Assembly: GCA_016219225.1 (NCBI GenBank)
Contig: JACRBX010000202.1
Span: 741 to 64,740, forward strand
Source: Deltaproteobacteria bacterium
GTDB taxonomy: Bacteria > Desulfobacterota > RBG-13-43-22
Length of the DNA stretch: 64,000 nt
Direction of reading: 5' to 3'
In this document: positions 1 through 64,000 of the stretch, piece after piece
Position numbering within the stretch: position 1 is the first letter of the stretch
How the letters are laid out: each line of letters starts with the position of its first letter
Program-made: the position numbers and the translations under genes
Notes under the pieces: model-generated
The model's database searches: none
Told to the model about the DNA's origin: nothing
What the model saw: the letters and a program-made list of their open reading frames with translations, nothing else

Positions 1-400
1 TAATCCGTTTCTGGTTTCTAACTAAAATTCGACCGCCAATAATGAATAATCTAAAAAAACAAGATGATAGATATTTGAAGAAGGGAAAAGAGAGGGTATT
101 GATTAAAATGGTATCACCTTTGCATGAAAGTATTCTTAATAAAATTTCAAAAGGGAAACAGGCTTTCCCGGAACCGTTCCCTGGCAGTCTTCACCGGGGA
201 TAAAATCACGCTTTTCCAAAAAATGACCCTTCAGCAATCAACGATCGGAATAGAGTGATCTTAAAATGATAGACACAAATTCCATTTTTTCTCCACGAGT
301 TGGTTTTAAGGACTTAAAAAAAGGGGCTTACAGCCCGATTCCATTTCCCGTTTCTTGATCCACTTAAAAAGTAAATAAACAAAGTCGATAAATAAATTAT

Positions 401-449
401 TGACTTCTTTTTCAAAATTGATTATATCGGTCGCCAGTCGACAGTCTAC
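401..449 (+). promoter_or_regulatory. Putative sigma70-type promoter (TTGACT-17-TATATC) immediately followed by operator-like motif CAGTCGACAGTCTAC (435-449), 16 nt before the CoA-transferase start codon
   Basis: Read directly from the sequence. The 19-nt core tcgYcagtcgacagtctac plus an aaaaaag tail recurs at 17301-17326 (with a mismatch inserted before the tail) upstream of the second GntR gene. A GTCGACA core is also present in the palindrome at 9546-9557. Confidence 0.45.
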
Positions 450-464
450 AAAAAAGCATAAAGG

Positions 465-1667
465 ATGGCGAATATGACAAGGGCACTGGAAGGAATCAGG
501 GTTCTGGATCTGGGCAGCTATGTGGCCGCTCCCTATTGCTGTATGCTCCTGGCCGACCATGGGGCGGAGGTGATCCGGGCCGAACCGCCCGGGGGTAAGG
601 TGGACCGGGAGTTGGGGCCCTTTTCTTCGGAGGGCCAGCCTATCACCTATGGGTTGACCGTTCAGCGGAATAAAAAGAATATTACCCTGAATTTAAGATC
701 CGAAAGAGGAAAAGGTCTCCTCGAAGAGTTGGTTAAAAAAATGGATGTCCTCGTGCATAACTACCCCATGGGATCACAAGAGGCCGCCTTGCTCACCTAT
801 AAACGATTGAGCGGTATCAATCCGGCTCTGGTGGTGACGGCTATCTCTGGCTTCGGGCAAACCGGCCCTTATGCCGAACGGCTTTGTTTTGATTCCATTG
901 CCCAGGCCATGTCCGGCTATATGAGTTTCTCCGGTTATCCGGGATCCCCGCCGCTCAAGGCCTCCCTGCCATTTATAGATTACAATACGGCCGCCCGGGC
1001 CGCCCTGGGGACCATGCTGGCCCTCTTCGAGCGCAAAACCAGCGGGCAGGGGCAACTGGTGGATATCGCCCTCTTCGATGTAGCCTTTTCCATAACCGCC
1101 GCATCGGGCTGCGCCGCTGAATATAAGATGCTCGGGGAACTTCGAAAGCAAATCGGTAACTGCGGGTTTTATGCCTATGGCGGTAGTTGCCGGGCCAGGG
1201 ACGGTTACCTGATGATCAACATCATCGGCAACAATATCTGGCGTCGTATATGCCGGGTTATGGACCGGGAAGATTTGATTTCCGACCCCCGTTTTAAGGA
1301 TAACCTGAGCCGCTACCGGAACTATGAGTCGATCGATGTTATTTTAAACGAATGGATTAAAGAAAAGACCGTTGCCGAAGCCCGGCAGAACCTGGAAAAG
1401 GCCGGTGTCCCTTGCGGTCCGGTTAATGATGTTCCGGGGTCTCTGGAGGTGCCGCAGGTGGAAGCCCGGGAAATGCTGGTGGAAGTCGATTATCCGGGCA
1501 CTGGTAAGGTGCCGGTACCCGGGGTGGATATCAAGCTGTCGAGGACTCCCGGACAGGTGGCCAAACGGGCCTCTTTTCTGGGAGAGGACAACGAGGCCGT
1601 TTATTGCGGACTTCTCGGCTATAAGCCGGATGATCTCTTAAGGTTCGAACAGGAAAAAGCCATCTGA
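465..1667 (+). CDS. Family III CoA-transferase (CaiB/BaiF/formyl-CoA transferase type)
   Basis: N-terminal GIRVLDLGSYVAAPYCCMLLADHGAEVI motif typical of family III CoA-transferases, 400 aa. Paralog (about 75-80% identity by eye) of 33047..34204. Confidence 0.9.
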   Translation: MANMTRALEGIRVLDLGSYVAAPYCCMLLADHGAEVIRAEPPGGKVDRELGPFSSEGQPITYGLTVQRNKKNITLNLRSERGKGLLEELVKKMDVLVHNYPMGSQEAALLTYKRLSGINPALVVTAISGFGQTGPYAERLCFDSIAQAMSGYMSFSGYPGSPPLKASLPFIDYNTAARAALGTMLALFERKTSGQGQLVDIALFDVAFSITAASGCAAEYKMLGELRKQIGNCGFYAYGGSCRARDGYLMINIIGNNIWRRICRVMDREDLISDPRFKDNLSRYRNYESIDVILNEWIKEKTVAEARQNLEKAGVPCGPVNDVPGSLEVPQVEAREMLVEVDYPGTGKVPVPGVDIKLSRTPGQVAKRASFLGEDNEAVYCGLLGYKPDDLLRFEQEKAI

Positions 1668-1711
1668 ATTTATCTGTTGTGGGTTGAGCGTTAAGAAAAT
1701 AAGGAGGCATT

Positions 1712-2911
1712 ATGAAAAAGGGAAGAACTATTATTGGGTTACTGGGTATTTTTTTGTCAGTATTTCTTATCGGAACCCCCGACCTCATGGCCCAAAGCCC
1801 CAAGGGTTTAAAAATCGGGGTCTCAACCACTTTAACCGGGCCGGCCTCCTTTATAGGATGGCATGATAAAAATGGGGCCATCCTGACGGCCGAAGAGATT
1901 AACGAACGGGGAGGGGTCACCATAAAAGGGGAAAAGCATAAGGTCGAATTGGAAATATTTGATAACGAGACCAAGCCTGCTAAGGCCGTGGAAGGGATGC
2001 GTCTGTTTGCCGAGAAGGGCATCCATATCTCCCTCGGACCTCAATTGACCCCCATCACCCTGGCCTCCCTGAAATTCAACGAAGAGCTGAAGATCATCTT
2101 TGCTTCTTATAATACCACTCCTGAAGTCTTCGAACAGGGTAATAAGCTCCTCTTAAGCGCTACAGCCAACCAGAAATGGACCATGGGCTTGAGCACCTAT
2201 ACTGCCGCCAAAATATTGAAGGTGAAACGAGTGGCCCTTCTTCTGGATACCACCGGATTCGGGAGGTCGGTGGAGAAGCGCTTCAGCGAGTATTTTAAAA
2301 AATTCGGCGGAGAAGTGGTGGCCGTGGAGTGGTATGATATGGGTTCTACGGACTTCTATCCTCAGCTCACCCGGCTGAAGGCCAAAAATCCGGATGGAAT
2401 CCAAATCGGTGGGGCGGCAGCCGAGGTGGTAACCCTCATCCGTCAGGCCCGGGAGGTCCTGGGGAAAAAGATTTTGATCCTGGGATCGGATTATGTCAAG
2501 TTCGATCAATTGAAAAAAGCCGGCCTGGAGGTGTCTGAAAACACTTTAATCCCCCTCTCCGGGTTCCATATCATCGACAATAAGGCCCATAAGGAATTTG
2601 TCAAGAAATATAAAGACCGTTTTGGTTCCGAACCGGAGACCTATGCCGCATTAGTCCGTGACGAAATGCTTTATTTGACCCGGGCGGCGGAAATCGCCGG
2701 AACGGCCACGGATGCTTTTAAGATTCGAGAGGCCGTGGACAAGGCCATCGTCGAGCTGGATTCCCAGGGGAGGCTCATATCCGGGGCCCATGGCGGGTTT
2801 TTGCCCTCAGGGCTGGCCAAGAATTATTATATCAGCTCCAACCTGCTGCAGAACGGTAAACTGGTTCGTATCAAGACCATTTCCAGCCTGAAGGAAATCG
2901 GGGTGGAGTAG
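1712..2911 (+). CDS. ABC transporter periplasmic substrate-binding protein, LivK/type-I PBP family
   Basis: Signal peptide followed by a KIGVSTTLTGPASFIG...EINERGG motif. Gene order SBP-permease-permease-ATPase-ATPase. RBS AAGGAGG upstream. Confidence 0.9.
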   Translation: MKKGRTIIGLLGIFLSVFLIGTPDLMAQSPKGLKIGVSTTLTGPASFIGWHDKNGAILTAEEINERGGVTIKGEKHKVELEIFDNETKPAKAVEGMRLFAEKGIHISLGPQLTPITLASLKFNEELKIIFASYNTTPEVFEQGNKLLLSATANQKWTMGLSTYTAAKILKVKRVALLLDTTGFGRSVEKRFSEYFKKFGGEVVAVEWYDMGSTDFYPQLTRLKAKNPDGIQIGGAAAEVVTLIRQAREVLGKKILILGSDYVKFDQLKKAGLEVSENTLIPLSGFHIIDNKAHKEFVKKYKDRFGSEPETYAALVRDEMLYLTRAAEIAGTATDAFKIREAVDKAIVELDSQGRLISGAHGGFLPSGLAKNYYISSNLLQNGKLVRIKTISSLKEIGVE

Positions 2912-2918
2912 GGGCCAA

Positions 2919-3791
2919 ATGGGAACAGCCATCTTTCTGCAACAGGTGATCAACGGATTGGTGGTCGGGTCGATTTATGCCATGGTGGCCCTGGGTTTGA
3001 CCCTGATATTCGGCATCCTGCACATCGGCAATTTTGCCCATGGACAACTCTACATGCTCGGCGCCTTTGCCACCTATTGGATGGTCACGCTCTGGGGATG
3101 GAATATCTGGCTGGCTATGCTTGCGGCCATGGGACTCATGGCCCTTTTGGGCATCATTCTGGAGCGCATGGTCTTCCGGCCGGTCCATTCCGCCCCCCAT
3201 ATCAACGGGCTTATTGTCGCCCTGGGGCTCTTCATTGTCCTGGAGAATCTGGCTTTTATTCTCTGGGGCGGCGAAGAACGCATGTTGCCCTCACCCTATG
3301 CCACCAAAACAATTTCCTTCCTGAGCCTCACATTAACCATCCAGCGTCTCCTGGTCTTCATCGTAGCCGTTCTTTTGATCTTCTTACTTTACCTGTTTAT
3401 TCAGCGAACCAAAATGGGTAAGGCCATCCGGGCCGTGGCCCTGGATTCCGAGGTGGCTCGATTGATGGGTATCCCGATCCATCGTATCTCGGCTACGGTC
3501 TTTGCCGTCAGTTCGGCCCTGGCTGCGGCCGCCGGGGCCCTGGTCGGGCCGATTTTTTCGGTTTTTCCGGCCATGGGCTTGAGTCCTATCCTCAAGGCCT
3601 TTGTGGTGATCGTCATCGGAGGCATGGGTTCCATCCCGGGGGCGATTTTTGGCGGGTATGTTCTGGGCATAGCCGAAAGCCTGGGCGCCGGCTACCTTTC
3701 CTCCCAGTATAAAGACGGGTTCGCTTTTTTGGCTTTGATTGTGGTCCTGATGATTAAACCCACCGGGTTATTCGGAAAAAAAGAGGGATAA
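2919..3791 (+). CDS. ABC transporter permease, LivH-like
   Basis: Polytopic membrane protein with a conserved GYVLGIAESLG C-terminal LivH signature. Confidence 0.9.
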   Translation: MGTAIFLQQVINGLVVGSIYAMVALGLTLIFGILHIGNFAHGQLYMLGAFATYWMVTLWGWNIWLAMLAAMGLMALLGIILERMVFRPVHSAPHINGLIVALGLFIVLENLAFILWGGEERMLPSPYATKTISFLSLTLTIQRLLVFIVAVLLIFLLYLFIQRTKMGKAIRAVALDSEVARLMGIPIHRISATVFAVSSALAAAAGALVGPIFSVFPAMGLSPILKAFVVIVIGGMGSIPGAIFGGYVLGIAESLGAGYLSSQYKDGFAFLALIVVLMIKPTGLFGKKEG

Positions 3792-3799
3792 GGATTTTT

Positions 3800-4744
3800 A
3801 TGAAAAACAAGATCGGTTTGGTAACACTTCTGACGGCGCTGGTTATTTTACCTTTTTTCCTCTCCAAGACGCTGCTCCACCTGGCCGTTATCATCGAAAT
3901 TCATGCTATTCTGACCCTGAGCCTGTGCCTGGTGGTGGGCTATGTGGGACAACTTTCCCTCTGTCATGCCGGGTTCTATGGCATCGGGGCCTATACCTCG
4001 GCTCTGTTGACCTTTGCCCATTGGCCCTTCTGGATAACCCTGCCCCTATCCGGGGTCGTCAGCGGTCTCTTCGGCCTTTTCGTCGGCTTTCCTTCGCTCA
4101 AAACCAGGGGGATCTATTTTTCCATCACTACCATGTCCTTCGGGGTGCTTATCGCCATGGTGTTGAATAACTGGATCTCCCTGACCAACGGTCCGGACGG
4201 GTTATCGGGGATCAAAAGTCCGGAGCCCATCTCCCTTTTTAATGGGGCAGCCCTGTCTTTTAAGAATCCTATCCATTATTATTTTCTGGTGGGCTTTTTC
4301 CTGTTGTTTACCGTCCTGGTCATCAGTCGCCTTTTACGGTCCCGGGTCGGACGGGCCTTTATCGGGGTTCGGAACAACGAGACCCTGGCCTGGTCCCTAG
4401 GTATTAATTCGATGCGCTACAAATTGACTGCCTTTATTATCGCTGCTGTTTTTGCCGGATTGGCCGGAAGCCTGTATGCCCATTATCTGCGTTATATCTG
4501 CCCGAAGGATTTCGGACTTCACGAATCCTTCGACATGCTGGTCATGGTGGTGGTGGGTGGGGCCCAGACCCTTCTGGGGCCCATAGTCGGTGCCCTGTTT
4601 GTTCTGGGCCTGCCTAAATTTTTCGGATTTGAACCGGTCTACGGACGGGTGGCCTTCGGCATCATTCTGATTATGGTCATGATCTTCATGCCCCGGGGCA
4701 TCGTAGGAAAATGGCAGGAGTATTTTAAGTCATCCAGAGGATAA
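3800..4744 (+). CDS. ABC transporter permease, LivM-like
   Basis: Hydrophobic 314-aa protein with a LivM-type GQLSLCHAGFYGIGAY motif. Confidence 0.9.
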   Translation: MKNKIGLVTLLTALVILPFFLSKTLLHLAVIIEIHAILTLSLCLVVGYVGQLSLCHAGFYGIGAYTSALLTFAHWPFWITLPLSGVVSGLFGLFVGFPSLKTRGIYFSITTMSFGVLIAMVLNNWISLTNGPDGLSGIKSPEPISLFNGAALSFKNPIHYYFLVGFFLLFTVLVISRLLRSRVGRAFIGVRNNETLAWSLGINSMRYKLTAFIIAAVFAGLAGSLYAHYLRYICPKDFGLHESFDMLVMVVVGGAQTLLGPIVGALFVLGLPKFFGFEPVYGRVAFGIILIMVMIFMPRGIVGKWQEYFKSSRG

Positions 4745-4748
4745 TTAA

Positions 4749-5519
4749 ATGAACATCCTTGAAATGGAAGAGGTCTGTAAATCTTTCGGTGGATTAGCTG
4801 CCGTAACCAAACTGAATTTTTCCCTTTCCAGTCCTCAAGAAATTTTGGGCCTTATCGGGCCCAATGGGGCCGGTAAAACTACGGTCTTTAATCTGATTAC
4901 CGGGCTTCACCATCCCACGAACGGGAAGATCCGGTTCAAGGGGCAAGAGATCGGAGGGGAAAAACCCTACCGGATAGCCAGGCAGGGAATCTCCCGAACC
5001 TTCCAGACCACCTCCCTCTTTTTTGAGGAAACCGTTTTAACCAATATGTTGATTTCCCGGCATTGCCGCTTAAAATCAGGGCTTTGGGGGGCACTGGCTA
5101 TCCCAGGTGCGACGAGAGAAGAAGAGCGAAAAGCCTTTGAAAAGGCAGGAGAGATCCTGGAAGATACCGGCCTCGGGTCAAAGGCGAAAGATTATCCCCA
5201 TAATCTGACTAATGCCGAGCAGCGCATGCTGATGATTGCCATGGCCCTGGCCACGGACCCGGCCCTTATCCTTCTCGATGAACCTTTTGCCGGAATGAGG
5301 CACCATGAGACGGAAGTCCTTATGGAGTTGGTTCGAAAAATCAGCGGCTGGGGGATCGCCACGATTCTGATCGAGCACGACATGAAGGTGGTCATGAATA
5401 TCTGTGATCGCCTTGTGGTCTTGAATTTCGGGACAAAGATCGCTGAAGGCACACCTGACGAAATCAGGACCAACCCCCAGGTGGTCGAAGCCTACCTGGG
5501 CAGGAGAAGCCATGCTTAA
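4749..5519 (+). CDS. ABC transporter ATP-binding protein, LivG-like
   Basis: Walker A GPNGAGKTT and an LLDEP signature. C-terminal EAYLG. Confidence 0.9.
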   Translation: MNILEMEEVCKSFGGLAAVTKLNFSLSSPQEILGLIGPNGAGKTTVFNLITGLHHPTNGKIRFKGQEIGGEKPYRIARQGISRTFQTTSLFFEETVLTNMLISRHCRLKSGLWGALAIPGATREEERKAFEKAGEILEDTGLGSKAKDYPHNLTNAEQRMLMIAMALATDPALILLDEPFAGMRHHETEVLMELVRKISGWGIATILIEHDMKVVMNICDRLVVLNFGTKIAEGTPDEIRTNPQVVEAYLGRRSHA

Positions 5520-6216
5520 GATTAGAAGTCTATCCGTCCATTACAGCAATATCCAGGTCTTGAAAGAAGTATCCCTTGATATCGAGGCCGGGGAGATCGT
5601 CGCCTTCATCGGGGCCAATGGGGCGGGGAAAACAACCACCCTGAAGGGCATCTCGGGCCTGAAAGGGATCTCCTCCGGGACCATCGAATTCTTGGGACAG
5701 GAGATCAATAGCCTGTCGCCCGAAGCGATCGTCCGGAAAGGCATTGCCCACTGCCCGGAGGGAAGGCGGATTTTTTCCGAACTCACGGTGAAGGAAAATC
5801 TGGAGATAGGGGCCTATTGCCGGAATGACCGGGCCGGCGTTTCTCAGGATATGGAAGAGGTCATGTCTTTTTTCCCGATTCTCAAAGAGAAACAGGCCCA
5901 GTCCGGAGGGACCCTTTCCGGCGGCCAACAGCAGATGCTGGCCATCGCCCGGTCCCTGATGGCCCGCCCCAAACTTCTGATGCTCGACGAACCTTCTCTG
6001 GGACTGGGACCGATCATCGTGGATGAAATTTTTTCCATCATCCACCGGATCAGTCAGCAAGGAACCACCATTTTGCTTGTGGAGCAAAACGCCCGAATGG
6101 CCCTGGAATTGGCCCATAAGGCCTATGTCCTGGAAACGGGGGCCATAACGCTCCAGGGAAAGGCCTCCGAACTGATTGATAACGACCATGTCATCAAAGC
6201 CTACCTGGGGGGATGA
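5512..6216 (+). CDS. ABC transporter ATP-binding protein, LivF-like
   Basis: Walker A GANGAGKTT and an LSGGQQQMLAIAR signature. Overlaps the upstream ATPase gene, consistent with one operon. Confidence 0.9.
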   Translation: MLKIRSLSVHYSNIQVLKEVSLDIEAGEIVAFIGANGAGKTTTLKGISGLKGISSGTIEFLGQEINSLSPEAIVRKGIAHCPEGRRIFSELTVKENLEIGAYCRNDRAGVSQDMEEVMSFFPILKEKQAQSGGTLSGGQQQMLAIARSLMARPKLLMLDEPSLGLGPIIVDEIFSIIHRISQQGTTILLVEQNARMALELAHKAYVLETGAITLQGKASELIDNDHVIKAYLGG

Positions 6217-6345
6217 AACGAAGGGAAAGGCTGTTGCGGGTTAAGAAATCAAAACCATTTCACACCCAACGTACAACACGCAACTCGATAATTTAGGAAT
6301 TTGCATTTGGACACAGATGAACACAGATTACCAGGATTTAACTTG

Positions 6346-6464
6346 AAAAAAGTTTCAAGTTTCAAGTGGCAAGATTCAGGTTGCAGGTTTTCGCTTTGAG
6401 CTTTCAGCTTTGAGCTTATTTCTTGAACCTGCGGGTATCGACGAAAATCTGCGTCCTAATTTAT
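6346..6464. repeat. Interspersed repeat family A, copy 1: CAAG-rich tandem 8-mers followed by the conserved block ttttcgctttgagcttatttcttgaacctgcgg-tatcgRcgaaaatcKgcgtcYtaattta
   Basis: Near-identical copies at 13089..13185 and (5' part only) 63749..63840. Copy 1 carries an internal 13-nt duplication (tcagctttgagct). Confidence 0.8.
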
Positions 6465-6516
6465 AATGGGTTACAGAGATATTTTAACTGTCTATGGTTT
6501 CATTGAAGAGGATTGC

Positions 6517-7728
6517 ATGGTTGATCAAGGGCTAACCGGCATTAAAGTACTCGATCTCACCTGGCACATTGCCGGACCTTATTGTACTAAATACATGGCC
6601 GATTCCGGGGCCGACGTCATCAAGTTGGAACGGCCGGGTTCCGGAGACCCGGCCAGGAACCTGCCCCCGTTTTTTAAGGATGATCCGCATCCCGAGAAAA
6701 GCGGTTTGTTTTTGCATCTGAACACCAATAAACGGGGCATCACACTCAACCTGAAGACGGAGACGGGCCGGACCATTTTCAAGGAACTGGTTAAGGATTC
6801 GGACCTGCTGGTGGAAAGCTTCCGTCCCCATGTCATGCCGGACCTGGGACTCGGTTATGAGGTGTTGGAAAAATTAAATCCCAGGCTGATTATGGTTTCC
6901 ATCTCCAGTTTCGGACAGACCGGACCGTATAAAGAGTTCAAGGCCACGGACATGATTATCTATGGCATGGGCGGGGCCATGTTCTGGACCGGTCTTCCGG
7001 AACGGGAGCCTTTGCGCCTCGGGGGTACGGTGACCTCCTGTCAGGTGGGGGTCATGGCGGCCACGGCCGCCATGCTGGCCCTTTATGGGGCGGAAAAAAG
7101 GGGCTATGGAGAGCATATTGATGTCTCGGCTTATGAGGTAACCCGGGGGGACATCGACCGGGCCTCAACGGACCTGACGGCTTATCAGTATTGCGGCGAC
7201 TATGATGAGAGGCAGGCCTCCGGAACCATTCAGTATCCCTATGGCGTCTATCCCTGCAAGGACGGCTTTTTTGATCTGGCCGGAGGCGGCGTGGTCTTCT
7301 TTCCCAGGGTAGCCCGTATGCTGGGACGGCCCGAACTTACCCGGGATTATGGCACGGCCGAAGCCCAGGCGGACGGGCAGCGCAAAGAGGAGTTCCTTTC
7401 AAGTATCTTCCAGCCCTGGTTGATGGAGCGCACCCGGAATGAATTATGGGCAGCGGCCCAAAAGGCCAATATCCTGAGCGGCCCCATTTTTAATTCTGAG
7501 GATCTCCTGGAAGACCCGCACTACCGGAAGAGAAATTATTGGCAGGAGATAGAGCACCCTGTAACCGGCAAGCTCCTTTATCCGGGGGCCCCTTACCGTG
7601 CTGAAGGGATGGCCTGGGATATTAGAAGTCCGGCGCCGCTTCTCGGCCAGCATAACGGGGAAGTCTTCGGAGCCATGGGGTATTCGGAAGAGGAAATAAC
7701 GAAGCTTAAAGAGGATGGGGTCATTTAG
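6517..7728 (+). CDS. Family III CoA-transferase
   Basis: GIKVLDLTWHIAGPYCTKYMADSGADVIKLE motif. Start chosen at ATG 6517 because a GAAGAGGA RBS sits 5 nt upstream. The ORF track start at 6466 has no RBS. Confidence 0.85.
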   Translation: MVDQGLTGIKVLDLTWHIAGPYCTKYMADSGADVIKLERPGSGDPARNLPPFFKDDPHPEKSGLFLHLNTNKRGITLNLKTETGRTIFKELVKDSDLLVESFRPHVMPDLGLGYEVLEKLNPRLIMVSISSFGQTGPYKEFKATDMIIYGMGGAMFWTGLPEREPLRLGGTVTSCQVGVMAATAAMLALYGAEKRGYGEHIDVSAYEVTRGDIDRASTDLTAYQYCGDYDERQASGTIQYPYGVYPCKDGFFDLAGGGVVFFPRVARMLGRPELTRDYGTAEAQADGQRKEEFLSSIFQPWLMERTRNELWAAAQKANILSGPIFNSEDLLEDPHYRKRNYWQEIEHPVTGKLLYPGAPYRAEGMAWDIRSPAPLLGQHNGEVFGAMGYSEEEITKLKEDGVI

Positions 7729-7742
7729 ACAGTATTTTGGAA

Positions 7743-7768
7743 ACAGCCGAGGGCGGCTGTTCTACATT
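7743..7768 (+). terminator. Putative intrinsic terminator after the CoA-transferase gene (ACAGCCG-aggg-CGGCTGT hairpin followed by tctacatt)
   Basis: 7-bp GC-rich stem 15 nt after the stop codon. The following T-tract is weak. Confidence 0.35.
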
Positions 7769-7790
7769 AAAAAATTCTATATTCGCACTA

Positions 7791-7935
7791 AGCCCTCATG
7801 TCCGCGTGAGCACCACGAAGCATGAAAAAACCGAATTTTTAATTTCGAATAATGAATATCGAAGGAGAGTTTCTTTAAAATTCCGAAATCCGAAATCCGA
7901 AATCGAAAATCGGATTCAATTTTCGAACTAAGGAG
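7791..7935 (+). repeat. Composite interspersed element: family E hairpin unit (agccctcatg..caccacgaagcatgaaaa), then a family D unit (cgaataatgaatatcgaag), then gagtttctttaaaattccgaaatccgaaatccgaaatcgaaaatcggattcaattttcgaactaaggag, ending at the RBS of the next gene
   Basis: A second copy of the about 100-nt distal part lies at 55190..55290, again ending in an RBS before an unrelated gene. Confidence 0.8.
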
Positions 7936-7943
7936 ATTATATA

Positions 7944-9257
7944 ATGGAGGGGTTGTATCTTGAAGGAATAAGGGTGGTGGATATCACCGTGGTCTGGGCC
8001 GGACCCTATGCGACGCAGATTCTGGCCGACTGGGGGGCGGAGGTCATTCGGATAGAGTCCTGTCAGCACTGGATGGTCCATACCCGGGGCACCCAGGCCA
8101 GGCCGCCGCAGGATACCATAAACCGCCAAACCTCTTTGCCCTGGTATCGGGGATATCCGGGATGGAAGGCCCACCCCAGGTCCTGGAACCGATTTCCCTG
8201 GTTCAATACCCATGCCAGAAATAAGCTTTCCATGACAGTGGATCTAAGCCGGCCGGAAGGGATGGATATATTCTGGAGGTTGATCGGGGAAGCGGATATT
8301 TTTATAGAAAACAACTCACCGGATACCCTGGATAAAATGGGCATTACCTATGAAAAGCTCCAGGAACAGAAACCGGATATCATCATGATCCGGATGCCCG
8401 GCTGGGCCCTGAGCGGGCCCTACCGGAATTATCGGGCCTTCGGATCGCACATGGAACATACCTGCGGTCATAGCGCTATTCGGGGCTACAGGGATTTGCC
8501 ACCCACCTCGCTGACCAGTGCCTTTCACTGCGATGCGGTTTCCGGGGGCACCGCTGCCTTTGCCGCGGTGATGGCCCTGCGTCAAAGGGATCGCACCGGA
8601 AAGGGGCAGCTTATCGAGATACCCCAGATTGAAAGCATGATTCCTCAAATGGGGCAGTCTATCATGGATTACACCATGAACGGCCGGGTGCAGCAGACGG
8701 TCGGAAACTGGGACCCCTCGCTGGCCACGGCCCCCCATAATTGTTACCGCTGCCAGGGGGATGACCGCTGGATCAATATCACCGTCACCTCGGAAAAGGA
8801 ATGGCAGGCCCTTTGCCGGATTATGGAGGATCCTCCCTGGACCCGGGAGGATCGCTTTGCCGATGCCCAAAGTCGTGTCAAAAATCAGGAGGCCCTGGAC
8901 GGGTTGGTGGAAGAATGGACGATCCGGCAGGATCCTATAATGCTGATGCACCGGCTTCAGGCAGCCGGGGTCCCGGCCGGTGCGGTCTTCAATGCCGAAG
9001 ATGCCTATAAGGATCCCCAGCTTGATGAGCGGGGTTTTTTCCAGCCCTTGACCCAGGAAGACTGCGGCACCCATCTCTATCACGGACTCGACTGGAAGGC
9101 CTCCAAAACGCCCAATGCCTTGCGCTTGCCCCCATGCCGGCTGGGAGAGCACAACGAATATGTCTACAAAAAGGTCATCGGCGTCTCGGACGAGGAATAC
9201 GCCCGGTTGGAAGAGGAAGGCCATATCGGGATGGATTTCATCCCATCCATTCCCTGA
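7944..9257 (+). CDS. Family III CoA-transferase
   Basis: GIRVVDITVVWAGPYATQILADWGAEVIRIE motif. AAGGAG RBS. It is adjacent to another family III member and so may be a heterodimer partner. Confidence 0.85.
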   Translation: MEGLYLEGIRVVDITVVWAGPYATQILADWGAEVIRIESCQHWMVHTRGTQARPPQDTINRQTSLPWYRGYPGWKAHPRSWNRFPWFNTHARNKLSMTVDLSRPEGMDIFWRLIGEADIFIENNSPDTLDKMGITYEKLQEQKPDIIMIRMPGWALSGPYRNYRAFGSHMEHTCGHSAIRGYRDLPPTSLTSAFHCDAVSGGTAAFAAVMALRQRDRTGKGQLIEIPQIESMIPQMGQSIMDYTMNGRVQQTVGNWDPSLATAPHNCYRCQGDDRWINITVTSEKEWQALCRIMEDPPWTREDRFADAQSRVKNQEALDGLVEEWTIRQDPIMLMHRLQAAGVPAGAVFNAEDAYKDPQLDERGFFQPLTQEDCGTHLYHGLDWKASKTPNALRLPPCRLGEHNEYVYKKVIGVSDEEYARLEEEGHIGMDFIPSIP

Positions 9258-9280
9258 CCGGAAAGTTAAAAAAACAGCAT

Positions 9281-9331
9281 TCGGGGATCGGGGGTCGGGG
9301 GTCGGGGATCAGGGATCAGGGATCGGGGATC
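9281..9331. repeat. Tandem short-period repeat (tcggggatc / gggggtc / agggatc units)
   Basis: Seen directly in the sequence. G-rich 7-9-mers in tandem. Confidence 0.7.
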
Positions 9332-9401
9332 TGTTGAAGGAAAGTTTCAGGGTTCAAGTTGCAAGTGGGACTTGACAACCCTGTGAAAAGTCCCCAATGC
9401 C

Positions 9402-9470
9402 GTCACCCCGGCGAAAGCCGGGGTCCGGAAGTAATTGAATGCCCTGGATTCCGGCTTTCGCCGGAATGAA
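9402..9470. repeat. REP/BIME-like inverted pair: left unit gtcaCCccggcGAAAgccggGGtccgg, right unit cctggattccggctttcgccggaatga
   Basis: Each unit is a hairpin with a GAAA (GNRA) loop. The left unit carries compensatory changes (TT..AA to CC..GG) relative to the other copies, which preserves the stem. Confidence 0.8.
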
Positions 9471-9539
9471 GTTTCGCGGGGTTCGGCGATTTTTTACGAA
9501 TTGAACGGACTTAAATTGTGAAAGAGGGGATTTTTTAAC

Positions 9540-9565
9540 TTGACAATTGTCGACAATCGTAATAT
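9540..9565 (+). promoter_or_regulatory. Putative promoter (TTGACA 9540-9545, TAATAT 9560-9565) overlapping a perfect 12-bp palindrome ATTGTCGACAAT (9546-9557). Candidate autoregulatory GntR/FadR operator.
   Basis: The palindrome fits the GntR-type xGT-N-ACx architecture and sits about 50 nt upstream of the regulator's start codon. Confidence 0.5.
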
Positions 9566-9608
9566 TGACTTTACTAAAATCTACAAAACCCCTAACGAGG
9601 AAGTCATC

Positions 9609-10301
9609 ATGTTAAAATCCTGTAAGCCGGGATCGATTGTCGAGCAGATTTACAAGGCCCTTTGCGAAGGCATCATGGACGGTTCTCTGGCCCCCGGGCA
9701 GTCCCTGAGAGAGCAGGAATTGCAGGAGCACTTCGGGGTCAGCCGGGCCCCCATCCGGGAGGCCATTCGTTTGCTGGAAGCCGACCGTTTAGTAGTAGTC
9801 AGTGCCTATAAAAACAAGCATGTCCGTAAAATCACCCGGGAGGATTTATTGGAAACCATTCCGGTCCTGGCCCGCCTGGAAGGGGGCGCGGCTTTTTTAA
9901 CCTTGCCCCGGATCGGTCCTGCTCAGCTCGAAGAATTTCAACAGATCAACGAGGAGCTGAAAAGAAGTTACCGGGTCAAAGATATTACGGCCTGCATTGA
10001 ACAAAATTTCAATTTTCACCGTTTCTATGTCAGGGCCTGCGAGAATCAGACCCTTAGACAGGCCATCCGTCCCATGATGAAACGGGTGATCGGGTTGTGG
10101 GTCTCCTGTCTATATAACCAAACGCCGGAATTATTCAAAACCACCATAGCCGAACATGATCAGGTTCTTAAAGCCTTTGCCAAAGGGGATGCCGCGGCGG
10201 CGGAAACCAGCGTCCGCAAACATATCGAGAGTCTACTGGCCCGGGTGTTGAAGGCCTCGGTTTTTGATGAAGAGGGTAATTTCCAGATCCTAAGCCAATA
10301 A
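9609..10301 (+). CDS. GntR-family transcriptional regulator, FadR subfamily (wHTH plus FCD domain)
   Basis: LQEHFGVSRAPIREAIRLLEADRLV HTH motif and an all-helical C-terminal domain. Start set at ATG 9609 with a GAGGAAG RBS. The track start at 9540 is a TTG codon inside the promoter. Confidence 0.85.
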   Translation: MLKSCKPGSIVEQIYKALCEGIMDGSLAPGQSLREQELQEHFGVSRAPIREAIRLLEADRLVVVSAYKNKHVRKITREDLLETIPVLARLEGGAAFLTLPRIGPAQLEEFQQINEELKRSYRVKDITACIEQNFNFHRFYVRACENQTLRQAIRPMMKRVIGLWVSCLYNQTPELFKTTIAEHDQVLKAFAKGDAAAAETSVRKHIESLLARVLKASVFDEEGNFQILSQ

Positions 10302-10345
10302 AAAAATCCAACCCGCCAATTTGCAAACAGGCAGGAGCCCATATT

Positions 10346-11875
10346 GTGAATGTAGGCAGTTTTCTTGATTTTTCAGCGGCACGCTTTCCGGATAAAACGG
10401 CACTGGTATTTAAAGATACCCGCTTAACCTACCGACAATTGCGTAAACGGGTACTCAGATTGTCTTCGGCCTTAGGCCGTCTCGGCCTTGAAAAAGGGGA
10501 CCGTGTTGCCACGGTCATGTGGAATTGCAGGGAGATGCTGGAAATCTATCTGGCGGCCGTCACTGTCGGAGCCCTGTTCACCCCCCTAAATTTTCGTGCC
10601 AGCCCCAAAGAGCTGGCTTTCCTGTTGGCTGATTCGGAGCCGTCGGTTTTGTTTGTGGATGAAAAATGCCGGGAGGCAGTACTTGCTGCCATTACAGATC
10701 CCCGCTTGTTTGAGCGATTATATGGCACCTCACCTTCCTCACCGGATTTGAAACTGTATGAGAATTTGATTGAATCTTCTTCCCTGATGGACCACGCGGT
10801 TTCAGTCAGCGGTAATGATCCCTGCCAATTGCTCTATACTTCGGGCACCACGGGGCGTCCCAAGGGGGTTCTTTTATCCCATGATAATGTCTGCTGGAAT
10901 TCCGTCAATATCGGCGCCGCCAGGCAAGACAGGGAATCGGATGTCGTCTATGTGGTCGGTCCCCTGTTTCACAGCGCCGCCCTGAACAGCATCTGCACCG
11001 CCCGCTTGAGCCGGGGTACCACCATCATCCTCCATGAAAGATTCGACCTGCAATACCTGATGGAAGATATTGAACGGGAAAAGATCACCTTCATATCGGC
11101 CCCCCCGACGGTGTTTATGATGTTGATGGAAAATTGCCGTCCTGGCGATTATGACACCTCGTCGGTCACCTCAATTACTTCAGGCGGTGACGCCCTGGGT
11201 GTGACGGCCCAACAGGCCCTTCGGGAATATTTCCCCAACTTTAAAGGAATCCATAATATTTACGGACTGACGGAGGGGGGGCCGAATTTAACCTGCCTCC
11301 CGGCCGAACAATCGATGGCCAAGTGCGGCAGCATCGGACTGCCTCTTCCCTTCCTTAAATTGAAACTCTTTGATGATCAGGATAACGAAGTCCCCAAAGG
11401 ACAGATCGGAGAAATCGTTGTCCAGGGACCCAATGTCATGAAGGGGTATTATCACCAGCCGGAAGCTACGGCCGAAGTCTTGAGAAATGGCTGGTTACAC
11501 ACCGGCGATTGTGCCTGGGAGGATGAGGAAGGCTTTCTCTTTTTGTCCCACCGTAAGAAGGACATCATTGTCAGCGGAGCGGAAAATATCTCCAGCCGGG
11601 AGGTGGAAGAGGTCCTGGCCAAACATCCCGATATTTTCCGGGCCGCTTGTTTCGCCGCCCCCGATGCCAAGTGGGGTGAGCGGGTGGTGGCTGCCATCAT
11701 ACCCCGGGGGAAGCGGGAACCGACTCTTGACGAAATAAGAGAGCACTGCCGAAAAGACCTGGCCGGTTATAAACTTCCCAAAGAAATAATGGTTGTTGAA
11801 GAATTTCCGGAAACCGGTCTGGGTAAGGTCAAAAAGTTCGAGCTTAAGAAGATGTATCTGGCAGGTCGAAAGTGA
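10346..11875 (+). CDS. AMP-dependent acyl-CoA synthetase/ligase
   Basis: LYTSGTTGRPKGV AMP-binding motif and a C-terminal GWLHTGD...KVKK motif. GTG start with an AGGAG RBS. Confidence 0.9.
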   Translation: MNVGSFLDFSAARFPDKTALVFKDTRLTYRQLRKRVLRLSSALGRLGLEKGDRVATVMWNCREMLEIYLAAVTVGALFTPLNFRASPKELAFLLADSEPSVLFVDEKCREAVLAAITDPRLFERLYGTSPSSPDLKLYENLIESSSLMDHAVSVSGNDPCQLLYTSGTTGRPKGVLLSHDNVCWNSVNIGAARQDRESDVVYVVGPLFHSAALNSICTARLSRGTTIILHERFDLQYLMEDIEREKITFISAPPTVFMMLMENCRPGDYDTSSVTSITSGGDALGVTAQQALREYFPNFKGIHNIYGLTEGGPNLTCLPAEQSMAKCGSIGLPLPFLKLKLFDDQDNEVPKGQIGEIVVQGPNVMKGYYHQPEATAEVLRNGWLHTGDCAWEDEEGFLFLSHRKKDIIVSGAENISSREVEEVLAKHPDIFRAACFAAPDAKWGERVVAAIIPRGKREPTLDEIREHCRKDLAGYKLPKEIMVVEEFPETGLGKVKKFELKKMYLAGRK

Positions 11876-11921
11876 AAGAATTAGGCGGGGAGTATAAAAA
11901 AAATTTTTGAGGAGGCATCAA

Positions 11922-13076
11922 ATGAAGGGAATCCTGAAAGGTGCGGTAGTTGTTTTCTGGTGTTCGGCATTATTTTTTATCTTTCATAGTAAGGCTGTGA
12001 GTCAGGAGATCAATATCGGCTTTACCGACCCCTTGACCGGACCGGCGGCTTATATCGGGATCGACGCCATGCACGGGGCCATGATTGCCGCCAAGGAGAT
12101 CAATGACGCCGGCGGGGTATTAGTGGCCGGGAAGAAGTATAAGGTAACGATCCGGACCTATGATGATGAAGGGGTCGGGGCCAAGGCCGTAGCCGGGATG
12201 CAACGATTGAAGGACAAATATGAGGTCCCGGTGATTATTCAAAACATCAGCGGTTCTATCATGGCCATGCTGGAAAAAAACGAGAAGATGGGCGTTTTGC
12301 TGATCGGTTTTTTCAGACATCCCCAGGCCACCAAGGTGGGTAACAAGTTGGTCCTGCGCCATCAACAATCCATCGAGGAAGATGCCATGAGCCTGGTCAA
12401 AGAGACCATGAACTTATTGAAAGTCAAGACCTATGCCATGATTTCCGATGTAAGCGATTACGGCAAATCCTCGGCCAAGGCCTATCAGGGGGCCTTTGAT
12501 AAATTGGGGATCAAGATAGTGGCTAATGAGTGGCTGGATCAACGCACCCAGACCGATTTTCGGGGGCAACTGACCAAGATCAAGGGCGCTAACCCCGATG
12601 TGATCATGCTTTCGGCCTATGATGAAGCAGCGGCCGGGGTCATCAAACAGGCCCATGAGCTGGGGATCAAGACCCCCTTTGCCGTTTCCACAGGCTTCCA
12701 GGCCATGGGCGAGAAACTGACGGGACCGGATATAATTGAAGGCTATTTAAAACCCCTTTCCTATTATGCCCAACTTCCTCCGCCACCGGGTGTGACCCGT
12801 TATAAGAGCCAATTGTATCCGGCCATGGGATACAAGGAACCGATCAGCATGTACGGTATGGCTTGCTACTCCATGGTCCATATTATCACCCAGGCCATGC
12901 AAAAGGCCGGTACGACTACCGACGCGGTTAAAATACGTCAAGCCGCTCCCACGATTTTTCCGATTAATGAGAACCACAATCTCTATGGAATGAAATCTTT
13001 TAAGGAAGACGGCGATGGGGTCCTGATCCTTAAAATAGGCCGGTACCAAAAAGGGAAACTGATCCCGATCAATTAG
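11922..13076 (+). CDS. Orphan LivK-type ABC substrate-binding protein (no adjacent permease or ATPase)
   Basis: Signal peptide followed by QEINIGFTDPLTGPAAYIG. About 80% identical to the SBP at 38433..39575. GAGGAGG RBS before ATG 11922. Confidence 0.85.
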   Translation: MKGILKGAVVVFWCSALFFIFHSKAVSQEINIGFTDPLTGPAAYIGIDAMHGAMIAAKEINDAGGVLVAGKKYKVTIRTYDDEGVGAKAVAGMQRLKDKYEVPVIIQNISGSIMAMLEKNEKMGVLLIGFFRHPQATKVGNKLVLRHQQSIEEDAMSLVKETMNLLKVKTYAMISDVSDYGKSSAKAYQGAFDKLGIKIVANEWLDQRTQTDFRGQLTKIKGANPDVIMLSAYDEAAAGVIKQAHELGIKTPFAVSTGFQAMGEKLTGPDIIEGYLKPLSYYAQLPPPPGVTRYKSQLYPAMGYKEPISMYGMACYSMVHIITQAMQKAGTTTDAVKIRQAAPTIFPINENHNLYGMKSFKEDGDGVLILKIGRYQKGKLIPIN

Positions 13077-13088
13077 GGAAAAGAAAAT

Positions 13089-13185
13089 TTTAAGTTGCAA
13101 GTTGCAAAATGCAGGTTGCAGATTTTCGCTTTGAGCTTATTTCTTGAACCTGCGGTTATCGGCGAAAATCGGCGTCTTAATTTAC
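13089..13185. repeat. Interspersed repeat family A, copy 2
   Basis: gcaagttgcaaaatgcaggttgcag followed by ttttcgctttgagcttatttcttgaacctgcggttatcggcgaaaatcggcgtcttaattta. Confidence 0.8.
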
Positions 13186-13290
13186 CTTAACCATTATATT
13201 TTAAAACCCTTTTCCGTGTTCGAAGATAGCCGGTCCGTGTGTGGCTGTTTCTGATCAGGGTCAGGCTTGAAAAGATAGTATAGGAGTGTA

Positions 13291-14778
13291 GTGGTTACAG
13301 TTGAAAATAACATAGATGATAAACAAGGCTTGCTCCCGCCCCGGGAAAGGATCCAAAAACTATTGGATCCCGGAAGCTTCTTCGAACTGGACAGGTTGGC
13401 CACCCACCATTACCGGGAATTCGGAATGGATAAAAGAGAGATTCCGGCCGATGGCGTGATTACGGGCTTCGGACGGATCAACGGAAGGAAAGTCGCGGTT
13501 TATGCGCAGGATTTTTTGGCCCTGGGCGGCACCTATGGGGAGATGCATGGAAAGAAAATCTGCGCCCTCATGGATACGGCGGCCGAAGCCGGGGCGCCGG
13601 TCATCGGCATCTGTCACTCCGGTGGACTCCGACTTCATGAAACATTAGGTCCCATGGAGATGTTCGGCCAGCTTTTTAAAAGAAACAGCCTCTATTCCGG
13701 TCTGATCCCTCAGATTTCTGTTATTCTGGGGGTGGTGGCCGGAGGTCAGGCCTATTCCCCGGGTCTTACGGACTTTATCCTTATGACCAAAGGTAGCGCC
13801 ATTTATATTGCCGGGCCGGCTTTTGTCAAGGCTCAGACCGGCAGGGAGATCAGCGATGAAGAGCTGGGGGGGGCGGTGATGCACTCCAGGGTGAGTGGTG
13901 TGGTGGATGTTTTGGGAGATACCGAAGAAGAAGTCCTGCAGCAAACCAGAAACCTTTTGGATTTTCTGCCCCTGAATTGCCAGGACCCCACGCCGTACTT
14001 CCCGAATGATGACGACCCGGAGCGGTGTGAGGATGTCTTGAACCGGATCGTCCCGGAAGCATCCCATCGGCCCTTTGATATGAAGAAGGTTATAGGCCCG
14101 ATCTTCGACCAACAGACCTTCATGGAAATGAAGCCCGATTTTGCCCGGAACATGATCACCGGTTTTTCCCGGCTGGCCGGACAGAGCGTCGGCATCGTGG
14201 CCAATCAACCGAACCATCTGGGAGGGGTGATTGATATTAAGGCGGCTGAAAAGGCGGCCCGTTTCGTTCGATTCTGCGATGCCTTCAATATTCCGATCAT
14301 CACCTTTCAGGATTCTCCGGCTTATCTGATCGGCAAGGAAATGGAACAGGGGGGCATGATTTATAAAGGGGCCAAATTGCTTCACGCCTATGCCGAGGCC
14401 ACGGTTCCCAAAATAACCATCATCGTCCGGAAAGCCTATGCCGGGGCCTATATCGCCATGGGCAGCCAGTATATCGGGGCGGATTTCGTCTATGCCTGGC
14501 CGGGGGCGGAGATCTCCAGCGTGGCCCCCAAAACGGCGGCCAGCATATTGTTCCGAAAGGAACTGGCCGAGGCCGGGGCGAATGAACAAAGAGTTGAGGC
14601 CCTTTACCGGGATTATTATGACCGCTATGTCAATCCCTTGCGGGCGGCGTCTTTGCGGCACATTAATGATATTATCGAGCCGAAAACAACCCGGCCGATC
14701 TTGATCAAATCCCTTAATTGGCTTTCAGGGAAAAAACAACCCAGGCTTCCCAAAAAACATGGTAATATTCCATTGTAA
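13291..14778 (+). CDS. Acyl-CoA carboxylase carboxyltransferase subunit (propionyl-CoA carboxylase beta / methylmalonyl-CoA decarboxylase alpha family)
   Basis: Two crotonase-like carboxyltransferase halves. No biotin carboxylase, BCCP or Na-pump subunit is present in the window. GTG start with an AGGAG RBS. Confidence 0.85.
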   Translation: MVTVENNIDDKQGLLPPRERIQKLLDPGSFFELDRLATHHYREFGMDKREIPADGVITGFGRINGRKVAVYAQDFLALGGTYGEMHGKKICALMDTAAEAGAPVIGICHSGGLRLHETLGPMEMFGQLFKRNSLYSGLIPQISVILGVVAGGQAYSPGLTDFILMTKGSAIYIAGPAFVKAQTGREISDEELGGAVMHSRVSGVVDVLGDTEEEVLQQTRNLLDFLPLNCQDPTPYFPNDDDPERCEDVLNRIVPEASHRPFDMKKVIGPIFDQQTFMEMKPDFARNMITGFSRLAGQSVGIVANQPNHLGGVIDIKAAEKAARFVRFCDAFNIPIITFQDSPAYLIGKEMEQGGMIYKGAKLLHAYAEATVPKITIIVRKAYAGAYIAMGSQYIGADFVYAWPGAEISSVAPKTAASILFRKELAEAGANEQRVEALYRDYYDRYVNPLRAASLRHINDIIEPKTTRPILIKSLNWLSGKKQPRLPKKHGNIPL

Positions 14779-14784
14779 GAGGGG

Positions 14785-14819
14785 GTACGCGTTACGGGTT
14801 ACGAGTTGGTAGTTCAAAG
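14785..14819. repeat. Short repeat family K (gtacgcgttacgggttacgagtt..gttcaaag)
   Basis: An inverted copy lies at 58749..58783. Confidence 0.7.
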
Positions 14820-14845
14820 TTCGATCTATTGAGCTTTGATCTCCT

Positions 14846-14942
14846 GTAGGGTGGGTGTAACGAAGTGAAACCCACCAATAAAAAAATGAAGTGAACCCCA
14901 TCAGGTTTATTGGTGGGTTCCGTTTCACTCCACCCACCCTAC
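14846..14942. repeat. Long imperfect hairpin element: two 12-bp stems (gtagggtgggtg/cacccaccctac and cccaccaataaa/tttattggtggg) with an internal loop
   Basis: Seen directly, about 70 nt after the carboxyltransferase stop. Could act as a terminator or be a REP-like structured element. Confidence 0.65.
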
Positions 14943-14949
14943 AAGCTTT

Positions 14950-15023
14950 CTCGCTAAGTCATTCCCGTTTTCACGGAAATGACGGAGAAGTTGTCGATGT
15001 GTTTTCAAAAAGCTAAACTGATA
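14950..15023. repeat. Solo REP-like unit (gtcattcccgttttcacggaaatgacggagaag) plus a conserved tail ttgtcg..ttttcaaaaagctaaactga
   Basis: The same tail (gacggagcgattgtcggcgctttttgaaaaagctaaactga) follows the REP pair at the window end (63959..64000). Confidence 0.7.
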
Positions 15024-15074
15024 CCAAATATTTTATGATTATTGTATGTTAGGTTTCTAAGGAGAGAATAAAAA

Positions 15075-16238
15075 ATGTACTATCCACTAAGTGACGAAGT
15101 TCAGGCCCTCCGTGCAATGGCACGGAAATTTGCCAGGGCGGAAATTCTGCCCCGGGTGGCTGAAGATGAAAAGAATCATTCCTTCCAAAAGGACATCATT
15201 ACTAAAATGGGGGAATTGGGTTTTTTTGGATGCCCTTTGCCGGAAGAATACGGCGGATCTAATTTGGGTTTTTTGGCCCATGCGGTCGTAACCGAAGAGA
15301 TCGCCAGGGTCAGCGGGTCCATACGGGCCGCCTTTAATATGCAGACCATGGGCACGGCCCGGGAAATCTTCCAATTCGGAACAGAGTTCCAAAAGGAAAA
15401 ATATATATCCAGGCTGGTCAAGGCCGAAATCCTGGGGTGTATCGGTATCACCGAACCCAACGCCGGCTCGGACGTGGGCGGGATAAAGACCAAAGCTGTC
15501 AAAAAAGGCAATACCTATATTTTAACGGGTTCCAAAAACTGGATCACCTACGCCCAGGTGGCCGATGTGGGGATTATCTATGCCTATACCGATCCATCCA
15601 GGAAATATAAGGGACTCTCCGCTCTGATCGTGGAAATGAAATCCAAGGGGGTCAGCACTGGTCCCACGGCGGAAAAAATGGGTTGGATGGCCTGCCCCAC
15701 CGGGGAGATCTTTTTTGATGAAGTCGAGGTTCCGGCCGAAAACCTGTTGGGCGGACTGGAAGGAAAAGGCTTTGAGTGCGTCATGGCCGGGCTGGACAAT
15801 ACCCGGCTGACGGCTGCCGCCGGGGCCGTCGGGGTGAGCCAGGGCCTGATTGATGAGGCGGTAAAATATGCCCGGGAAAGAGAACAATTCGGCAACGCTA
15901 TAGGAAAATTCCAGATGGTTCAGGAAGAGCTGGCCCGGATGATCGTGGAAACGGAAGCGGCCCGGTTGATGACCTACAGTTGCGCCCAGGAAAAGGATGG
16001 GGGAAATACTCATAATACCTTAGAGACAAGCATGGCCAAATACTTCGCCTGCGACGTGGCCTCCAGGGTGGCTGACGGCGCTCTCCGGATCTTGGGAGCC
16101 TATGGCTATTCCAGCGAATATGCCGTGGAAAGGCTCTTCCGAGATGCCAAACTCTACCAGATCTTAGAGGGATCGGCCAATATTCAGAAGATGATCATCG
16201 CCACCGATGCCCTGGGATACCGGAAGGCCAACCATTAA
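15075..16238 (+). CDS. Acyl-CoA dehydrogenase
   Basis: Typical ACAD architecture, including the C-terminal REQFGNAIGKFQMVQEELARM motif. AAGGAGAG RBS. Confidence 0.9.
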   Translation: MYYPLSDEVQALRAMARKFARAEILPRVAEDEKNHSFQKDIITKMGELGFFGCPLPEEYGGSNLGFLAHAVVTEEIARVSGSIRAAFNMQTMGTAREIFQFGTEFQKEKYISRLVKAEILGCIGITEPNAGSDVGGIKTKAVKKGNTYILTGSKNWITYAQVADVGIIYAYTDPSRKYKGLSALIVEMKSKGVSTGPTAEKMGWMACPTGEIFFDEVEVPAENLLGGLEGKGFECVMAGLDNTRLTAAAGAVGVSQGLIDEAVKYAREREQFGNAIGKFQMVQEELARMIVETEAARLMTYSCAQEKDGGNTHNTLETSMAKYFACDVASRVADGALRILGAYGYSSEYAVERLFRDAKLYQILEGSANIQKMIIATDALGYRKANH

Positions 16239-16246
16239 AAAATTGT

Positions 16247-16275
16247 TTGACAGGATAAAAAATGATTTATATGTA
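16247..16275 (+). promoter_or_regulatory. Candidate promoter: TTGACAGGAT -35 box followed by an A/T-rich stretch with TATATG/TATGTA -10 candidates, 85-110 nt upstream of the hydratase gene
   Basis: The same TTGACAGGA word is tandemly repeated at 28582..28614. Confidence 0.35.
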
Positions 16276-16357
16276 TTTTCCAGATGATCCTGTAAATCCT
16301 GTCTAATAATGTTGTTGAATTTCAAGATCCTAAAAAGATACGGAAGGAGCTATATTC

Positions 16358-17134
16358 ATGAATGAAAATCCAATCTTACTCGATGTGAATCAAGGCGTAG
16401 CCAGGATCACCTTGAACCTTCCGGAGGTCCGGAACGCCTTGAGTCTAGAGGTTCGGATGACCATGGCCGAAATGTTTATGAAACTGGGTGAGGATGAGGC
16501 GGTGAAGGCTATCATTCTTACCGGGTCCGGAAAGGCCTTTTCCTCCGGCGGGGATATTCGGACCATGGAAGGGGTCAATCCGGTGGCCGGCCGTCTGCGG
16601 CTGAAAAAAGGCCATATCCTGATAAAGACCATGTTGGGACTGGAGAAGCCGATCATCGGGGCTATTAATGGGGTGGCGGCCGGGGCCGGGGTCAGCGTCG
16701 CCCTGGCCTGTGATTTTATAATAGCCTCGGAAGAGGCCCGTTTTGCTGTGAGTTTCAGCAAGATAGGACTGGTGCCTGATCTGGGCCTTTTTTACCTCCT
16801 GCCTTTAAGGATCGGGGTTCCCAGGGCCAAGGAACTGATGTTTTTCGGAGACGTTATAGATCCTCACCAGGCCGAAAGCCTGGGAATGGTCAACCGGGTG
16901 GTGCCGGCGGAAAAACTGGAAGAAGAGGCCCGGGCCATGGCCCAACGTTTGGTGCAGGGCCCAGGTCAATCCTATGCCATGATCAAGTCCGCCCTGAACC
17001 ACTGGCCGGCCGATCTGGATACCTTTTTGGAGATGGAATCGACCATGCAGGCCGTAGCTTTCAACAGCCGGGATTTCGATGAAGGGCGAAGGGCCTTTTT
17101 AGAGAAGAGGAGCCCGGTTTTTTGCGGTAAATAA
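16358..17134 (+). CDS. Enoyl-CoA hydratase/isomerase (crotonase fold)
   Basis: ILTGSGKAFSSGGDI and GAINGVAAGAGVSVALACDF oxyanion-hole motifs. Confidence 0.9.
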   Translation: MNENPILLDVNQGVARITLNLPEVRNALSLEVRMTMAEMFMKLGEDEAVKAIILTGSGKAFSSGGDIRTMEGVNPVAGRLRLKKGHILIKTMLGLEKPIIGAINGVAAGAGVSVALACDFIIASEEARFAVSFSKIGLVPDLGLFYLLPLRIGVPRAKELMFFGDVIDPHQAESLGMVNRVVPAEKLEEEARAMAQRLVQGPGQSYAMIKSALNHWPADLDTFLEMESTMQAVAFNSRDFDEGRRAFLEKRSPVFCGK

Positions 17135-17138
17135 AAGG

Positions 17139-17156
17139 GGCCTTGAGGCCTTTATT
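17139..17156 (+). terminator. Weak intrinsic terminator candidate (GGCC-ttga-GGCC followed by TTTATT)
   Basis: Short GC stem followed by a T-tract, 5 nt after the hydratase stop. Confidence 0.35.
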
Positions 17157-17269
17157 GAAGTTCAAAAACCTGTCCTGTCAATATTTCTTCAACCCCTCTG
17201 ATACCGTTATAAATAACCCCCCCGACCAAGCCGGGGGGATTCTGAATTTAGTTTAAAGTTAAAAAAAAC

Positions 17270-17326
17270 TTGACAAAAGATTAATAATAAATTAAACCAG
17301 TCGTCAGTCGACAGTCTACTAAAAAA
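17270..17326 (+). promoter_or_regulatory. TTGACA -35-like box plus operator-like motif tcgtCAGTCGACAGTCTAC (17301-17319) and an aaaaaag tail, upstream of the second GntR gene
   Basis: The 19-nt core matches the motif at 431-449 with a single Y difference. The aaaaaag tail recurs with one inserted t. Confidence 0.5.
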
Positions 17327-17338
17327 GGACCTATAAAC

Positions 17339-18022
17339 GTGCCCCCTTTAAATAAAAAAAGAGCATTCAGCCCCCAATTTTCCCTCCCTCTGGTGGAACA
17401 GATCACGGAATTTTTGACCCATGCCATTGTGGATGGTCAATTCGAAATGGGGGGGCGGCTGGTTGAAAATGAGCTTCAACGGCAATTCGGGGTCAGCCGC
17501 TCGCCGATCCGGGAATCTTTCCGCATCCTGGAAAAAAAGGGTCTGGTCACCAGCATTCCCAGGAAGGGGACGTACGTCCGGAAGATTGTCCAGAAGGACA
17601 TCGAGGAGAACTTTCCGGTCAGGGCCAATCTGGAAAGCCTGGCCGCCCGCTTAGCCCTTCCCCATCTCACCCCAGAGGATATTGAAAAAATGGAAACCGC
17701 CTTTACCAGGATGGGAGAGGCAGCCCAAAATAATAATTTTAAATCCTATCTCAAGTATCACAGCGAGTACCATGATGTCTTTATAAGGGCCAGTCGAAAC
17801 GATACCCTGATAGAGATCCTGGACAACCTGAGAAATCAGGCCATCTGGTTCAGGTATTCCTATCTTTATGTTCAGGAATCATTTGAATATGCCATCCAGG
17901 TTCATCGAAAGATTTTAGACTGCTTTATAAAAAAGGATGCCGACCGCCTGGAGGCCCTGGTTAAGGAGCATATCCTGATCGCCCTGGAGCGGTTTATTCA
18001 GTTTTTAAACTCTCAGAAATAA
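17339..18022 (+). CDS. GntR-family transcriptional regulator, FadR subfamily (FCD domain)
   Basis: LQRQFGVSRSPIRESFRILEKKGLV HTH. GTG start with an AAAAGGA RBS. Confidence 0.85.
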   Translation: MPPLNKKRAFSPQFSLPLVEQITEFLTHAIVDGQFEMGGRLVENELQRQFGVSRSPIRESFRILEKKGLVTSIPRKGTYVRKIVQKDIEENFPVRANLESLAARLALPHLTPEDIEKMETAFTRMGEAAQNNNFKSYLKYHSEYHDVFIRASRNDTLIEILDNLRNQAIWFRYSYLYVQESFEYAIQVHRKILDCFIKKDADRLEALVKEHILIALERFIQFLNSQK

Positions 18023-18037
18023 AAAGAAAGGATAGGT

Positions 18038-19486
18038 ATGGGTAAGATCGGAATCCAATTATGCGGCAGTTATTTGCCCAAGTATAGAATAGATCGAAAT
18101 CTTATCGCAGCCAGTTGGGGCCGCTCCTCCCTGGGTGGGGAACGAACCGTGGCCAATAATGACGAAGATGCCATTACCCTGGCGGTCGAGGCGGCCCGCA
18201 ATTGCCTGCATGGCGACAGCCTGGAAAAAATTGACGGACTATTTTTTGCTACCACCAGCGCTCCCTATAAAGAAAAGATGAATTCGGCGGTTATGGCCTC
18301 GGCCCTGGATCTGAACCGGGAACTGGTGACGGCCGATTTCGGTTATTCCTTACGAGCAGGCACCGGGGCCTTGAAAGCAGCCTTGGATTCAGTCCGGTGC
18401 GGTTCGGCCCGAAGAGCTTTGGTCACTGCTGCCGACTGTCGACTGGGCTACCCCAGGTCGGACCAGGAGCAGAGTTTCGGGGACGGGGCGGCGGCTGTCT
18501 TAATCGGAGACCAAGATCTTCTGGCAACCCTTGAGGGGGAATACTCGATCTGTAATGAAATGCATGATGTCTGGAGAAATCCGGAAGATACCTTTGTCCG
18601 CACCTGGGAAAGCCGCTTTATCCTGGGTGAGGGTTATACCAATACCATGAGCGAAGTCGTCCGGGGGATTTTAAAAAAATATGGGCTGGAACCGAAGGAC
18701 ATCACCAGGGCCGTTTTCCCGGCCCCGGACCCAAGGACCCTTCAGGGGTTGGCCAAAAAATTGGGGTTTGATATGAAAACCCAGGTCCAGGACCCTTTGA
18801 TTTCCTCCATAGGCTATTGTGGGGCGGCCCAAGCCTTACTGATGCTGGTGGCTGCTTTGGAAGAAGCCGAACCGGGAGATTTACTGCTGCTGGCCAATTA
18901 TGCCGATGGCGCCGACGCCCTGCTTTTCAGGGCGACCGGGGAAATCGGCCAAAGGAGCAGCCAACGGAAATTGCAAACACTCCTGGAGCAAAAGTTAATG
19001 CTCTCTTCCTATGCCCGTTTCTTAAGTTATAAGGGACTGATCGAGACCCTTCCCGGGGAACCCTTTCGCCTGTTTCCATCGGCCACGGCAACCTGGCGGG
19101 AAGCCGGCAGCATCCTCAGGGGACATGGCAGCCGCTGCCAGGCCTGCGGCAAGACGACTTTTCCGATTCAACGGATTTGCTACCATTGCCAATCAAAGGA
19201 TCAATTCGTAGAAGTACCCATTTCCAATTATCAGGGGGAAGTTTTTACCTTTTCATTAGATAACCTGGCCGGCCGGAGCGACGACCCGGTGGTGATCCAG
19301 ACCATTGCCGATCTGGGGGAAGAGAAAGTCCGCTTTTACGGCATGATGACCGACTGTAATCCGTCGGTAGTCCAGATAGGGATGCCGGTGGAACTGACCT
19401 TTCGAAGGATTTATGACGGCATGGGCATACATAACTATTTTTGGAAATTGCGGCCGGTGAACAAGGAGGACGTGACCAATGGGTAG
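18038..19486 (+). CDS. HMG-CoA-synthase/FabH-fold protein fused to a C-terminal DUF35 (Zn-ribbon plus OB-fold) domain. The nucleophilic Cys is apparently replaced.
   Basis: Conserved FGDGAAAVLIG and GTES-like ATTSAPYKEK motifs. The position aligning to the HMGCS NACYGGT Cys reads SLRAGTG. C-terminal CQACGKTTF...CYHCQS zinc ribbon. Confidence 0.8.
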   Translation: MGKIGIQLCGSYLPKYRIDRNLIAASWGRSSLGGERTVANNDEDAITLAVEAARNCLHGDSLEKIDGLFFATTSAPYKEKMNSAVMASALDLNRELVTADFGYSLRAGTGALKAALDSVRCGSARRALVTAADCRLGYPRSDQEQSFGDGAAAVLIGDQDLLATLEGEYSICNEMHDVWRNPEDTFVRTWESRFILGEGYTNTMSEVVRGILKKYGLEPKDITRAVFPAPDPRTLQGLAKKLGFDMKTQVQDPLISSIGYCGAAQALLMLVAALEEAEPGDLLLLANYADGADALLFRATGEIGQRSSQRKLQTLLEQKLMLSSYARFLSYKGLIETLPGEPFRLFPSATATWREAGSILRGHGSRCQACGKTTFPIQRICYHCQSKDQFVEVPISNYQGEVFTFSLDNLAGRSDDPVVIQTIADLGEEKVRFYGMMTDCNPSVVQIGMPVELTFRRIYDGMGIHNYFWKLRPVNKEDVTNG

Positions 19487-20666
19487 CATAAAAGATAAAG
19501 TGGCCATTATCGGTATGGGCTGCTCCAAGTTCGGGGAGCGGTGGGATATGGGGGCTGTGGATTTGGCCATCGAGGCGGTGTACGAGGCTTACGGCGATGC
19601 CGGCATAGAGGCCAAGGACCTGGAGGCCTGTTGGCTTTCCACCTTGATGGCCCCGGTCATCGGTGTTTCCGGTTCCCTGGCCGCCGATGGATTGAAGCTG
19701 GGGAACATCCCGGTTATCCGCAATGAAAACTGGTGTACCTCCGGACACATCGCCCTTCTGGAGGCCTGTATGGCCGTGGCCAGCGGGGCCTATGATCTGG
19801 TCATGGCCTTGGGCGTGGAGAAACTGAAAGATACGGGATTTCCCGGACTGGGTACGGGGAGGGGGATGCATCCGGTTTATGAGGCCCGCCGGACTTCTCC
19901 CGGTTCTTTTGGGTTGATTGCCGAGCGCTATTTCAAGACCTATGGAATACCCATGGAAGAGGGCAAGATAACCATGGCCAAGATCGAAGTCAAAAATCAC
20001 GATAACGGCAGTCTCTGCCCCAAGGCCCATTTCAGAAACCAGATCACCGTGGATACAGTGCTTAAGGCCCCCATCATCGCCTGGCCATTAGGACTTTTTG
20101 ATTGTTGCGGAAACAGCGACGGAGCGGCCTGTGCCATCATTACCACCCCTGAAAAGGCCAGGTCCTTCCGGGCCGATCCGATTTACCTCAAAGGCTTCGG
20201 TATCTCGACCGATGCCATGATTCCTCATTTCAGGCCCGATTTCAGTTGGACCAGTTTTAATGCCCTGGTCAACTCATCCCGGAAGGCCTATGAAATGGCC
20301 GGGATCAAAAATCCCCGGGAAGAACTCAGTCTGGCCGAGGTCCACGACTGCTTTTCCATTACCGAGTTGCTGATCTATGAAGATTTCGGCTTCAGTCCCA
20401 GGGGCAGGGCCAAAGAGGACGTGGACTCCGGGTTTTTTACCCGCCAGGGGGGATTGCCGGTTAATGTCGACGGCGGGTTGAAGTGTTTCGGACATCCGGT
20501 CGGGGCCAGCGGATTGCGCATGACCTATGAGGTCTATAAACAATTACAGGGCAAGGCGGATCTGCCTGAACGGCAGATCAAGAACCCCAGGCTGGGTCTG
20601 GCCCATACCTTCGGCGGACCGCCCCAGATTAGCGCCGTGGCCATTTTGGGGAATGAAAGAGGATGA
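19479..20666 (+). CDS. SCP-x/archaeal-type thiolase (nucleophilic Cys present in NWCTSG)
   Basis: VAIIGMGCSKFGE N-terminus and a GHPVGASGLRM motif. Start overlaps the upstream gene by 8 nt, consistent with a thiolase/HMGCS-like/DUF35 complex. Confidence 0.85.
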   Translation: MGSIKDKVAIIGMGCSKFGERWDMGAVDLAIEAVYEAYGDAGIEAKDLEACWLSTLMAPVIGVSGSLAADGLKLGNIPVIRNENWCTSGHIALLEACMAVASGAYDLVMALGVEKLKDTGFPGLGTGRGMHPVYEARRTSPGSFGLIAERYFKTYGIPMEEGKITMAKIEVKNHDNGSLCPKAHFRNQITVDTVLKAPIIAWPLGLFDCCGNSDGAACAIITTPEKARSFRADPIYLKGFGISTDAMIPHFRPDFSWTSFNALVNSSRKAYEMAGIKNPREELSLAEVHDCFSITELLIYEDFGFSPRGRAKEDVDSGFFTRQGGLPVNVDGGLKCFGHPVGASGLRMTYEVYKQLQGKADLPERQIKNPRLGLAHTFGGPPQISAVAILGNERG

Positions 20667-20674
20667 AAAAAACA

Positions 20675-20817
20675 GGCTATGGGCAATAGGCGATAGGCAA
20701 TAGGCGAGCGGGAATAAGGGTTAACAGCACAAGATATCCGGTAGGTGGGTTTTCGTTAAACCTAAAACCTTCGATCCCCCGTCCCTGCCCATAGCCTATA
20801 GCCCATTGCCTCTTGCC
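20675..20817. repeat. Inverted pair of tandem short-period repeats (ggctatgggcaataggcgataggcaataggcg ... gcccatagcctatagcccattgcc) flanking about 65 nt. Potential long stem-loop.
   Basis: Seen directly. A related ctatagcc tandem repeat lies at 50991..51033. Confidence 0.7.
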
Positions 20818-20845
20818 AAATACCTATTTCAGGAGGAAAACTTAG

Positions 20846-21988
20846 ATGGATTTTGAAATAAGCGAAGAGAATCGGATGTTCCGGGAGGCCATCCGGGAAT
20901 TTGCCGAAAGAGAGATCGTCCCTTTGGTAGATGAAGCCGAGGCGACACACACTTTTCCCATACAACTCTTTAAGAAAATGGGCGAACAGGCTTTTTTATG
21001 CCCCCGGTATCCCCTGGAGATGGGAGGGGGCGGCGGAGATAAGATCACCGAATGCATCATGGTGGAAGAGCTCTGCCGCATCGATGTGGGTATTGCCGGC
21101 AGCCTGATGGTCCAGAGTGGCTTGGCAACGGCCCCGATTTTCCGTTTCGGGTCCGAGGAACAAAAAGAGCGCTTTCTTTTGCCGGCCATTCGGGGGGAAA
21201 AGATCGGGGCTTTCGGGCTGACCGAACCGGATGTGGGCTCAGACGCTGCGGCCATAAAAACCAAAGCGGTCAAGGATGGCAATGACTATATCATCAACGG
21301 GACCAAGATGTTTATCACCAACGGGCCTATCTGTGATTACGTGATCGTGGCCGCCTATACCGATCCTACCCGGAGGGGGGAAGGGATCAACCTGTTTATC
21401 GTCGAAAAAGGCACCCCGGGATTTCTGGTTTCCCGCAAGCTGGACAAAGTGGGCAACTGCTCTGCCGAGACCGGAGAACTGGTCTTTGAGGATTGCCGGG
21501 TGTCGGCCAAAAACATGATCGGAGAAAAAGAAGGGGGCGGCTTTGCCCAGTTGGCCGATACCCTGATCTCGGGCCGCATCACTTACGGGGCCCGCTGTAC
21601 CGGCACCGGGCAGGCCGCTTACGAATTAACGGCCAAATATGCCAAAGAGCGCATCCAATTCGGAAAACCGATCGGAAAATACCAGATCAACCGTTTCCGC
21701 ATTGCCGAAATGGCCATGTATCTGGATATCATGCGCAGCTATACCTATCGGGTGGCCTGGATGTACGACCAGGGGAAGAAGGTCCGCAAAGAGTCCTCCA
21801 TGGTTAAATTGTTCACCGCTGAAATTCTCCAGAAGATCCTGGCCGATGCTATGCAGATCCATGGGGGCTACGGCTATATGATGGAGTACCCCATTCAGCG
21901 TTTCTGGCGGGACGGACGGCTCTTTACCGTCACGGAAGGCACTTCCGAGATTCAGCATCTGGTTATTGCCAATGAGTTGGGGTTGTAA
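20846..21988 (+). CDS. Acyl-CoA dehydrogenase
   Basis: ACAD domains with a C-terminal RIQFGKPIGKYQ motif. AGGAGG RBS. Confidence 0.9.
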   Translation: MDFEISEENRMFREAIREFAEREIVPLVDEAEATHTFPIQLFKKMGEQAFLCPRYPLEMGGGGGDKITECIMVEELCRIDVGIAGSLMVQSGLATAPIFRFGSEEQKERFLLPAIRGEKIGAFGLTEPDVGSDAAAIKTKAVKDGNDYIINGTKMFITNGPICDYVIVAAYTDPTRRGEGINLFIVEKGTPGFLVSRKLDKVGNCSAETGELVFEDCRVSAKNMIGEKEGGGFAQLADTLISGRITYGARCTGTGQAAYELTAKYAKERIQFGKPIGKYQINRFRIAEMAMYLDIMRSYTYRVAWMYDQGKKVRKESSMVKLFTAEILQKILADAMQIHGGYGYMMEYPIQRFWRDGRLFTVTEGTSEIQHLVIANELGL

Positions 21989-22000
21989 GGGATGAAATAA

Positions 22001-22031
22001 AGTTTGGAGTTCGGTGTTCGGAGTTCGGAGT
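22001..22031. repeat. Family C tandem repeat (agttcgga 8-mers)
   Basis: Other copies at 38196, 45041, 50548, 52384, 52535 (inverted) and 61233/61271. Confidence 0.75.
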
Positions 22032-22088
22032 AAAAACTGAAAAGTAATCAACATTATTTTAGAACTAAACCAAAGGAGGATCAAAGAA

Positions 22089-23297
22089 ATGAAAGAAGCA
22101 AAGCATTGTATGAAAAGCAGCCTGGGCATTTTTTGTTTATGTTTCTTCATCGGAATTTTCTTTCTGACCCCGCTGGTCTGTTCTGCGGCCGAAAAAGTCC
22201 TTAAGATCGGGGCGATTTTCCCGTTGTCCGGGAAAGGGGCGGTCTGGGGTATTGCCGCCCAGAGGGCTATAACCATTGTCCAGAAGGAGATTAATGGCCG
22301 GGGTGGTTTGAATGTGGCTGGTGATAAATACCGTTTGGAGATTATTTGGGAGGACGATAAGTTTAATGCCGCCACCGGCCGGATGGCTGCAGAAAAACTG
22401 GTCAACCGGGACGGGGTGAAATTTATCCTGGGTTCTCAATCTTCCGCGGTCCTGTTGGCCGTTCAGCCCATTACGGAGCCCAAAAAAATTCTTTTTTTCC
22501 TCAATTCCTTTGCCAAAGAGGTCCTGTCTCCGGATAAACCCTACAGCTACCGCATGGTCCTGACCTCCAATGAGATCCTGCCGGCCATGTATCCCTGGCT
22601 GGTCAAAAATTATCCGAAAGCAAAGACCGTGGCCTTTATCGAGCCCAATGATGCCAGCGGCTGGTCGGTGGAGAAGGACTGCCGACGGAACGCCGAAAAG
22701 AACAATCTCAAAATCGTCTTCTCCCAATTTTATGAACGGGGGACCTCGGATTTCTATCCCCTCCTGAATAAACTCATCCTCCAGAATCCGGATGTCATCG
22801 ACTTTACCGGTGCCCCTCCTGGTGATCAGGCCCTGATCGTCAAACAGGCCCGGGAGTTGGGTTTCAAAGGCAAGACCTTTGCGGCGACGACCATCGACCC
22901 GCCAGAATTCTGCAAGATCGCCGGGACTCAGAATGCCGAAGGCCATATCAGCAATACCCATGATCTGTTGGGGGCCTTTAATACGGAAGCCCAAAAAAAG
23001 TATGTTGAGGATTACCTGGCCCAGTTTGGAAAACCATTCGATCCGGTAACGCCCAAGTATACCCTCTACCTGGAGATCCTGGCCCAGGCCATTGAAAAAG
23101 CCGGAAGTCTGGATACGACCAAGGTGAAAGAGATACTGGATAAGACGGAGGAATGGAATTCAATTTATGGGAAGGCCCGATTCGGGGGCAAGGAATACTA
23201 CGGGATCAAACACCAGATCGTCACCCCGGTCTATATCTCCGAACTGATTAACGGGAAATTGGTCAACCGGGGCACCATGATGCCGGTCATTCATTAA
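22089..23297 (+). CDS. ABC transporter substrate-binding protein, LivK/type-I PBP family
   Basis: Signal peptide followed by KIGAIFPLSGKGAVWG...EINGRGG. AAGGAGG RBS. Followed by permease and ATPase genes. Confidence 0.9.
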   Translation: MKEAKHCMKSSLGIFCLCFFIGIFFLTPLVCSAAEKVLKIGAIFPLSGKGAVWGIAAQRAITIVQKEINGRGGLNVAGDKYRLEIIWEDDKFNAATGRMAAEKLVNRDGVKFILGSQSSAVLLAVQPITEPKKILFFLNSFAKEVLSPDKPYSYRMVLTSNEILPAMYPWLVKNYPKAKTVAFIEPNDASGWSVEKDCRRNAEKNNLKIVFSQFYERGTSDFYPLLNKLILQNPDVIDFTGAPPGDQALIVKQARELGFKGKTFAATTIDPPEFCKIAGTQNAEGHISNTHDLLGAFNTEAQKKYVEDYLAQFGKPFDPVTPKYTLYLEILAQAIEKAGSLDTTKVKEILDKTEEWNSIYGKARFGGKEYYGIKHQIVTPVYISELINGKLVNRGTMMPVIH

Positions 23298-23307
23298 AGG
23301 GCGATTA

Positions 23308-24165
23308 ATGAGTTTCCCATTTTTTATACAGGTCCTGGTCAACGGGCTGATGCTGGGGCTGACCTATGCCTTAATTGCTTCCGGCTTCAGCCTGATCTAT
23401 GGCATCATGCGGCTGTTAAACTTTGCCCATGGCGATTTTTATATGTTAGGGGCCTTCGCCACCTACCTCCTGTGTGAACGGTTAGGGATGGATTATTTTT
23501 CAGCCCTGTTGCTGAGCATGGTCCTGGTTGCCCTTCTGGGAGTCATCACCTATCATTTCTTCTTCCGGCCCTTCCGGGATCAACACGACCCCAGTGTGGT
23601 CATCGCCCTGGGCGTGGCCATGTTGATCGGCGGCCTGGCTCCTCTGGTCTTCGGAGAGAAGGACCAGTCCGTAACGCCGGTCTTTTCAGGGGTTGTCCGG
23701 TTTTTAGGGGCCACCCTTTCCCTGGAGAGGATCTTTGTCATTGCCATGGCCATTGTCCTGATGATCGCTTTAACCTTGTTTATTAAATTCACCAAAATGG
23801 GACAATCCATGCGGGCCGTGGCCCAGGATCAGGAAGCGGCCGCCCTCCAGGGCATCGGGGTCAATTCCACCTTCATGATGTGCATGGCCATCAGTTCCGC
23901 CCTGGCCGGGGCCGCCGGGTCCCTGCTGGCCCCCCTTTTTGTGGTCAATCCTTTCATCGGCACCCATGCCGTGCTCAAGGCCCTGGTTGTGGTGGTCATC
24001 GGCGGGATGGGCAGCATCCCCGGAGCGATTGCCGGGGGTCTTCTCTTGGGATTTGTAGAAAGTATCGGGAACACCTTTTTAGGCGGGGTAACGGAGATCC
24101 TGGGCTTTGTGATCGTTATGCTGGTCCTGATCTTTAAGCCCCAGGGACTGTTCGGCCATGGGTAA
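23308..24165 (+). CDS. ABC transporter permease, LivH-like
   Basis: Polytopic membrane protein with a C-terminal LGFVESIG signature. Confidence 0.9.
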   Translation: MSFPFFIQVLVNGLMLGLTYALIASGFSLIYGIMRLLNFAHGDFYMLGAFATYLLCERLGMDYFSALLLSMVLVALLGVITYHFFFRPFRDQHDPSVVIALGVAMLIGGLAPLVFGEKDQSVTPVFSGVVRFLGATLSLERIFVIAMAIVLMIALTLFIKFTKMGQSMRAVAQDQEAAALQGIGVNSTFMMCMAISSALAGAAGSLLAPLFVVNPFIGTHAVLKALVVVVIGGMGSIPGAIAGGLLLGFVESIGNTFLGGVTEILGFVIVMLVLIFKPQGLFGHG

Positions 24166-25099
24166 GCGCAAATTGGGGTATCTGATTTTATTCATTCTCC
24201 TGGCGGCTTTTCCGATCTTCAACCAGGATCCTTTTATATTACACATCCTGATTACCACCGGGATCTGGGCGACTTCCGTCTGGGGGGTCAGACTGATCAT
24301 GTCCACCGGACAGTTGACCCTGGGACATGCCGCCTATATGGCCGTAGGGGCCTATGCCTCGGCTCTATTGGTCATGAAGGCCGGGTTTTCCTTCTGGCTG
24401 GCCCTGCCGCTGGCCGGCCTGATCGCGGCCCTGGTGGCGCTTTTGATCGGCTATCCGACCTTGCGTATCAAAGGGGTTTATTTTGCCATCATCACCTTTG
24501 CCTTTGCCGAGATCGTCCGCTTGATCATCGTCAACTGGCCCGGTTTTTTAGGGGGGTCCGGCGGGATTCCCGGTATCCCCTCTCCCTCCCCTTTTTTTTC
24601 CATCCCTTTCAGCGGCCGGGTCCCTTTCTACTATCTGATTTTATTTATATCACTAGTGACCTTTCTGGTCATGAGGGGTATTGATAAAAGCCGGATCGGA
24701 AAAATTTTTTCAGCCATTCACGAAAGCGACGATCTGTCCCAATCCTTTGGTATCAATATAATGAAATACAAACTGATTGCCTTCTGTCTGGGCTGTTTTT
24801 TCGCCGGGTTGAGTGGAAGTTTTTACGTCCATTACTATAATTTTGCCAGTCCGGAGTTTTTTACCATCTGGCAATCCGTTTATTGCCTCCTTTTTGTCAT
24901 CGTCGGAGGGGTCGGCGGTGTTTTCGGACCCCTTTTGGGCTCATTTTTTATGACCCTGGTGCCTGAATTTTTACGGGAAACCAAGGAATATGAACCGGTG
25001 ATTTACGCCGTTATTCTGATCCTGGTCATGTTTTTGCTGCCCGGAGGATTGATTACGCTGCCGGCGCGGTTGGGAAGAAAAAAAGGCCACAAAGAATGA
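24158..25099 (+). CDS. ABC transporter permease, LivM-like
   Basis: Hydrophobic protein that overlaps the upstream permease gene. Confidence 0.9.
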   Translation: MGKRKLGYLILFILLAAFPIFNQDPFILHILITTGIWATSVWGVRLIMSTGQLTLGHAAYMAVGAYASALLVMKAGFSFWLALPLAGLIAALVALLIGYPTLRIKGVYFAIITFAFAEIVRLIIVNWPGFLGGSGGIPGIPSPSPFFSIPFSGRVPFYYLILFISLVTFLVMRGIDKSRIGKIFSAIHESDDLSQSFGINIMKYKLIAFCLGCFFAGLSGSFYVHYYNFASPEFFTIWQSVYCLLFVIVGGVGGVFGPLLGSFFMTLVPEFLRETKEYEPVIYAVILILVMFLLPGGLITLPARLGRKKGHKE

Positions 25100-25100
25100 A

Positions 25101-25232
25101 AATATCGAATAACGAATAATGAATGTCGAAGGAAATAAAAGCGAGGTTCAATGTTCAACGTTGAACCTTAAACCGAAACCTTGAGTCTTTGTTACTTCAT
25201 GATTCGAAATTCGGTGTTCGATATTCGATATT
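25101..25232. repeat. Family D unit (aatatcgaataacgaataatgaatgtcgaag) and its inverted copy (cttcatgattcgaaattcggtgttcgatattcgatattcg) flanking a central perfect palindrome ggttcaatgttcaacgttgaacc (25145-25167)
   Basis: Seen directly. MITE-like architecture. Confidence 0.75.
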
Positions 25233-25262
25233 CGTATTTTTGATCCAAGGATTCAAAAATCG

Positions 25263-26027
25263 ATGCTCTTAACTATCGAAAATGTAACCAAAAACTTCGG
25301 CGGGCTGGCGGCCCTTTGGAATTTGAGTTTCCAGGTTAATGAAGGGGAAATCCTTGGGCTGCTGGGACCCAATGGTTCGGGCAAGACTACGCTTTTTAAT
25401 GTGGTCAGCGGATTTTTTTCCCCTTCGGCCGGCCGGGTCTTTTTTAATGGCCGGGATATTACCGGATTTCGGCCCAACAAGATCGCCCAATTCGGTTTGG
25501 TACGCACCTTTCAAGGAACCAATCTATTCAAGAACCGGACGGTTTGGGAAAATGTGGTTATTGCCCACCACCTGATGATCAAGGCCAATTTCCTGGAACT
25601 TCTTCTAAACCAAGTGCGGGCCAAAACAAGTGAAGCAGCCGTCGAGAGGCACAGCAAGGAAATCCTGGAGTATCTGGGCCTTTTAGCCGTCAGGGAAGAT
25701 CTGGCCCATAATCTGCCCCATGGCCTTCAGCGGGCCTTGGGGGTGGCCATTGCCCTGGCGGCCCAGCCCCGGTTGCTGCTGCTGGACGAGCCTCTGACCG
25801 GAATGAACCCGGAGGAGTCCCGAAGGTTTATCGATTTGATTCGGGGTCTGCGGGACAGGGGGATCACCCTGATGATCGTGGAACACGATATGAAGGCCAT
25901 CATGGGTGTCAGTGACCGGATAGTCGTCCTTAATTATGGACAAAAGATCGCTGAAGGTCCTCCCCAGGAGATCCAACGGGACCCCAAGGTAATTGAGGCC
26001 TATCTGGGAAGCGAGGTTCCGGTATGA
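25263..26027 (+). CDS. ABC transporter ATP-binding protein, LivG-like
   Basis: Walker A GPNGSGKTT and an LLLDEP signature. Confidence 0.9.
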   Translation: MLLTIENVTKNFGGLAALWNLSFQVNEGEILGLLGPNGSGKTTLFNVVSGFFSPSAGRVFFNGRDITGFRPNKIAQFGLVRTFQGTNLFKNRTVWENVVIAHHLMIKANFLELLLNQVRAKTSEAAVERHSKEILEYLGLLAVREDLAHNLPHGLQRALGVAIALAAQPRLLLLDEPLTGMNPEESRRFIDLIRGLRDRGITLMIVEHDMKAIMGVSDRIVVLNYGQKIAEGPPQEIQRDPKVIEAYLGSEVPV

Positions 26028-26743
26028 CCCAACTATCCTGGTTTTCTTTGCAGAACCTGAAGGTTTCTTACGGAGCCGCCCCGGCCCTGAAGGGAATCTC
26101 CTTACAAGTCGAGACTGGGAATATCGTTACCCTCATCGGGTCGAATGGCGCCGGAAAAAGCACGACCTTACGGGCTATATCCGGATTGGTCCCCCTGGCA
26201 GAAGGGGAGATTTTTTTTGAAGGAAAAAAGATTCATGGTCTTTCTCCACAGGAAATTGTCCATCGCGGAATCGCCCATGTCCCTGAAGGCAGAAGGGTCT
26301 TCCCGTTCATGACCGTTCTCGAAAATCTGAAAATGGGGGCTTTTCGCCGCAAGGATAAGAAAGAGATCCGGATGGACCTGGAAAAGCTCTTTGAGCACTT
26401 TCCGGTTTTGCGGGACAGACAGGCTCAAAGGGCCGGGAGTCTCAGTGGAGGAGAACAACAGATGCTGGCCATTGGCCGGGCCTTGATGTCCCAACCGCGG
26501 TTACTCCTTTTAGATGAACCTTCCATGGGTTTGGCTCCCATAATGGTCCAGGAATTAAGCCGGATAATCATCGAGATCAACCAGAGGAATGTGGGTATCA
26601 TCATCGTTGAGCAAAATGCCCAAATGGCCCTGCGCCTGGCCCATCAGGCCTATGTGTTGGAAACGGGATCGGTTGTTTTGGAAGGAAAGGCTTCGGACCT
26701 GATCCATGATGAACACATCCGAAAGGCGTATTTGGGGGGATGA
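26024..26743 (+). CDS. ABC transporter ATP-binding protein, LivF-like
   Basis: GSNGAGKST and an LSGGEQQMLAIGRAL signature. Confidence 0.9.
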   Translation: MTQLSWFSLQNLKVSYGAAPALKGISLQVETGNIVTLIGSNGAGKSTTLRAISGLVPLAEGEIFFEGKKIHGLSPQEIVHRGIAHVPEGRRVFPFMTVLENLKMGAFRRKDKKEIRMDLEKLFEHFPVLRDRQAQRAGSLSGGEQQMLAIGRALMSQPRLLLLDEPSMGLAPIMVQELSRIIIEINQRNVGIIIVEQNAQMALRLAHQAYVLETGSVVLEGKASDLIHDEHIRKAYLGG

Positions 26744-26747
26744 AAGA

Positions 26748-26816
26748 AAGGTACAAGGTATAAGGTGCAGGGTGTAAGGTAAAATCTCAAACCTTAAACC
26801 CTCAACCTAGAACCTT
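26748..26816. repeat. Family G: aaggt-period tandem repeat and its inverted copy (caaggtataaggtgcagggtgtaaggt ... accttaaaccctcaacctagaacctt)
   Basis: A related copy lies at 52338..52375. Confidence 0.7.
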
Positions 26817-26831
26817 TTTTAGGGGGGACTT

Positions 26832-28028
26832 ATGAGAAAAGTCGGCATTGTGGGGATGGGGACCACCAAGTTCAAGGCCCGCTGGGTGGACAAGACCTAT
26901 TATGAGCTGGCCTTCGATGCGGCCAGGATGGCCATGGAGGATGCCGGACTCAGTCGGCTGGATATCGATTGTGCCGTCTACGGGATCTACAACGATTTGT
27001 TTCAGCGTCAATACCAGCCTGACGCCTTTGTCCACGATTATCTGGGACTGGGCTTAAAGCCCATGGTGCGGGTCAATTCCGGCGGGGCCACCGGCGGGGC
27101 GGCCCTGCGCATCGGCTACGCCGAGGTGGCCAGCGGCCTCTATGACATCTGTCTGGTCCTGGGGGTGGAAAAATGCGCCGATTGCTACAACTATGAATTT
27201 CAGTCCGCCACCCCGGAGGTCCTGCGGGCCATCCTCTATACGGCTGACATGACTTATGACAACCCGGCCGGCCGCACCGCCGCCTCGGGCTTTGCACTGG
27301 CGGTCATCGCCCACCGGGAAAAATACGGCAACCCCACCGATGAACAGATGGCCAAGGTCTCGGTGAAGAATCATTTCAATGCCACCAAGAATCCCATTGC
27401 CCAATCGCCCAAGGTCCTGACGGTGGAGGAGGTCTTGAATTCCAAAAAGATCGTCGAGCCTTTCCGGTTTTATGACAATTGCCTCTATACCGAAGGGTCT
27501 TCGGCGGTCATCCTGGCCTCCGAGGAAGTTGCCCGGAAAATAAGCCCCAAACCGGTCTGGATTACCGGAGTGGGGGCTTCCACCGACTATGTCATACCCG
27601 GAAACCGGCCCAACATCCATACCTTCGAATCTTCCCGGCTGGCGGCTCAAAAGGCTTACGGCATGGCCGGCCTTACCCACCCCCTGGAAGATTTGGATTT
27701 AGCGGAACTGCATGACGCCTTTACCGGTACCGAGATTATGGCCTATGAAGACTGCTTTTTTTGTGAAGAAGGGCAGGGGGGACGGTTGATCGATGAAGGG
27801 GTGGTCATGGCCGGAGGAAAATTGCCGGTCAACCTGAGCGGCGGTTTGATCGGCTGCGGCCATGCCGTAGGGGCCACAGGCATCATGCAGACTTATGAAG
27901 TAGCCCTGCAATTGCGGGGAGAGGCCGGAGAACGGCAGGTCGAAAATGCCCGCCGCGGATTGGTGCAAAGTATCGGCGGGACCCTTTGCACCTGGACGGT
28001 TTGTCTGGTTTTGGAAAGGGAGGGCTGA
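26832..28028 (+). CDS. Thiolase-fold protein lacking the nucleophilic Cys (VNSGGATG where the paralogs have NWCTSG or NFCATA). Candidate Ltp2-like retro-aldolase.
   Basis: SCP-x-like VGIVGMGTTKFK N-terminus, with the GHAVGATG His motif retained. Followed 2 nt later by a stand-alone DUF35 gene. Confidence 0.8.
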   Translation: MRKVGIVGMGTTKFKARWVDKTYYELAFDAARMAMEDAGLSRLDIDCAVYGIYNDLFQRQYQPDAFVHDYLGLGLKPMVRVNSGGATGGAALRIGYAEVASGLYDICLVLGVEKCADCYNYEFQSATPEVLRAILYTADMTYDNPAGRTAASGFALAVIAHREKYGNPTDEQMAKVSVKNHFNATKNPIAQSPKVLTVEEVLNSKKIVEPFRFYDNCLYTEGSSAVILASEEVARKISPKPVWITGVGASTDYVIPGNRPNIHTFESSRLAAQKAYGMAGLTHPLEDLDLAELHDAFTGTEIMAYEDCFFCEEGQGGRLIDEGVVMAGGKLPVNLSGGLIGCGHAVGATGIMQTYEVALQLRGEAGERQVENARRGLVQSIGGTLCTWTVCLVLEREG

Positions 28029-28030
28029 TC

Positions 28031-28576
28031 ATGAACGAGCAGGAACGGGAAAAATGGTATGCTTTTGAGCATCAAAAATATGGCATCCCCATTGAATATC
28101 TGAAGCGGGAATTTGAAAAAGAGTTGTCAGGCCAAGTCCCTATGGACCAACCCCTGGAGATACCTGACAAGATGGAGGTCATCTATAAGTACAGTTACGG
28201 CCAACAATCCCGGTTTTTCAGGGAACTGCGGGAAAACAAGAAAATTTACGGGGCCAAATGCCCCCAATGCAGCAAGGTCTACTGCCCTCCCAGGGCCCAT
28301 TGTTCCCTGTGCTATCAGCCTACCGAATGGGTGCCTTTGACCGGGACCGGGGTGATCAAGACCTTTACGGTCCAGTATATCTCCACCAGTGCCTTTATTA
28401 AAAAAGTTCCCTTTGTCTGCGCCTATGTGCAATTAGATGGAACCGATTTTCTGCTCATGGCCAATATGGAAGTGGAAGATGTGGCCCGGATCAGGGTGGG
28501 GACAAAAGTCAAGGCCGTCTTTCGTGAAGAACGGCAGGGGACCATCACGGATTTTTATTTTGAACCGTACGAATAA
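28031..28576 (+). CDS. DUF35 protein (rubredoxin-like Zn ribbon plus OB-fold), partner of the thiolase-fold protein
   Basis: CPQCSKVYCPPRAHCSLC zinc ribbon. Size (about 180 aa) and thiolase-adjacent position match BbsA and the ChsH2-DUF35 domain. Confidence 0.8.
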   Translation: MNEQEREKWYAFEHQKYGIPIEYLKREFEKELSGQVPMDQPLEIPDKMEVIYKYSYGQQSRFFRELRENKKIYGAKCPQCSKVYCPPRAHCSLCYQPTEWVPLTGTGVIKTFTVQYISTSAFIKKVPFVCAYVQLDGTDFLLMANMEVEDVARIRVGTKVKAVFREERQGTITDFYFEPYE

Positions 28577-28581
28577 TTTTT

Positions 28582-28614
28582 TTGACAGGATTTACGGGAT
28601 TGACAGGATTGACA
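28582..28614 (+). promoter_or_regulatory. Tandem 9-bp direct repeats TTGACAGGA / TTTACGGGA / TTGACAGGA / TTGACAAAT, each containing a -35-like box. Possible direct-repeat regulator site or promoter upstream of the BKACE-ligase-MaoC genes.
   Basis: Seen directly. The same TTGACAGGAT word also occurs at 16247. Confidence 0.4.
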
Positions 28615-28646
28615 AATTCATAAAAAGTCCCTATGCGCGCATATTC

Positions 28647-28724
28647 GTCATTCCCGTGAAAACGGGAATCCAGTGCTTTTAAGCAGTCACGAGTTGACTG
28701 GATTCCCGCCTTCGCGGGAATGAC
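28647..28724. repeat. REP/BIME-like inverted pair (gtcATTCCCGTgaaaACGGGAATccag, a 24-nt spacer, then ctggATTCCCGCcttcGCGGGAATgac)
   Basis: Two 8-bp-stem hairpins in opposite orientation. Homologous to the elements at 9402, 43298 and 63886. Confidence 0.85.
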
Positions 28725-28838
28725 GAGTTTTTGCGAGTTAATCAGGATTGTATTTTCCCCTTTCTTGTCGAAGGGTAAAAAAATCCAATTAATCCCTTTT
28801 AAAAGTAATTTAATACACATCAATCGCGGAGGCCATAA

Positions 28839-29678
28839 ATGTCCCGGAAAGTCATCATCACCATTGCCCCCACAGGCAGTATACCGACCCGGAAAAACAA
28901 TCCCAATCTTCCGATTACGCCGGAAGAAGTGGCCGAAGAAGCGCGTCGCTCTTATGAGGCCGGGGCTGCCGTGGTGCACCTCCACGCCAGGAATCCCGAT
29001 ACCGGTGAACCCACGCCGGACATCGAGGTCTTCCGGGCCAATCTTGAGGCCATCCGGGCGGCCTGCCCGATCATTACCCAGATCACCTCGGGCGGCGGGG
29101 CAACCCGCTTGGGCCTCACACCGGAGGAGCGGTTGAAACCGGTCCTGGAACTCCAACCCGATTCGGCCTCTTTGAATGCCGGCTCCATGAATTTCGGCCG
29201 GAACCTCTTTCCCAATCTTCCGGAAGTCATGGAGCTATATGCCCGGAAGATGAAAGAGATCAAGGTCATGCCCGAGTTTGAAGTCTATGATCTGTCCATG
29301 ATTAATAATGTAGAGGTCTGGATCCGCCAGGGCGGGATATTGGAACCCCCCTATCAATTCAGTTTTGTCCTTGGGGTTTTGGGCGGGATTCCGGCCACCT
29401 TTAAAAATCTCCTGGCCCTGAAGGAAAGCCTGCCCGAGGGCTACACCTGGCAGGCTATCGGTATCGGCCGCCATCAGATCCCCATGGGGATTATGGCTGT
29501 CCTTATGGGGGGAAATTTCCGGGTCGGTTTTGAAGATAATGTTTACCTGTCCAAAGGGGTCCTGGCCAAAAGCAATGCCGAATTGGTGGAAAAGGCGGTG
29601 CGCATCATCCGGGAATTGGGGTATGAACCCGCTACGGTAGCAGAGGCCAGGGAGATATTGCCGCTGTTGAATAAATAA
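28839..29678 (+). CDS. Beta-keto acid cleavage enzyme (BKACE/DUF849, 3-keto-5-aminohexanoate cleavage enzyme family)
   Basis: VIITIAPTGSIPTRK N-terminus and a TIM-barrel family signature. GGAGG RBS. Confidence 0.85.
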   Translation: MSRKVIITIAPTGSIPTRKNNPNLPITPEEVAEEARRSYEAGAAVVHLHARNPDTGEPTPDIEVFRANLEAIRAACPIITQITSGGGATRLGLTPEERLKPVLELQPDSASLNAGSMNFGRNLFPNLPEVMELYARKMKEIKVMPEFEVYDLSMINNVEVWIRQGGILEPPYQFSFVLGVLGGIPATFKNLLALKESLPEGYTWQAIGIGRHQIPMGIMAVLMGGNFRVGFEDNVYLSKGVLAKSNAELVEKAVRIIRELGYEPATVAEAREILPLLNK

Positions 29679-29727
29679 AAAATATGAGGAAAAGGAGAAT
29701 TTCGATATTCATATTTGGAGGAATCTT

Positions 29728-31263
29728 ATGGAAATGACTCTCGGTGAGGCATTTGCCCGTTCGGCCCGAAAATTTCCGGACAAAACGGCCTGTATGGATG
29801 ATGAAAAAAGTATCACCTATGGCCGGATGAATGAACGGGTTAATCGCTGGGCCCAGGCGGCTATTGGATTGGGTTTGGAAAAGGGCCGTCATGTAGCCAC
29901 CTTGGCCAATAATTGTCTGGCTTTAATGGAAGTCTATCTGGGAAATCTAAAATGCGGCCTGGTCACCGTACCTATCGACGCCCGGGCCACTTTGCAGGAT
30001 AAGTGTTATCAGGCCGAATTCACCGACAACGACGTCCTGATCTTTCACTCTGATTTTTCCGGTACGGTAGAAGAAATACGCAGTCGGCTTCCACAGATAA
30101 AAACCTTTGTCTGTCTGGGCGGGAATTGCCCTTCTTTTGCCCTGGATTACGAAAAGCTGCTTCGGCAAAGCCAGGATAAAGAAACGGAAATCCCTCTGGT
30201 GGAAGAAGACGAAGCCTTTATCCTGTTCACAGGAGGGACCACCGGCCGTTCCAAAGGGGCGATACTGACCCATAAGAATTTACTCTGGAATATCATTTGT
30301 GTGACCACTGAAAATCAAAGCCCCACCCCGGAAGATAGTGTCTATTATCCCATGCAGATGTACCACACGGCGGCCTTAAGCCGTTTTCTGGCCTACATGT
30401 ATGCCGGCGGGACCTTCATCGGCAGCAAAACCTTTAACCCGGATACTTATCTGGATGTGGTGGAAAAAGAACGGACCACCTTTATCGTCGGCAATCCCAC
30501 CATCTTCAGGATGCTCCTGGAGGCCAATATCAAACGTCCCCGGGACACGTCTTCCATGAAGCGCTGGTTTTGCTCTCAAGGTTTTTTGCATCCGGATTTA
30601 AAAGAAGATATCCAAAAATATCTCTGGCCCAACGGCGAGCTGTACGGCTCTTATGCCTTGACCGAGGCCTCGCCGGCAGTGACCGTTTTAAAACCTACGG
30701 ACAGACCCCGTCAATGGGGGAGTGTCGGCCGCCCTTATATGTGCACCGAGGTGCGTATCGTGGATGAGTCTGATCAGGACAGGCCTGTTGGAGAAGAGGG
30801 GGAAATTATCGTCCGCGGGCCCACGGTTTTCAAAGGGTATTACAAAAACCCCGAAGAAACCGCCCGGACCTTAAGGGGGGGCTGGCTGCACACCGGGGAT
30901 GTGGGCCGATACGATGACCTGGGTTTTCTCTATATGGTCGACCGGATCAAGGACATGATCAAGACCGGGGGGATTAATGTCTTTTGCAGTGAAATAGAAG
31001 AGGTCCTTTCCCGCCATCCGGATATCTCCGAAGGGGTGGTCATCGGGGTCCCCCATGTCAAATGGGGAGAATCCATCCGGGCCATCGTGGTCCCTAAAAA
31101 AGGGGCGGAGTTGTCGGAAGCGGCAGTCATCGAACACTGCCGCTGCCATCTGGCCAGTCATAAGAAGCCCACCTCGGTCATCTTTTTGGAGGAACTGCCC
31201 AAAGGGACCTTTGGCGGCAAGGTTTTGAAAAGAATTTTACGGGAGCAATACGGAAAGGAATAG
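29728..31263 (+). CDS. AMP-dependent acyl-CoA synthetase/ligase
   Basis: FTGGTTGRSKGA AMP-binding motif and a GWLHTGD motif. Confidence 0.9.
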   Translation: MEMTLGEAFARSARKFPDKTACMDDEKSITYGRMNERVNRWAQAAIGLGLEKGRHVATLANNCLALMEVYLGNLKCGLVTVPIDARATLQDKCYQAEFTDNDVLIFHSDFSGTVEEIRSRLPQIKTFVCLGGNCPSFALDYEKLLRQSQDKETEIPLVEEDEAFILFTGGTTGRSKGAILTHKNLLWNIICVTTENQSPTPEDSVYYPMQMYHTAALSRFLAYMYAGGTFIGSKTFNPDTYLDVVEKERTTFIVGNPTIFRMLLEANIKRPRDTSSMKRWFCSQGFLHPDLKEDIQKYLWPNGELYGSYALTEASPAVTVLKPTDRPRQWGSVGRPYMCTEVRIVDESDQDRPVGEEGEIIVRGPTVFKGYYKNPEETARTLRGGWLHTGDVGRYDDLGFLYMVDRIKDMIKTGGINVFCSEIEEVLSRHPDISEGVVIGVPHVKWGESIRAIVVPKKGAELSEAAVIEHCRCHLASHKKPTSVIFLEELPKGTFGGKVLKRILREQYGKE

Positions 31264-31271
31264 ATTTTTTT

Positions 31272-31724
31272 ATGGCCCCCCATTATTTTGACGATTTCTA
31301 TCTTGGCCAGGAATTCATTACTAAGAGCCGGACGGTGACTGAAACCGATATAGTCAATTTCGCCGCCCTGTCCTGGGATACCAACCAACTGCATACCGAT
31401 GCCGAATTCGCCAAAACGACCCCTTTCGGCGAGCGGATTGCCCACGGCATGCTGGGCCTGGTGATCCATACCGGACTGTCCCAGATGCTGGGGATCATGG
31501 AAGGAACCGTCATTGCCTTTCTGGGCCTGACCTGGAATTTTCTCCTGCCCGTCCGCATCGGGGATACCATCCATGTGGTCCAGCGGGTCAAGGAACTGCG
31601 GGAGACTTCCAATCCGGAGCGGGGGATCCTGGTCCTTGAAAAGGAAGTGGTCAATCAAAAGGGAGAGACCGTTCAGAAAGGGACGACCACTACCCTGATG
31701 GCCAGGCAGAAAAGAGGCCAATAA
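31272..31724 (+). CDS. MaoC-like (R)-specific enoyl-CoA hydratase/dehydratase (hotdog fold)
   Basis: 150 aa with a hotdog core DTNQLHTDAEFAKTTPFGERIAHGML. Confidence 0.85.
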   Translation: MAPHYFDDFYLGQEFITKSRTVTETDIVNFAALSWDTNQLHTDAEFAKTTPFGERIAHGMLGLVIHTGLSQMLGIMEGTVIAFLGLTWNFLLPVRIGDTIHVVQRVKELRETSNPERGILVLEKEVVNQKGETVQKGTTTTLMARQKRGQ

Positions 31725-31728
31725 ATTT

Positions 31729-31800
31729 ATGAAGATCCTCTTCGGCAAGCCCATCGCCTCTTTTCAACTGGTCCAGAATCTGCTGGCCGAGATGTCTAAT
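31729..31800 (+). pseudogene. Remnant of an acyl-CoA dehydrogenase gene (about 24 codons of the C-terminal domain)
   Basis: Translation ILFGKPIASFQLVQNLLAEMSN matches the conserved R..FGKPIG.FQ...LAEM ACAD motif. No N-terminal domains are present. A shorter trace of the same sequence lies at 38333..38356. Confidence 0.45.
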
Positions 31801-31802
31801 AG

Positions 31803-31821
31803 GTCAGGCATCTTGCCTGAC
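31803..31821. promoter_or_regulatory. Palindrome GTCAGGCA-tct-TGCCTGAC within a duplicated about 70-bp junction element directly upstream of the CoA-transferase start codon
   Basis: Second copy (GTCAGGCA-tcc-TGCCTGAC) at 38375..38393. Both are embedded in homologous flanks (atgtctaa...aaaaATGgg). Dimeric TF site or hairpin. Confidence 0.45.
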
Positions 31822-31849
31822 AATAGATTGAAATTAAAAAGGACGAAAA

Positions 31850-33046
31850 ATGGGTCACTACAGTAACAGCGGACCGCTCAGCGGAATAAAAATTCTGGAT
31901 TTTTCCAGCCTTCTGCCCGGTCCTTTTGCAACATTATATCTGGCCGATATGGGGGCCACGGTTTTGCGGGTCGGTTCAGGCACCAGGCCGGACCCTATAG
32001 AGACCAGAACACCTTTTATTCCTGAGACTGAAATTTCAGCGCTCTGGGCCTACCTGGCACGGGGTAAGCAGTCGATCAATCTAAACCTTAAAAATCCCAA
32101 GGCCGTCAGGATTGTTGAACAGTTGATCGCCGAATATGATGTGGTCATCGAACAATTTCGACCGGGTGTGATGGGCAAACTGAGATTGGATTATGAAAGC
32201 CTGAAAAAAATTAATCCGGCCGTCATCTATTGCTCGCTAACCGGCTATGGACAGACCGGTCCCTTAAGAAAAAGGGCCGGTCATGACATTAACTATCTTT
32301 CTCTGGCTGGACTTCCGGCTTATTCAGGGAAAAAAGAAAGCGGTCCGTCTCTGACGGGTATGCAGATTGCCGATATCGCTTCCGGTTCACTCCATTCGGT
32401 TATCGGTATTCTGGCGGCCGTCATCCATAGAAAGGAAACCGGGGAAGGACAATATATAGACCTAGCCATGATGGATGGGGTGATGGCCTTTAATATTGCA
32501 TCCGGGGTTTCTTGCCTGGTGGACGGGACAGAGCCGGTCCGGGAAAGGGAACGGCTGAACGGGGGGACCCTTTATGATTTTTATGAAACCAAAGACGGGG
32601 AATATATGAGTCTTGGTGCCCTGGAACCCCAGTTCTTTAAAGCCTTTTGTGAAGCCATCGGGCGTCCGGATCTTATATCTGGCGGCATTGCTCCCAAAAA
32701 TATTGAAACGGTCAAGGCTGAAGTTCGCGCCATTTTTAAATCAAAAACGAGGGATGAATGGAGAGAAATTTTCAGGGACTTCGATGCCTGTGTGGAGCCG
32801 GTGCTCGGTCTTTCGGAAGCCTTAAACAGCGCCCAGGCCAAAGAACGTCAGATGGTCATCGATATAGAACTGCCGGAGGGTGGCAAGGTCAGGCAGCTGG
32901 CTAACCCGATTAAGTTTTCTCATGCCCCTAAAGAATACACCTCTATAGGGGTTCCTTCGGGGACACACACCAAAGAGATTATCGGCGGATTAAGCTATTC
33001 GGAGGAGGAGTATAAAAGGATGGAGCAAGAAGGGGTCTTTAGTTAA
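31850..33046 (+). CDS. Family III CoA-transferase
   Basis: GIKILDFSSLLPGPFATLYLADMGATVLRV motif. Directly followed by a second family III gene, so possibly a BbsEF-like heterodimer. Confidence 0.9.
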   Translation: MGHYSNSGPLSGIKILDFSSLLPGPFATLYLADMGATVLRVGSGTRPDPIETRTPFIPETEISALWAYLARGKQSINLNLKNPKAVRIVEQLIAEYDVVIEQFRPGVMGKLRLDYESLKKINPAVIYCSLTGYGQTGPLRKRAGHDINYLSLAGLPAYSGKKESGPSLTGMQIADIASGSLHSVIGILAAVIHRKETGEGQYIDLAMMDGVMAFNIASGVSCLVDGTEPVRERERLNGGTLYDFYETKDGEYMSLGALEPQFFKAFCEAIGRPDLISGGIAPKNIETVKAEVRAIFKSKTRDEWREIFRDFDACVEPVLGLSEALNSAQAKERQMVIDIELPEGGKVRQLANPIKFSHAPKEYTSIGVPSGTHTKEIIGGLSYSEEEYKRMEQEGVFS

Positions 33047-34204
33047 ATGAGTAGAGCGCTTGAAGGGATCAAGGTTTTGGATCTGGGAAGCTATATCGCC
33101 GGCCCCTATTGTTGTATGCTTTTGGCGGATCATGGGGCCGAGGTCATCCGGGTGGAGCCGCCGATGGGTAAGGTGGATCGTGAACTGGGCCCCTATTCGC
33201 CGGACGGCCAGCCCATGTCCTTCGGTTTGACGATACAGCGAAACAAGAAAAATATCACCTTAAACTTAAAGTCCGAAGCGGGAAAGCGACTTTTAGAGGA
33301 ATTGGTTAAAAAGGCCGATATCCTGGTGCACAATTCTCCTAAAGGATCGGAAGAGGCCCGGGTCCTCGAATATGAGCGTTTGAGCAGGATCAATCCGGCT
33401 TTGATCGTTGTGGCCATATCCGGCTTCGGGCAGAACGGCCCTTATGCGGAGCGGCCTTGCTTTGATGCCATTGCCCAGGCCATGTCCGGTTCCATGCCCT
33501 TCACCGGATATCCGGGATTGCCGCCCCTCAGGGCCGCCCTCCCTTATATCGATTTCAATACAGCGGCCCGGGCCGCTTTCGGGGCTATGATGGCCTATGT
33601 GGAGCGTCAGACGAGCGGCCGGGGGCAGCTTGTCGACATTGCCCTCTTTGACGTGGCCTTCTCCATAGTGGGCTCCGTGGGGTGTGCGGCCGAATACCTG
33701 CTCCTGGGTGAATTGCGAAAACAAGTCGGTAATGGGGGGTTCTATGCCTATTGCTGCAGTGCCTCGGCAAAAGACGGCTACCTGATGATCAATATCGTCG
33801 GCAATAGTATGTGGCGGCGCATGTGCCGGGTCCTGGGTCGGGAGGATCTGGCTAAAGATCCGCGCTTTAAAGATAATCTGCAACGCTACCGGAACTATGA
33901 GGCCATTGATCCGATCCTGGGGGATTGGATCAGAGATAAAACGATAGCCGAAGCCATGCGAATACTGGATGAAGCCGGTATCCCCTGCGGTCCGGTCAAT
34001 GATGTCTCCCGGACCCTGGAGGTGCCGCAAATTAAGGCCCGGGAAATGCTGATCGAACTCGACTATCCCGTCACCGGAAAAATTCCGGTTCCAGGGGTGG
34101 ATATCAAACTATCGAGAACACCGGGCCGGGTGGCTAAACGGGCATCTTTGTTGGGAGAAGACAATGAATCCATTTACTGCTGGCTTCTCGGCTATGAACC
34201 GTAA
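33047..34204 (+). CDS. Family III CoA-transferase (paralog of 465..1667)
   Basis: GIKVLDLGSYIAGPYCCMLLADHGAEVIRVE motif. Its start codon abuts the upstream stop codon. Confidence 0.9.
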   Translation: MSRALEGIKVLDLGSYIAGPYCCMLLADHGAEVIRVEPPMGKVDRELGPYSPDGQPMSFGLTIQRNKKNITLNLKSEAGKRLLEELVKKADILVHNSPKGSEEARVLEYERLSRINPALIVVAISGFGQNGPYAERPCFDAIAQAMSGSMPFTGYPGLPPLRAALPYIDFNTAARAAFGAMMAYVERQTSGRGQLVDIALFDVAFSIVGSVGCAAEYLLLGELRKQVGNGGFYAYCCSASAKDGYLMINIVGNSMWRRMCRVLGREDLAKDPRFKDNLQRYRNYEAIDPILGDWIRDKTIAEAMRILDEAGIPCGPVNDVSRTLEVPQIKAREMLIELDYPVTGKIPVPGVDIKLSRTPGRVAKRASLLGEDNESIYCWLLGYEP

Positions 34205-34350
34205 GATCTGATACGATTGAAGGAAGAAAAGGCAATTTGAAGGGCAGCACCTTTGAAATTCATGAATTCAGGAGTCAGAAGCCAAAATTCAGAATGAGGA
34301 TCAATTCTTAAGAATCGACATTCATTACAGATATGGAGGGAAAAACAATG

Positions 34351-35805
34351 ACAGGAATCGTGTCTTATGGAGGCTATGTGCCTCGTTACCGGCTGGATCG
34401 TCGGAAGATATTTCAGGCTATGGGCTGGATGGACCCTTCGACCGCTTCGAATATGAGAGGCGAAAAGGCGGTAGCCAATTTTGATGAAGACAGCATCACC
34501 ATGGCCGTTGCCGCGGGAATAGACAGCCTCTGCGGGATGGACAGGTCGAAGGTGGATGGACTCTATTTCGCCTCGACCACCATGCCCTATAAGGAGCGGC
34601 TCAATGCCGGCATTTGCACGGCGGCTTTAGGACTCAAAGATCAAGTACGGGCCGCGGATTTCGGCGGCGGGCTGAAAGCCGGGACAACGGCGCTGCTGGC
34701 CGCCCTGGAAAGTGTCGCGGCCGGCGGTGCCAATACCATTATGGTTTGTGCTTCCGATTCCCGAATGGGAAGGCCGGCCTCCGGGGAAGAGATGATCTTT
34801 GGCGACGCTGCCGCAGGATTTATCGTCGGGAATGGAGAGGTGATCGCCGAATTCAAGGGCTCCTATTCGATCACCTATGATTTCGGCGATCACTACCGCG
34901 GGGCCTTTGCGAGGTTCGATCGGAAGTGGGAAGACCGATGGATTCGGGATCTGGGTTATGATCATTTTTTACCTGAGGTAATCAAGGGGTTCCTTTCCAA
35001 ATACGGCCTGAAGATCCAGGATTTTGCCAAGGTCATCTACGACTGCCATTATGGGGCGGAGCGTAAAAAACTCAATAAGATGCTGGGGATTACCGCCGAG
35101 ATGGATCAGGGGAATTACCAGGAACAGATCGGCCACTGCGGAGCGGCCCAAAGTCTGGTTATGCTGGCCGGTGCCCTGGAAGGGGCCAGGCCGGGAGACC
35201 GGCTGTTAGTGGTGAGCTTCGGCAGCGGCTGTGATGCCCTTTGTTTTGAGGTCACTGAAAACATCCTGAACAAAAAAAGCGGCCGCGGTATTTCGGGTTC
35301 CCTGGCCAACCGGGCGGAATTGGATGTTTATGAAAAATACCTGGTCTGGCGGGATATCCTGCCGGCGGAGATGGGGCTTCGGAGTGAGGAGGATCTCTGG
35401 ACCAGATGGACCGCTTTGTGGCGCAAGCGTAAAGAGGTCCTGGGACTCTGGGGCTCCCGGTGTTTAAAATGCGGGACTCCCCAATTACCGGCCCAGAAAA
35501 TCTGTGTTAATCCCGAGTGTGGGGCCGTCGACCAGATGGAAGAATATCTCTTTTCCGATAAGAAAGGACAGGTAGTCAGTTTTACCGGAGACATGCTGGC
35601 CGCTTCCTACAATCCTCCGGCCATCTACGGGGCCGTGGAATTCGAAGGGGGGGGCAAGTATTATTTTGACTTTGTCGATTGCACCCTGGCGGAAATGGCC
35701 ACCGGCCTGCCGGTGACCTTCAGTTTCAGAAGAAAATATTATGATAAGAAACGGGACATTTCCGGGTACTTCTGGAAGGCGGTCCCGGTAAAGGAGGACA
35801 AATAA
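34351..35805 (+). CDS. HMGCS/FabH-fold protein fused to C-terminal DUF35. The nucleophilic Cys is apparently absent.
   Basis: Homolog of 18038..19486 (FASTTMPYKERLN, FGDAAAGFIVG). Zn ribbon CLKCGTPQLPAQKICVNPECG. Start at ATG 34351 with a GGAGGG RBS. The track start 34333 is also possible. Confidence 0.8.
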   Translation, partial: TGIVSYGGYVPRYRLDRRKIFQAMGWMDPSTASNMRGEKAVANFDEDSITMAVAAGIDSLCGMDRSKVDGLYFASTTMPYKERLNAGICTAALGLKDQVRAADFGGGLKAGTTALLAALESVAAGGANTIMVCASDSRMGRPASGEEMIFGDAAAGFIVGNGEVIAEFKGSYSITYDFGDHYRGAFARFDRKWEDRWIRDLGYDHFLPEVIKGFLSKYGLKIQDFAKVIYDCHYGAERKKLNKMLGITAEMDQGNYQEQIGHCGAAQSLVMLAGALEGARPGDRLLVVSFGSGCDALCFEVTENILNKKSGRGISGSLANRAELDVYEKYLVWRDILPAEMGLRSEEDLWTRWTALWRKRKEVLGLWGSRCLKCGTPQLPAQKICVNPECGAVDQMEEYLFSDKKGQVVSFTGDMLAASYNPPAIYGAVEFEGGGKYYFDFVDCTLAEMATGLPVTFSFRRKYYDKKRDISGYFWKAVPVKEDK

Positions 35806-35806
35806 A

Positions 35807-37012
35807 ATGGCAAGTGGAATCAAAGATAAGGTGGCCATTCTGGGCATGGGCTGTTCCCGCTTCGGGGAGCGTTGGGAAAGCGGTGCCGAGGATTTGATGG
35901 TTGAGGCCTTTACGGAATGTCTGGCCGATGCCGGTATAGAAAAGAAAGAGATCCAGGCGGCCTATTTGGGGACCCATTTTGACGAGGTCAACGTGGGCAA
36001 GGCGTCCTTGCCTTTGTCCCTGGCCTTGAAACTGCCCTTTGTCCCCGCCACCAGGGTTGAAAATTTTTGTGCCACGGCCACGGAGGCCTTGAGGGCCGCA
36101 TCCTATGCCGTGGCCGCCGGAGCCTATGATATTGTCCTGGCCCTGGGGGTGGAGAAGCTGAAGGACACGGGCTACGGCGGTCTGCCCGGCGGGGCCGGCC
36201 GGGGCGTTAATGCCCGCATGGAAGCGGCCAACATGACCGCCCCGGGGATGTTTGCCCAATTGGCCACGGCCTACAGCGCCAAGTGGGGTATCTCCATGGA
36301 GAAAATCAAGGATGCCATTACCCATGTGTCGGTGAAGAGCCATGCCAATGGGGCCATGAATCCCAAGGCCCATTTAAGGAATGTGATCACCGAAGAACAG
36401 GCCAAGAAGGCCCCCATGATCGCCTATCCCCTGGGACTTTTTGATTGCTGCGGGGTGAGCGACGGATCGGCGGCCGCCATAGTGACCACTCCGGAGATCG
36501 CCAGAAGTTTGAAGAGGAATCAGGATATCGTCTTTATCAAGGCCATTCAGGTGGTCTGCAGTTCCGGAGAGGAGGAGATGTTCACGAAATGGGACGGGTC
36601 CCATTTCGCCACCACCCGGCGGGCGGCCACCATGGCTTATAACGAAGCAGGAATAAAAGACCCCAGGCAGGAAATCAGCATGATGGAGGTCCATGATTGT
36701 TTCTCCATCACGGAAATGGTCACCATGGAAGACCTGCACATCTCCCCCAAGGGAGGGGCCTATGAAGATATTATGAGCGGGTTTTTCGATCTGAAGGGCC
36801 AGGTGCCCTGCCAGGTGGATGGCGGCTTGAAATGTTTCGGCCATCCCATTGGGGCCTCGGGACTCCGGATGGTCTATGCCATGTATGAACAATTGCTGGA
36901 CCGGGTTCCTGAAGAGCGGAAGGTTAAAAATGCCCGATTAGGCCTGACCCATAATTTGGGGGGCTTCCCCTGGAAAAACGTGGCGGCCATTTCGATTGTC
37001 GGAAGGGGGTGA
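35807..37012 (+). CDS. SCP-x/archaeal-type thiolase (Cys present in NFCATA)
   Basis: VAILGMGCSRFGE N-terminus, a GHPIGASGLRM motif and an AAGGAGG RBS. Starts 1 nt after the upstream stop. Confidence 0.85.
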   Translation: MASGIKDKVAILGMGCSRFGERWESGAEDLMVEAFTECLADAGIEKKEIQAAYLGTHFDEVNVGKASLPLSLALKLPFVPATRVENFCATATEALRAASYAVAAGAYDIVLALGVEKLKDTGYGGLPGGAGRGVNARMEAANMTAPGMFAQLATAYSAKWGISMEKIKDAITHVSVKSHANGAMNPKAHLRNVITEEQAKKAPMIAYPLGLFDCCGVSDGSAAAIVTTPEIARSLKRNQDIVFIKAIQVVCSSGEEEMFTKWDGSHFATTRRAATMAYNEAGIKDPRQEISMMEVHDCFSITEMVTMEDLHISPKGGAYEDIMSGFFDLKGQVPCQVDGGLKCFGHPIGASGLRMVYAMYEQLLDRVPEERKVKNARLGLTHNLGGFPWKNVAAISIVGRG

Positions 37013-37027
37013 GGAGGACTGATTAAA

Positions 37028-38167
37028 ATGGAAAGAGGACTGTTTCAGGAAGAACATTTAATTTTTCGCGAGGCCTTCAGAAAATTCCTGGATAAGGAAA
37101 TCGCCCCCTATTATGAACAATGGGAAGAAGACGGGATTGTTCCCAAAGCGGTTTGGCACAAGACCGGCGAAAACGGCTATCTCTGTCCCTGGGTGGCCGA
37201 AGAGTATGGAGGGGCCGGTGCCGGGTTGGAATATTCCATTATTATGGCCGAGGAAATGAGCCGAAGGGATTATGTCGGATTCGCCCACTCCCTGCACAGC
37301 AATGTTATTGTACCCTATATTGATACCTACGGCAATGAGGATCAAAAAAGAAGATGGCTGCCAGGCTGTGTCAGCGGTGAGATCATCACGGCCATTGCCA
37401 TGACCGAGCCTAATGCCGGGTCCGATCTGGCGGCCATCCGAACAACGGCCAAAAGAGACGGAGAGGACTATATCCTCAACGGCCAAAAGACCTTCATTTC
37501 CAATGGCCTCAATTCAAACCTGGTTATTGTGGCCGCCAAGACCGATCCGGCGGCCGGTTACAAGGGGATCAGTCTTATTGGTGTCGAAGAGGGCGCCTCC
37601 GGTTTTTCCAGGGGGAGAAAACTGAATAAAATGGGTATGCACAGCCAGGATACGGCCGAGCTGATTTTCGAGGAGTGCCGCGTCCCGGTGGCGAACCTTT
37701 TAGGGGAAGAAGGCAAAGGGTTCCGCTATCTGATGGAAAAACTGCAGCGGGAGAGGCTTTTCTCGGTAACCGGATCTCAGGCCATGGCCGAGGCCATGCT
37801 GGCCCTGACCATTCAGTATTGTAAAGAGCGGGAGATTTTCGGCAAACCGGTCGGGTCGTTCCAGCACAACACCTTCAAGCTGGTCGAAATGGCCACGGAG
37901 ATCGAACTGGGCCGAACCTTTGTTGATGCCTTGATCAAGGAACACATCGCCGGTATCGACATTACCAAAAAGGTTTGCATGGCCAAGTCCTGGGTGGCCG
38001 AGATGGCCAACCGGGTGGCCTACAACTGCCTCCAACTCTTTGGTGGATACGGTTATATGGAGGAATATCCCATCTGCCGCTTTGCCAGGGATGTGCGGGT
38101 CCAAACCATTTATGCCGGTTCTACGGAGGTGATGAAATCGGTGGTGGGGAAGATGCTGGGGTTTTAA
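37028..38167 (+). CDS. Acyl-CoA dehydrogenase
   Basis: ACAD domains with a REIFGKPVGSFQ motif. GAGGAGG RBS. Confidence 0.9.
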   Translation: MERGLFQEEHLIFREAFRKFLDKEIAPYYEQWEEDGIVPKAVWHKTGENGYLCPWVAEEYGGAGAGLEYSIIMAEEMSRRDYVGFAHSLHSNVIVPYIDTYGNEDQKRRWLPGCVSGEIITAIAMTEPNAGSDLAAIRTTAKRDGEDYILNGQKTFISNGLNSNLVIVAAKTDPAAGYKGISLIGVEEGASGFSRGRKLNKMGMHSQDTAELIFEECRVPVANLLGEEGKGFRYLMEKLQRERLFSVTGSQAMAEAMLALTIQYCKEREIFGKPVGSFQHNTFKLVEMATEIELGRTFVDALIKEHIAGIDITKKVCMAKSWVAEMANRVAYNCLQLFGGYGYMEEYPICRFARDVRVQTIYAGSTEVMKSVVGKMLGF

Positions 38168-38195
38168 AGAAAAAACGGTTCAAGGTCCGGTAAAT

Positions 38196-38263
38196 CAGTT
38201 CGGAGTTAAGAGTTCGGAGTAAAACCATTTTCATGTTTCGTGGTGTCCAAATGGGCATGAACG
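38196..38263. repeat. Family C (cagttcggagttaagagttcggag) followed by an inverted family E hairpin unit (ttttcatgtttcgtggtgtccaaatgggcatgaacg)
   Basis: The same C plus inverted-E arrangement recurs at 45041..45117 and 50548..50590. Confidence 0.7.
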
Positions 38264-38374
38264 CTTACTGCGGAAAGAAAAAGCAGAGGAGAGGCACGAG
38301 GCGAGGGGAAACAAGGAGTGGGGGAGTACCCTCTTAATGAGCTTCTTGCAAATGTCTAAGCTCGGAAAAAATAG

Positions 38375-38393
38375 GTCAGGCATCCTGCCTGAC
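38375..38393. promoter_or_regulatory. Second copy of the palindrome GTCAGGCA-N3-TGCCTGAC within the duplicated junction element upstream of the SBP gene
   Basis: See 31803..31821. The flanks share atgtctaa and aaaaATGgg. Confidence 0.45.
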
Positions 38394-38432
38394 TAAAGAT
38401 CATTAAAAATGGGAAAGACAAGGAGAGGGATC

Positions 38433-39575
38433 ATGAAAAGAACAGCAGCAATTATTTTTATGTTAACCATGTTTTTCATCTTCCAGGGGCCGGTATTTGC
38501 TCAGGAGATCAACATCGGTTATACCGGTCCGCTGACCGGGCGGGCAGCGGCCATTGGAATTGACGCCTTACATGGTGCACTGATCGCCGCTAAGGAAATC
38601 AACGACGCCGGCGGGGTGGAGGTGGCCGGGAAGAAGTATAAGGTGAATATCCAGAGCTATGATGATGAAGGGGTGGCCGCCAAGGCCGTAGCCGGGATGC
38701 AACGCCTGAAAGATAAATATGAGGTTCCTGTTATTATTCAAAATATCAGTGGATCCGTTATGGCCATGCTGGAAAGAAATGAAAAGATGGGTGTCCTGCT
38801 GATCGGTTTTTTCAAAATTCCTGAGGCGACCAAGAAGGGAAACAAACTGGTCCTTCGGCATCAACAGACCATTGATGAAGATGCCATAGGGCTGGCCCGG
38901 GAGGCCGTGAAAATTTTAAAGGCCAAAAGTTATGCCATGATCTCCGATACGGGTGATTATGGGAAATCCTCAGTCAAGGCCTACCAGGGGGCCTTTGAAA
39001 AGCTGGGGGTCAAAATGGCTGCCAACGAGTGGCTGGACCAGCGTACTCAGACCGATTTCCGGGGGCAACTGACCAAGATCAAGGCCGCCAACCCGGACGT
39101 GATCTTGCTTACGGCTTATGACGAGGCCTCGGCCGGGGTGATCAAACAGGCCCATGAATTGGGGATCAAGACGCCTTTTGTCGTTTCCACGGGCTTTGCG
39201 GCTGCGGGTGAGAAACTCACCGGTCCTGATTTGATCGAAGGATTTTTAAGACGGGTCGAGTATACTAATATGATTCCTCCACCTGCTGCGGTGGCCCGTT
39301 ATCGGACCCAATTGTACCCGGCCATGGGCTATAAGGAACCGGCAGCCGGCTTTGGTGTGAATTGCTACGCCAGTGTCCACATCATCCTCCAGGCCATGCA
39401 AAAGGCAGGAACGACTACGGACGCCCTTAAGATCCGGCAGGCTGTTCCATTGGTGTTGCCCCTTGATGATAAACATAATACGACCGGTCTGAAAACCTTC
39501 AAGGAAGATGGTGAAGGGGCGATTACCGCCAAGATCGGGAGGTATCAGAAGGGGAAACTGGTGCCGGTTAATTAG
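38433..39575 (+). CDS. ABC transporter substrate-binding protein, LivK/type-I PBP family (paralog of the orphan SBP at 11922)
   Basis: Signal peptide followed by QEINIGYTGPLTGRAAAIG. AAGGAGAGGG RBS before ATG 38433. An in-frame ATG at 38409 lies inside the duplicated element. Confidence 0.85.
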   Translation: MKRTAAIIFMLTMFFIFQGPVFAQEINIGYTGPLTGRAAAIGIDALHGALIAAKEINDAGGVEVAGKKYKVNIQSYDDEGVAAKAVAGMQRLKDKYEVPVIIQNISGSVMAMLERNEKMGVLLIGFFKIPEATKKGNKLVLRHQQTIDEDAIGLAREAVKILKAKSYAMISDTGDYGKSSVKAYQGAFEKLGVKMAANEWLDQRTQTDFRGQLTKIKAANPDVILLTAYDEASAGVIKQAHELGIKTPFVVSTGFAAAGEKLTGPDLIEGFLRRVEYTNMIPPPAAVARYRTQLYPAMGYKEPAAGFGVNCYASVHIILQAMQKAGTTTDALKIRQAVPLVLPLDDKHNTTGLKTFKEDGEGAITAKIGRYQKGKLVPVN

Positions 39576-39645
39576 AGAAAAAAAGTTTCAAGTTTCAAGA
39601 TGCAAGTCAAGACACCATTTTCAAACTGGTATAGGGGTATGAGCG

Positions 39646-40506
39646 ATGGCTGAATTTCTGCAGTATATGGTCAACGGTTTGATTGCCGGCAGCGCTTATG
39701 GTCTTCTGGCCCTGGCCATGACCCTGATCTATGGGATTCTCGCAATCCCCAATTTTGCCCTGGGGGCCATCTATGCGATGGGGGCCTTTATCTCCTTTTA
39801 TGTCATCCAGTGGATGGGACCGGGGTACTATCTGGGGAGCCTCCTGCCGGTGGTGATACTGGCCGGATTGATCGGGGTGATCAGCGAAAGGGTTGTTTTC
39901 CGGCCCCTCCATAATGCCCCCCATGCCGCCGGGTTTATCGGGGCCTTGGGGCTTTACTCCATTCTGGAGGGGGGCTGGAATGTCTGGTTCGGCCCGGATT
40001 GGCGGAGTATCGCCTCTCCGTATAATGACATCATCATCCGGTTGGGTCCGGTCTCCCTGACCCTGCAGCGGTTGATCCTTTTCGGGGTCTGCCTGCTGTT
40101 CGCCCTGGGGACCTACCTGCTGGTTTTTCGGACCCTGACCGGCAAACAGATCCGGGCCTTTTCTGAAAACAAGGATGTAGCCCGGCTGCTGGGGGTCAAT
40201 ACCAACCGCATGTCCTATCTGACTTTTATTATCGGTTACGGCCTGACCGGGATAGGCGGGGCGCTGGTGGCGCCCACGGCCCTGGTGGGATCGAGCATGG
40301 GATTGACGCCGATCATCAAGTCCTTCATCGTGGTGGCCCTGGGGGGACTGGGCAGCGTCACCGGGGCCATAATAGGGGGGCTTATTTTGGGGCTGGGGGA
40401 GAATTTCGGGGCCGCCTATATCAGCTCCATGTATAAGGATCTTTTTTCCTTTGCCCTTTTCCTGGGGGTGCTGCTTTGGATGCCCCAGGGGTTATACCGG
40501 CGATAA
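39646..40506 (+). CDS. ABC transporter permease, LivH-like
   Basis: Polytopic protein with a C-terminal LGLGENFGAAY signature. Confidence 0.9.
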   Translation: MAEFLQYMVNGLIAGSAYGLLALAMTLIYGILAIPNFALGAIYAMGAFISFYVIQWMGPGYYLGSLLPVVILAGLIGVISERVVFRPLHNAPHAAGFIGALGLYSILEGGWNVWFGPDWRSIASPYNDIIIRLGPVSLTLQRLILFGVCLLFALGTYLLVFRTLTGKQIRAFSENKDVARLLGVNTNRMSYLTFIIGYGLTGIGGALVAPTALVGSSMGLTPIIKSFIVVALGGLGSVTGAIIGGLILGLGENFGAAYISSMYKDLFSFALFLGVLLWMPQGLYRR

Positions 40507-40544
40507 CTGAACCGGCCCTTTGGGGGCGACACGAAGAATGAAAA

Positions 40545-40669
40545 AATCGAATATCGAATAATGAATATCGAATGTCGAATGTCGAAGGAAGGCAAAGACC
40601 AATCACTTCATTATTCACAATTTCGAATTAAGCCCTCATGCCCCAGGGGCGCCACGGAGCATGAAAATG
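40545..40669. repeat. Family D unit (aatcgaatatcgaataatgaatatcgaatgtcgaatgtcgaagg), a partial inverted copy (cttcattattcacaatttcgaatt), then a family E hairpin unit (agccctcatgccccaggggcgccacggagcatgaaaatg)
   Basis: Seen directly. Overlaps the first 9 codons of the track ORF starting at 40661, which argues for the later start at 40760. Confidence 0.75.
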
Positions 40670-40759
40670 ACCCGTAAGGGCGGGTTTAAAACCCGCTCCT
40701 ACAGAGCTTCTTTGGAAGTGGGTTTTTTAAATTCCGCAATCCGAAATGGGAAGAGATCT

Positions 40760-41710
40760 ATGCGCAAATTGATTTATCTGTTATTGGGACTTCTGGTAAT
40801 TCTGTTACCGTTTCTGATCCGGTCGAATTACTGGATGTACATGTTCACCCTGGTGGGCATTTACATCATCCTGGTGGCCAGCCTGGATTTGATCTATGGT
40901 TACAGCGGACTGGTCTCTCTGGGCCACGGGGCCTTTTTCGGCCTGGGGGCCTATGCCTGCGGTATTCTGCAGGTCAAATTGGGGCTATCCTTTTTACCGG
41001 CCCTGATTTTGGGAACCCTGTTTACCTGTTTTTCTTCGGCGATCATGGGCTGGCCCATGTTGCGGATCAAGGGGCCTTATTTTGCCCTGGGCACGCTGGC
41101 CCTGGGACTCATGGTGACTATTGTCATTCATAACTGGGACAGTCTGACCGGGGGGGTGAGCCTGTCGGGGATTCCGCTCCCACCGGAGATCCATCTTATG
41201 GGCTGGACCGTGGATTTTTCCTCGAAGCGGACCTATTATTATCTGGTCCTGCTTTTTGTGTTCCTGACCATTTTTCTGATCCGTCGCCTGACCCGTTCCC
41301 GTCCGGGCCGGGCCTTTCAATCCATCCGGGAAAACGAGGACCTGGCCGAAGCGCTGGGGGTGCACATCCTGCGTTACAAGCTCATTGTTTACGTCATCGC
41401 CAGCACCATGGCGGCTTTTGCCGGAGGGCTCTATGCCTGTTACATGGGTTCCATCGAGCCGGAGATCGCCGGGGGGCACATGTCGTTCAATCTGCTGGTC
41501 ATGATCGTCGTGGGCGGGGCGCGGACTGTGACCGGAGAGATCGTCGGACCGTTGCTGCTCTGGTTTCTGCCTGAATTTCTGGAAGCGGCCCAGGTTTACC
41601 GGCCGTTGTTTTATGGATTGATTTTGCTGATCGTCATTCTTTTAATGCCCATGGGGATTGCCGGAAAGCTGCGATCCCTGCATCCGAGGATAGCCCAATG
41701 GATACCGTGA
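40760..41710 (+). CDS. ABC transporter permease, LivM-like
   Basis: Hydrophobic protein. Start moved to ATG 40760 (MRKLIYLLL) with a GGGAAGAG RBS. The upstream extension is repeat-derived. Confidence 0.85.
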   Translation: MRKLIYLLLGLLVILLPFLIRSNYWMYMFTLVGIYIILVASLDLIYGYSGLVSLGHGAFFGLGAYACGILQVKLGLSFLPALILGTLFTCFSSAIMGWPMLRIKGPYFALGTLALGLMVTIVIHNWDSLTGGVSLSGIPLPPEIHLMGWTVDFSSKRTYYYLVLLFVFLTIFLIRRLTRSRPGRAFQSIRENEDLAEALGVHILRYKLIVYVIASTMAAFAGGLYACYMGSIEPEIAGGHMSFNLLVMIVVGGARTVTGEIVGPLLLWFLPEFLEAAQVYRPLFYGLILLIVILLMPMGIAGKLRSLHPRIAQWIP

Positions 41711-42507
41711 GACCTGAAAATGGAGCCCCCTATCTGAAGGGGGATAAGATATCCGTATCATTTGGAAGGCTGGTGGCTGTTTATGATCTGGAGTTCCAGA
41801 TACAGACCGGGGAGATCTTCGGCCTTATCGGCCCCAACGGGGCAGGGAAGACGACGGTCTTTAATGCCGTTACCGGCTCGGTTCCCTTAAGCAGCGGGAA
41901 GATCCGTTTTGACGGCCGGGATATCAGCGGCTTGAAGCCCCATCAGATCACCGAACAGGGGATTGTGCGGGTTTTTCAAGCGGCGACGATTTTTCCGGGG
42001 TTACCGGTCCGGGACCACGTAATGACCGGTCTCCACTGCCGGACCGCGACTTCGGTTTTTGGGGCCCTCTGGCGAAGCCCCTTCAGCCGGAAAGAGGAGG
42101 ATCAGAGCCGGCAGCGGGTGGAGGCCCTGCTGAATTTTACCCATCTGGCCGAGTTTCAGGAGCAGCCGGCTGCCAATCTGACCTGGGCCCAGCAGAAGCG
42201 CTTAATGCTGGCTACGGCCCTGGCCAGCAACCCGAGACTGATTTTATTAGACGAGCCGGTAGCCGGCATGAACGCCGACGAGATCCAGGAAATGATCGAT
42301 TTGATCGCAACGGTGAGAAAAGATGGGATTACCGTTTTTATCATCGACCATAATATGAGGGTCATGATGGGGATCTGTGACCGCCTTTTAGTCATGAATT
42401 ACGGACAGAAACTGACCGAAGGGGTTCCGGCAGAAGTGTCCCGGGACCCCCGGGTCATCGAAGCCTATCTGGGGTATAAAAAAGATGATACAACTGAAAA
42501 ACATTGA
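41698..42507 (+). CDS. ABC transporter ATP-binding protein, LivG-like
   Basis: GPNGAGKTT and an LLDEP signature. Confidence 0.9.
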   Translation: MDTVRPENGAPYLKGDKISVSFGRLVAVYDLEFQIQTGEIFGLIGPNGAGKTTVFNAVTGSVPLSSGKIRFDGRDISGLKPHQITEQGIVRVFQAATIFPGLPVRDHVMTGLHCRTATSVFGALWRSPFSRKEEDQSRQRVEALLNFTHLAEFQEQPAANLTWAQQKRLMLATALASNPRLILLDEPVAGMNADEIQEMIDLIATVRKDGITVFIIDHNMRVMMGICDRLLVMNYGQKLTEGVPAEVSRDPRVIEAYLGYKKDDTTEKH

Positions 42508-43189
42508 ACTTTTTTATGGTAAGTCGCAGGCCTTGCACGGGGTATCCCTTTCGGTTGGTCCCGGTGAAATCGTGGCCCTGATCGGGGCCAACGGGGCCGG
42601 GAAAACGACGGTGCTGAAGGCCATATCGGGGTTGATTCCCTGGACCTCGGGGGAGATCCTCTTTCAGGGCAAATCGCTGAAAGGTTTGACGCCGGAGACG
42701 ATAGCCCAAAAGGGGATTTCCCATGTCCCGGAAAGGGGGGGCATCTTCGGTAAGATGACTGTTCTGGAAAACCTGGAATTAGGGACTGTAGCACAGAAGA
42801 ACCGGCAAGACCTGAAAGAAAGATTTGAAAAGGTCTTCCGGCTTTTTCCGATATTGGAGCAGAGAAAAGGCCAATTAGGCGGGCAACTGAGCGGAGGGGA
42901 GAGGCAGATGCTGGCCATCGGGCGGGCCATGATGAGCAATCCGGCCTTGTACCTTCTGGACGAGCCGACCCTGGGCTTAAGTCCCCGCATGGTCGGAGAG
43001 ATCGCCGCTATCGTCCAGGAGATCAGCCAGCAGGGGGGGACTATTCTTCTGGTGGAGCAAAATGCCCTGATGGCCCTGGAACTGGCCGGGCGGGGCTATG
43101 TCCTGGAAATCGGCCGCATCTTTCATGAAGGACCCAGCCGGGAATTGATGGAGGATGAGCAGGTCAAAAAGGCCTATCTGGGGATTTGA
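42485..43189 (+). CDS. ABC transporter ATP-binding protein, LivF-like
   Basis: GANGAGKTT and an LSGGERQMLAIGRAM signature. Confidence 0.9.
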   Translation: MIQLKNIELFYGKSQALHGVSLSVGPGEIVALIGANGAGKTTVLKAISGLIPWTSGEILFQGKSLKGLTPETIAQKGISHVPERGGIFGKMTVLENLELGTVAQKNRQDLKERFEKVFRLFPILEQRKGQLGGQLSGGERQMLAIGRAMMSNPALYLLDEPTLGLSPRMVGEIAAIVQEISQQGGTILLVEQNALMALELAGRGYVLEIGRIFHEGPSRELMEDEQVKKAYLGI

Positions 43190-43191
43190 AA

Positions 43192-43220
43192 GCGGTCAGC
43201 GATCAGCGATCAGCTTTCAG
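43192..43220. repeat. Family F repeat (gcggtcagcgatcagcgatcagctttcag)
   Basis: Related copy (tgagcaatcagcaatcagctttcag) at 62081..62105. Confidence 0.7.
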
Positions 43221-43297
43221 GAAACCTCTGGAAAATGTAATAATTTTGTGCTTTGAAAAATTTGAGCCCTAATCTGAAAATTCGGACTTTCTTACAC

Positions 43298-43375
43298 GTC
43301 ATTCCCGTGGAAACGGGAATCCAGGTGTTATGCTGAGACGAAAAGAACCTGGATTCCGGTTTTGACCGGAATGAC
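43298..43375. repeat. REP/BIME-like inverted pair (gtcATTCCCGTggaaACGGGAATccagg, a 22-nt spacer, then cctggATTCCGGttttgaCCGGAATgac)
   Basis: Homologous to 9402, 28647 and 63886. Confidence 0.85.
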
Positions 43376-43447
43376 GGAGAGGTTATTCCCCGCATTCGTT
43401 CGAGAGGGACTTTTAAAGGTCCATCCGCCTTGAAGGATTGAAATTAA

Positions 43448-45034
43448 ATGGAGCTTACCGAAAAACAGAGATTTGAAATAGAGATGTCCAGACAATTGCT
43501 GCTGGGGGAGATGCTGGCCCGTAATGCCCGAAAATTTCCTGACCTGGAAGGAGTGATTTTTAAAGATAAAAGGATACACTATCGGGCCTTGGATGAACGG
43601 GTCAACCGGCTGGCTAATGCCCTTCTGTCACTGGGGATCGGAAAAGGGGATTCCATCGGACTGCTTATGGAGAACAGGCAGGAAATGCTGGAGATATTTT
43701 TTGCAGTGGCTAAAATAGGGGCCGTCAACGTCCCCATAAATATCCGGCTGGCTCCACAGGAAATAGCCTATATCTTGAGTAATGCCGAGGTGAGGCTCCT
43801 CTTTTTGGGAGAGCATTTCGTCCGGACCATCGAAACCATTAAAGGCACTCTCCCCTTAATTGCAGAGTACATCATAACGGATTCGAAAGGGGAGGGAGGG
43901 TATAAATTTTATGAAGAGGTTTTGTCAAAAGGCTCGGTTATTCAACCGGAAGCCCGGCTCCAGGACGACGAGGACGTTTTTCTGATTTATACCGCCGGGA
44001 CTACAGGAAAACCCAAAGGGGCCATATTGACCCACAAAAATTTGATTACCAACGCTATGACCATCAGTATAGAGACAGCCCTGGCGCTTCCTCGAAAAAA
44101 CGATATGCCTTTTATAGCGCCGAAAGTAATGTCCGTTACCCCATTTTTTCATATCGCCGGTGTGGTCAGCATCATCAAGACCATGCAGGCCTTGACGCCC
44201 ATGGTTGTTTTGGATTTTGATCCCGTGGAGTTATTAAAAGCCGTTGAAAGGGAAAGGATTACCTTCCTGTTTCTTGTTCCGGCCATGTGGCTTATGGTGA
44301 TGAATCATCCGGACTTCAAAAAATATGATGTCAGTTCCCTGCGAACGGCCGCCTATGGAGCGGATGTGACGACGAATGCCCTTAAGGAACGGATTCTGGA
44401 ATCATTCCCCAATGCCTCCTTGTATGAAGCCTTCGGACAGACCGAGATGTCGGCCACCACGGTTTACATGAAACACCAGGATGCCCTGCGCAAGGAGGGA
44501 TCTGTGGGGCTGCCTCTATTCAATGTTGAGGTCCGGATAGTGAATGAGGCTATGGAAGATGTCTCGGTTAACGAAGTCGGCGAGATTGTTTATCGGGGAC
44601 CCGGCCTGATGAAGGGCTATTACAAGAACACGGAAGAAACCCGGAAGGCCTTCGAGGGAGGCTGGTTCCACAGTGGCGATCTGGTGCGACGGGATGAGGA
44701 AGGTTTCGTCTATGTGGTGGATCGCAAGAAGGACATGATCGTCAGCGGGGGTGAGAATATTTATTCGGCGGAAGTCGAGTCCGTCCTCCTGACCTGCCCC
44801 AAGATCAAAGAAGCCGCCGTCGTCGGTATTCCGGACCCAAAATGGGGAGAGGCGGTCAAGGCCTGTGTGGTCCTTGAACCGGGCCGGGAAGCAACGGCCG
44901 ATGAAATTATCCAATTTTGTCTTAACAAGATGGCCCGGTTTAAGCGGCCGAAGATCGTCGAATTCCTCCCAGCCCTGCCCCGCAGTGCCACAGGGAAGAT
45001 ACTCAAGCGAGATTTGCGTGCCCATCCAGAATAG
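43448..45034 (+). CDS. AMP-dependent acyl-CoA synthetase/ligase
   Basis: YTAGTTGKPKGA motif and a GWFHSGD motif. Confidence 0.9.
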   Translation: MELTEKQRFEIEMSRQLLLGEMLARNARKFPDLEGVIFKDKRIHYRALDERVNRLANALLSLGIGKGDSIGLLMENRQEMLEIFFAVAKIGAVNVPINIRLAPQEIAYILSNAEVRLLFLGEHFVRTIETIKGTLPLIAEYIITDSKGEGGYKFYEEVLSKGSVIQPEARLQDDEDVFLIYTAGTTGKPKGAILTHKNLITNAMTISIETALALPRKNDMPFIAPKVMSVTPFFHIAGVVSIIKTMQALTPMVVLDFDPVELLKAVERERITFLFLVPAMWLMVMNHPDFKKYDVSSLRTAAYGADVTTNALKERILESFPNASLYEAFGQTEMSATTVYMKHQDALRKEGSVGLPLFNVEVRIVNEAMEDVSVNEVGEIVYRGPGLMKGYYKNTEETRKAFEGGWFHSGDLVRRDEEGFVYVVDRKKDMIVSGGENIYSAEVESVLLTCPKIKEAAVVGIPDPKWGEAVKACVVLEPGREATADEIIQFCLNKMARFKRPKIVEFLPALPRSATGKILKRDLRAHPE

Positions 45035-45040
45035 GGTTAT

Positions 45041-45117
45041 GAGTTCGGAGTTCGGAGTTCTGAGTTCGAAGAAACCCATTTTCTTGTTTCTTAGAGCCCC
45101 ACGGGGCATAAAGGTTT
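45041..45117. repeat. Family C tandem repeat plus an inverted family E-like hairpin unit (ttagagccccacggggcataaagg)
   Basis: gagttcggagttcggagttctgagttcgaag followed by a GC hairpin ending in the GTG start of the next gene. Confidence 0.7.
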
Positions 45118-45120
45118 AAC

Positions 45121-46875
45121 GTGATAATCGATTTAACAGAAATCAAAAAAAGACCCTGGTATCCTTCTTATCCGGAAGGGATCAGGAAACAACTGGAGTC
45201 CTATAGCCTGCCGGAAATACCTTCGTACAGGTTTTTGGAATCATCGGCCAAATACTTTCCCAATTCGACGGCTCTAGTCTACGAGCCGGAAAATTTCCTT
45301 GTCAATTATTTGGAACTGTGCAGCCTGTGTGAGCGATTCGCCTCGGGGCTCCAAAATAAACTGGGTGTCAAAAAAGGGGACCGGGTGGCCATATACGCTC
45401 GAAATTATCCGGAATTCGTCATCGCCCTCTTCGGAATATCGATGGCCGGAGCGGTCTATGTGGCTTGCAATCCCCTGTTGACCGAAGAAGAGGTGGCCTA
45501 CCAGATCAAGGATTCCGGGGCCGGAATTGCCGTCACCTCTGATGATCTGATGCCCGTTTTAAAAGGTCTTGTTGAAAAAAGGGGCACACCCTTGGAAAGG
45601 GTCATCGTATTTACCAGAAATCAGGAATTGAAGCCGGCCCTTCTCGGCCGGAAGGAAATGGCTTTCAAGTCTCCCCTGGTCGGCTTTTCGGAGGTCTTTT
45701 CCGACAAGTCCTTTACCAAACCGGTTATACATCCCAAACAGGATTTAACGGCCATCATGTACACCTCGGGAACGACAGGATATCCCAAAGGGGTCATGAT
45801 TTCTCATTATAATGTCGTTTCCTCGACCATTATGTACCAGACCGCCTATACGGGAAAATTTCCGGAAGTCGATGCTTCCGGTTTTCTAAAGTGTGCCAAT
45901 GACCCGAAGGATCTGACCCGGGAATGGGATTATCCCATCCGCTATGGCATGGATTCCGTGCTGGTCGTTCCCCCCTGGACGCACATGCTGGCCTATTTGG
46001 GGCAATTGCACTTTCCGGTCATGGCCGCCATGGCGATTTTCCCTATGCCGGCTTTTAACAAAGACTCGATGCTCGATATGGTCAGACGCTGGAAGATAAG
46101 CTTTGCCGGAGGGGCCCCGCAAATGATGGCCATGTTGCTTTCCCTGTCGGAAGGGGACCAAGGGGCCCTCTATCCCATCCGGGCCTGGACCACCGGCGGT
46201 TCTCCGGTTCCCACGGTTTTGGCTGAAAAGTTTTCCCGAATCATCAGCGGCGTCATCACCGAGGGGTACAGCCTGACCGAGGCGACCATCAGCTCTACGA
46301 AACATTACTGTAACCGGTCGGGCCGGAGAAAATACGGGTCCATCGGAAGCCCTCTTCCCTTCATCGATATGAAAGTGGTCGACATCCTGACGGGAAAGGA
46401 AGAAATGCCTGTAGGGCAGGAGGGCGAATTGATTCAAAACGGACCGACCGTAACCCTGGGCTATTTAAATCGACCGGAAGCCACCCAGGAGACCTTCAGA
46501 AACGGTTGGCTCTATACCGGCGATCTGGCGGTCATGGATGCGGAGGGGTTGTTTTATATTACCGGCCGGAAAAAGGAACTGATCATTTATAAGGGGTACA
46601 ATATCGCCCCCCGGATGCTCGAAGAAATTCTGTATAAGCATCCCGACGTGTTGGAATGCGCCGTGGTCGGCAAGAAGGATGATATGGCCGGGGAGATACC
46701 GGTGGCCTTTGTCACCCTTAAAGAAGGGCGTCGGGCAGCGGCCGAAGAAATCATGGCCTTTGTCAACGAAAAGGTGGCTCCCTATAAGAAGATCAGGGAG
46801 CTCAGATTTATCGATAAGATACCGGTAAATCCGAATGGCAAGGTCATGCGCAAGGAACTGGTGAAGATGGTTTAG
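45121..46875 (+). CDS. AMP-dependent acyl-CoA synthetase/ligase (long-chain/medium-chain FadD-like)
   Basis: YTSGTTGYPKGV motif and a GWLYTGD motif. GTG start, so start position is uncertain. Confidence 0.85.
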   Translation: MIIDLTEIKKRPWYPSYPEGIRKQLESYSLPEIPSYRFLESSAKYFPNSTALVYEPENFLVNYLELCSLCERFASGLQNKLGVKKGDRVAIYARNYPEFVIALFGISMAGAVYVACNPLLTEEEVAYQIKDSGAGIAVTSDDLMPVLKGLVEKRGTPLERVIVFTRNQELKPALLGRKEMAFKSPLVGFSEVFSDKSFTKPVIHPKQDLTAIMYTSGTTGYPKGVMISHYNVVSSTIMYQTAYTGKFPEVDASGFLKCANDPKDLTREWDYPIRYGMDSVLVVPPWTHMLAYLGQLHFPVMAAMAIFPMPAFNKDSMLDMVRRWKISFAGGAPQMMAMLLSLSEGDQGALYPIRAWTTGGSPVPTVLAEKFSRIISGVITEGYSLTEATISSTKHYCNRSGRRKYGSIGSPLPFIDMKVVDILTGKEEMPVGQEGELIQNGPTVTLGYLNRPEATQETFRNGWLYTGDLAVMDAEGLFYITGRKKELIIYKGYNIAPRMLEEILYKHPDVLECAVVGKKDDMAGEIPVAFVTLKEGRRAAAEEIMAFVNEKVAPYKKIRELRFIDKIPVNPNGKVMRKELVKMV

Positions 46876-46981
46876 TGCAAAAATAACTCCTGTAAGGTTT
46901 CTGTTAGGACGGGTTTCAAACCCGCCCCGGCCAATGATTGATTAAAAGACTGTTTTGGAGACGATCGCATAAGGAGAGAAA

Positions 46982-48187
46982 ATGATCGCTGACCTTTTAA
47001 AAACCTTACAAACTCAAATTGAAAAAGTATCCCGGATGGATTTTTATAAAAGGAAACTCGATCAGGCCGGTGTAACGGCGAATTCGATTCAGAGCATTGA
47101 TGATTTTAATAGGATCCCCTTTACTTCCGGTCATGAGATCCTGGAAGAACTTAATAAAAAGCCCTCCGAGTGTTCTTTGTTCACTCCGGCGGTAACCCGG
47201 GTTAATCTTTCCCCTTCGGGACAGGACCTGTTTCCGGTTTACAACACCAACCAGGATCTCCAAAAGATGCACGAAGTCGCTGCCCGGGCCTATGAGGCGG
47301 CCGGCGTGACTCCGGATGATATCTGTGCCGTCACCTTTGGCTATCACCTGTTTATCGCCGGACTTTATTATCAGAGCCAGCTTGAATATTACGGGGCCAA
47401 GGTCATCCCCCTCGGTCCGGGAGAATCGGAAAGGGCCGTGGAAGTCATCAATAAATACCAGGTGACGGTTTTAATCTCCAATCCCACCTTTGCCATGAAG
47501 CTGGCCGCCAAGGGAATCCCCAGTGTGCGCATCCTTTTTGTCGGCGGGGAACCTTTTACTTCGGTGGAGGGCTATCCCGAAAAAGTCCGGGCGGCCTTCG
47601 GCCGGAAAATCGGGATGATCGATTCTTATGGGATGGCCTTATGTTCGCCTATTGCCCGGAGCTGCCGGTTTGAAAAAGGAATGCACCTTCTGGATGATTT
47701 CATCTATGCCGAGGTGATTGATCCTTTGACCGGAGCCCCCGTGCCTTTGGGTGAAAAAGGGGAACTGGTTTTGACCCATCTCCATAAGGAGGCCTCTCCG
47801 TTGCTGCGCTACCGGACCGGTGATTTAACTTATATGATCGAAGAAAAGTGTCCCTGCGGAAGATCCTTCACCCTGCCCAAAGGGATTATAGGCCGGACCG
47901 ATGAAATGCTTAAGATCAAAGGAGTCAAGTTCTGGCCCTCCCAGATCGGGGCCATTCTTCAAAGTGTGGCCGGGGCCGGAAAAAAATACCGGGTAGTGGT
48001 CCGGAATCCCCAGGGGGTGGATACCATTTCTTTAATGATCGAGGGCACGGAGGGGTCAGTGGATCTGGAGGAATTGGCCCGCCGACTGAAAAGGGAAACC
48101 CTCCTGGCCTTTAACGAAATACTTCTTATAGATCATTTTGATCAGGGCCCTGTTGTCGAGGACCAACGACAGGGGAGGACTTTTTGA
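46982..48187 (+). CDS. PaaK-like adenylate-forming enzyme (phenylacetate-CoA ligase / F390 synthetase family)
   Basis: About 400-aa ANL-superfamily member lacking the long N-terminal domain of FadD-type ligases. AAGGAGAG RBS. Confidence 0.8.
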   Translation: MIADLLKTLQTQIEKVSRMDFYKRKLDQAGVTANSIQSIDDFNRIPFTSGHEILEELNKKPSECSLFTPAVTRVNLSPSGQDLFPVYNTNQDLQKMHEVAARAYEAAGVTPDDICAVTFGYHLFIAGLYYQSQLEYYGAKVIPLGPGESERAVEVINKYQVTVLISNPTFAMKLAAKGIPSVRILFVGGEPFTSVEGYPEKVRAAFGRKIGMIDSYGMALCSPIARSCRFEKGMHLLDDFIYAEVIDPLTGAPVPLGEKGELVLTHLHKEASPLLRYRTGDLTYMIEEKCPCGRSFTLPKGIIGRTDEMLKIKGVKFWPSQIGAILQSVAGAGKKYRVVVRNPQGVDTISLMIEGTEGSVDLEELARRLKRETLLAFNEILLIDHFDQGPVVEDQRQGRTF

Positions 48188-49284
48188 TGGCTGAACTACG
48201 ATTGATCCAATCGGATTATACCTATGCCGACTTTTCGACCAGCCTTTCCCCGGCCATCGAACTGGCCCTGGAACAGAGGAAGGCGCCCAATACGGTGGTG
48301 CTGGACATTTTCCGGGCAGGGAGTTTTACCATCGGGGTCCTGGAAGACCCGGAAAAATCTCTGGACCTGGATTACTGCCGGCAGGAAAATATTACCGTTC
48401 GAAGACGCCAAAATCCCGGAGGGGCTATATGGGGCCCGGACGGAAGTGCTTTTATTGTCTATTATCTGGATACGAAAGACCCTGCGGTGCCGATGAAATC
48501 GGTGAAGGAGGCTTTCCAAAAGGGCCTGACGGATCTGGCTGAGGTGATCAGCGCCATGTTTAACATCCCGGCGGCTTACCGGCCTTTGAATGATATCGAG
48601 GTGGAGGGGAGAAAACTTGTGCCTACCTCGGCCAGGCTGGAGAAGCGCATCCTGACCTTACGTTTGCTGATCAATCTGGTTCCCACCGACAGGGATATTC
48701 TGAACAGGGCCATAAAAGTGGCCCCGGAAAAGATTCAGGACAAGAAAATCAAAGAAGTGGGAGCCCGGTTTACCTGTTTGGAAGCGGAAATAGGCAGAAA
48801 GATCATCTCTGACGAAATCAAGGAACTTATGGAAAAGGTCATTCAAAAAACCTTCGGCCAAGCCATAAACCTGAAGCCGGGTGTTTTAACCGATCTCGAA
48901 AAACGATATGAAGCGGAGTACCAACAAAAATTTACTTCAGAGGAATGGTTTTATGCCAATTCGGAAATATTCCGTTTTCAGAACAAGCCTGCCGGGGCTA
49001 TAATAACCGAGGGACGCCACAAGGCCCCGGCCGGGTTGATACGGGTGACTATCCTGGTTTACCGGGATAAAATGATGGATCTTATTATTACCGGTGATTT
49101 CCATCCTTCGCCTTTGCAGGTGATTCAGGACATGGAACAGGCCCTGAAGGGCAAAGCCTGCAAAATGGATTTGATCCGATCGGAATTAACCGCCATCTTG
49201 GACAGTCCGGAGGTTGAGATTCCTGGGACGACGGTGGAAGATTTTCTGGTGGCCTTTAAAAAAGCATTAACCTGGGAACATTGA
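48187..49284 (+). CDS. Lipoate-protein ligase A (LplA)-like protein: BPL/LPL catalytic domain plus LplA C-terminal domain
   Basis: The N-terminus aligns to E. coli LplA (LRLIQSDYTYADFSTSL..VVLDIFRAG..TIGV / RRRQNPGGAI where LplA has RRSSGGGAVFHD). Conserved Lys in VEGRKLVPTSAR. Start overlaps the PaaK stop (TGATG). Confidence 0.75.
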   Translation: MAELRLIQSDYTYADFSTSLSPAIELALEQRKAPNTVVLDIFRAGSFTIGVLEDPEKSLDLDYCRQENITVRRRQNPGGAIWGPDGSAFIVYYLDTKDPAVPMKSVKEAFQKGLTDLAEVISAMFNIPAAYRPLNDIEVEGRKLVPTSARLEKRILTLRLLINLVPTDRDILNRAIKVAPEKIQDKKIKEVGARFTCLEAEIGRKIISDEIKELMEKVIQKTFGQAINLKPGVLTDLEKRYEAEYQQKFTSEEWFYANSEIFRFQNKPAGAIITEGRHKAPAGLIRVTILVYRDKMMDLIITGDFHPSPLQVIQDMEQALKGKACKMDLIRSELTAILDSPEVEIPGTTVEDFLVAFKKALTWEH

Positions 49285-49331
49285 TTATGGCAAGTTGATT
49301 ATTATGAAATTCTGTATGTGAGGTAAACGCA

Positions 49332-50537
49332 ATGAAAATGCAAGAAAATAATCTGCCCCTGCGAGGGCTGAAAGTCATCGACCTGGCTACGATGATGGCC
49401 GCTCCCTGGGCGGCCGCCTATCTGGGGGATTATGGGGCGGAAGTCATTAAAGTGGAGCATCCTAAAACCGGCGACGGCATGAGAAAATTCGGGGCCTCCA
49501 AGGATGGTAAAGGTGTTTTTTGGAAGTCTTTGTCCAGAAACAAACAATGCATCACCCTGGATGTGAAAAATGGGAAAGAGGTCTTTTTAAAGCTTATACA
49601 GTGGGCTGATGTGCTGATTGAAAATTTCCGGCCCGGAACCATGGAAAAATGGGGCTTGGGCTGGGAGGTGATCCGGGAAGCCAACCCCCGGATCATCTGG
49701 CTCAGGGTTTCCGGGTTTGGACAGGAAGGCCCCTATGCCAGCCGGGGCGGGTTCGGTACCGTGGCCGAGGGGATGTGCGGGTTCGCCGCCCTGAACGGGT
49801 ATCCCGACTCCCCGCCGACGCTGCCTCCTAACGCCCTGGCCGACGGGGTTTGCAGCGCCTTTGCCGCCCTGGCGATCATGATCGCCCTTTATGACCGGGA
49901 TGCCCTGGGCAGTGCCAAGGGACAGATCATCGATATATCCCTTTATGAGCCATTGATGCGGCTTTTGGAAAGCAATGTCATGGAGTATTCGGTACTCGGT
50001 CTGAAATCGCCGAGGATGGGCAGCAGGATCGCCTCGGCGGCACCGCGAAATCTTTACCAGACCAGGGGAGGCCGATGGATCGGTTTATCGGGAAGCGCCC
50101 AGCCTATTGCCGAGAATGTCTTCAGGGCTATCGGCCGCCCGGATCTGATAAAGGACCCGAGATTTTGCGACAACCCCAGCCGGGTTAAACATGTGGAAGA
50201 GCTGGACGCCATTATCGGCGAGTGGATCGGAAGCCATTCTCTGGACGAGGTCATGGAGACCTTCTTAGAGGCCCAGGCGGTGGTCGGTCCGGTCTACGAA
50301 ATGGATCAGATCTTTGAAGATGTCCACTTCAAGGCCAGGGAATCCTTGGTTGAAGTGGAGGATGAAGATTTCGGAACGATTAAAATGCCCAACACCTTCG
50401 CCAAATTTTCCCGCACCCCCGGTGCCGTTCAATTTACCGGCGGCGCTAAAGGGGCGGACAACAAAAAGATCTACTGTGATTTGTTGGGGTTATCCCCTGA
50501 TGAACTACAGAAGCTTCAGGAGGATGGGGTGGTTTAA
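49332..50537 (+). CDS. Family III CoA-transferase
   Basis: GLKVIDLATMMAAPWAAAYLGDYGAEVIKVE motif. GAGGTAA RBS. Confidence 0.9.
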   Translation: MKMQENNLPLRGLKVIDLATMMAAPWAAAYLGDYGAEVIKVEHPKTGDGMRKFGASKDGKGVFWKSLSRNKQCITLDVKNGKEVFLKLIQWADVLIENFRPGTMEKWGLGWEVIREANPRIIWLRVSGFGQEGPYASRGGFGTVAEGMCGFAALNGYPDSPPTLPPNALADGVCSAFAALAIMIALYDRDALGSAKGQIIDISLYEPLMRLLESNVMEYSVLGLKSPRMGSRIASAAPRNLYQTRGGRWIGLSGSAQPIAENVFRAIGRPDLIKDPRFCDNPSRVKHVEELDAIIGEWIGSHSLDEVMETFLEAQAVVGPVYEMDQIFEDVHFKARESLVEVEDEDFGTIKMPNTFAKFSRTPGAVQFTGGAKGADNKKIYCDLLGLSPDELQKLQEDGVV

Positions 50538-50547
50538 CACGAAAATC

Positions 50548-50590
50548 GAGTTCGGAGTATTGAGTTCGGAGCAAACCATTTTCATCCTTT
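50548..50590. repeat. Family C repeat (gagttcggagtattgagttcggag) plus a ccattttcat tail
   Basis: Same arrangement as 38196..38263. Confidence 0.65.
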
Positions 50591-50854
50591 TAGATTATAA
50601 AGGGTCATCAGGTTCACCGAAAGGAGCAGGGACATCTCCTGAAGTCCGATGGAGAGGTGTTTTGCCAGAAGGGGTGACGCTCCCTTGGAAAGCCCCTTCC
50701 CTCCCAACTTAACCAAGCCGGGTGGAGTCCGGACAGTTTTCGCTTTCAACCCCAATATCTGTTCCACTTTGATAGTTCCATTTGGCATCCTTCCCCCTAT
50801 CATGAGATTTGTCATTAGATTCTTTACAGAAAAAGGGATAAGCCCCTTCAATGG

Positions 50855-50883
50855 TTGACACTATTTTTTTTTAATATTATAGT
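50855..50883 (+). promoter_or_regulatory. Near-consensus sigma70 promoter TTGACA-N17-TATAGT
   Basis: Exact -35 hexamer, a 17-nt spacer and a 5/6 match at -10. Lies 197 nt upstream of hisI. The leader contains the cgaggcg, ctatagcc and inverted-E repeats. Confidence 0.55.
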
Positions 50884-50940
50884 AATCGGTAAAAATTCTC
50901 CCAGAGGATGGGTTTAGTTCGAAAATAGAAAATAAGCCAT

Positions 50941-51077
50941 GAGGGACGAGGCGCGAGGCGCGAGAGGAAAAAGAGCAACAAATACTTCCTCCTGACCTAT
51001 AGCCCATTGCCTATAGCCTATAGCCTCTTATGGACCTATTTTCATGCTTCGTGGTGCCCCGCGGGGCATGAGGGTTT
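50941..51077. repeat. Composite repeat block: gagggacgaggcgcgaggcgcgagagg (similar to 38291-38320), ctatagcc tandem repeat, and an inverted family E hairpin (ttttcatgcttcgtggtgccccgcggggcatgagggttt)
   Basis: Seen directly. Confidence 0.7.
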
Positions 51078-51080
51078 AAT

Positions 51081-51464
51081 ATGGAAATGAAACTGAATTT
51101 CGAAAAAGGGCAGGGCCTTCTGCCGGCAATTGCCCAGGATTGGCAAACCGGGCAGGTCCTCATGCTGGCCTATATGAACCGGGAGGCCTGGGACCAAACC
51201 CTGGCAACCCGAAAAGCCCATTACTGGAGCCGATCCCGAAATGAATTGTGGCTTAAAGGGGGGACGTCCGGGCATGTTCAAATGGTCAAGGAAATTTTTA
51301 TCGATTGCGACGGAGATACCATCCTCTTAAAGGTGGAACAATTGGGCGGTGGGGCCTGTCATACCGGGTACAAGAGTTGTTTTTTTCAAAAAGTAGATGA
51401 AAAGGGGACCATAGAAATTGTCGGGGAAAAAGGGTTTGATCCCCGGGAGGTTTATAAAAAGTGA
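51081..51464 (+). CDS. hisI: Phosphoribosyl-AMP cyclohydrolase
   Basis: [25 protein letters not shown] and [18 protein letters not shown] motifs (Zn/Mg site). Monofunctional HisI. Confidence 0.9.
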
Positions 51465-52333
51465 ATGTATTAAAGCTAGGCATTCCCAAAGGGAGCCTGC
51501 AAGAGGCGACTATTAACCTTTTTAGAAAGTCGGGCTGGAAGATCAACGTCAACAGTCGGAATTATTTTCCGGAAATCGATGATCCGGAGATCCGGTGTTC
51601 TATTTGCCGGGCACAGGAAATGTCCCGCTATGTGGAAAGCGGCACTATTGATGCCGGTATAACCGGGAAGGATTGGACCCTGGAAAATAACTCCAAGGTA
51701 AAAGTCATCTCGGATCTTTTGTATTCCAAGGTCAGCAGTCGCCCGGCCCTTTGGGTCCTGGCGGTAGCCAGTGATTCCAAGATCAAAAAGATAGAAGATC
51801 TGCGGGGGAAGAAGATCGCCACCGAACTGGTCAATTTTACCCGTCGATATTTTGCCGAAAAGGGCATTCCGGTGCAGGTGGAGTTTTCCTGGGGGGCTAC
51901 CGAGGGGAAGATCATTTCCGGCCTGGCCGATGCCATTGTTGAGGTGACCGAAACCGGCAGTACCATCCGGGCCCATGGTCTGAAGATCATCCATGAATTG
52001 ATGCAATCCAATACCCAGATCATTGCCAATCGGGAATCGTGGAAAGACCCCTGGAAAAAAGATAAAATCAAGCAAATCGTTTTATTATTGCAAGGGGCCT
52101 TACGAGCGGAAAAGATGGTGGGCTTGAAAATGAATGTCCCGGCTGAGAAGCTTGAAGACCTGGTAGCCATCCTGCCCAGTTTGAACGCCCCCACCATCGC
52201 CAATCTCTATAACAGCAACTGGCTGTCGGTGGAGACCGTGGTCGAGGAATCCCAGGTCCGGGAATTGATCCCCGGTTTGATCCGGAGAGGGGCTCAGGGG
52301 ATCATTGAATATTCGTTGAATAAGCTGATATAA
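51461..52333 (+). CDS. hisG: ATP phosphoribosyltransferase, long form with C-terminal regulatory domain
   Basis: [11 protein letters not shown]-terminus. 290 aa with a C-terminal HisG_C-like region. GTG start overlapping the hisI stop. Confidence 0.88.
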
Positions 52334-52383
52334 GAGACAGACGCAAGGTCTAAGGTTCAAGGTGCAAGGTATCAGGGGAGAGA

Positions 52384-52414
52384 CAGTTCGGAGTTTGGAG
52401 TTCGGAGTTCGGAG
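52384..52414. repeat. Family C tandem repeat (cagttcggagtttggagttcggagttcggag)
   Basis: Its inverted copy at 52535..52566 lies inside the 5' end of the next ORF. Confidence 0.75.
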
Positions 52415-52498
52415 AAAAAGCAGGAAGTTCTTCAGTGTTTGTTGGAAAGAGATCGAAAATAAAAAAATAAATCAGTTTGTCAGGACAGAAAAAAAAGG

Positions 52499-53344
52499 AT
52501 GACTAAATTGCAGCCAACTACTCTGGTTTTAGAAAACTCCGAACTCCGAACTCCGAACTCCGAACTGCCCAATCAGAAGGGCCATCCAGAGGTAAGGACC
52601 CGAAAAACATCAGTGGTGATCCTGATAATCCTCCTGGCTTGTCTGGCCGCCTGTGCCACACCTTCTCAAACCAAGGAGCAGGCTCTGTCCCATTTGCGCC
52701 TGGGGGACTCGATGCTGCAGGAAGGCCGACCCACCCAGGCTTTGGCCGAACTGATCAAGGCCAATGATTTAGACCCCAGCAACCCGGTGATTCGAAATGT
52801 TCTGGGAATCGCTTATCTGGAAAAGGGGATGGTCCGCCAGGCTATTTATCAGTTTGAGAAGGCCCTCTACCTCAATCCCGATTATGTGGAGGTGCATAAT
52901 AACCTGGGCACGGCCCTGCTCCGGGATGGGAGGGTGAAGGAGTCCATCCCGGAGTTTAACAAGGCCCTTGAAGATCCGTTGTACACGACGCCCCATTTTG
53001 TTCAATACAATTTGGGCCAGGCCTACTATGCCCTTCAGGAATATGATAAGGCCCAGGAATACTTCCAGGAGGCGATCAAAAGCTCACCGGGCTACAGCCT
53101 GGCCTATCACGGTTTAGGGTTGACCTTGCAGGCCACCCAACACCTGGATGAGGCGGCAGAGGCCTTTAAAAAGGCTATTGAACATGCACCCCGATATGCC
53201 CGGGCCCATTACGACTTAGGGGAGGTGCTGGTTCAGTTGAATCAACAATCCTTGGCCCGACTGGCTTTTAAAGAAGTGATCGGTTTGGATCCCGAAGGTC
53301 CATTGGGCAAGAAGGCCCAACAGAGATTAAAGGAGATCAAATAA
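52499..53344 (+). CDS. TPR-repeat lipoprotein (PilF/PilW-like fold)
   Basis: RTRKTSVVILIILLACLAAC lipoprotein signal followed by more than 5 TPR motifs. Start uncertain: the track start 52499 includes 22 codons encoded by a family C repeat (ENSELRTPNSELPN). Confidence 0.7.
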   Translation: MTKLQPTTLVLENSELRTPNSELPNQKGHPEVRTRKTSVVILIILLACLAACATPSQTKEQALSHLRLGDSMLQEGRPTQALAELIKANDLDPSNPVIRNVLGIAYLEKGMVRQAIYQFEKALYLNPDYVEVHNNLGTALLRDGRVKESIPEFNKALEDPLYTTPHFVQYNLGQAYYALQEYDKAQEYFQEAIKSSPGYSLAYHGLGLTLQATQHLDEAAEAFKKAIEHAPRYARAHYDLGEVLVQLNQQSLARLAFKEVIGLDPEGPLGKKAQQRLKEIK

Positions 53345-53404
53345 CCGACAGCGGCACTTTTTTCGTCATTCCCGAAGAATAAGGTGTTTTAAGGAAAAGA
53401 GAAT

Positions 53405-54592
53405 ATGTCTTCAAACAATGCATTCGAACCGACCGCGGTCTCCAGGCGGGCCCGGGAGATTACTCCGTTTATTGCCATGGATGTCCTGGAAGCCGCTCAG
53501 GCCATGGAGCGGGCCGGAGACCGGATCATCCATCTCGAAGTAGGGGAACCTGATTTCGATACTCCGGACTGTATTAAAGAAGCGGCCATCAAGGCCCTCC
53601 AGGATGGAAAGACTCATTATACCGACAGCCGGGGGATTCTCGAACTCCGGGAAGCCATTTGTGCCTATTATAATCAACGTTACCAGGTTGAGGTTTCCCC
53701 GGATCAGATCATTATCACCTCCGGGACCTCGCCTGCCATGTTTATGGTTTTTTCGGCTTTACTCGAACCAGGACAGGAAGTCATTATTTCTGATCCCCAT
53801 TATGCCTGTTATCCTAATTTTATTCAATTCGCCCAGGGGAAACCGGTTAAGGTTCGGGTCTATGAAGAAGACGGCTTTCAATATTTCCCGGAAGAAATCC
53901 GAAAGCGTATCGGACCGGATACCAAAGGGATTTTTATCAATTCTCCGTCCAATCCCACCGGGACCCTGTTGTCGGCAGACCGGATGAAGGGGTTGGCCCA
54001 ATTCGACCCTTATATTATTTCCGATGAGATTTATCACGGTCTGGTTTATGAAGGCCGGGAACATTCGATCCTTGAATTCACCGATCGGGCCTTTGTGCTG
54101 AACGGTTTTTCTAAACTGTATGCCATGACCGGCTGGCGCTTGGGCTATTTGATCGCCCCCCGTGAATTTATTCGTCCCTTGCAGAAAATTCATCAAAACT
54201 TTTTTATCTCGGCCAATTCCGTGGCCCAATGGGCCGGGATTACCGCCTTGAATCAGGCCCAGGAAGATGTGGCCCGGATGAGGGACCTCTATGACCAGCG
54301 CCGGAAGGTGATCATTAAAAGGCTCAAAGAACTGGGGTTCGGGCTGGCCGTTGAGCCTACCGGGGCTTTTTACGTCCTGGCCAATGCCAAAGCCTTCCAC
54401 TCCGATTCGTATAAATTGGCCTTTGACATCTTAAAAAAAGCCAAAGTTGGAGCCACTCCGGGTATTGATTTTGGGGAGGGTGCCGAAGGCTATCTCCGCT
54501 TCACCTATGCCAATTCCATTGAACGGATCGAAGAGGGGATGGAACGCCTTCAGGCTTATTTAAGCCGGGAAGAATATAAAGAAATTCCATGA
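53405..54592 (+). CDS. Pyridoxal-phosphate-dependent aminotransferase, class I/II (AspC-like)
   Basis: About 395 aa. IHLEVGEPDFDTP and a SKLYAMTGWRLGY motif (Lys for PLP). Confidence 0.85.
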   Translation: MSSNNAFEPTAVSRRAREITPFIAMDVLEAAQAMERAGDRIIHLEVGEPDFDTPDCIKEAAIKALQDGKTHYTDSRGILELREAICAYYNQRYQVEVSPDQIIITSGTSPAMFMVFSALLEPGQEVIISDPHYACYPNFIQFAQGKPVKVRVYEEDGFQYFPEEIRKRIGPDTKGIFINSPSNPTGTLLSADRMKGLAQFDPYIISDEIYHGLVYEGREHSILEFTDRAFVLNGFSKLYAMTGWRLGYLIAPREFIRPLQKIHQNFFISANSVAQWAGITALNQAQEDVARMRDLYDQRRKVIIKRLKELGFGLAVEPTGAFYVLANAKAFHSDSYKLAFDILKKAKVGATPGIDFGEGAEGYLRFTYANSIERIEEGMERLQAYLSREEYKEIP

Positions 54593-55185
54593 TTATCCAT
54601 TCAGCGGAATTTCTCAGAAGTGGACTGAAGGCCGTTCATTTTCCTCAAACCGGTCTGCCGGAGATTGCCTTTGCCGGTCGTTCCAATGTCGGGAAATCTT
54701 CTTTAATAAACGCCCTCTTAGGGCGAAAATCCCTGGTCCGGACCAGCCGAAGACCGGGTCAAACCCGGTTGTTGAATTTTTTTTTGGTTAATGAGGATTT
54801 TGTTTTAGTAGACTTGCCGGGTTATGGATTTTCCAAGGCTCCCAAGGAAGTCATCCGGAGCTATCAACAAGCCATGTCGGGCTATCTGAAAACGAGAAAG
54901 ACCCTGGTTTCGGTGGTGATTTTGTTGGATATCCGGCGTCTCCCCAGTACTGAAGATAAAGGTTTCCAGCGGCTGGTGCAATCTTGCGGCCTTGATCCTT
55001 TATGGGTTCTGACCAAATCAGACACCGTGGGACGAGGCTCCTGGAAACGGGCCTGGTCAATGATCTCCGAAGAACTGGGCCATCCGGACGGTAAGCCCAT
55101 TTTTTTTTCAGCCAGAACAGGACAGGGCAGAGAAGAAATCTGGGACGAGATTGAGCGGAGGTTGAAGGGCACCGATGAAGCCTGA
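54589..55185 (+). CDS. engB: Ribosome biogenesis GTP-binding protein YsxC/EngB
   Basis: EIAFAGRSNVGKSSLINAL G1 motif and DLPGYG G3 motif. Start overlaps the upstream stop. Confidence 0.9.
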   Translation: MIIHSAEFLRSGLKAVHFPQTGLPEIAFAGRSNVGKSSLINALLGRKSLVRTSRRPGQTRLLNFFLVNEDFVLVDLPGYGFSKAPKEVIRSYQQAMSGYLKTRKTLVSVVILLDIRRLPSTEDKGFQRLVQSCGLDPLWVLTKSDTVGRGSWKRAWSMISEELGHPDGKPIFFSARTGQGREEIWDEIERRLKGTDEA

Positions 55186-55189
55186 AAAA

Positions 55190-55290
55190 GCGAATATCGA
55201 AAATCGAATCATGAATGTTGAAGGAGAGTTTCTTTTAAATTCCGAAATCCGAAATCCGAAATTGGAATTTATTTTCGAACTAAAGAAAGG
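55190..55290 (+). repeat. Second copy of the composite about 100-nt element (family D unit plus gagtttcttttaaattccgaaatccgaaatccgaaattggaatttattttcgaactaaagaaagg) ending at the RBS of the next gene
   Basis: Homologous to 7843..7935. Both copies lie immediately 5' of an ATG. Confidence 0.8.
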
Positions 55291-55295
55291 AAAAA

Positions 55296-55990
55296 TGATG
55301 AAACCAAAAAAGAGAATGCAGTTGGTAACCGTTTTAGTGGCAATGACATTTTTTCTGATTTCGACCTTGGCCTTAGCGGCGCCGCCCGATAATTTTACCG
55401 CCAAATTGATGATCATGGGCATGTCCATGCCGATGGCCAAAATGGGTAGCAAGACGAGAATGGAAAATATGATGATAGGTGGGCTGGTAACCATCAGTAT
55501 GATGGATGTCAATAAAAGTATTACCATGAATACCAAAAACAAGACCTATTTTGAAAGTGCTATCAAAGAAAAGGTTCCCTCTCTTTATGATCCCAAGGTG
55601 GTCATTGAAAAAAAGAAGATCGGATCGGAAACCATTGACGGTCATCCCTGTATCAAGTCCGATGCGGTATTTTATCTCAAGGACAAACCCCAGGAAAAAT
55701 TCAACGCCGTACTCTGGGAAGCTCAGGATTTAGGCGGGCTGCCCATCCGAAATGAAATGGTGGTGCCTGAAAGTAAAACCAAGGGCCCCGGCCCGGCAAA
55801 AATCGTAACTGAAATCAAAGACATTAAAGTGGGAGCGGCCAATGCCGGTATGTTTGAAGTCCCCAAAGACTACCAAAAGGTGAGCAGCATGAATGAAGTG
55901 ATGGGCATGGGACAACCAGGAGACATGAAGGGCATGCAGGAAATGATGAAGCAGATGCAAAAGATGAAAAAGATGCCCAAAGAGGAATAG
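55296..55990 (+). CDS. Secreted Met-rich protein of unknown function. Signal peptide, MxxM-type motifs and a C-terminal GMGQPGDMKGMQEMMKQMQKMKKM tail.
   Basis: Start at ATGATG 55296 with an AAAGAAAGGA RBS. The N-terminal 40 aa of the track ORF are repeat-derived. Met clusters resemble Cu(I)-binding periplasmic proteins. Confidence 0.6.
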
Positions 55991-56389
55991 TTGAGACCAA
56001 AAAAAATTGAAAACCTTGTTTTTTGGGTAACCATGCTGTCTCTTTTCGCGCTGTTTCCGGCATGCAGCAGCGAAAAGGCTTTTCAGGTTGGTCCCGTTGG
56101 GACTAAGATTGAGTCTTTGATCGACAAGGAGACTACCTGGAGAGGTGGGGCAATCGGATCCGCCTTAAGCGGGATTTTGGGGGGCAGAATTTCGGAAATT
56201 GCCCACCGGGCCTCCCGGGAGGCGGCCCGGGATGGGAGACCCGTAGCCTATCAAAGCGGCGATTGCTTTCAACGGGTCGAAGCTTATCCTTTAGGCAAGG
56301 CTTCAACTTCTAAATGCCTTCAAGTCCGGCAGCAGATCTATCAGGACGGGAAATTGCTCCGGGATGAGGTGAAAGAGGTGTGTCAATAG
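55991..56389 (+). CDS. Small putative lipoprotein with a glycine-zipper motif (GGAIGSALSGILGG)
   Basis: TTG start 5 nt after an AGAGGA RBS. Signal MRPKKIENLVFWVTMLSLFALFPAC. Two Cys in the C-terminal part. Confidence 0.5.
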   Translation: MRPKKIENLVFWVTMLSLFALFPACSSEKAFQVGPVGTKIESLIDKETTWRGGAIGSALSGILGGRISEIAHRASREAARDGRPVAYQSGDCFQRVEAYPLGKASTSKCLQVRQQIYQDGKLLRDEVKEVCQ

Positions 56390-56392
56390 GAA

Positions 56393-56491
56393 CTGAGTGA
56401 CGGGTGACGAGTGACGCGTGTCGTAAAAAACATTTAAAACCAATGGCTTGCCGGTCTAAAAGATTTTTCTCGTCACCCGTCACCCGTCACA
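56393..56491. terminator. Long inverted repeat (gtgacgggtgacgagtgacg ... ctcgtcacccgtcacccgtcac) between convergent genes. Putative bidirectional terminator.
   Basis: 20-22-nt arms flank a 48-nt A/T-rich loop. Located between the + strand lipoprotein gene and the - strand Fe-S gene. Confidence 0.5.
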
Positions 56492-56495
56492 TTTT

Positions 56496-57647
56496 TTACA
56501 ACGATTCCTGTAACAGCTCGGTTATATCTTTGACGACCAGTTGTTCTTCTTTCCCCGTCCCCTTGCGACTGTCTTCAAAAAGACTGATGCAGTAGGGACA
56601 GGCCGTGGCAAAGACTTCGGCTCCCCGGTCGGCGGCTTCGATCATCTTTTTATCAGAAAAGCGTTGTTCCGGCTTGGTTTCCATCCACAGACGGCCCCCC
56701 CCACCGCCACAGCAGAGGCTGAAAGCCTTATTTTGTCCAAATTCTACTAACTCTAACTCCGGAATGGCCTGCAGGAGTTCCCTGGGCAGATCAAAGACCT
56801 CGTTATGGCGGCCAAGATAACAGGGATCATGATAGATAACCTTTTTGGCCAAAGGTTTCTTGGGGGTCAGTTTCCCATCCTGGACCAATTTTGCCAAAAA
56901 CTGGGAATAATGTTGAACTTCAAAATCAGCTCCCAATTCTTTGTATTCTTTGGTGAAAGTCGTAAAACAATGGGGAGAAGTGGTAATGATCTTCTTGACC
57001 CCTTTTCCTTTGTAAAGGGCGATGTTTTGTTCTGCCAGTTTGGTAAACAAGGCTTCATCCCCTATTTTCCGGACGGCTTCGCCACAACAGGCTTCTTCAT
57101 TCCCGAGGATACCGAAGCTGACGCCGGCGGTTTTTAGTAATTCAACTATGGCTTTGGCGATTTTCTGGCTCCGCTGCTCATAGGCTGAGGTACAGCAGAC
57201 GAAGAGAAAATATTCGGTGTCCGGTCCAAAGAGGGGCACGTCCAACCCTTGAGTCCAGTTGATTCTTTTGGCCTTATCTTCCGACCAGGGGTTTCCCTGG
57301 CTGTGAACACTGCCCAGGATAGGACGAAGCCCCTGGGGAATGGCCCCGGTCTCGACGATCATGCTGCGCATGGCCCGGACTACATCGACTATTTTTACCT
57401 GACGGGGGCAGTTGCGGACACATAGATTACAGGTTGTGCAGGCAAACAGGATGTCATCGGATTCATATCCCTCCATGCCCAATTGGCCCATCCGAACCAG
57501 TTTTCGGATATCAAAGGGGGATCCTTCCACGACCCGGCCCCAGGGGCACAGGCCGGCACAAAGGCCGCATTGCATGCATTGATTCAGCGTATCTCCACCC
57601 GTAGCCACGATGGCCTGGTTGACTTCTATAAAGGGGGTAATCGACAT
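56496..57647 (-). CDS. Fe-S oxidoreductase with two 4Fe-4S ferredoxin motifs and two CCG (Cys-rich) domains (HdrD/GlcF/LutA-like)
   Basis: CMQCGLCAGLCP and CTTCNLCVRNCP motifs, plus CCG..C..C motifs (LFVCCTSAYEQ, FSLCCGGGGG). AAGGAG RBS. Confidence 0.85.
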   Translation of the reverse strand: MSITPFIEVNQAIVATGGDTLNQCMQCGLCAGLCPWGRVVEGSPFDIRKLVRMGQLGMEGYESDDILFACTTCNLCVRNCPRQVKIVDVVRAMRSMIVETGAIPQGLRPILGSVHSQGNPWSEDKAKRINWTQGLDVPLFGPDTEYFLFVCCTSAYEQRSQKIAKAIVELLKTAGVSFGILGNEEACCGEAVRKIGDEALFTKLAEQNIALYKGKGVKKIITTSPHCFTTFTKEYKELGADFEVQHYSQFLAKLVQDGKLTPKKPLAKKVIYHDPCYLGRHNEVFDLPRELLQAIPELELVEFGQNKAFSLCCGGGGGRLWMETKPEQRFSDKKMIEAADRGAEVFATACPYCISLFEDSRKGTGKEEQLVVKDITELLQESL

Positions 57648-57840
57648 AAACAGACTCCTTTCTTTGAAAAATTTAATTCGGAACGAGGCGAACTTGCCGC
57701 ATTCCGGACCTTTTTTGGCTATACCACTACCGCTCTGGAATTATCCGGTTTGGGGTTATTCCTTATCACAAGGTAAAAAGGTAAGTCAAGAATTTTCCAT
57801 GTAGTTTGTGGGCAAAAACTGCGGAAAGCCAGGGGGTATT

Positions 57841-57887
57841 AAAAAAAGGAGATGTCCTTCTTATTTGATTCGAAGCGGGACATCTCC
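57841..57887 (-). terminator. Rho-independent terminator for the CsgG-like gene (10-bp stem GGAGATGTCC/GGACATCTCC, 20-nt loop, then T7 on the minus strand)
   Basis: Perfect 10-bp stem followed by a T-run, 26 nt downstream of the stop codon (57913) on the minus strand. Confidence 0.7.
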
Positions 57888-57912
57888 TCCCAATGGATGG
57901 ATTGGTGTATCT

Positions 57913-58629
57913 TTAATCCAACTCGATGGATTTCTTGGTTTTATCCCTTCTTTTGGATTCCTTGGCTGCGTAGGCTTGCATACAGGAATCATCTTTCCCT
58001 TTAACCAGGGAACATTCCAGATATTCGCTGATCTCTATGATGCAAGCCCTGATCGCTTTGCCTACCGGGGTTTTTTCATGCTTCCCAAGGTGGCCGGAAA
58101 CGCCTCCTATTGATCCTCCCAAAGATAACCCCATTTTTTCGGAAGTGGCTTCAACGGTTCGATTATCAACAATTTCACCGGTTTCAGTATCAATAACTTT
58201 TAAGTCTACGGCCATATAGGCTTTCCCCTTGCTCCCTCCTATGGTAAAACCCATAATGCCGATTCCGCCACCGGTGCCGCTGGTATCTTCTTCAAAGGCG
58301 GAAACAGTCCCTGACACCAGATACTTGGCCCCTTTAATCTTGCCGATTTTGGCCCTGGTTTTAGGATCTATCCTTCCGGAGGCCCCTAAGTTTTGTTCAC
58401 CTATAACCGCATTGATTTCTTTTCGTTCTAAAACCTGGAAGGCTTTGGTACTGGCCAATTCAGAGGCCAGCATATCTTGCAGTTCGTAACCCATGTTGCC
58501 CGTCCACCAGCCGGCATGGGTTTGATTGGTAAATCTAAGGACCCCGATCCTTGGTTTTTCATCAGCCCAACCTAATGAAAACGAAATCAGAACCAAACCC
58601 AAGATAAGGAAAACAATACTTTTTTTCAT
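57913..58629 (-). CDS. CsgG-family (curli secretion channel-like, COG1462) periplasmic/outer-membrane protein
   Basis: Signal peptide followed by PRIGVLRFTNQ...ELQDMLASELASTKAFQVLERKEINAVIGEQ, typical of CsgG/LpoB-like proteins. AGGAGG RBS. No other curli genes nearby. Confidence 0.75.
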   Translation of the reverse strand: MKKSIVFLILGLVLISFSLGWADEKPRIGVLRFTNQTHAGWWTGNMGYELQDMLASELASTKAFQVLERKEINAVIGEQNLGASGRIDPKTRAKIGKIKGAKYLVSGTVSAFEEDTSGTGGGIGIMGFTIGGSKGKAYMAVDLKVIDTETGEIVDNRTVEATSEKMGLSLGGSIGGVSGHLGKHEKTPVGKAIRACIIEISEYLECSLVKGKDDSCMQAYAAKESKRRDKTKKSIELD

Positions 58630-58660
58630 GACGCCTCCTGCTATCTATTAGATTCATAAT

Positions 58661-58783
58661 AAACCCTCATGCCCCTTGGCACCACGAAGCATGAAAATGC
58701 GAATATCGAATATCGAATATCGAATAATGAATGTCGAAGTAAGGTTGGTTTTGAACTCGTAACCCGTAACTCTATTTTCGTAC
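58661..58783. repeat. Composite repeat block: family E hairpin (aaaccctcatgccccttggcaccacgaagcatgaaaatg), family D (gcgaatatcgaatatcgaatatcgaataatgaatgtcgaag), family K inverted (ttttgaactcgtaacccgtaactctattttcgtac)
   Basis: Seen directly. Confidence 0.75.
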
Positions 58784-59042
58784 TAAAAAATAGCATATTG
58801 AAAAGGGGATAGCAACAAGTAATAGGGCTCCGGGAATAAGAAAAAGGGCTTCCCATTTTTTTTCTTTTAAATTATTATCAATCCGCTTATAATACCACTT
58901 ATTGTAGAATAGATCGCCATTTTCCCTATCTGTGGTATTAAACCTGCCAAGCAGGCCTGTTTCCTGCAAAGTCCGCTATGGCGGACAGGTTTCGCGAAGA
59001 TAATAAATATCATCTAAAGCATTCAAGAAAAGGATTTAAGTA

Positions 59043-61229
59043 ATGACGGCTCAGACTTCCCCCCTCGTTTTAACCCCCAATGCTAAAATCGTATTGAACA
59101 AACGCTATCTTAAAAAAGATAACCAGGGCCAGGTGATCGAAAAACCTGAAGATATGTTCCGGCGGGTGGCCCAGGTCGTGGCCTCGGCCGATGCCCTCTA
59201 CGGACAGGAGGATCAAGCCAAAAAGTCCGAAGCATTATTTTTTCAGATCATGACCCGGATGGAATTTTTGCCAAATTCCCCCACCCTGATGAATGCCGGC
59301 CGGTCTTTAGGCCAGCTTTCGGCCTGTTTTGTCCTCCCGGTCGAGGACTCCATCGACAGTATCTTTGAGGCCATAAAACAAACGGCCATTATCCATAAAA
59401 GTGGGGGGGGGACCGGATTTTCATTTTCCCGGATCAGGCCTGAAAAAGATACGGTTAAATCCACCCACGGGATTTCCAGCGGTCCCATTTCTTTTATGAC
59501 TGTTTTTGACGTGGCTACCGAGACCATCAAACAGGGTGGGACCCGCCGGGGGGCCAATATGGGCCTGCTGCGGGTGGACCACCCGGACATTGAAAAATTT
59601 ATCGAAGCCAAATTGCAGACCGACCGGTTAAGCAACTTCAATCTTTCAGTTTTGATCCCCGACTCTTTTATGGAGGCCGTAGAAAACAACCAGGAATACG
59701 CCTTGATCAATCCCCACACCGGTCAAAAGACCCGGTCGGTTTCTGCCAAGGTCATCTTTGACAAGATTGTCGATTCGGCCTGGAGAAGCGGAGAACCGGG
59801 TGTGGTCTTTATCGATCGGATCAATCGGGACAACCCGACCCCACACTTGGGGCCCATCGAGGCCACCAATCCCTGCGGCGAACAACCTTTACTCCCCTAT
59901 GAGTCCTGCAACCTGGGATCGATCAACCTCTCCCGGCTGGCCAAGAAAGGGGAACTCGACTTTAAGAGACTGAAAACCCTGGTTCAGGCGGCCATCCATT
60001 TTCTTGACAATGTTATTGATGTCAATAAATATCCCCTGCCAAAAATCGAGAAGATGAGTAAGGGGAACAGAAAGATCGGCTTGGGGATCATGGGGTTTGC
60101 CGATCTGTTGATCCAGTTAGGCGTACCGTATAATTCTCCCCAGGCGGTGGACCTTGCCGAAAAGATTATGGGCATTATTGAAACCGAGTCCCGACAGACT
60201 TCGGAACGGTTGGCCAAAGAAAGAGGGAATTTTCCAAATTTCATTGGGAGTATTTTTGATCAGCCGGATAAAAAGATATCCGGCATGCGGAATGCCACCA
60301 CGACAACCATTGCCCCTACCGGGACGATCAGCATTATCGCCGGTACTTCCAGCGGAATCGAACCCCTCTTTGCGGTCTCCTACTTCCGGACGGTGTTAGA
60401 TGGGACCCGGATGGTTGAAGTCAACCCCTTTTTTAAAAAAATGGCCAAAGAAAAGGGGTTTTATTCCTCTCAATTGATGGAACAAATCGCCCAGGAAGGC
60501 TCCATCCAGAATATTCCGGGCATCCCTGACGATATCAAGGCCCTTTTTGTTACTTCCCATGACATCAGCCCGGAATGTCACATCCAAATACAGGCCGCTT
60601 TTCAAAAGTTTACCGACAATGCCGTGTCCAAAACCATCAACTTCCCACATGAAGCCACCCCGGAGGATATTGAGAAGGCCTACTTGATGGCCTATCATCA
60701 GGGGTGTAAAGGGGTGACCATCTACCGATACGGCAGCCGGGAAACCCAGGTCCTGAATCTTAATAAATGCACCGACACATCCAAAATCAGCCCCCGGCCG
60801 CGTCCTACCCGGACCCTTGGGATTACAGAACGGATTTCCACAGGTTGCGGTAAACTTTATGTGACCATTAATTCCGACGAGAAGGGGATTTGCGAAGTCT
60901 TTGCCCAGATGGGTAAGACCGGCGGATGTGCTTCCTCTCAAATTGAAGCTACGGGACGTTTGATTTCTTTGGCCTTGCGTTCCGGGATCAGCCTGCCATC
61001 GATTATGAAACAGATTTCAGGTATTCGTTGCCCGTCCCCAACCTGGGGAAACGGCCACCAGGTCCTTTCCTGTCCGGATGCCATCAGCCGGGTGATCAGC
61101 AACTATACCCAGGCGAAAATCGAAGAAGATGAAAAAATCATGGGCTCCTGCCCGGATTGTGGAGGGCAGGTGGTTCATGAAAACGGCTGTCTGACCTGCC
61201 ACTCCTGCGGCTTTTCGCGGTGCAGCTAA
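59043..61229 (+). CDS. nrdJ: Ribonucleoside-diphosphate reductase, class II (adenosylcobalamin-dependent, monomeric NrdJ type) with a C-terminal Zn ribbon
   Basis: [12 protein letters not shown], a CFV active-site Cys context and NPCGEQPL motifs. C-terminal [14 protein letters not shown]. Confidence 0.9.
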
Positions 61230-61232
61230 TCT

Positions 61233-61296
61233 TAGTTCGGAGTTCAGAGTTCGGAGTAATAAGTCTTTTGCTCCGAACTAATCACTCCGAACTCAT
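61233..61296. terminator. Family C repeats arranged as an inverted pair, forming a 9-bp-stem hairpin (agttcggag...ctccgaact, 61248-61279) right after the nrdJ stop
   Basis: Stem plus a 14-nt loop containing cttttg. A further inverted C unit lies at 61285-61296. Terminator function is plausible but no clean T-tract is present. Confidence 0.4.
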
Positions 61297-61310
61297 AACT
61301 TAAATAATAT

Positions 61311-62051
61311 ATGCTGATCCCCGTCTTCGATACCCACGTCCATTTAGACCAGTTGAGCGACCCGGAAGGGGCTGTCCAACAGGCCCGGGAGGCTGGTTTG
61401 GCCGGCATCGTGGCGGTAGGCACGGATCTTAAATCCAATGAGAAGATCCTGGCCTATTCGAGGAAATATCCCGGCTATGTTTTTCCGGCCCTGGGGTACC
61501 ATCCCTGGAATATTACGGTTTCGGGAATAAGGGACAATATTAATTTTCTTCGGGACCACCTGGATCAGGCCTTGGCCCTGGGGGAGGTGGGATTGGATTA
61601 TAAGGTTTCGGTGGCCAGGGAACTTCAGCATTGGATTTTTAAGGACTTGTTGGAACTGGCCTGGACCATGAAGAAACCGGTCATCCTTCATTCCCGGCTA
61701 TCCCATGAAAACGCCTTCGAGTTGATCCGCAGACAGACCCTGGAAAAGGTCGTTTTTCATTGGTACAGCGGACCGATGGATACGTTAAAGGCGTTGCTTT
61801 TGGCGGGCTATTATATTTCGGCTACTCCGGCCCTGTCCTATAGCCCCAAACATCGTGAAGCCGTAGCCGCCGCCCCGTTAAAACAGATCTTAATCGAAAC
61901 CGATGCTCCAGAGGTTTATCAAGGGGAGGCTTCTTCCCCGGCCCAGGTGTTAAAAACCCTGGCGGAGCTGTCCCGTATCAAAGGGATTGAAATGGACCAG
62001 GCCGCTTTAAAAACTACCCAGAACGCCAGAGAATTTTTTGGAATTTTCTGA
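61311..62051 (+). CDS. tatD: TatD-family metal-dependent hydrolase
   Basis: FDTHVHLDQL N-terminus (HxH) and a TIM-barrel amidohydrolase pattern with ETDAP near the C-terminus. Confidence 0.85.
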   Translation: MLIPVFDTHVHLDQLSDPEGAVQQAREAGLAGIVAVGTDLKSNEKILAYSRKYPGYVFPALGYHPWNITVSGIRDNINFLRDHLDQALALGEVGLDYKVSVARELQHWIFKDLLELAWTMKKPVILHSRLSHENAFELIRRQTLEKVVFHWYSGPMDTLKALLLAGYYISATPALSYSPKHREAVAAAPLKQILIETDAPEVYQGEASSPAQVLKTLAELSRIKGIEMDQAALKTTQNAREFFGIF

Positions 62052-62084
62052 CTCACATCCGGAAAAGATATTTCCGGATGTGAG
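62052..62084 (+). terminator. Strong hairpin (14-bp perfect stem CTCACATCCGGAAA/TTTCCGGATGTGAG, loop AGATA) starting 1 nt after the tatD stop
   Basis: Seen directly. Followed by a family F repeat rather than a clean T-tract. Confidence 0.5.
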
Positions 62085-62166
62085 CAATCAGCAATCAGCT
62101 TTCAGAAAATCATTGAAAGAAGGGCTTTTGCTGACCGCTGTACGCTAACAGCTATGTAAACTATCT

Positions 62167-63063
62167 ATGCCTGAGACTTATCAACCCAAACCGTATCTTG
62201 ATTTCAAGGGCACCGCGATTCTTGTGACCCTCTGTCTGTTGTGGGGTCTGAATATGGCTGCCATCAAGTTCAGCAATAAGGGATTGGAGCCGATTTTTAC
62301 TGCGGGTCTTCGTTCCCTGGTTGCTTCCGGGTTAATGCTTTTATGGACCTTTTACCGTAAAGAACCCCTCTTCCCCAAGTCCTTAAGGATCATCCACCCC
62401 CTGACCGTCGGTCTTCTTTTCGGGATAGAATTTGTTTTTATCTATGTGGCCCAGCGGTATACCCTGGCCAGCCGTTCCTTTGTTTTTTTATATACCCACC
62501 CTTTCTGGGTGGCCTTGGGGGCCCATTTTTTGATCCCCGGGGATCGGTTGACCTGGCGTCGTCTAAGCGGTTTATTATTGGCTTTTCTGGGTCTTGTTTT
62601 TGTTTTTTCCGAAGGACTCCAGCAGTATTCATCCGAAGTATTATTCGGTGATTTTTTGATGATCCTGGCGGCCCTGAGCTGGGCGGCTACGACCATATAT
62701 GTCAAAAGATTTTTAATTCAGAAATGCACCCCTTTTCAGACCCTGTTATACCAAATTCTGTTTTCAGTTCCTATCCTGTTTCTATTGAGTTTTATCCTGG
62801 AAAAGGACCCGATCCGAACTATCGATACGACGATTTTCCTTTCCTTCTTTTATCAAACCGTTATTGTGGCCTTTTTAAGTTATTGGGCCTGGTTTTATTT
62901 GATCCATATTTATCCGGTAACTATCCTGGCCACCTTTTCATTCCTGACCCCCATATCCGGCGTCTTTATCAGCAGTTTGATATTAGACGAACCCTTGAGC
63001 CTTTGGTTATTACTTTCCCTGACCCTGGTTTCTATGGGGATTTATTGGGTCAATAAAAGATAA
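62167..63063 (+). CDS. EamA/DMT-family (drug/metabolite exporter) membrane protein
   Basis: About 10 predicted TM helices in two EamA-like halves. 298 aa. Confidence 0.8.
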   Translation: MPETYQPKPYLDFKGTAILVTLCLLWGLNMAAIKFSNKGLEPIFTAGLRSLVASGLMLLWTFYRKEPLFPKSLRIIHPLTVGLLFGIEFVFIYVAQRYTLASRSFVFLYTHPFWVALGAHFLIPGDRLTWRRLSGLLLAFLGLVFVFSEGLQQYSSEVLFGDFLMILAALSWAATTIYVKRFLIQKCTPFQTLLYQILFSVPILFLLSFILEKDPIRTIDTTIFLSFFYQTVIVAFLSYWAWFYLIHIYPVTILATFSFLTPISGVFISSLILDEPLSLWLLLSLTLVSMGIYWVNKR

Positions 63064-63065
63064 AA

Positions 63066-63674
63066 TCAGCAAAAATTCTGTGTGATATAGACCTTTCCGT
63101 CCGGGGCAATGGCCGCTCCGATCCCCTGCCGTTTCCAGTGGGGGGCAAGGATATTTTCCCGGTGGTCCGGACTGTTAAGCCAAATTCCCAGCGCTGTTTC
63201 GGCGATCTTTTCCAGAGAACTCCAGTTATAATGAGCCCTGCCGTTCACTGTGGTGATCGAATCATACAGGGTGGTTTGCAGTATGTTCTCCGCCCCGGCA
63301 GAAAAAACCTTACCCATCGGAACGCTACAGGCGTATCCGCCCTGTTGGTAGCGAAAGGGGAAATCGTGTCCTTCCGGAGAAGTGTGGGCAAAATACCTTC
63401 TTTCGGCCATATCCCGGCTGTGTTTCCGGGCTATCCCTGCCAGTCCGACATCCCATTCCATTGGAGACAACCGGTGTTTTCGCCGTTCTCGATTGATCAG
63501 GGCGTGAATCTGTTTTTCGAGGTCCATGATACTGATCTCGGGCCTGGTTTTGGTTTGAGGAAGATAGGTTCCCCGATCTGCTTGTGGCAAGACGCAGGAA
63601 ACGATGGGGACCGTCATGGCCACCAACAACACCCAGACTATGGCCGGAGGAACCGGTAATAGAAATTTTTTCAT
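63066..63674 (-). CDS. CAP/SCP/PR-1-like (YkwD-type) secreted protein
   Basis: Signal peptide MKKFLLPVPPAIVWVLLVAMT, then HSRDMAERRYFAHTSPEG and a CAP-motif region. AAGGAG RBS. Start at ATG 63674 rather than the track start. Confidence 0.8.
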   Translation of the reverse strand: MKKFLLPVPPAIVWVLLVAMTVPIVSCVLPQADRGTYLPQTKTRPEISIMDLEKQIHALINRERRKHRLSPMEWDVGLAGIARKHSRDMAERRYFAHTSPEGHDFPFRYQQGGYACSVPMGKVFSAGAENILQTTLYDSITTVNGRAHYNWSSLEKIAETALGIWLNSPDHRENILAPHWKRQGIGAAIAPDGKVYITQNFC

Positions 63675-63748
63675 GACATTAATCAAAGTGAGCTCCTTTT
63701 CTCCTTGACCTCTTTGGGGGCTGATCTTATATTTTATTTCAAAATGTA

Positions 63749-63840
63749 GTTTCAAGTTTCAAGATGCAAGTTTTCAACTTACAAGAGTAAAAACCTTGAA
63801 TCCAGTCCAGGGTTTTCGCTTTGAGCTTATTTCTTGAACC
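63749..63840. repeat. Repeat family A, copy 3 (5' part only): gtttcaagtttcaagatgcaag..ttttcgctttgagcttatttcttgaacc
   Basis: Matches copies 1 and 2 up to cttgaacc, then diverges. Confidence 0.75.
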
Positions 63841-63885
63841 GCAACAATTGGTGAATTCGTGAAAAGTCGCTGAAACCCGCATTAC

Positions 63886-64000
63886 GTCATTCCGGCGAAA
63901 GCCGGAATCCAGGGTTTTTTAATTTCAGAATAGTTCTGGATTCCGGCTTTCGCCGGAATGACGGAGCGATTGTCGGCGCTTTTTGAAAAAGCTAAACTGA
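63886..64000. repeat. REP/BIME-like inverted pair (gtcATTCCGGCgaaaGCCGGAATccagg, a 22-nt spacer, then ctggATTCCGGCtttcGCCGGAATgac) plus the conserved tail ..tttttgaaaaagctaaactga
   Basis: Homologous to 9402, 28647 and 43298. The tail is identical to 15005-15023. Confidence 0.85.

Follow-up and report, generated by a model that had tools for sequence, protein, structure and literature searches.

A predicted three-unit operator of a FadR-subfamily regulator at two promoters in an uncultured Thermodesulfobacteriota lineage

Operators of the FadR subfamily of GntR regulators follow the published palindromic consensus NyGT-Nx-ACNy with x = 2–3, in which GT-N2-AC is the generic GntR-family core (PMC4494728). 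The 2-nt spacing between GT and AC occurs in the groups GntR, HpxS, HypR, MdcY, and PrpR (Suvorova, Korostelev & Gelfand, 2015, PMC4494728), and the sites of the subfamily carry "additional half-site boxes" at 7–12 nt from the centre (PMC4494728). NanR of E. coli is a FadR-subfamily repressor acting on three tandem direct repeats TGGTATAW (PMC4494728). PmiR of Pseudomonas aeruginosa senses 2-methylisocitrate; its binding at prpB needs two adjacent protected sites, and the sites reported for it at pqsH and pqsR have the GC-rich sequence CGCCGCCCGCCGCGGCG (PMC9728974). Repeats of 7 bp are also known from cyanobacteria as short tandemly repeated repetitive (STRR) sequences (PMC2670836).

The locus described here, a 64-kb stretch of DNA analysed as a whole and referred to as the window, encodes two FadR-subfamily regulators, GntR1 and GntR2, and contains two copies of a 20-bp element that follows the FadR-subfamily consensus via its central GTCGAC. 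This element, GTCGnCa-GTCGACm-GTCwAC, is very probably the operator of GntR2, through which the protein would repress a CoA-transferase/transporter operon as well as its own.

Two copies of a 20-bp element and their promoters

The sequence GTCG(C/T)CAGTCGACAGTCTAC is present at 430–449 (O1) and 17300–17319 (O2) on the plus strand and, with up to three mismatches allowed, nowhere else in the window (0.01 matches expected; none in 100 shuffles). O1 reads GTCGCCA GTCGACA GTCTAC, three heptad-phased GTCGAC-like units, and O2, the putative autoregulatory site, reads GTCGTCA GTCGACA GTCTAC. A scoring matrix trained without the window sites assigns them 30.8 and 31.7 bits, respectively, versus 11.5 bits for the next-best match, and no further operator site is found in the window; the 11.5-bit match at 40567–40586 is an AT-rich ATCGAAT repeat and not an operator. 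An earlier note on this DNA had described two near-identical 19-mers with a shared aaaaaag tail. The 19-mers (431–449 and 17301–17319) do differ by a single base, but because the G before them is common to both copies the conserved unit is 20 bp, not 19. The tail does not belong to the motif: it has low information content, lies in an A-rich leader, and at O2 merges into the Shine-Dalgarno sequence AAGGA. The likeness of O1 and O2 spans ∼28 nt. A recent duplication of the promoter as its source is rejected, since the flanks do not align and the motif is kept across distant orthologs.

The element comprises three GTCGAC-like hexamers with a period of 7 bp, that is, a central GT-N2-AC palindrome with one box on each side. 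In the matrix of ortholog sites the central GTCGAC is nearly invariant (1.3–2.0 bits per position), and the flanking boxes are conserved almost as strongly, with C6 reaching 2.0 bits. Conservation extends to positions 3 and 16 but not to the positions paired with them in the dyad, 18 and 5, and the three units of 7-bp period are kept. A search of the literature for the operator string returned, among the matches listed, cloning primers only.

A TTGAC(T/A) box precedes each copy, as described earlier, and the copy begins exactly 30 nt after it. These boxes are TTGACT at 400–405, the −35 box of the CoA-transferase operon promoter, and TTGACA at 17270–17275, that of the GntR2 promoter, and the offset is the one seen in ortholog sites. 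Each is followed after a 17-nt spacer by a weak −10-like hexamer on the same plus strand, TATATC at 423–428, ending 1 nt before O1, and TAAACC at 17293–17298, in the register common to orthologs. A consensus promoter scan calls no plus-strand promoter at O1 or at the third site, the GntR1 palindrome considered below, and picks another hexamer pair at O2; the weakness of the −10 hexamers in the window accounts for these misses. The arrangement is clearer among the orthologs, where 35 of 38 sites have a perfect TTGACA, mostly at −29/−30 from the motif, and a TATAAT-like hexamer ends just before it, in register with the hexamers of the window. In window and ortholog sites alike the operator starts 1–2 nt after the −10 hexamer, so that it would cover the transcription start, as expected of a repressor operator. 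The distance of 10–20 nt to a start codon noted previously applies to O2 (19 nt to GTG 17339) and is approached by O1, which lies 24 nt from the ATG at 474 of the public gene calls and 15 nt from an earlier ATG at 465.

A reverse-strand near-copy within the HMGCS-like coding sequence is present as reported, at 18434–18445 (CAGTCGACAGTC), but its proposed membership in the regulon does not stand, its score of 10.8 bits being at noise level. It was also rejected as an auxiliary operator, since it has two of the three units only and 5.7 matches of at least 8 bits are expected in shuffles. In the orthologs L009, L042, and L214 a different choice of codons, free of GTCGAC, specifies the retained peptide AAD(C/T)RLGYP; on this comparison the copy at 18434 is a codon coincidence.

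GntR2, its orthologs, and the predicted regulon

GntR2 (17339–18022, plus strand), the proposed binder, has a GntR winged helix-turn-helix domain (PF00392, residues 19–80, E = 9e-18) and an FCD domain (PF07729, residues 92–212, E = 2e-26), and its assignment also draws on its ortholog family and on conserved metal and ligand residues. On the same strand, after a 15-nt gap, follows an HMGCS-like/DUF35 fusion (18038–19486), which is overlapped by an SCP-x-type thiolase (19479–20666), both identified with Pfam and NCBIfam; the two are probably co-transcribed with GntR2.

Of 50 GntR2 orthologs at 58–87% identity, 38 have the operator upstream, where it abuts the −10 box while the flanks have diverged. 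Thus GTCGGCGGTCGACAGTCTAC, GTCGTCAGTCGACAGTCCAC, and GTCAGCAGTCGACAGTCTAC precede orthologs of 84%, 79%, and 63% identity in upstream DNA that is otherwise unalignable. In a scan of 520 kb of ortholog loci at a threshold of at least 15 bits, 41 of 44 matrix matches lie within 300 nt upstream of the regulator, a portion amounting to 4.5% of the sequence. The matrix, whose first version came from consensus-selected sites, was rechecked with GTCGAC as an unbiased anchor. Of 44 distinct regions upstream of orthologs, 28 contain this hexamer (0.03 expected in each), and its flanks recover G1 T2 C3 G4. C6 and G15 T16 C17. A19 C20. The remaining 12 of the 50 close orthologs (at least 58% identity), including L005 at 69%, have no detectable site, and among more distant relatives only 2 of 30 have one. 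The genes adjoining the orthologs vary and include succinate-dehydrogenase-like, succinyl-CoA-ligase-like, HpcH lyase, and PrpD-like genes. Among the matches listed from a scan of GTDB genomes with GTCGNCRGTCGACMGTCHAC, L108 is the one clear ortholog of a site in the window, most others being long (GTCNACA)n arrays of unrelated phyla; those arrays come, again among the matches listed, from Bacteroidota, Acidobacteriota, Chloroflexota, and other phyla.

O1 precedes a family-III CoA-transferase gene (CoAT1, 474–1667), which is followed on the plus strand by genes for a LIV-type ABC binding protein (1712–2911), permeases (2919–4744), and ATPases (4749–6216), all assigned by Pfam. From the common strand and the short gaps we infer that 474–6216 is one regulated operon, and it may reach the CoA-transferases at 6466–7728 and 7944–9257. 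The nearest NCBIfam families of CoAT1, the succinyl-CoA:mesaconate and succinate-glutarate CoA-transferases, score 251 bits versus a cutoff of 700, and because the scores fall so far below the cutoffs no substrate is assigned. L108, L213, and L215 likewise have the 20-mer of O1 ahead of their first CoA-transferase gene, with a different base at degenerate position 5 in L108. One contig (contig_51889) carries both a GntR2 ortholog with its own site (L002) and, ∼33 kb away, the exact 20-mer at a CoA-transferase/ABC operon (L215), in a leader that has diverged around it. On these sequences the predicted two-promoter regulon, the GntR2 promoter plus the CoA-transferase/ABC operon, is conserved. 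The conservation of O1 covers two lineages only, L108 being nearly identical to the window; the footprint at L213 and L215 is less sharp because the promoter there is fairly similar overall, and the CoAT1 ortholog in a Desulfomonile MAG (L214) has no site.

Residues R95, E99, H145, H189, and H211 of GntR2 are invariant among 19 orthologs and H141 is at least 90% conserved. The five invariant residues align to R95, E99, H147, H192, and H214 of PmiR, and H141 stands four residues before H145 as D143 of PmiR stands before H147. The Zn2+ ligands of PmiR are D143, H147, H192, and H214, and R95 and E99 belong to its ligand site. The Zn2+/carboxylate-sensing FCD domains of the PmiR and Atu1419 type are defined by three His together with a metal ligand that is Asp, Asn, or His, and by an Arg-Glu pair lining the ligand pocket; by this pattern GntR2 would fall among them, although ligand residue R184 of PmiR is not conserved in the alignment. 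These residues suggest that the effector is probably a free carboxylic acid held through the metal site, rather than an acyl-CoA. The acyl-CoA effectors proposed earlier are thus less likely than a free carboxylate, since GntR2 keeps the His/His/His and Arg/Glu sets of PmiR.

Under the proposed mechanism, RNA polymerase would be blocked at two promoters by GntR2, bound as a single dimer or as several dimers in cooperation. The first promoter would be GntR2's own, giving autoregulation together with the downstream HMGCS-like and thiolase genes, and the second that of the family-III CoA-transferase and LIV-type ABC transporter operon ∼17 kb away; release from the operator would follow when an effector binds in the FCD domain. 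What the sequences show is the anatomy of the element, its conservation, and its linkage to GntR2 orthologs; binding, repression, and effector class are predicted.

The GntR1 palindrome and alternative explanations

GntR1 (9609–10301, plus strand) likewise has GntR winged helix-turn-helix and FCD domains and is 35% identical to GntR2. Downstream lie genes for an AMP-ligase, a binding protein, a carboxyltransferase, a glutaryl-CoA dehydrogenase (NF045552, 479 bits versus a cutoff of 470), and an enoyl-CoA hydratase. The perfect 12-bp palindrome reported at this gene, ATTGTCGACAAT at 9546–9557, is confirmed and directly follows a TTGACA −35 box (9540–9545, plus strand). An arrangement TTGAC(A/T)-N1-2-TTGTCGACAA recurs near the GntR1 orthologs in L108, L209, and L211, making four genomes with the window, and sites of the TTGTCGACAA type match twice in 60 kb of GntR1 loci versus 0.06 expected. 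We propose that the palindrome is a distinct operator (TTGTCGACAA, in the −35/−10 spacer) belonging to GntR1. The GTCGACA shared by all three sites, which the earlier note rightly pointed out, occurs nine times in the window versus 2.85 expected, and the GTCGAC within it represents the GT-N2-AC centre generic to the GntR family.

That note had joined the three sites into one regulon with autoregulation. Autoregulation plus a catabolic/transport operon holds as a prediction for O1 and O2, whereas the single regulon over three sites is not supported. A shared regulon, in which GntR1 and/or GntR2 read the common GTCGACA and cross-regulate all three promoters, would accord with the GT-CG-AC centre of both operators and with the paralogy of the two proteins. 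The operators nevertheless differ in flanks, length, and promoter position (spacer versus downstream of the −10 hexamer), and each travels with its own ortholog family; the GntR2 matrix has no match of at least 12 bits in four GntR1 loci and scores the window GntR1 site below 8 bits. Cross-regulation is thus unlikely. Binding by another, unlinked transcription factor, with only an indirect association with GntR2, could explain why O1 has no adjacent regulator and why 12 of 50 orthologs lack a site, but it is very unlikely given that the motif lies in the regulator's own promoter in the other 38 despite very different neighbours and fits the GntR-family GT-Nx-AC rule. Exceedingly improbable is an element that works in the mRNA leader, whether through structure, through processing, or as a signal for translation. 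With a start 6–8 nt after the −10 hexamer, about two-thirds of the motif would be part of the transcript, and an A-rich tract follows; against this, there is no Rfam family match, folding is no better than in shuffles (z = 0.34 and 0.95), L007/L031 and L019–L022 have the motif facing a divergent gene, and the left unit, which would not be transcribed, is among the best-conserved positions.

The element might also be one more intergenic heptanucleotide array of the STRR kind with no role for a transcription factor. TRF finds 31 period-7 arrays in the window versus one in a shuffle, 28 of them intergenic, and lists O2 itself as CAGTCGA x2.7; other units recur as well (AGTTCGG/AACTCCG six times), and (GTCNACA)n arrays built from the operator's unit are, among the matches listed, common across many phyla. 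Yet there are always three units, with position-specific degeneracy, in ∼40 diverged orthologous promoters, and the operator keeps a set distance from the −35 and −10 boxes, whereas many other arrays begin within 30 nt after a stop codon. Genomes with zero period-7 arrays (L003, L007, L020, L031, L048, and L055) keep the motif upstream of GntR2 orthologs, and for this reason the array explanation is rejected as hardly credible. It is quite unlikely that the heptad phasing is more than incidental, in the sense that operators of this GntR clade arose from or exchange with STRR-like arrays, or that (GTCNACA)n arrays bind GntR-like factors; on the same reading, several dimers would sit on three GTCGAC units set ∼240 degrees apart in rotation, an unusual wrap-around arrangement. 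An operator of GntR2 remains the preferred reading.

Significance and comparison with known systems

The analysis provides a predicted regulator-operator pair and a position matrix for a lineage with almost no known transcriptional regulation. It joins the family-III CoA-transferase/ABC-uptake operon to the HMGCS-like/thiolase module as one predicted regulon, sets this apart from a second, glutaryl-CoA-type regulon under GntR1, and can help to assign functions to the numerous paralogous modules of CoA-transferase and beta-oxidation-like type that these genomes contain. The compact 20-bp operator and its repressor are a possible genetic part. The proposed switch is of an ordinary kind, newly mapped, and leaves the understanding of GntR regulators unchanged.

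The operator resembles STRR sequences in its 7-bp period and in the abundance of intergenic heptad arrays in the surrounding genome, but differs in its three fixed units, fixed promoter position, linkage to a regulator, and retention in array-free genomes. Among solved structures PmiR (PDB 7xp0/7xp1) is the closest relative of GntR2, at a modest E = 3e-19, and some GntR2 orthologs adjoin PrpD-like, ICL/PEP-mutase-family, and HpcH-lyase genes. GntR2 is nevertheless not a PmiR ortholog; R184 of PmiR is not conserved, and the pqsH/pqsR sites are unrelated in sequence. Similarity to NanR is weak (E = 7e-4 with structures 6on4, 6wfq, and 6wg7), although NanR too belongs to the FadR type, has an operator in which three short tandem repeats cover a promoter, and sets an example of several dimers sharing a single tract of repeats; its repeat is not itself palindromic, and sequence and spacing differ. 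Operators of the NanR type are defined by three tandem repeats that are each required for several dimers to bind cooperatively. With the FadR-subfamily operators of 2-nt GT-AC spacing the present system shares a regulator of GntR winged helix-turn-helix and FCD domains, a GT-CG-AC centre with extra boxes 7 nt to either side, a site in the regulator's own promoter, and a local catabolic regulon. Here, however, the flanking boxes are nearly as conserved as the centre, whereas there they are "weaker", and the element is G+C-rich where the typical flanks are A/T-rich. Against the FadR-subfamily sites described (PMC4494728), both the lineage, an uncultured one of the Thermodesulfobacteriota, and the regulon are new.

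Sites 1 and 2 and their conservation at GntR2 orthologs

The 19-mers TCGCCAGTCGACAGTCTAC (site 1, 431-449) and TCGTCAGTCGACAGTCTAC (site 2, 17301-17319), both on the plus strand, and the palindrome ATTGTCGACAAT (9546-9557), directly behind a TTGACA box at 9540-9545, were all found where an earlier note, a model's reading of the sequence alone, had placed them, as was a minus-strand near-copy within a gene, CAGTCGACAGTC (18434-18445). Sites 1 and 2 are the sole copies in the 64 kb on either strand at up to 3 mismatches (0.01 expected). Their common block is 20 bp long (430-449 and 17300-17319), and begins exactly 30 nt downstream of a TTGACT box (400-405) at site 1 and of TTGACA (17270-17275) at site 2. 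The upstream regions of the two sites can be aligned over only ∼28 nt, which rules out a duplicated promoter. Downstream of site 1 lie a family-III CoA-transferase gene (CoAT1, 474-1667), five genes of a LIV-type ABC transporter (1712-6216) and two further CoA-transferases. Site 2 is followed by the gene for GntR2 (17339-18022), a FadR-subfamily regulator with GntR and FCD domains, and then by an HMGCS-like/DUF35 fusion and an SCP-x-type thiolase. CoAT1 is nearest the mesaconate and glutarate CoA-transferases of NCBIfam, yet far under the family cutoffs, and a substituted dicarboxylate is a reasonable guess for its substrate.

Relatives of GntR2 number in the hundreds; the comparison covered four long contigs, followed by 80 metagenome loci. 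Orthologs of 84%, 79% and 63% identity carry the sites GTCGGCGGTCGACAGTCTAC, GTCGTCAGTCGACAGTCCAC and GTCAGCAGTCGACAGTCTAC, respectively, in otherwise unrelated DNA, the last in reverse orientation toward a divergent operon. A position matrix trained on 35 sites from outside the window scores 30.8 bits for site 1 and 31.7 bits for site 2; the next-best match in the window reaches 11.5 bits, and no score above 24.3 bits arose in 30 shuffles. Of the 44 matches of at least 15 bits across 520 kb of ortholog loci, 41 lie in the ∼300 nt ahead of the regulator gene, a stretch that makes up 4.5% of the DNA. A site was found for 38 of 50 orthologs at 58% identity or above, compared with 2 of 30 more distant relatives. 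Because the first matrix was derived from consensus-selected sites, a second analysis was anchored on GTCGAC alone. Of 44 distinct upstream regions of 130 nt, 28 contain this hexamer (0.03 expected in each), and the unselected flanks give back G1 T2 C3 G4. C6 and G15 T16 C17. A19 C20.

The consensus, GTCGnCa GTCGACm GTCwAC, consists of three GTCGAC-like hexamers with a 7-bp period and combines a tandem repeat with an imperfect dyad of 20 bp. When sites are oriented by transcription, C3 and T16 are kept and their dyad partners 18 and 5 are not, indicating that the element has polarity. A perfect TTGACA accompanies 35 of the 38 sites, mostly at -29/-30, and the ortholog promoters comprise TTGACA, a 17-nt spacer and a TATAAT-like hexamer, with the motif starting 1-2 nt later. 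This constant register would place the operator across the expected transcription start, at about -6 to +15, the position of a repressor. The -10 hexamers of the window sites are weak (TATATC and TAAACC), and a generic promoter scan called neither of these two promoters. No Rfam family matches the leaders, which are unstructured. A consensus scan called a minus-strand promoter-like pair, TAGACT-16-TATAAT (10/12 matches), at 421-448, whose -35 falls inside the operator at site 1 and whose -10 is plus-strand ATTATA read in reverse. No minus-strand gene is evident upstream, and the pair is probably due to chance.

Additional sites were observed at some loci. At L003:15691-15710 a second GntR2-type site, GTATGCAGTCGACAGTCTAC (23 bits), stands where a truncated ORF encoding FCD only begins, between an enoyl-CoA-hydratase fragment before it and an acyl-CoA dehydrogenase after it, and looks like a decayed copy of the arrangement of enoyl-CoA hydratase, site and GntR2 in the window. 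Loci L019, L020 and L022 have two sites each: one of three units, which is on the opposite strand ∼240 nt upstream and points toward a divergent gene, and one of two units, GTCGACAGTCAAC, immediately after a TATAAT box at the regulator. In the L064-L087 clade (47-50% identity) a two-unit TAGTCGACAGTCGAC sits some 290-1054 nt upstream, at what is probably the operon's first gene.

Two regulators and the extent of the regulon

Site 1 is kept in the near-identical relative L108. In L213 and L215, whose first CoA-transferase is 71% identical, the exact 20-mer stands behind TTGACT and is followed by a different and longer leader. Since L215 and L002 both come from contig_51889, a single genome has both an autoregulatory site (L002) and a CoA-transferase/ABC site (L215), ∼33 kb apart. 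However, L213 and L215 apparently come from one population, with a promoter that fairly resembles that of the window, so that independent support is thinner for site 1 than for site 2. The site is absent from L214, a mid-operon ortholog in a Desulfomonile MAG. The leader from operator to CoA-transferase is ∼65 nt in these relatives (L213:378-444, L215:9934-10000) versus 24 nt in the window, and it contains an inverted repeat, ttccatccggaa...ttccggatgaa, of which there is none in the window's leader. The neighbours of GntR2 orthologs differ, and include succinate-dehydrogenase-like, succinyl-CoA-ligase-like, HpcH lyase and PrpD-like genes.

The palindrome precedes the gene for GntR1 (9609-10301), a second GntR+FCD regulator of the FadR subfamily, which is 35% identical to GntR2 and has an ortholog family of its own. 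The genes that follow encode an AMP-ligase, a binding protein, a carboxyltransferase, an acyl-CoA dehydrogenase and an enoyl-CoA hydratase; the dehydrogenase is above the NCBIfam cutoff (NF045552) for the Desulfococcus-type non-decarboxylating glutaryl-CoA dehydrogenase. Two of the four GntR1 loci contain the sequence TTGTCGACAA (0.06 expected), as does L108; each time it lies 1-2 nt after a TTGAC(A/T) box, within the promoter spacer, and adjoins CoA-transferase, carboxyltransferase and acyl-CoA-dehydrogenase genes or a GntR1 ortholog. The two intergenic gaps of L210 contain two TGTCGACA palindromes. Background sets come out close to expectation. The GntR2 matrix finds no match in the GntR1 loci, and the palindrome thus represents a second system. 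The GTCGAC common to both systems reflects the family-wide GT-Nx-AC rule and paralogy, not one regulon. The proposal of a GntR operator, autoregulation and a small regulon therefore appears right in kind as far as sequence can tell, but the one regulon drawn over all three sites must be split in two. The intragenic near-copy also drops out of the regulon, as it has two units only and a noise-level matrix score, and orthologs encode the same peptide at this place, AAD(C/T)RLGYP, with different codons.

GntR1 and its candidate operator TTGTCGACAA (window 9540-17134; L209, L211, L108) travel with a CoA-transferase or AMP-ligase, and also with an MmdA/GcdA-like carboxyltransferase and the Desulfococcus-type non-decarboxylating glutaryl-CoA dehydrogenase, which suggests a glutarate/glutaryl-CoA regulon. 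L108 lacks the ABC transporter and the two CoA-transferases that part CoAT1 from GntR1 in the window. Striking paralogy extends over the whole window (1-64000), which contains six family-III CoA-transferases, four acyl-CoA dehydrogenases, one BKACE enzyme, three LIV-type ABC systems with one extra solute-binding protein, five full-length AMP-forming ligases beside one shorter AMP-binding-domain protein, and two HMGCS-like/DUF35 and thiolase pairs with a third thiolase alone, nearly all on the plus strand.

Tandem arrays with a 7-bp period

A serious alternative is that the operator is one of this genome's tandem arrays. TRF reports 31 period-7 arrays in the window versus 1 in a shuffle, with site 2 among them, and the matches of a scan of GTDB genomes (at least 120) were overwhelmingly long (GTCNACA)n arrays, spread over many phyla. 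Among the genomes compared, however, period-7 arrays are confined to that of the window and its close relatives (L108, L213, L215 and L002), whereas more distant genomes without arrays still have the three-unit motif at the GntR2 promoter, in fixed copy number and at a fixed position. It follows that the operator is not just another of the arrays, and this alternative is rejected.

The arrays in the window have 2.4-7.3 copies of many different 7-bp units, of which AGTTCGG/AACTCCG recurs six times and the AATATCG class four times. Although only ∼12% of the window is intergenic, 28 of the 31 are intergenic, and ∼13 begin 2-30 nt after a stop codon (examples of arrays are 6350-6417, 7882-7908, 9281-9331, 13092-13120, 20674-20810, 22001-22031, 25101-25238, 38197-38220, 40546-40586, 45041-45068, 52344-52414, 58700-58738 and 61234-61257). 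An AGTTCGG array (52385-52414) and a reverse-complement AACTCCG array (52535-52566, 4.6 perfect copies), ∼120 nt apart, lie on either side of the start (52499) called for a TPR-repeat gene and could pair as a long-range inverted repeat. At 40540-40590 an AT-rich ATCGAAT repeat (5.9 copies), ending in TGTCGAATGTCGAA, occupies the interval that separates two LIV-type permease genes in a single ABC operon. In GTDB genomes, long and variable (GTCGACA/GTCCACA/GTCAACA/GTCTACA)n arrays occur, among the matches listed (L089-L208; for example L098, L127, L143, L153, L177 and L207), in Bacteroidota, Acidobacteriota, Chloroflexota, Gemmatimonadota, Planctomycetota and other phyla, and a genome often has several of them, as in a Chloroflexi MAG with arrays on at least seven contigs. 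In many cases an inverted array comes next, with which a hairpin would form (L089, L091, L096, L120, L150). The unit of (GTCAACA)n becomes the cyanobacterial STRR unit CAACAGT on cyclic permutation. The arrays of the window resemble cyanobacterial STRR repeats (PMC2670836), although the host here is a Thermodesulfobacteriota MAG.

Comparison with known GntR regulators

Binding and repression by GntR2, and its response to an effector, are proposed on the basis of sequence. Its closest solved structure is that of PmiR (7xp0), a GntR regulator of Pseudomonas aeruginosa, recognised by a QQEGD-YDFH segment. PmiR senses 2-methylisocitrate via Zn2+ held by D143, H147, H192 and H214, with R95 (PMC9728974). 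The GntR2 family has H141, H145, H189, H211, R95 and E99 in alignment with the metal and ligand residues, whereas R184 of PmiR is not conserved. Retention of these residues favours, as the putative effector of GntR2, a free carboxylate over the acyl-CoA of the earlier note, a revision of class that we infer from the alignment.

Neither operator string was found as a regulatory site among the matches listed by a literature string search. The GntR family consensus is NyGT-Nx-ACNy (Suvorova et al., PMC4494728); the same study lists FadR-subfamily groups with 2-nt spacing, describes, for many groups, extra half-site boxes at 7-12 nt from the centre, and cites direct-repeat binding by NanR, a FadR-type protein. 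The element described here fits that description of FadR-subfamily sites, although its flanking boxes are unusually strong, and the predicted GntR operator is an instance of a well-known kind.

Follow-up and report, generated by a model that had tools for sequence, protein, structure and literature searches.

A modular, non-coding heptamer-array mosaic, probably spread by copying, that appears to adjoin native ribosome-binding sites in a Desulfobacterota genome

Pneumococcal BOX elements (boxA-boxB(n)-boxC) and the RUP, Correia, and ERIC sequences are modular, MITE-like repeats with reported effects on the expression of their neighbors. The BIMEs (built of REP units) and REPINs of E. coli and Pseudomonas are short, abundant, extragenic mosaics of a hairpin unit and other motifs; a REP itself is defined as a palindrome of 20 to 40 bp, one end of which bears an unpaired GTAG or CGTC tag (PMC3733652). 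Long heptanucleotide repeats are also known, including the cyanobacterial STRRs, GGGNATC (Xanthomonas/Nostoc), TAACTGA (Beggiatoaceae), and GGGACCG and MTYCTGA (Geobacter metallireducens); these are intergenic, often inverted pairs, strain-variable, and sometimes located just 5' of start codons (PMC4692102; PMC4679880; PMC2700814).

A 64,000-nt stretch of a Desulfobacterota genome (contig JACRBX010000202.1; the window hereafter) contains a repeat family with features of each of these systems. As in BIMEs and REPINs, the elements are high in copy number, extragenic, mosaic with other motifs, non-coding, non-autonomous, and strain-variable, and lie between cistrons and after stop codons. As in BOX-type elements, conserved end modules enclose a variable number of internal repeats, and the elements are intergenic near gene starts. 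As in the known heptamer repeats, the period is 7 and the arrays are overwhelmingly intergenic and vary in length and sequence between close strains; like STRRs, the 7-nt units run head to tail, are enriched in non-coding DNA, and show strain variation in copy number and sequence (L050, L123/L124, L127). The differences are equally specific. The ~50-nt hairpin of this family (the box) is flanked by CATGC.../...GCACCACG and, unlike a REP, has no GTAG or CGTC beside its stem; in contrast to BIMEs and REPINs, the units are in direct tandem, the filling consists of heptamer arrays, the box tail is conserved across phyla, and no RAYT (Y1 transposase) is found beside any copy in the 8-kb pieces around boxes. 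Compared with BOX, the internal repeat is 7 nt rather than 45 nt and comes in many unrelated sequences, and the family is spread over phyla rather than one species; terminal inverted repeats with target duplications are not demonstrated here, and no transposase family, as an autonomous relative sharing the ends would carry, is present in the 148 ORFs adjoining boxes. Compared with the known heptamer repeats, dozens of different heptamers are present in one genome, many are framed by the box and a 13-nt end motif (R), and copying between loci involves composite units that carry a unique linker. By analogy only, integron gene cassettes also have imperfect palindromic, strand-specific ends (attC) framing a strain-variable middle, although the boxes lack R''/R' (RYYYAAC/GTTRRRY) cores, no integrase is nearby, the variable part is non-coding and of low complexity, and the sites are dispersed between core genes.

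The family came to attention through two collinear copies, A (7830-7931) and B (55190-55283), which a sequence-only reading of the window had described as about 85% identical. Both copies are present and the likeness is borne out, with 86% identity over 83 nt in an ungapped repeat search (7826-7908 versus 55185-55267; family D9), and 93% over 59 nt by BLAST (7845-7903 versus 55204-55262). Because the 16-mer linker GAAGGAGAGTTTCTTT and the exact 21-mer (CCGAAAT)3, for which shuffles expect no occurrences, are each found exactly twice in the window, this likeness exceeds mere shared low complexity. A third copy (L104:236-363) is on contig CAZDYX010000360 of a related MAG, a contig that shares its co-assembly with the MAG closest to the window. 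Two blocks of this copy (72 nt and 44 nt) match B at 98% identity, A is matched at about 90%, and all three copies have in common the order of two different arrays, one R variant, and a nonrepetitive 22-nt linker (GAAGGAGAGTTTCTTTWAAATT). Despite their 98% identity, which speaks for recent copying, B and the L104 copy precede different genes, and the proposal of a mobile unit holds to the extent that it has been copied between unrelated loci. Divergence between A and B (7-14%) is greater than that of the flanking genes from strain to strain. A search of JGI metagenome contigs with the A/B linker gave two unrelated chance matches and no further copies.

The unit as first delimited (7843-7935 and 55190-55290) has no terminal inverted repeats, and the element reaches further 5' than was described. 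Copy A includes a complete box and, upstream of it, a small hairpin module, and the 5' part of copy B is a box remnant holding the stop codon of the upstream gene. The parts of the two mosaics are as follows.

7741..7765, plus strand: small hairpin module (CAGCCGAGGGCGGCTG and TTCTACA), the most 5' part of mosaic A; also found ahead of the box in L056 and L124
7779..7829, plus strand: box A, complete, ATATTCGCACTAA-GCCCTCATGTCC-GCG-TGAGCACCACGAAGCATGAAAAA (nhmmer E = 1.9e-12; aligned with 160 other copies)
7830..7869, plus strand: module X of A, a degenerate (CGAATAT)-type heptamer array with 3' end GAATATCGAAGGAGAG (repeat family D4)
7870..7910, plus strand: module Y of A, linker TTTCTTTAAAATT, (CCGAAAT)3, and a degenerate fourth unit, CGAAAAT (exact 21-mer match)
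7919..7931, plus strand: R motif ATTTTCGAACTAA, the 3' end of the repeat in A, where three-way homology stops
7932..7946, plus strand: native Shine-Dalgarno GGAG(AT) and ATG of a family III CoA-transferase gene (Pfam CoA_transf_3), outside the repeat
55167..55189, plus strand: box remnant GGGCACCGATGAAGCCTGAAAAA (alignment to boxes), overlapping the last codons and TGA (55183-55185) of a yihA/ysxC-like GTPase gene
55190..55228, plus strand: module X of B, a (CGAATAT)-type array with 3' end GAATGTTGAAGGAGAG (repeat finder, TRF)
55229..55262, plus strand: module Y of B, linker TTTCTTTTAAATT and (CCGAAAT)3 (exact 21-mer match, TRF)
55271..55283, plus strand: R motif ATTTTCGAACTAA, the 3' end of B (three-way homology; solo R motifs elsewhere)
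55286..55300, plus strand: Shine-Dalgarno (AAAGGA) and true start ATG 55298 of a Met-rich protein gene, outside the repeat (orthologue alignment)

The small hairpin module was not classed as a terminator by a terminator scan. The first 13 nt of box A are the R motif, and its inner hairpin is supported by covariation. Family D4 is also represented at 25093, 40542, 55178, and 58680, and 230 kb of DNA from the same species has ten instances of module X. TRF lists the two arrays of each copy (module Y of A at period 7, 4.0 copies), and TTTTAAATT(CCGAAAT)n is found alone elsewhere in both orientations. The R motif of A, like any R the first 13 nt of a box, pairs with TCGAAAAT just 5' of it, and solo R motifs come after many arrays. 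Strain L127 has GAAGCATGAAAAAGG where the window has the B-side box remnant, and the C-terminal tail of the GTPase varies among homologues. No exact protein is on record for the window's own CoA-transferase, GTPase, or Met-rich protein, and close homologues stood in for them in comparisons.

The box is a hairpin of the form ..CCCTCATGCCCC-loop-GGGGCACCACGAAGCATGAAAAT, and 167 nhmmer matches to it were aligned. Its inner stem covaries (47 double-change cells in 3 pairs, a value attained by no shuffle), and its lower stem is strand-specific with invariant G.U pairs. The box ends, ATTTTCGTAC...GCATGAAAAT, form an imperfect 10-nt inverted repeat (8/10 positions), and the filling is bounded by GAAAAT...ATTTTC, with a helix that is 77% paired. 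An alternative long-range box helix (UUCGUGGUG with ..UACGAA) is also 77% paired, has one-sided changes only, and is indistinguishable from the hairpin model. The window holds five clear and about five degenerate boxes in 64 kb, in direct tandem rather than alternating orientation. Relative to tandem genes, 49 boxes are co-oriented and 27 opposite, and this bias shows that placement is not random; in DNA of the same species, a start codon is within 20 nt of about 9 of the roughly 25 solo R motifs. The neighbors are unrelated housekeeping genes, with 191 Pfam families among the 148 ORFs and none common to more than three.

The 19-nt tail of the box is identical and multicopy in MAGs whose labels cover at least eight phyla (Thermodesulfobacteriota, Bacillota, Chloroflexota, Acidobacteriota, Planctomycetota, Nitrospirota, Latescibacterota, and Schekmanbacteria). 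This identity exceeds what would be expected of a purely selfish, drifting repeat, and hints at a conserved partner or function. Rfam 15 gave no match at gathering score, and at E values up to 5 only chance miRNA-type matches over hairpins; the box was not found in viral contigs, nor element A in plasmid and phage collections. The searchable literature yielded no paper with the box sequence and, on heptamer repeats, only general precedents. The window has no tRNA or tmRNA. Two candidate functions of the box were rejected. For a sigma-54 promoter in the tail GGCAC..AGCA, the spacing is by inspection one base short of TGGCAC-N5-TTGC, and the GG, as part of the covarying stem, gives way to other bases in many copies. 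For a leader peptide running from the box ATG to the R TAA, the frames are distributed 22:17:14 with no preference, and uninterrupted ORFs number four, versus zero and nine in control frames.

Further members of the family in the window place the same modules in other settings.

25085..25240, plus strand: member C, a box remnant that includes the TGA of the gene upstream, a (CGAATAA)n arm, a central hairpin, and an inverted (ATTCGAT)n arm (repeat family)
38222..38277, minus strand: box after an (AGTTCGG)n array, the array being 3' of a stop codon (nhmmer E = 1.8e-7)
40520..40765, plus strand: member D, a box remnant, (CGAATAT)n, a full box (40609-40670), a GGGCGGGTTTAAAACCCGC hairpin, and (CCGCAAT)2 (nhmmer)
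51032..51095, minus strand: full box adjoining a (CCTATAG)n array (nhmmer E = 5.4e-17)
58647..58786, plus strand: member E, a full box, (CGAATAT)4, GAATGTCGAAGTAAGG, (GTAACCC)-type units, and R (nhmmer)

Members C and D both sit between cistrons of liv-type ABC transporter operons, C with a liv-type permease gene on one side and an ABC ATPase gene on the other, and D filling the gap from one liv-type permease gene to the next; A sits between two CoA-transferase paralogues. The ATG at 40661, inside the box of member D, is probably a spurious start. Member E, whose R motif is ATTTTCGTACTAA (58774-58786), is in a divergent promoter region, 256 nt from the plus-strand gene. The minus-strand box at 51032..51095 ends 2 nt before ATG 51081; it is kept in strain L050, where the adjoining array differs in length. 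Separate CGTC-tagged hairpins also occur in the window, for example at 63885-63963, and a (GGGGATC)7 array is present at 9281-9331.

Arrays of this kind dominate the spacers. The window has 31 period-7 arrays, versus 0-2 in shuffles, and all except one are intergenic, in a window that is 9% non-coding; 22 of the 35 spacers of 30 nt or more contain arrays. They are nearer to stop codons than to starts (medians of 10 nt from stop to array and 53 nt from array to start), and many are inverted pairs directly after stop codons, able to form long hairpins.

Comparison with orthologous loci indicates how these spacers were filled. The junction between the two CoA-transferase genes is 7-13 nt in orthologues with 82-84% identity, 72 nt without a box in a 78% orthologue, and 215 nt here; judged from these alignments, mosaic A is an insertion into a formerly tight junction. 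In strains with a 98%-identical flanking protein, the same site holds a box, other arrays ((CTTGCAA)n and (CCCCGAY)n), and R. The B site is also refilled differently in strain L127, as are sites 52334 and 53345 relative to L050, and in general the arrays at a given site differ between strains whose flanking genes are 95-98% identical. No site-specific target duplication is readable between filled and short sites, and R is not an ordinary target duplication because the flanking direct repeat is identical at all sites. Neither a mobilizing enzyme nor a target-site duplication or excision footprint was found at the copies, and mobility is thus read from comparative patterns only.

The sequence-only reading had held that the element ends in a ribosome-binding site and thereby gives a Shine-Dalgarno, and perhaps a promoter, to whatever gene lies behind it. 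We regard this model as very improbable. It draws on the placement of the three full copies (A, B, and L104), all of which are co-oriented with the following start codon, and on copy A, where the terminal AA of the repeat contributes to AAGGAG. The closeness to the start is real, but the distances from element end to start codon, given earlier as 6-10 nt, are 12 nt (A), 14 nt (B), and 6 nt (L104); for B this is counted to ATG 55298, where orthologue alignment puts the start of the Met-rich protein, rather than to 55296 as proposed (the alignment begins at residue 42 of the long ORF, and there is an alternative in-frame ATG at 55295). Three-way homology ends at CTAA (7931 and 55283), and the Shine-Dalgarno sequences are beyond it. 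After ATTTTCGAACTAA the three copies are unrelated, with GGAGATTATATAATG in A, AGAAAGGAAAAATGATG in B, and ATAATTATG in L104, which has no Shine-Dalgarno, and that of B is 3-8 nt past the repeat end. What largely refutes the model is the behavior of the A site. GGAGAT is kept there in strains L123/L124 despite a different intergenic filling and in the 78% orthologue L125/L126 without any element (GGAGGAGATTGAAATATG), and is therefore native. No sigma-70-like promoter and no intrinsic terminator are predicted in A or B. Moreover, the outcome that the sequence-only reading had itself named as refuting it is seen among the modules and in the wider family: box, (CGAATAT)n array, (CCGAAAT)n array, and R are reusable modules that occur apart, on both strands and anti-oriented, in 3' and convergent regions as well as inside operons. 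Read from these alignments, the element adjoins the genes' own ribosome-binding sites and does not supply a Shine-Dalgarno or promoter. Its effects on the ORF track, which the same reading had pointed out, are real artifacts, namely the spurious ORF 7737..7931 and a 41-aa N-terminal extension of 55175..55990.

The account that we consider probable, from sequence comparison, is that A, B, and the L104 copy represent one assembly of a modular, non-autonomous, non-coding, BIME/BOX-like mosaic repeat that would spread by copying and grow by slippage. A unit would consist of a ~50-nt box with its covarying hairpin and near-invariant tail CACCACGAAGCATGAAAAT; a filling that varies, in this case a pair of heptanucleotide tandem arrays with the unique linker between them; and the R motif (ATTTTCGNAYTAA), which has the same sequence as the beginning of the box and forms an inverted pair with GCATGAAAAT. 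Comparison shows that units and fillings differ between close strains at one locus, and that near-identical units are present at different loci. Copying between loci could result either from recombination or conversion between copies, or from a trans-acting enzyme at the hairpin ends, and slipped-strand mispairing, as in the published account of heptamer repeats, would lengthen and shorten the arrays. Units would pack the space from a stop codon to the next gene's own ribosome-binding site, and it is for this reason that copies would end a few bases before an ATG. The effect on host genes is probably either neutral or no more than an extra A/U-rich leader of weak structure in the intercistronic RNA. 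Against this account stand the cross-phylum identity of the box 19-mer, the biased orientation of the boxes, and the solo R motifs close to start codons; in addition, the co-orientation of all three full copies 6-14 nt before a start codon is a weak pointer to a 5' function.

Such a function could be that of a selected, cis-acting RNA leader, with A/U-rich unstructured arrays serving as a ribosome standby site or enhancer, or as a platform for RNA-binding proteins (S1, cold-shock, or CsrA-like proteins are candidates), and tuning translation of the downstream gene; a translation-tuning leader role was proposed as a hypothesis for the TAACTGA heptamers of Beggiatoaceae (PMC4679880). The position and orientation of the full copies are consistent with this, as are the CGAA/TTCG core in 14 of the 31 array units of the window (manual count), the likelihood that A and B are transcribed, since they are inside probable operons, and the lack of structure in their plus-strand RNA, whose stability does not exceed that of shuffles (z = +0.1 and +1.4; for the minus strand, z = -0.7 and +0.9). 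We think it unlikely nonetheless: close strains put unrelated heptamers in the same site, which is hard to square with a sequence-specific function, the arrays mostly adjoin stop codons rather than starts and are on both strands, and the orthologous operon in relatives works with a 7-13-nt junction. Distinctly unlikely, in our view, is a host function as structural or protein-binding elements like REP/BIME, acting as 3'-end stabilizers, attenuators, or IHF/HU sites, the last being a role put forward for heptanucleotide multicopy elements in Geobacter metallireducens (PMC2700814). Inverted-pair arrays with potential for long hairpins directly after stops, member C, which as RNA folds far better than shuffles (z = -5.7), the covarying box hairpin with its strand-specific lower stem and invariant G.U pairs, and the cross-phylum conservation of the box tail all argue for it, whereas A and B consist of two direct, non-complementary arrays with no significant fold, the terminator scan found no intrinsic terminator, and the box occurs in both orientations relative to transcription. 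Independent local slippage, with convergent arrays at both sites and no copying, is scarcely credible; heptamer arrays do arise genome-wide, many with a CGAA core, but chance would have to reproduce the array order, the unique linker, and the R variant common to A, B, and L104, and the 98% identity of B and L104.

A more speculative possibility, which we rate as doubtful, is that box and R constitute a previously undescribed cross-phylum element, a docking or recombination site that exchanges hypervariable fillings in the manner of non-coding cassettes. The strand-specific hairpin, invariant tail CCACGAAGCATGAAAAT, direct-tandem arrays, and self-similar end would be the features of such a site. 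Fillings, whether heptamer arrays or CGTC-tagged REP hairpins, would be generated and swapped by a conserved host or mobile enzyme, and the A/B repeat would be one cassette caught after recent copying.

These mosaics have practical consequences for annotation. False ORFs and starts result from them (7737..7931; 55175 and 40661 taken as starts), real genes owe them their stop codons (25097 and 55183), and assemblies break in them, as in contig L127, which ends inside one. The genome is an extreme case of intergenic heptamer repeats, with nearly two thirds of spacers filled and a filling, framed by the box, that is swapped between strains 95-98% identical in neighboring genes. If the box is the recognition site of a conserved enzyme, it would provide a testable route to the origin of heptamer repeats and of their 7-nt length; if it is not, it would still be a strain-typing marker and a caution for gene callers.

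The likeness between the stretches preceding the CoA-transferase gene (copy A, 7830-7931) and the Met-rich protein gene (copy B, 55190-55283) is borne out, and both read as described from sequence alone. An ungapped repeat finder aligns 7826-7908 with 55185-55267 at 86% over 83 nt (family D9), and BLAST finds 93% identity in the central 59 nt. Because the non-repetitive 16-mer GAAGGAGAGTTTCTTT and the exact (CCGAAAT)3 21-mer (none expected) each occur exactly twice in the window, the similarity is more than common simple sequence. A third copy, with 98% identity to B and about 90% to A, is carried by the 4.1-kb contig L104, which shares its co-assembly with the MAG closest to the window. Alignment of these three copies and comparison with 160 related sequences give the following layout.

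Modules and positions of the A/B repeat and its wider family in the window
Box, about 50 nt: hairpin module, (T)ATTTTCGTAYTAA-ACCCTCATGCCCC-loop-GGGGCACCACGAAGCATGAAAAT
Full box: 7779-7829 in A; also in L104
Box remnant in B: 55167-55189; its TGA terminates the upstream yihA-like gene
Module X: (CGAATAT)-type array, 3' end GAATRTYGAAGGAGAG
Module Y: linker TTTCTTTWAAATT, then (CCGAAAT)3-4
R motif, ATTTTCGAACTAA: 7919-7931 and 55271-55283; identical to the first 13 nt of the box, inverted partner of GCATGAAAAT
Copy A: between two CoA-transferase paralogues
Copy B: flanked by a yihA-like GTPase gene and a gene of unknown function
Family members C (25085-25240) and D (40520-40765): between cistrons of liv-type ABC transporter operons
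Family member E: 58647-58786

Across 230 kb of DNA from this species, modules X and Y also occur alone, each about ten times; these solo modules lie on either strand, in convergent regions and anti-oriented to adjoining genes. Box remnants donate TGA stops to a liv-type permease gene (25097-25099) and to the yihA-like gene (55183-55185). ATG 40661, the listed start of the next permease ORF, falls inside a box, and the Pfam domain does not begin until residue 60; the true start is therefore probably near 40766.

Homology across the three copies stops precisely at the R-motif TAA, before the Shine-Dalgarno sequence, and R is followed by GGAGATTATATAATG in A, AGAAAGGAAAAATGATG in B and ATAATTATG in L104, where no Shine-Dalgarno follows. 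For copy A, orthologous loci provide the decisive comparison. In L123 and L124, whose CoA-transferase is 98% identical, the A site holds a box, (CTTGCAA)n and (CCCCGAY)n arrays and R, and the GGAGAT 3' of R is the same despite these quite different arrays; in L125 and L126 (78% orthologue), the spacer is 72 nt without a box, and GGAGGAGATT still precedes the ATG. The CoA-transferase gene pair is only 7-13 nt apart in 82-84% orthologues, and the window spacer is 215 nt. These loci show that the Shine-Dalgarno at A is the gene's own rather than the repeat's, and that a formerly tight gene junction has been opened by insertion to give the 215-nt spacer. At B, orthologue alignment identifies ATG 55298 as the true start, and the AAAGGA of this gene lies outside the repeat, past its end. 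Neither a sigma-70-like promoter nor an intrinsic terminator is predicted in A or B. The sequence-only reading had proposed a mobile element that supplies a ribosome-binding site, and possibly a promoter, to two unrelated genes; mobility is plausible, but delivery of these signals is refuted for A and unsupported for the other copies, and the promoter finds no predicted sigma-70-like site in A or B.

The window holds 31 period-7 arrays (TRF), plus six rows at period 14, against zero to two in shuffles. Thirty of the 31 lie within non-coding DNA, which makes up 9.4% of the window, and the other is probably upstream of a mis-called start. Among the 35 intergenic spacers of 30 nt or more, 22 contain an array; between same-strand genes, the median distance is 10 nt from the upstream stop codon to the first array and 53 nt from the last array end to the next start. 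Inverted array pairs are frequent, making long hairpins possible, and CGAA or TTCG occurs within 14 of the 31 array units (hand count from the TRF list). The (GGGGATC)7 array at 9281-9331 is of the same G-rich type as GGGNATC heptamers, which are reported to form quadruplexes and to be enriched in Xanthomonas and Nostoc (PMC4692102).

Positions 50604-54964 are 96-98% identical to L050, a contig of the MAG 'uncultured Thermodesulfobacteriota binchicken_co266_158' (CAZVHO01), and the window and this MAG are therefore the same species. Wherever a close strain is comparable, the intergenic filling differs, though the genes are 95-98% identical.

Intergenic fillings compared with related contigs
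52334-52560, L050: AGTTCGG/CTCCGAA arms in the window, CGTTCGN/CGAACGC arms in L050
53345, L050: modules not alike
50940-51040, L050: array length differs
A site, L123/L124: other arrays between box and R
B site, L127: GAAGCATGAAAAAGG kept in L127, divergence after it
B site, L128 (81% relative): box, (CGAACGC)n and R at the same position

The B and L104 copies have different downstream genes despite their near identity. From these strain differences and the B/L104 match at separate loci, we infer that units are replaced in situ and copied elsewhere. Polymerase slippage has been proposed for arrays of such kind (Mrazek et al. 2007, as cited in PMC4679880 and PMC4692102). L127 (Logan contig SRR22387951_1672266) has its 3' end 33 nt past the yihA stop codon, within the repeat region, which suggests that the mosaics break short-read assemblies. 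ORF 52499..53344 is listed with a start codon 5' of a perfect (AACTCCG)4.6 array (52499-52566 region), the inverted partner of the array at 52385-52414; since homology to L050 picks up again only near 52643, that start codon is probably wrong.

With one genome per species scanned, the box 19-mer GCACCACGAAGCATGAAAA occurs at at least 120 loci. Among the matches listed, 23 are in the window's own species, 14 are in 'Candidatus Acetocimmeria pyornia' (Bacillota), and further ones are in MAGs labelled Syntrophales, Desulfobacteraceae, Dehalococcoidia/Chloroflexi (one locus on a 1.75-Mb contig), Acidobacteria, Schekmanbacteria, Latescibacterota, Planctomycetota (Scalindua), Thermodesulfovibrionia and others; two Chitinophagaceae matches look like chance. 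Every lineage carries its own variant of the box 5' half, which argues against mis-binning as the cause of this cross-phylum occurrence. Boxes usually stand in direct tandem at a spacing of 50-200 nt, and the stretch from GAAAAT to the following ATTTTC may be empty, hold a few bases, or carry heptamer arrays or other hairpin repeats. Contigs of 'bacterium' MAGs (L057:5433-5629, L070:3752-3995, L059, L007, L052) have three or four boxes head to tail, with gaps of only 2-25 nt and no heptamer arrays, possibly the element in its basic form without filling.

The inner stem of the box covaries, with CG, GC, UA and AU all present and 47 double-change cells over three pairs, a value that no shuffle attained. 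The lower stem, UUCGUG/CAUGAG, is 97% paired and nearly invariant; its G.U pairs can form only on the complement of the search-pattern strand, a hint that the box may have a strand-specific single-stranded form. Between same-strand genes, 49 boxes are co-oriented and 27 anti-oriented, and 20 lie in divergent and 13 in convergent spacers. The flanking genes are unrelated housekeeping genes, with no transposase among them. The box has no Rfam match and is absent from 2.9 million viral contigs, plasmid and phage collections contain no match to the element, and the literature search found no published paper containing the box sequence.

Like BIME/REP and pneumococcal BOX, the element works as a mosaic extragenic repeat, and like STRR, GGGNATC, TAACTGA and Geobacter heptanucleotide repeats it includes heptanucleotide simple-sequence arrays (PMC4679880, PMC2700814, PMC4692102). 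The REP superfamily, defined via a GTAG or CGTC tag (PMC3733652), is ruled out by that definition, as is any known Rfam family; MITE status is not demonstrated, since neither target duplication nor a transposase was found. A second repeat family in the window, paired hairpins of CGTCATTCCGGCGAAAGCCGGAATCCAG type (9400-9480, 14957-14992, 28636-28735, 43294-43384, 63885-63971), matches the CGTC-tagged REP definition (PMC3733652), and in other genomes (L080, L115, L030) such hairpins lie between box and R motif. The pair at 63862-63979 gives a sub-threshold Rfam match to Wolbachia sRNA 46 (45 bits, where the gathering score is 65). At 14845-14943, the arms of a 38-nt inverted repeat (TGTAGGGTGGGTGTAACGAAGTGAAACCCACCAATAAA with its complement; complementarity 84%) are separated by 23 nt and form a long hairpin of a further type, which has a chance-level miRNA-precursor match in Rfam. 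The window also contains large paralogous gene blocks at 71-81% DNA identity: 12002-13085 with 38501-39584, 474-773 with 33047-33346, and the three clusters of liv-type ABC transporter genes near 2900-6200, 23300-26750 and 39600-43200. Among their contents are sets of periplasmic-binding-protein, permease and ATPase genes and genes of acyl-CoA metabolism; the region as a whole is patched together from duplicated catabolic operons.

The A/B repeat is modular and ends before the native Shine-Dalgarno, is inserted into a gene junction and swapped between strains, and has near-identical copies at different loci. We favor, with moderate confidence, the explanation that it is one assembly of a non-autonomous mosaic repeat. 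Copying could proceed via the conserved box and R ends, through inter-copy recombination or some hairpin-recognising enzyme, and arrays may change through slippage. Copies would end near ATGs because the mosaics take up all the selectively unconstrained space between a stop codon and the following ribosome-binding site. We give lower weight to two alternatives: that the repeat serves as an A/U-rich translational leader or a platform for proteins, or that it has a structural role in RNA or DNA like that of REPs. Their main support is the co-orientation of all three full copies with a nearby start codon and the very strong conservation of the box tail. The main interest lies in the whole system rather than in the A/B pair: a hairpin box common to several phyla, for which we found no prior description in the literature and databases searched, frames heptamer fillings that are hypervariable.

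Follow-up and report, generated by a model that had tools for sequence, protein, structure and literature searches.

The paired hairpins in the 64,000-nucleotide stretch of DNA analysed here (the window) are probably the conserved cores of non-autonomous MITEs, in which insertion sequence (IS)-type ends surround CGTC-type REP hairpins. The hairpins themselves are ordinary, widespread repeat DNA, and the packaging between IS ends is what stands out; no description of IS ends packaged around CGTC-type REP hairpins was found in the literature searched. The element is small, non-coding and multi-copy (135 nt, with 4.5 copies in 64 kb). Nine tagged hairpins with an 8-bp stem and a 4-nt loop were located in the window as four outward-tagged pairs and one collapsed solo, all between genes and mostly 70-180 nt past a + strand stop codon. 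An earlier reading made from the letters of the window (the sequence-only reading) had placed four pairs and a half element at these positions, which were confirmed. Its coordinates were correct for the cores, but the elements are larger, spanning 9373-9507, 28610-28744, ~43262-43426 and 63849 to past the window end, and the terminal inverted repeats and target duplications were missing from its definition. The copies and their parts are listed below.

9373-9507, - strand (reverse relative to the family consensus): MITE copy A, full length, 135 nt (nhmmer with a 22-copy metagenomic profile, model 7-136, 94.5 bits, E 1.5e-28; end-to-end alignment to a reference copy)
9369-9372 (left) and 9508-9511 (right), no strand: 4-bp target-site duplication GACT of copy A, read from the sequence
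9373-9392, + strand: terminal inverted repeat of copy A on the AC-unit side, TGACAACCCTGTGAAAAGTC, matching the family end TTGAYGnnCTCGTRAAAAGTC
9401-9428, + strand: AC-type CGTC unit of copy A, CGTC-ACCCCGGC-GAAA-GCCGGGGT-CCGG, previously singled out as the compensatory copy (-11.1 kcal/mol; SRM pattern match)
9444-9471, - strand: AT-type unit of copy A, CTTC-ATTCCGGC-GAAA-GCCGGAAT-CCAG, its tag mutated from CGTC to CTTC (core-pattern match and fold)
9488-9507, + strand: second terminal inverted repeat of copy A, GATTTTTTACGAATTGAACG (sequence and alignment)
14958-15021, + strand: collapsed pair (nhmmer fragment, E 0.0019)
28610-28744, + strand: MITE copy B, full length, 135 nt (nhmmer model 2-136, 81.2 bits, E 1.9e-24)
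28606-28609 and 28745-28748: 4-bp duplication GGAT of copy B, read from the sequence
28646-28673, + strand: copy B unit CGTC-ATTCCCGT-GAAA-ACGGGAAT-CCAG (core and SRM searches and fold)
28698-28725, - strand: copy B unit CGTC-ATTCCCGC-GAAG-GCGGGAAT-CCAG, an exact match to the published Neisseria NTS consensus (SRM search and fold)
43262-43426, + strand: MITE copy C, degenerate (nhmmer core only, model 13-109, E 1.3e-12; alignment)
43297-43324, + strand: copy C unit CGTC-ATTCCCGT-GGAA-ACGGGAAT-CCAG (core-pattern match and fold)
43349-43376, - strand: copy C unit CGTC-ATTCCGGT-CAAA-ACCGGAAT-CCAG, its stem unlike that of its partner yet internally perfect
63849-64000, + strand: MITE copy D, its right arm cut by the window end (nhmmer model 2-110, 85.5 bits, E 9e-26)
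63885-63912, + strand: copy D unit CGTC-ATTCCGGC-GAAA-GCCGGAAT-CCAG (SRM match and fold)
63936-63963, - strand: second unit of copy D, the same as its partner, giving a perfect 28-nt inverted repeat (100% complementary; SRM search and fold)

Both full-length copies, A and B, measure exactly 135 nt and match the profile end to end. Copy C has an intact core, eroded end repeats and ~22 extra nt in its right arm, and copy D combines a good left end repeat, (T)TGGTGAATTCGTGAAAAGTC at 63848-63868, with a variant right arm common to the solo at 14958. One or both good ends are missing from copies C, D and the 14958 solo. The last of these had been called a half-unit near 14950; the element is present, but its one hairpin (14958-14983, GTC-ATTCCCGT-TTTC-ACGGAAAT-GAC, with one stem mismatch) carries GTC/GAC tags on both sides and is therefore a collapsed pair. 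It is followed by the variant right arm ending AAAAAGCTAAACTGA, and the same double-tagged collapsed form occurs at 3847-3872 of locus L100. Of the 3' tail said to be shared by two copies (14958 and 63963), no more than the last 15 nt are identical. Partner units are separated by 24, 24 and 23 nt in three pairs, as had been proposed for all (22-24 nt), but by 15 nt in the 9402 copy. A longer reading of the direct repeat of copy A, with 6 nt (GGACTT), places it at 9368-9373 and 9507-9512.

Each 28-nt unit, folded as single-stranded DNA, gave the 8-bp stem and 4-nt loop that had been predicted for it, at -7.7 to -11.1 kcal/mol (z -3.6 to -5.2), and whole pairs folded with DNA parameters at -22.7 to -36.5 kcal/mol (z -5.9 to -11.5). 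The core ATTCCSG-N6-CSGGAAT was found seven times exactly and 10 times with at most two mismatches, against 2.99 +/- 1.91 in shuffled sequence (0 of 100 shuffles reached 10). Six sites fitted the published SRM pattern where 0.43 were expected; these comprise five of the nine units and one probable chance match. Tags are CGTC in eight of the nine units and CTTC in the other, and loops on the tagged strand are GAAA in six, the remainder being GAAG, GGAA and CAAA.

By its sequence the hairpin unit is the known CGTC-1 REP, which is the family of the Neisseria dRS3/NTS and 'SRM' repeats. The unpaired CGTC or TGTC tag of CGTC-1 is present in 8/9 window units, and the stems have the family's 8 bp with A-T and T-A as first pairs, a 4-nt loop and a CCA tail; the AC-type arm is an exception to the first-pair rule (A-T then C-G) that keeps all 8 pairs. 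The units also lie outside genes in 'HH' arrangement, as four pairs and one collapsed pair. REP-class palindromes in inverted pairs, as the sequence-only reading had them, are formally CGTC-1 REP 'HH dimers' (PMC3733652). Exact pairs were found in many more phyla than the 5 of the 2013 survey.

A scan of metagenomes with the end box and the hairpin unit returned at least 120 loci, with a modal element length of 135 nt. When 22 of the metagenomic copies were aligned, conservation ended at TTGATG...CATCAA, bounding terminal inverted repeats of ~21 nt. A full copy is ordered as the end repeat given above, ~17 nt, a CGTC-tagged hairpin of ATTCCSG type and a spacer of ~15-24 nt, after which an opposite-facing CGTC-tagged hairpin, ancestrally of ACCCCGG/ACTCCGG type, is followed by 0-9 nt and the inverted end repeat. 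Target duplications of 4-5 bp flank 8/8 end-to-end copies with intact TGR...TCA ends, namely 6 of the 8 MAG copies printed and window copies A and B. Among metagenomic copies a duplication of at least 4 bp was seen in 7/18, compared with 7.6% in re-paired flank controls. Tandem MITE insertions occur in L054 and L156. In the genome set, full-length matches were confined to Deltaproteobacteria or Desulfobulbaceae MAGs, other phyla matching the hairpin core alone. The idea that pairs of all phyla are nested in longer palindromes was rejected, as extended inverted flanks exceeded the control in just 16/121 pairs.

Filled and empty sites were also compared. Exact-sequence look-ups with two window proteins gave no match, and a homology search gave one match at 99%, on a 3.2-kb Logan contig, besides relatives at no more than 89% identity; SRR22388082 contains a strain that is 99% identical. 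Syntenic relatives (L124-126) have just a 53-nt spacer at the site of copy B, and the filled and empty sites differ by ~200 nt rather than by a clean 135+4 nt. A plasmid search for filled and empty sites with the CCGG-type pair gave no match; with the CCCG-type pair, matches were obtained in Azospirillum, Cupriavidus, sphingomonad and Neisseria records, and no empty-site counterpart was found for the Cupriavidus plasmid locus. The end-repeat strings, searched for in papers, gave only chance matches to eukaryotic primer lists.

Ends of the same type, with 4-bp duplications, bound a 1.9-kb IS whose DDE transposase is 580-595 aa long. In L172 the ends TTGACGCCCTCGTAAAAAGTC ... GACTTTTTACGGGGGCGTCAA enclose a 591-aa ORF with DUF772, DDE_Tnp_1 and DDE_Tnp_1_6, and nine loci (L248-L256) hold three more IS variants with matching ends. 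All of these loci come from other samples and neither from the window nor from its genome. Pairing of IS flanks across contigs produced the 4-bp repeats AGAT, ATAT and ATAA. The transposase has 5047 relatives at E<=1e-40, the source names seen including Syntrophales, Smithellaceae, Deltaproteobacteria and Omnitrophota, and the IS is abundant in Syntrophales- and Smithellaceae-labelled sequences. Pfam scans of window ORFs and further searches found no gene for the IS transposase in the 64-kb window, and the MITE interior is not derived from the IS interior. Because their ends and 4-bp duplications are common to this DDE-transposase IS, the elements are read as MITEs that would be mobilised in trans by its transposase, in a cut-or-copy-and-paste manner.

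The hairpin stems show strong covariation in a set of more than 300 copies drawn from many phyla. At the free S..S position the family loci have 270 C-G pairs, 29 G-C and one mismatch, and at N1..N6 275 C-G and 18 T-A. Among 61 distinct aligned units, 31 cells carried a change in each half of the stem, where shuffles gave 5.9 +/- 2.0 (0/500), and copies with two differences from the consensus outnumbered those with one by 54 to 11, the counts being per copy and not per evolutionary event. Both units were internally perfect in 18/24 hetero-pairs. The selection on stem pairing that had been argued from the 9402 copy is borne out as a constraint by the double-sided cells. In that copy positions 2 and 3 are indeed altered on both sides, with 8/8 pairs kept in unit 9401-9428, but the change is not the local double substitution it was taken for. 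Most metagenomic copies have an asymmetric pair of one AT-type and one AC-type hairpin in which ACCCCGG is the usual second arm, and a 93%-identical copy occurs in L219. The stem at 9402 has the second-arm form conserved across the family, and it is an inherited feature and not a private event. Template switching within the hairpin, and not selection, could be the source of compensatory changes in individual copies. Hairpin-templated repair as a general source fails on the stable family-wide AT/AC asymmetry, which is tied to two different arm spacings.

Tag, loop and tail are co-oriented one way at 298/301 sites, which is consistent with strand-specific binding and cutting as ssDNA by a nuclease of the Ssn type. 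The tag is CGTC in 200 and TGTC in 80 of 300 units at the family loci, and the tail is CCAG in 291/300. As the loop is GMAV family-wide (GAAA 103, GAAG 64, GCAG 60), the GNRA loop named in the sequence-only reading is not the conserved feature. One-sided stem changes comprise 5 G-T against ~13 A-C, so that G-T wobbles are not enriched. As for function in this organism, we infer that the hairpin pair would be kept as a strand-specific single-stranded structure, most likely a DNA hairpin shown on either strand. Such a DNA hairpin is the form that Ssn-type GIY-YIG nucleases of other bacteria bind, with a cut made a few nt to the 5' side of the tag; in a transcript that includes the element, a stable RNA hairpin would be expected from the 28-nt arms as well.

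The known partner of the repeat is this GIY-YIG ssDNA nuclease, Ssn (single-domain, cd10448-type), and not RAYT (Chenal 2025, PMC11893778). SRM repeats surround 71% of ssnA homologues, and cleavage of ssDNA is strand-specific and upstream of the tag (PMC11893778). It is conceivable, but unlikely, that the elements are REPIN-like and depend on Ssn, the outward pair being a gene-less derivative of NTS-ssnA-NTS that is bound, cut and perhaps moved by Ssn as ssDNA, with the outer repeats as incidental lineage-specific extensions. Besides the published association, single-domain GIY-YIG proteins of 95-101 aa (PF01541) are encoded directly beside units in 5/120 cross-phylum loci. In L110 the gene (5349-5609) lies exactly between an outward pair, unit(+) 5301-5325 and unit(-) 5640-5664, and in L060 the gene has a pair on each side. 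Pairs in other phyla also mostly lack extended inverted flanks. For these GIY-YIG proteins NCBIfam was uninformative and no relative was found in the PDB. In the present lineage, however, conservation and the 4-bp duplications lie at the IS-type ends and not at the tags, an HMM search of all six-frame ORFs of the window found no Ssn-like gene (best E 0.24), and no transposase activity has been demonstrated for Ssn. Among MITE-bearing metagenomic loci a GIY-YIG gene was nearby at one independent locus, where the gene is divergent. There (L130/L195) the divergent gene adjoins a sub-family element located by a tRNA gene. Because it is one independent locus and its flanking is not two-sided, it was left out of the evidence.

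There is a small chance that both components act together, the asymmetric AT/AC pair serving as a transferable module, carried in a DDE-type MITE, that GIY-YIG Ssn nucleases recognise. If so, the spreading MITE would distribute sites for strand-specific cutting of ssDNA over both strands of the genome, and the two arm types might be read by different Ssn paralogues or mark the left and right end. A DDE transposase for spread would then be coupled to a GIY-YIG nuclease for ssDNA processing or for a second, single-strand transposition route, which would explain the reach of CGTC repeats, long thought transposase-less, into many phyla. Alteration of the palindrome with the hairpin kept abolished the activity of Neisseria SsnA (PMC11893778), and AC-type arms may for this reason not be Ssn substrates.

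An RNA-level function as the explanation of the elements is improbable, although as a side effect it is compatible with the MITE explanation. In the RNA between genes read in one direction, transcribed pairs would act as terminators or stabilisers, or be cut by RNase III. Roles in transcript ends or stability, or as RNase III targets, are established for E. coli REPs and the Correia elements of Neisseria, and RNase III processing of MITE repeats is documented. Such a role would suit the intergenic position of the copies downstream of + strand stop codons, the low fold energies of whole pairs (given above for DNA parameters), and the preference of CGTC repeats for sites between unidirectional and convergent ORFs (PMC3733652). 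Against it, promoter and terminator scans at two elements (9200-9600 and 28500-28900) found nothing, including no stem followed by a T-run. Over the whole window no Rfam family reached its gathering threshold, and an E-value-mode scan of 9320-9540 gave chance-level matches only, the best sub-threshold one at 19 bits against cut-offs of 59-114. GNRA is not a constant feature of the loops, and one-sided stem changes show no bias to G-U-compatible ones. The hairpins always occur in both orientations although tag, loop and tail belong to one strand, and the RNA reading leaves the end repeats and target duplications unexplained. The transcript-stabilising hairpin of the sequence-only reading is thus not favoured.

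Its other proposal, of classical REP/BIME elements spread by RAYT (an IS200/IS605-like Y1 transposase), is scarcely credible: the resemblance is a general one of short extragenic inverted-pair palindromes with a conserved unpaired end tetranucleotide, but the tag is CGTC and not GTAG, a survey of more than 80 species found CGTC repeats associated with neither RAYT nor any other transposase gene (PMC3733652), no Y1_Tnp domain was present in the 56 window ORFs scanned against Pfam, and 4-bp duplications and 21-nt end repeats are foreign to HUH/Y1 'peel and paste' transposition.

Under the preferred reading as MITEs, a repeat family that the 2013 survey described as having no dedicated transposase, and that was tied to an ssDNA nuclease in 2025, is here found inside a 135-nt MITE with the ends of a DDE IS. 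This would offer a concrete, testable route of spread for these hairpins in at least one large lineage. It also supplies clean element boundaries for annotation, such repeats being a cause of broken assemblies and spurious ORFs, and the AT and AC arms are a natural variant pair for testing what Ssn-type nucleases read.

Among known systems, the CGTC-1 'HH dimers' (Di Nocera, De Gregorio & Rocco 2013, PMC3733652) share the CGTC/TGTC tag, the 8-bp stem starting with A-T, the 4-nt loop and the CCA(G) tail, as well as outward tags, 15-35 nt spacers, an extragenic position and sub-families with complementary stem changes. They were surveyed mainly in Alphaproteobacteria, over 5 phyla, and were mostly homodimers without a transposase, whereas the present genome is a Syntrophales-like Thermodesulfobacteriota one and its ancestral pair is an AT/AC heterodimer inside IS-type end repeats. 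The CGTC-1 dimers of Halothiobacillus neapolitanus are likewise always nested in a longer, lineage-specific palindrome, of 41 bp with a GAAAA box; the outer sequence is different, and no IS, duplication or mobility was reported there (PMC3733652). The Neisseria dRS3/NTS and SRM repeats (Chenal et al. 2025, PMC11893778) match in that the unit at 28698-28725 is the NTS consensus CGTCATTCCCGCGMAVGCGGGAATCYRG exactly, 5/9 window units fit the SRM pattern, loops are GMAV, and GIY-YIG genes are flanked by units in other phyla. That work describes neither a unit made of two outward-tagged hairpins nor end repeats, target duplications or a DDE IS. The AC-type stems depart from the Neisseria palindrome, in which SsnA recognises the base sequence and not only the hairpin shape.

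REPINs and BIMEs with RAYT (Bertels & Rainey 2011; Nunvar 2010; Ton-Hoang 2012) are alike in that two inverted REP hairpins and a spacer form one replicating unit, singletons are decayed pairs, and BIME partners are of different types (Y/Z), comparable to the AT and AC arms here. They differ in the GTAG tag, the HUH Y1 enzyme, and the lack of long end repeats and target duplications. IS-derived bacterial MITEs, such as Correia/NEMIS of Neisseria (PMC10969869), together with IS5/IS1182-type DDE IS, resemble the present elements in being shorter than 200 nt and non-coding and in having ends that match a full IS. Both have a target duplication of short, fixed length and occur between genes in many copies, some of them inserted in tandem. 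The interior here, by contrast, is not a deleted IS but a conserved REP-class hairpin pair, and unlike the usual IS-derived MITEs its hairpin-pair family exists elsewhere without any end repeats.

The core ATTCCSG-N6-CSGGAAT occurs in the window seven times exactly and ten times at up to two mismatches (shuffles 2.99 ± 1.91), and nine oriented units were recognized, arranged as four pairs and one solo:

9401/9471, outward-tagged CGTC pair
28646/28725, outward-tagged CGTC pair
43297/43376, outward-tagged CGTC pair
63885/63963, outward-tagged CGTC pair
14958-14983, solo unit with a tag on either side, a collapsed pair

Folded as single-stranded DNA, every unit forms an 8-bp stem with a 4-nt loop (-7.7 to -11.1 kcal/mol, z -3.6 to -5.2). 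The four pairs and half element of the sequence-only reading have the sequence it described, at positions that were borne out. Its units are as stated except for one tag, which is CTTC; its spacer of 22-24 nt throughout is contradicted by the 15 nt of the first pair; the identical 3' tail attributed to two copies holds for the last 15 nt and not for the rest; and its half-unit near 14950, having tags on both sides, is instead the collapsed pair. All units are intergenic, inside a + strand block of CoA-transferase, acyl-CoA dehydrogenase, AMP-ligase and branched-chain ABC-transporter paralogues. Positions 1-63000 (for example 465-6216, 22089-26743 and 38409-43189) comprise three to four paralogous cassettes of 60-80% DNA identity, with genes for family III CoA-transferase, AMP-ligase, thiolase-like protein, acyl-CoA dehydrogenase and a branched-chain-type ABC transporter (periplasmic binding protein, two permeases, two ATPases).

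The window hairpins belong to a known repeat class (CGTC-1 REP / dRS3 / NTS). CGTC-tagged REPs were defined by Di Nocera et al. 2013 (PMC3733652), whose CGTC-1 family, equated with Neisseria dRS3, has an 8-bp stem opening A-T/T-A, a 4-nt loop and a CCA tail and is found mostly as pairs with outermost tags, termed 'HH dimers'; in dimer form, stem and loop the window pairs are alike. Chenal et al. 2025 extended dRS3 to a 28-nt NTS, CGTCATTCCCGCGMAVGCGGGAATCYRG, and a degenerate 'SRM' pattern, the NTS partner being SsnA, a 94-aa single-domain GIY-YIG nuclease whose binding is limited to ssDNA and to one strand of the hairpin, and whose cut falls a few nt 5' of the tag (PMC11893778). Unit 28698-28725 is the NTS consensus, and five of the nine window units matched the SRM pattern (0.43 hits expected). 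Across the wider family the loops, described as GNRA tetraloops in the sequence-only reading, are GAAA, GAAG, GCAG and GCAA, which is the GMAV of NTS and not GNRA as such. Rfam yielded no family for the window hairpins. The suggestion of REPs recognized by RAYT is unsupported, CGTC repeats having no association with a RAYT or other transposase gene (PMC3733652).

The exact outward-tagged pair was found at no fewer than 120 loci when one genome per species was scanned, and labels among the matches listed include Alpha-, Beta-, Gamma- and Deltaproteobacteria, Dehalococcoidia, Elusimicrobia, Patescibacteria, Planctomycetota, Nitrospiraceae, Omnitrophota, Verrucomicrobiia, Ignavibacteriae and others. 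Two PLSDB entries, NZ_CP119142.1 and NZ_CP119140.1 (hits H3 and H4), are 2.17-Mb Neisseria gonorrhoeae chromosomes filed as plasmids, with 36-38 hairpin-pair matches each. Two stem positions were unconstrained in the search pattern, and each shows covariation: among the matches listed, the first is C-G in 270, G-C in 29 and mismatched in 1, and the second C-G in 275, T-A in 18 and otherwise in 7. A pairing-blind fuzzy search returned 54 copies with two differences from consensus versus 11 with one, and 61 Watson-Crick double changes versus 29 one-sided, with no preference for G-T wobbles among the latter. Across 61 distinct units, double-sided changes affect five of the eight stem pairs and fill 31 cells versus 5.9 ± 2.0 in shuffles (0 of 500), all covariation counts being per copy and not per evolutionary event; this excess upholds the proposed constraint on stem pairing. 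Where the partners of a pair differ, both are internally perfect in 18 of 24 cases, and it is therefore the local hairpin that is maintained, not a long inter-unit helix.

In the window copies the arms are alike for about 40 nt beyond the tags and share the box GTGAAAAGTC. Scanning metagenomes for this box 6-20 nt upstream of a unit gave at least 120 loci, and 22 complete metagenomic copies align as one element with a modal length of 135 nt. Its left half reads TTGAtGatCTCGTGAAAAGTC, 16/17 nt, CGTC ATTCCGGC GAAA GCCGGAAT CCAG and about 15-24 nt, and its right half CTGG ACCCCGGC TTTC GCCGGGGT GACG, 0 or 8/9 nt and GACTTTTTACGAGatCATCAA; conservation in the alignment ends at the outer TTGATG/CATCAA. 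The arms are asymmetric: in about 40 of 46 strand-wise records the 17-nt side bears an ATT-type hairpin (AT arm) and the short side one of ACC or ACT type (AC arm). A profile built from the 22 copies was searched against the window and a cross-phylum genome set, with these window matches:

9373-9502, - strand, model 7-136, E 1.5e-28, full length
28610-28744, + strand, model 2-136, E 1.9e-24, full length
63849-63965, + strand, model 2-110, E 9e-26, right end replaced
43275-43377, + strand, model 13-109, E 1.3e-12, core only
14961-14993, - strand, model 29-61, E 0.0019, fragment

End-to-end matches in the cross-phylum set fell only in Deltaproteobacteria and Desulfobulbaceae MAGs, and pairs outside these MAGs are mostly without extended inverted flanks (16 of 121 above control). 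No unit was found in about 35 kb of non-redundant sequence from relatives, which hints at a lineage-specific expansion. At the second full-length copy the spacer is 53 nt in relatives (82% protein identity) versus 262 nt in the window, which supports sequence gain there, the site not being a clean empty one.

The stem at 9402 had been taken for a compensatory double substitution. The covariation is real; it is not a local event but an old change that was inherited. At 9401-9428 the ACCCCGGC...GCCGGGGT stem is the family's normal AC arm, and L219 has a 93%-identical copy in a different context. The arrangement is canonical: the 8-nt side bears the AC arm and the 17-nt side the AT arm; the remaining three window pairs are AT/AT variants.

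With the element ends set at TGA...TCA, two window copies are flanked by duplications:

9373-9507, copy A, exactly 135 nt, flanks GACT/GACT
28610-28744, copy B, exactly 135 nt, flanks GGAT/GGAT

Six MAG copies carry AGAT, AAAT, AAAT, TAAT, AGAT and GTTAG, and duplications of at least 4 bp flank 39% of 18 metagenomic copies versus 7.6% for re-paired flanks. At locus L172 a copy of this miniature element (MITE) abuts a 1.9-kb element with ends TTGACGCCCTCGTAAAAAGTC and GACTTTTTACGGGGGCGTCAA enclosing a 591-aa ORF (DUF772, DDE_Tnp_1, DDE_Tnp_1_6), which from domain content and size is read as putatively IS5/IS1182-type. Relatives of this protein number 5047 at E ≤ 1e-40, and the sources named among them include Syntrophales, Smithellaceae, Deltaproteobacteria and Omnitrophota. 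The same IS ends recur in three further variants at nine loci, whose flanks pair across repeat-broken contigs as 4-bp repeats (AGAT, ATAT, ATAA). Because ends, duplication length and host lineage are all shared, this IS is the likely mobiliser of the MITE, although we infer the mobilisation step. Tandem MITE copies occur in L054 (1324-1622), L156 (~190-470) and L172 (815-968), one abutting a full IS end to end (gap 2-4 nt), and suggest a preference for insertion beside an existing end. A 9-mer array at 28582-28614 (TTGACAGGA, 3.7 copies) adjoins copy B and extends into its left end; the array unit contains the outer TTGACA of the element and the GGAT duplication, which gives the impression of a reiterated junction.

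A GIY-YIG protein (95-101 aa, PF01541) is encoded at 5 of the 120 loci listed, each time directly adjoining units, which reproduces the published Ssn association. At L110 an outward-facing pair brackets the gene exactly, and at L060 the order is pair, gene, pair, suggesting that pairs are the gene-less form of a unit-gene-unit arrangement. An HMM search of all six-frame ORFs found no Ssn-like gene in the window (best E 0.24). L130 (2079-2270) and L195 (3461-3694) show a tRNA gene and a sub-family element on either side of a divergent GIY-YIG gene, whose product shares 34% identity with that of L110; the element has ends CAGACTGTGTGAAAAGTC, and a loop insertion disrupts its second hairpin. An ORF in L075 (256-780) begins as a GIY-YIG gene and continues through repeats (peptides VIPAHAGIQ, LDSRMRGND); spurious 'hypothetical proteins' in databases are likely to arise from CGTC repeats that have been translated.

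Other repeats were also observed. About 31 short heptamer tandem arrays of 3-7 copies are spread window-wide (among them 9281-9331, 14782-14807, 20674-20705, 22001-22031, 25101-25124, 26748-26781, 39583-39607, 43191-43214, 45041-45068, 52385-52414, 52535-52566, 56395-56420 and 61234-61257), with units including AGTTCGG, CGAATAT, AAGTTTC, GCTTTGA, TCGGGGA, TCCGAAA and AGCGATC. Twenty-eight are intergenic, 15 begin within 16 nt of a stop codon, and several form inverted pairs 70-120 nt apart (52384-52414 and 52537-52567 are 97% complementary); we take them to resemble cyanobacterial STRR repeats, here in a Syntrophales-like genome. In a strain whose BKACE gene is 99% identical (L121 1-44, window 28795-28838), a different array (ATCCAGY) lies directly upstream of that gene, where the window sequence is unrelated; turnover in this lineage appears to be much faster for intergenic regions than for genes. 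A 97-nt palindrome at 14846-14942, present once in the window and directly adjoining the collapsed CGTC unit, has outward GTAG tags (GTAGGGTGGGTG ... CACCCACCCTAC; 38-nt arms, 84% complementary) and resembles a REP pair of the GTAG class or a REPIN. The motif CACCACGAAGCATGAAAA has six copies (7811, 38228(-), 40527, 40650, 51039(-), 58680), several adjoining CGAATAT arrays, and may be another composite intergenic repeat family.

Alongside the observed anatomy, covariation, duplications and matching IS, we propose that the DDE transposase of this IS would move the 135-nt element in trans, and that the hairpin pair would be retained as a strand-specific single-stranded structure. Outward tags give each DNA strand one correctly oriented unit, and therefore either strand, once single-stranded, would present an Ssn-type site. 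Loops of the GCGAAAGC type are reportedly unusually stable in DNA (Hirao and colleagues, on DNA mini-hairpins). Whole pairs fold as a long hairpin at -22.7 to -36.5 kcal/mol, which might plausibly affect transcripts as a by-product; scans of two of the elements showed no terminator-like site. The literature searched yielded no description of an IS-ended, asymmetric 135-nt MITE packaging of the CGTC repeat. The MITE here encloses a REP pair and not a deleted IS; the nearest precedent for the packaging is the CGTC-1 pairs of Halothiobacillus, which are nested in 41-bp palindromes (PMC3733652).
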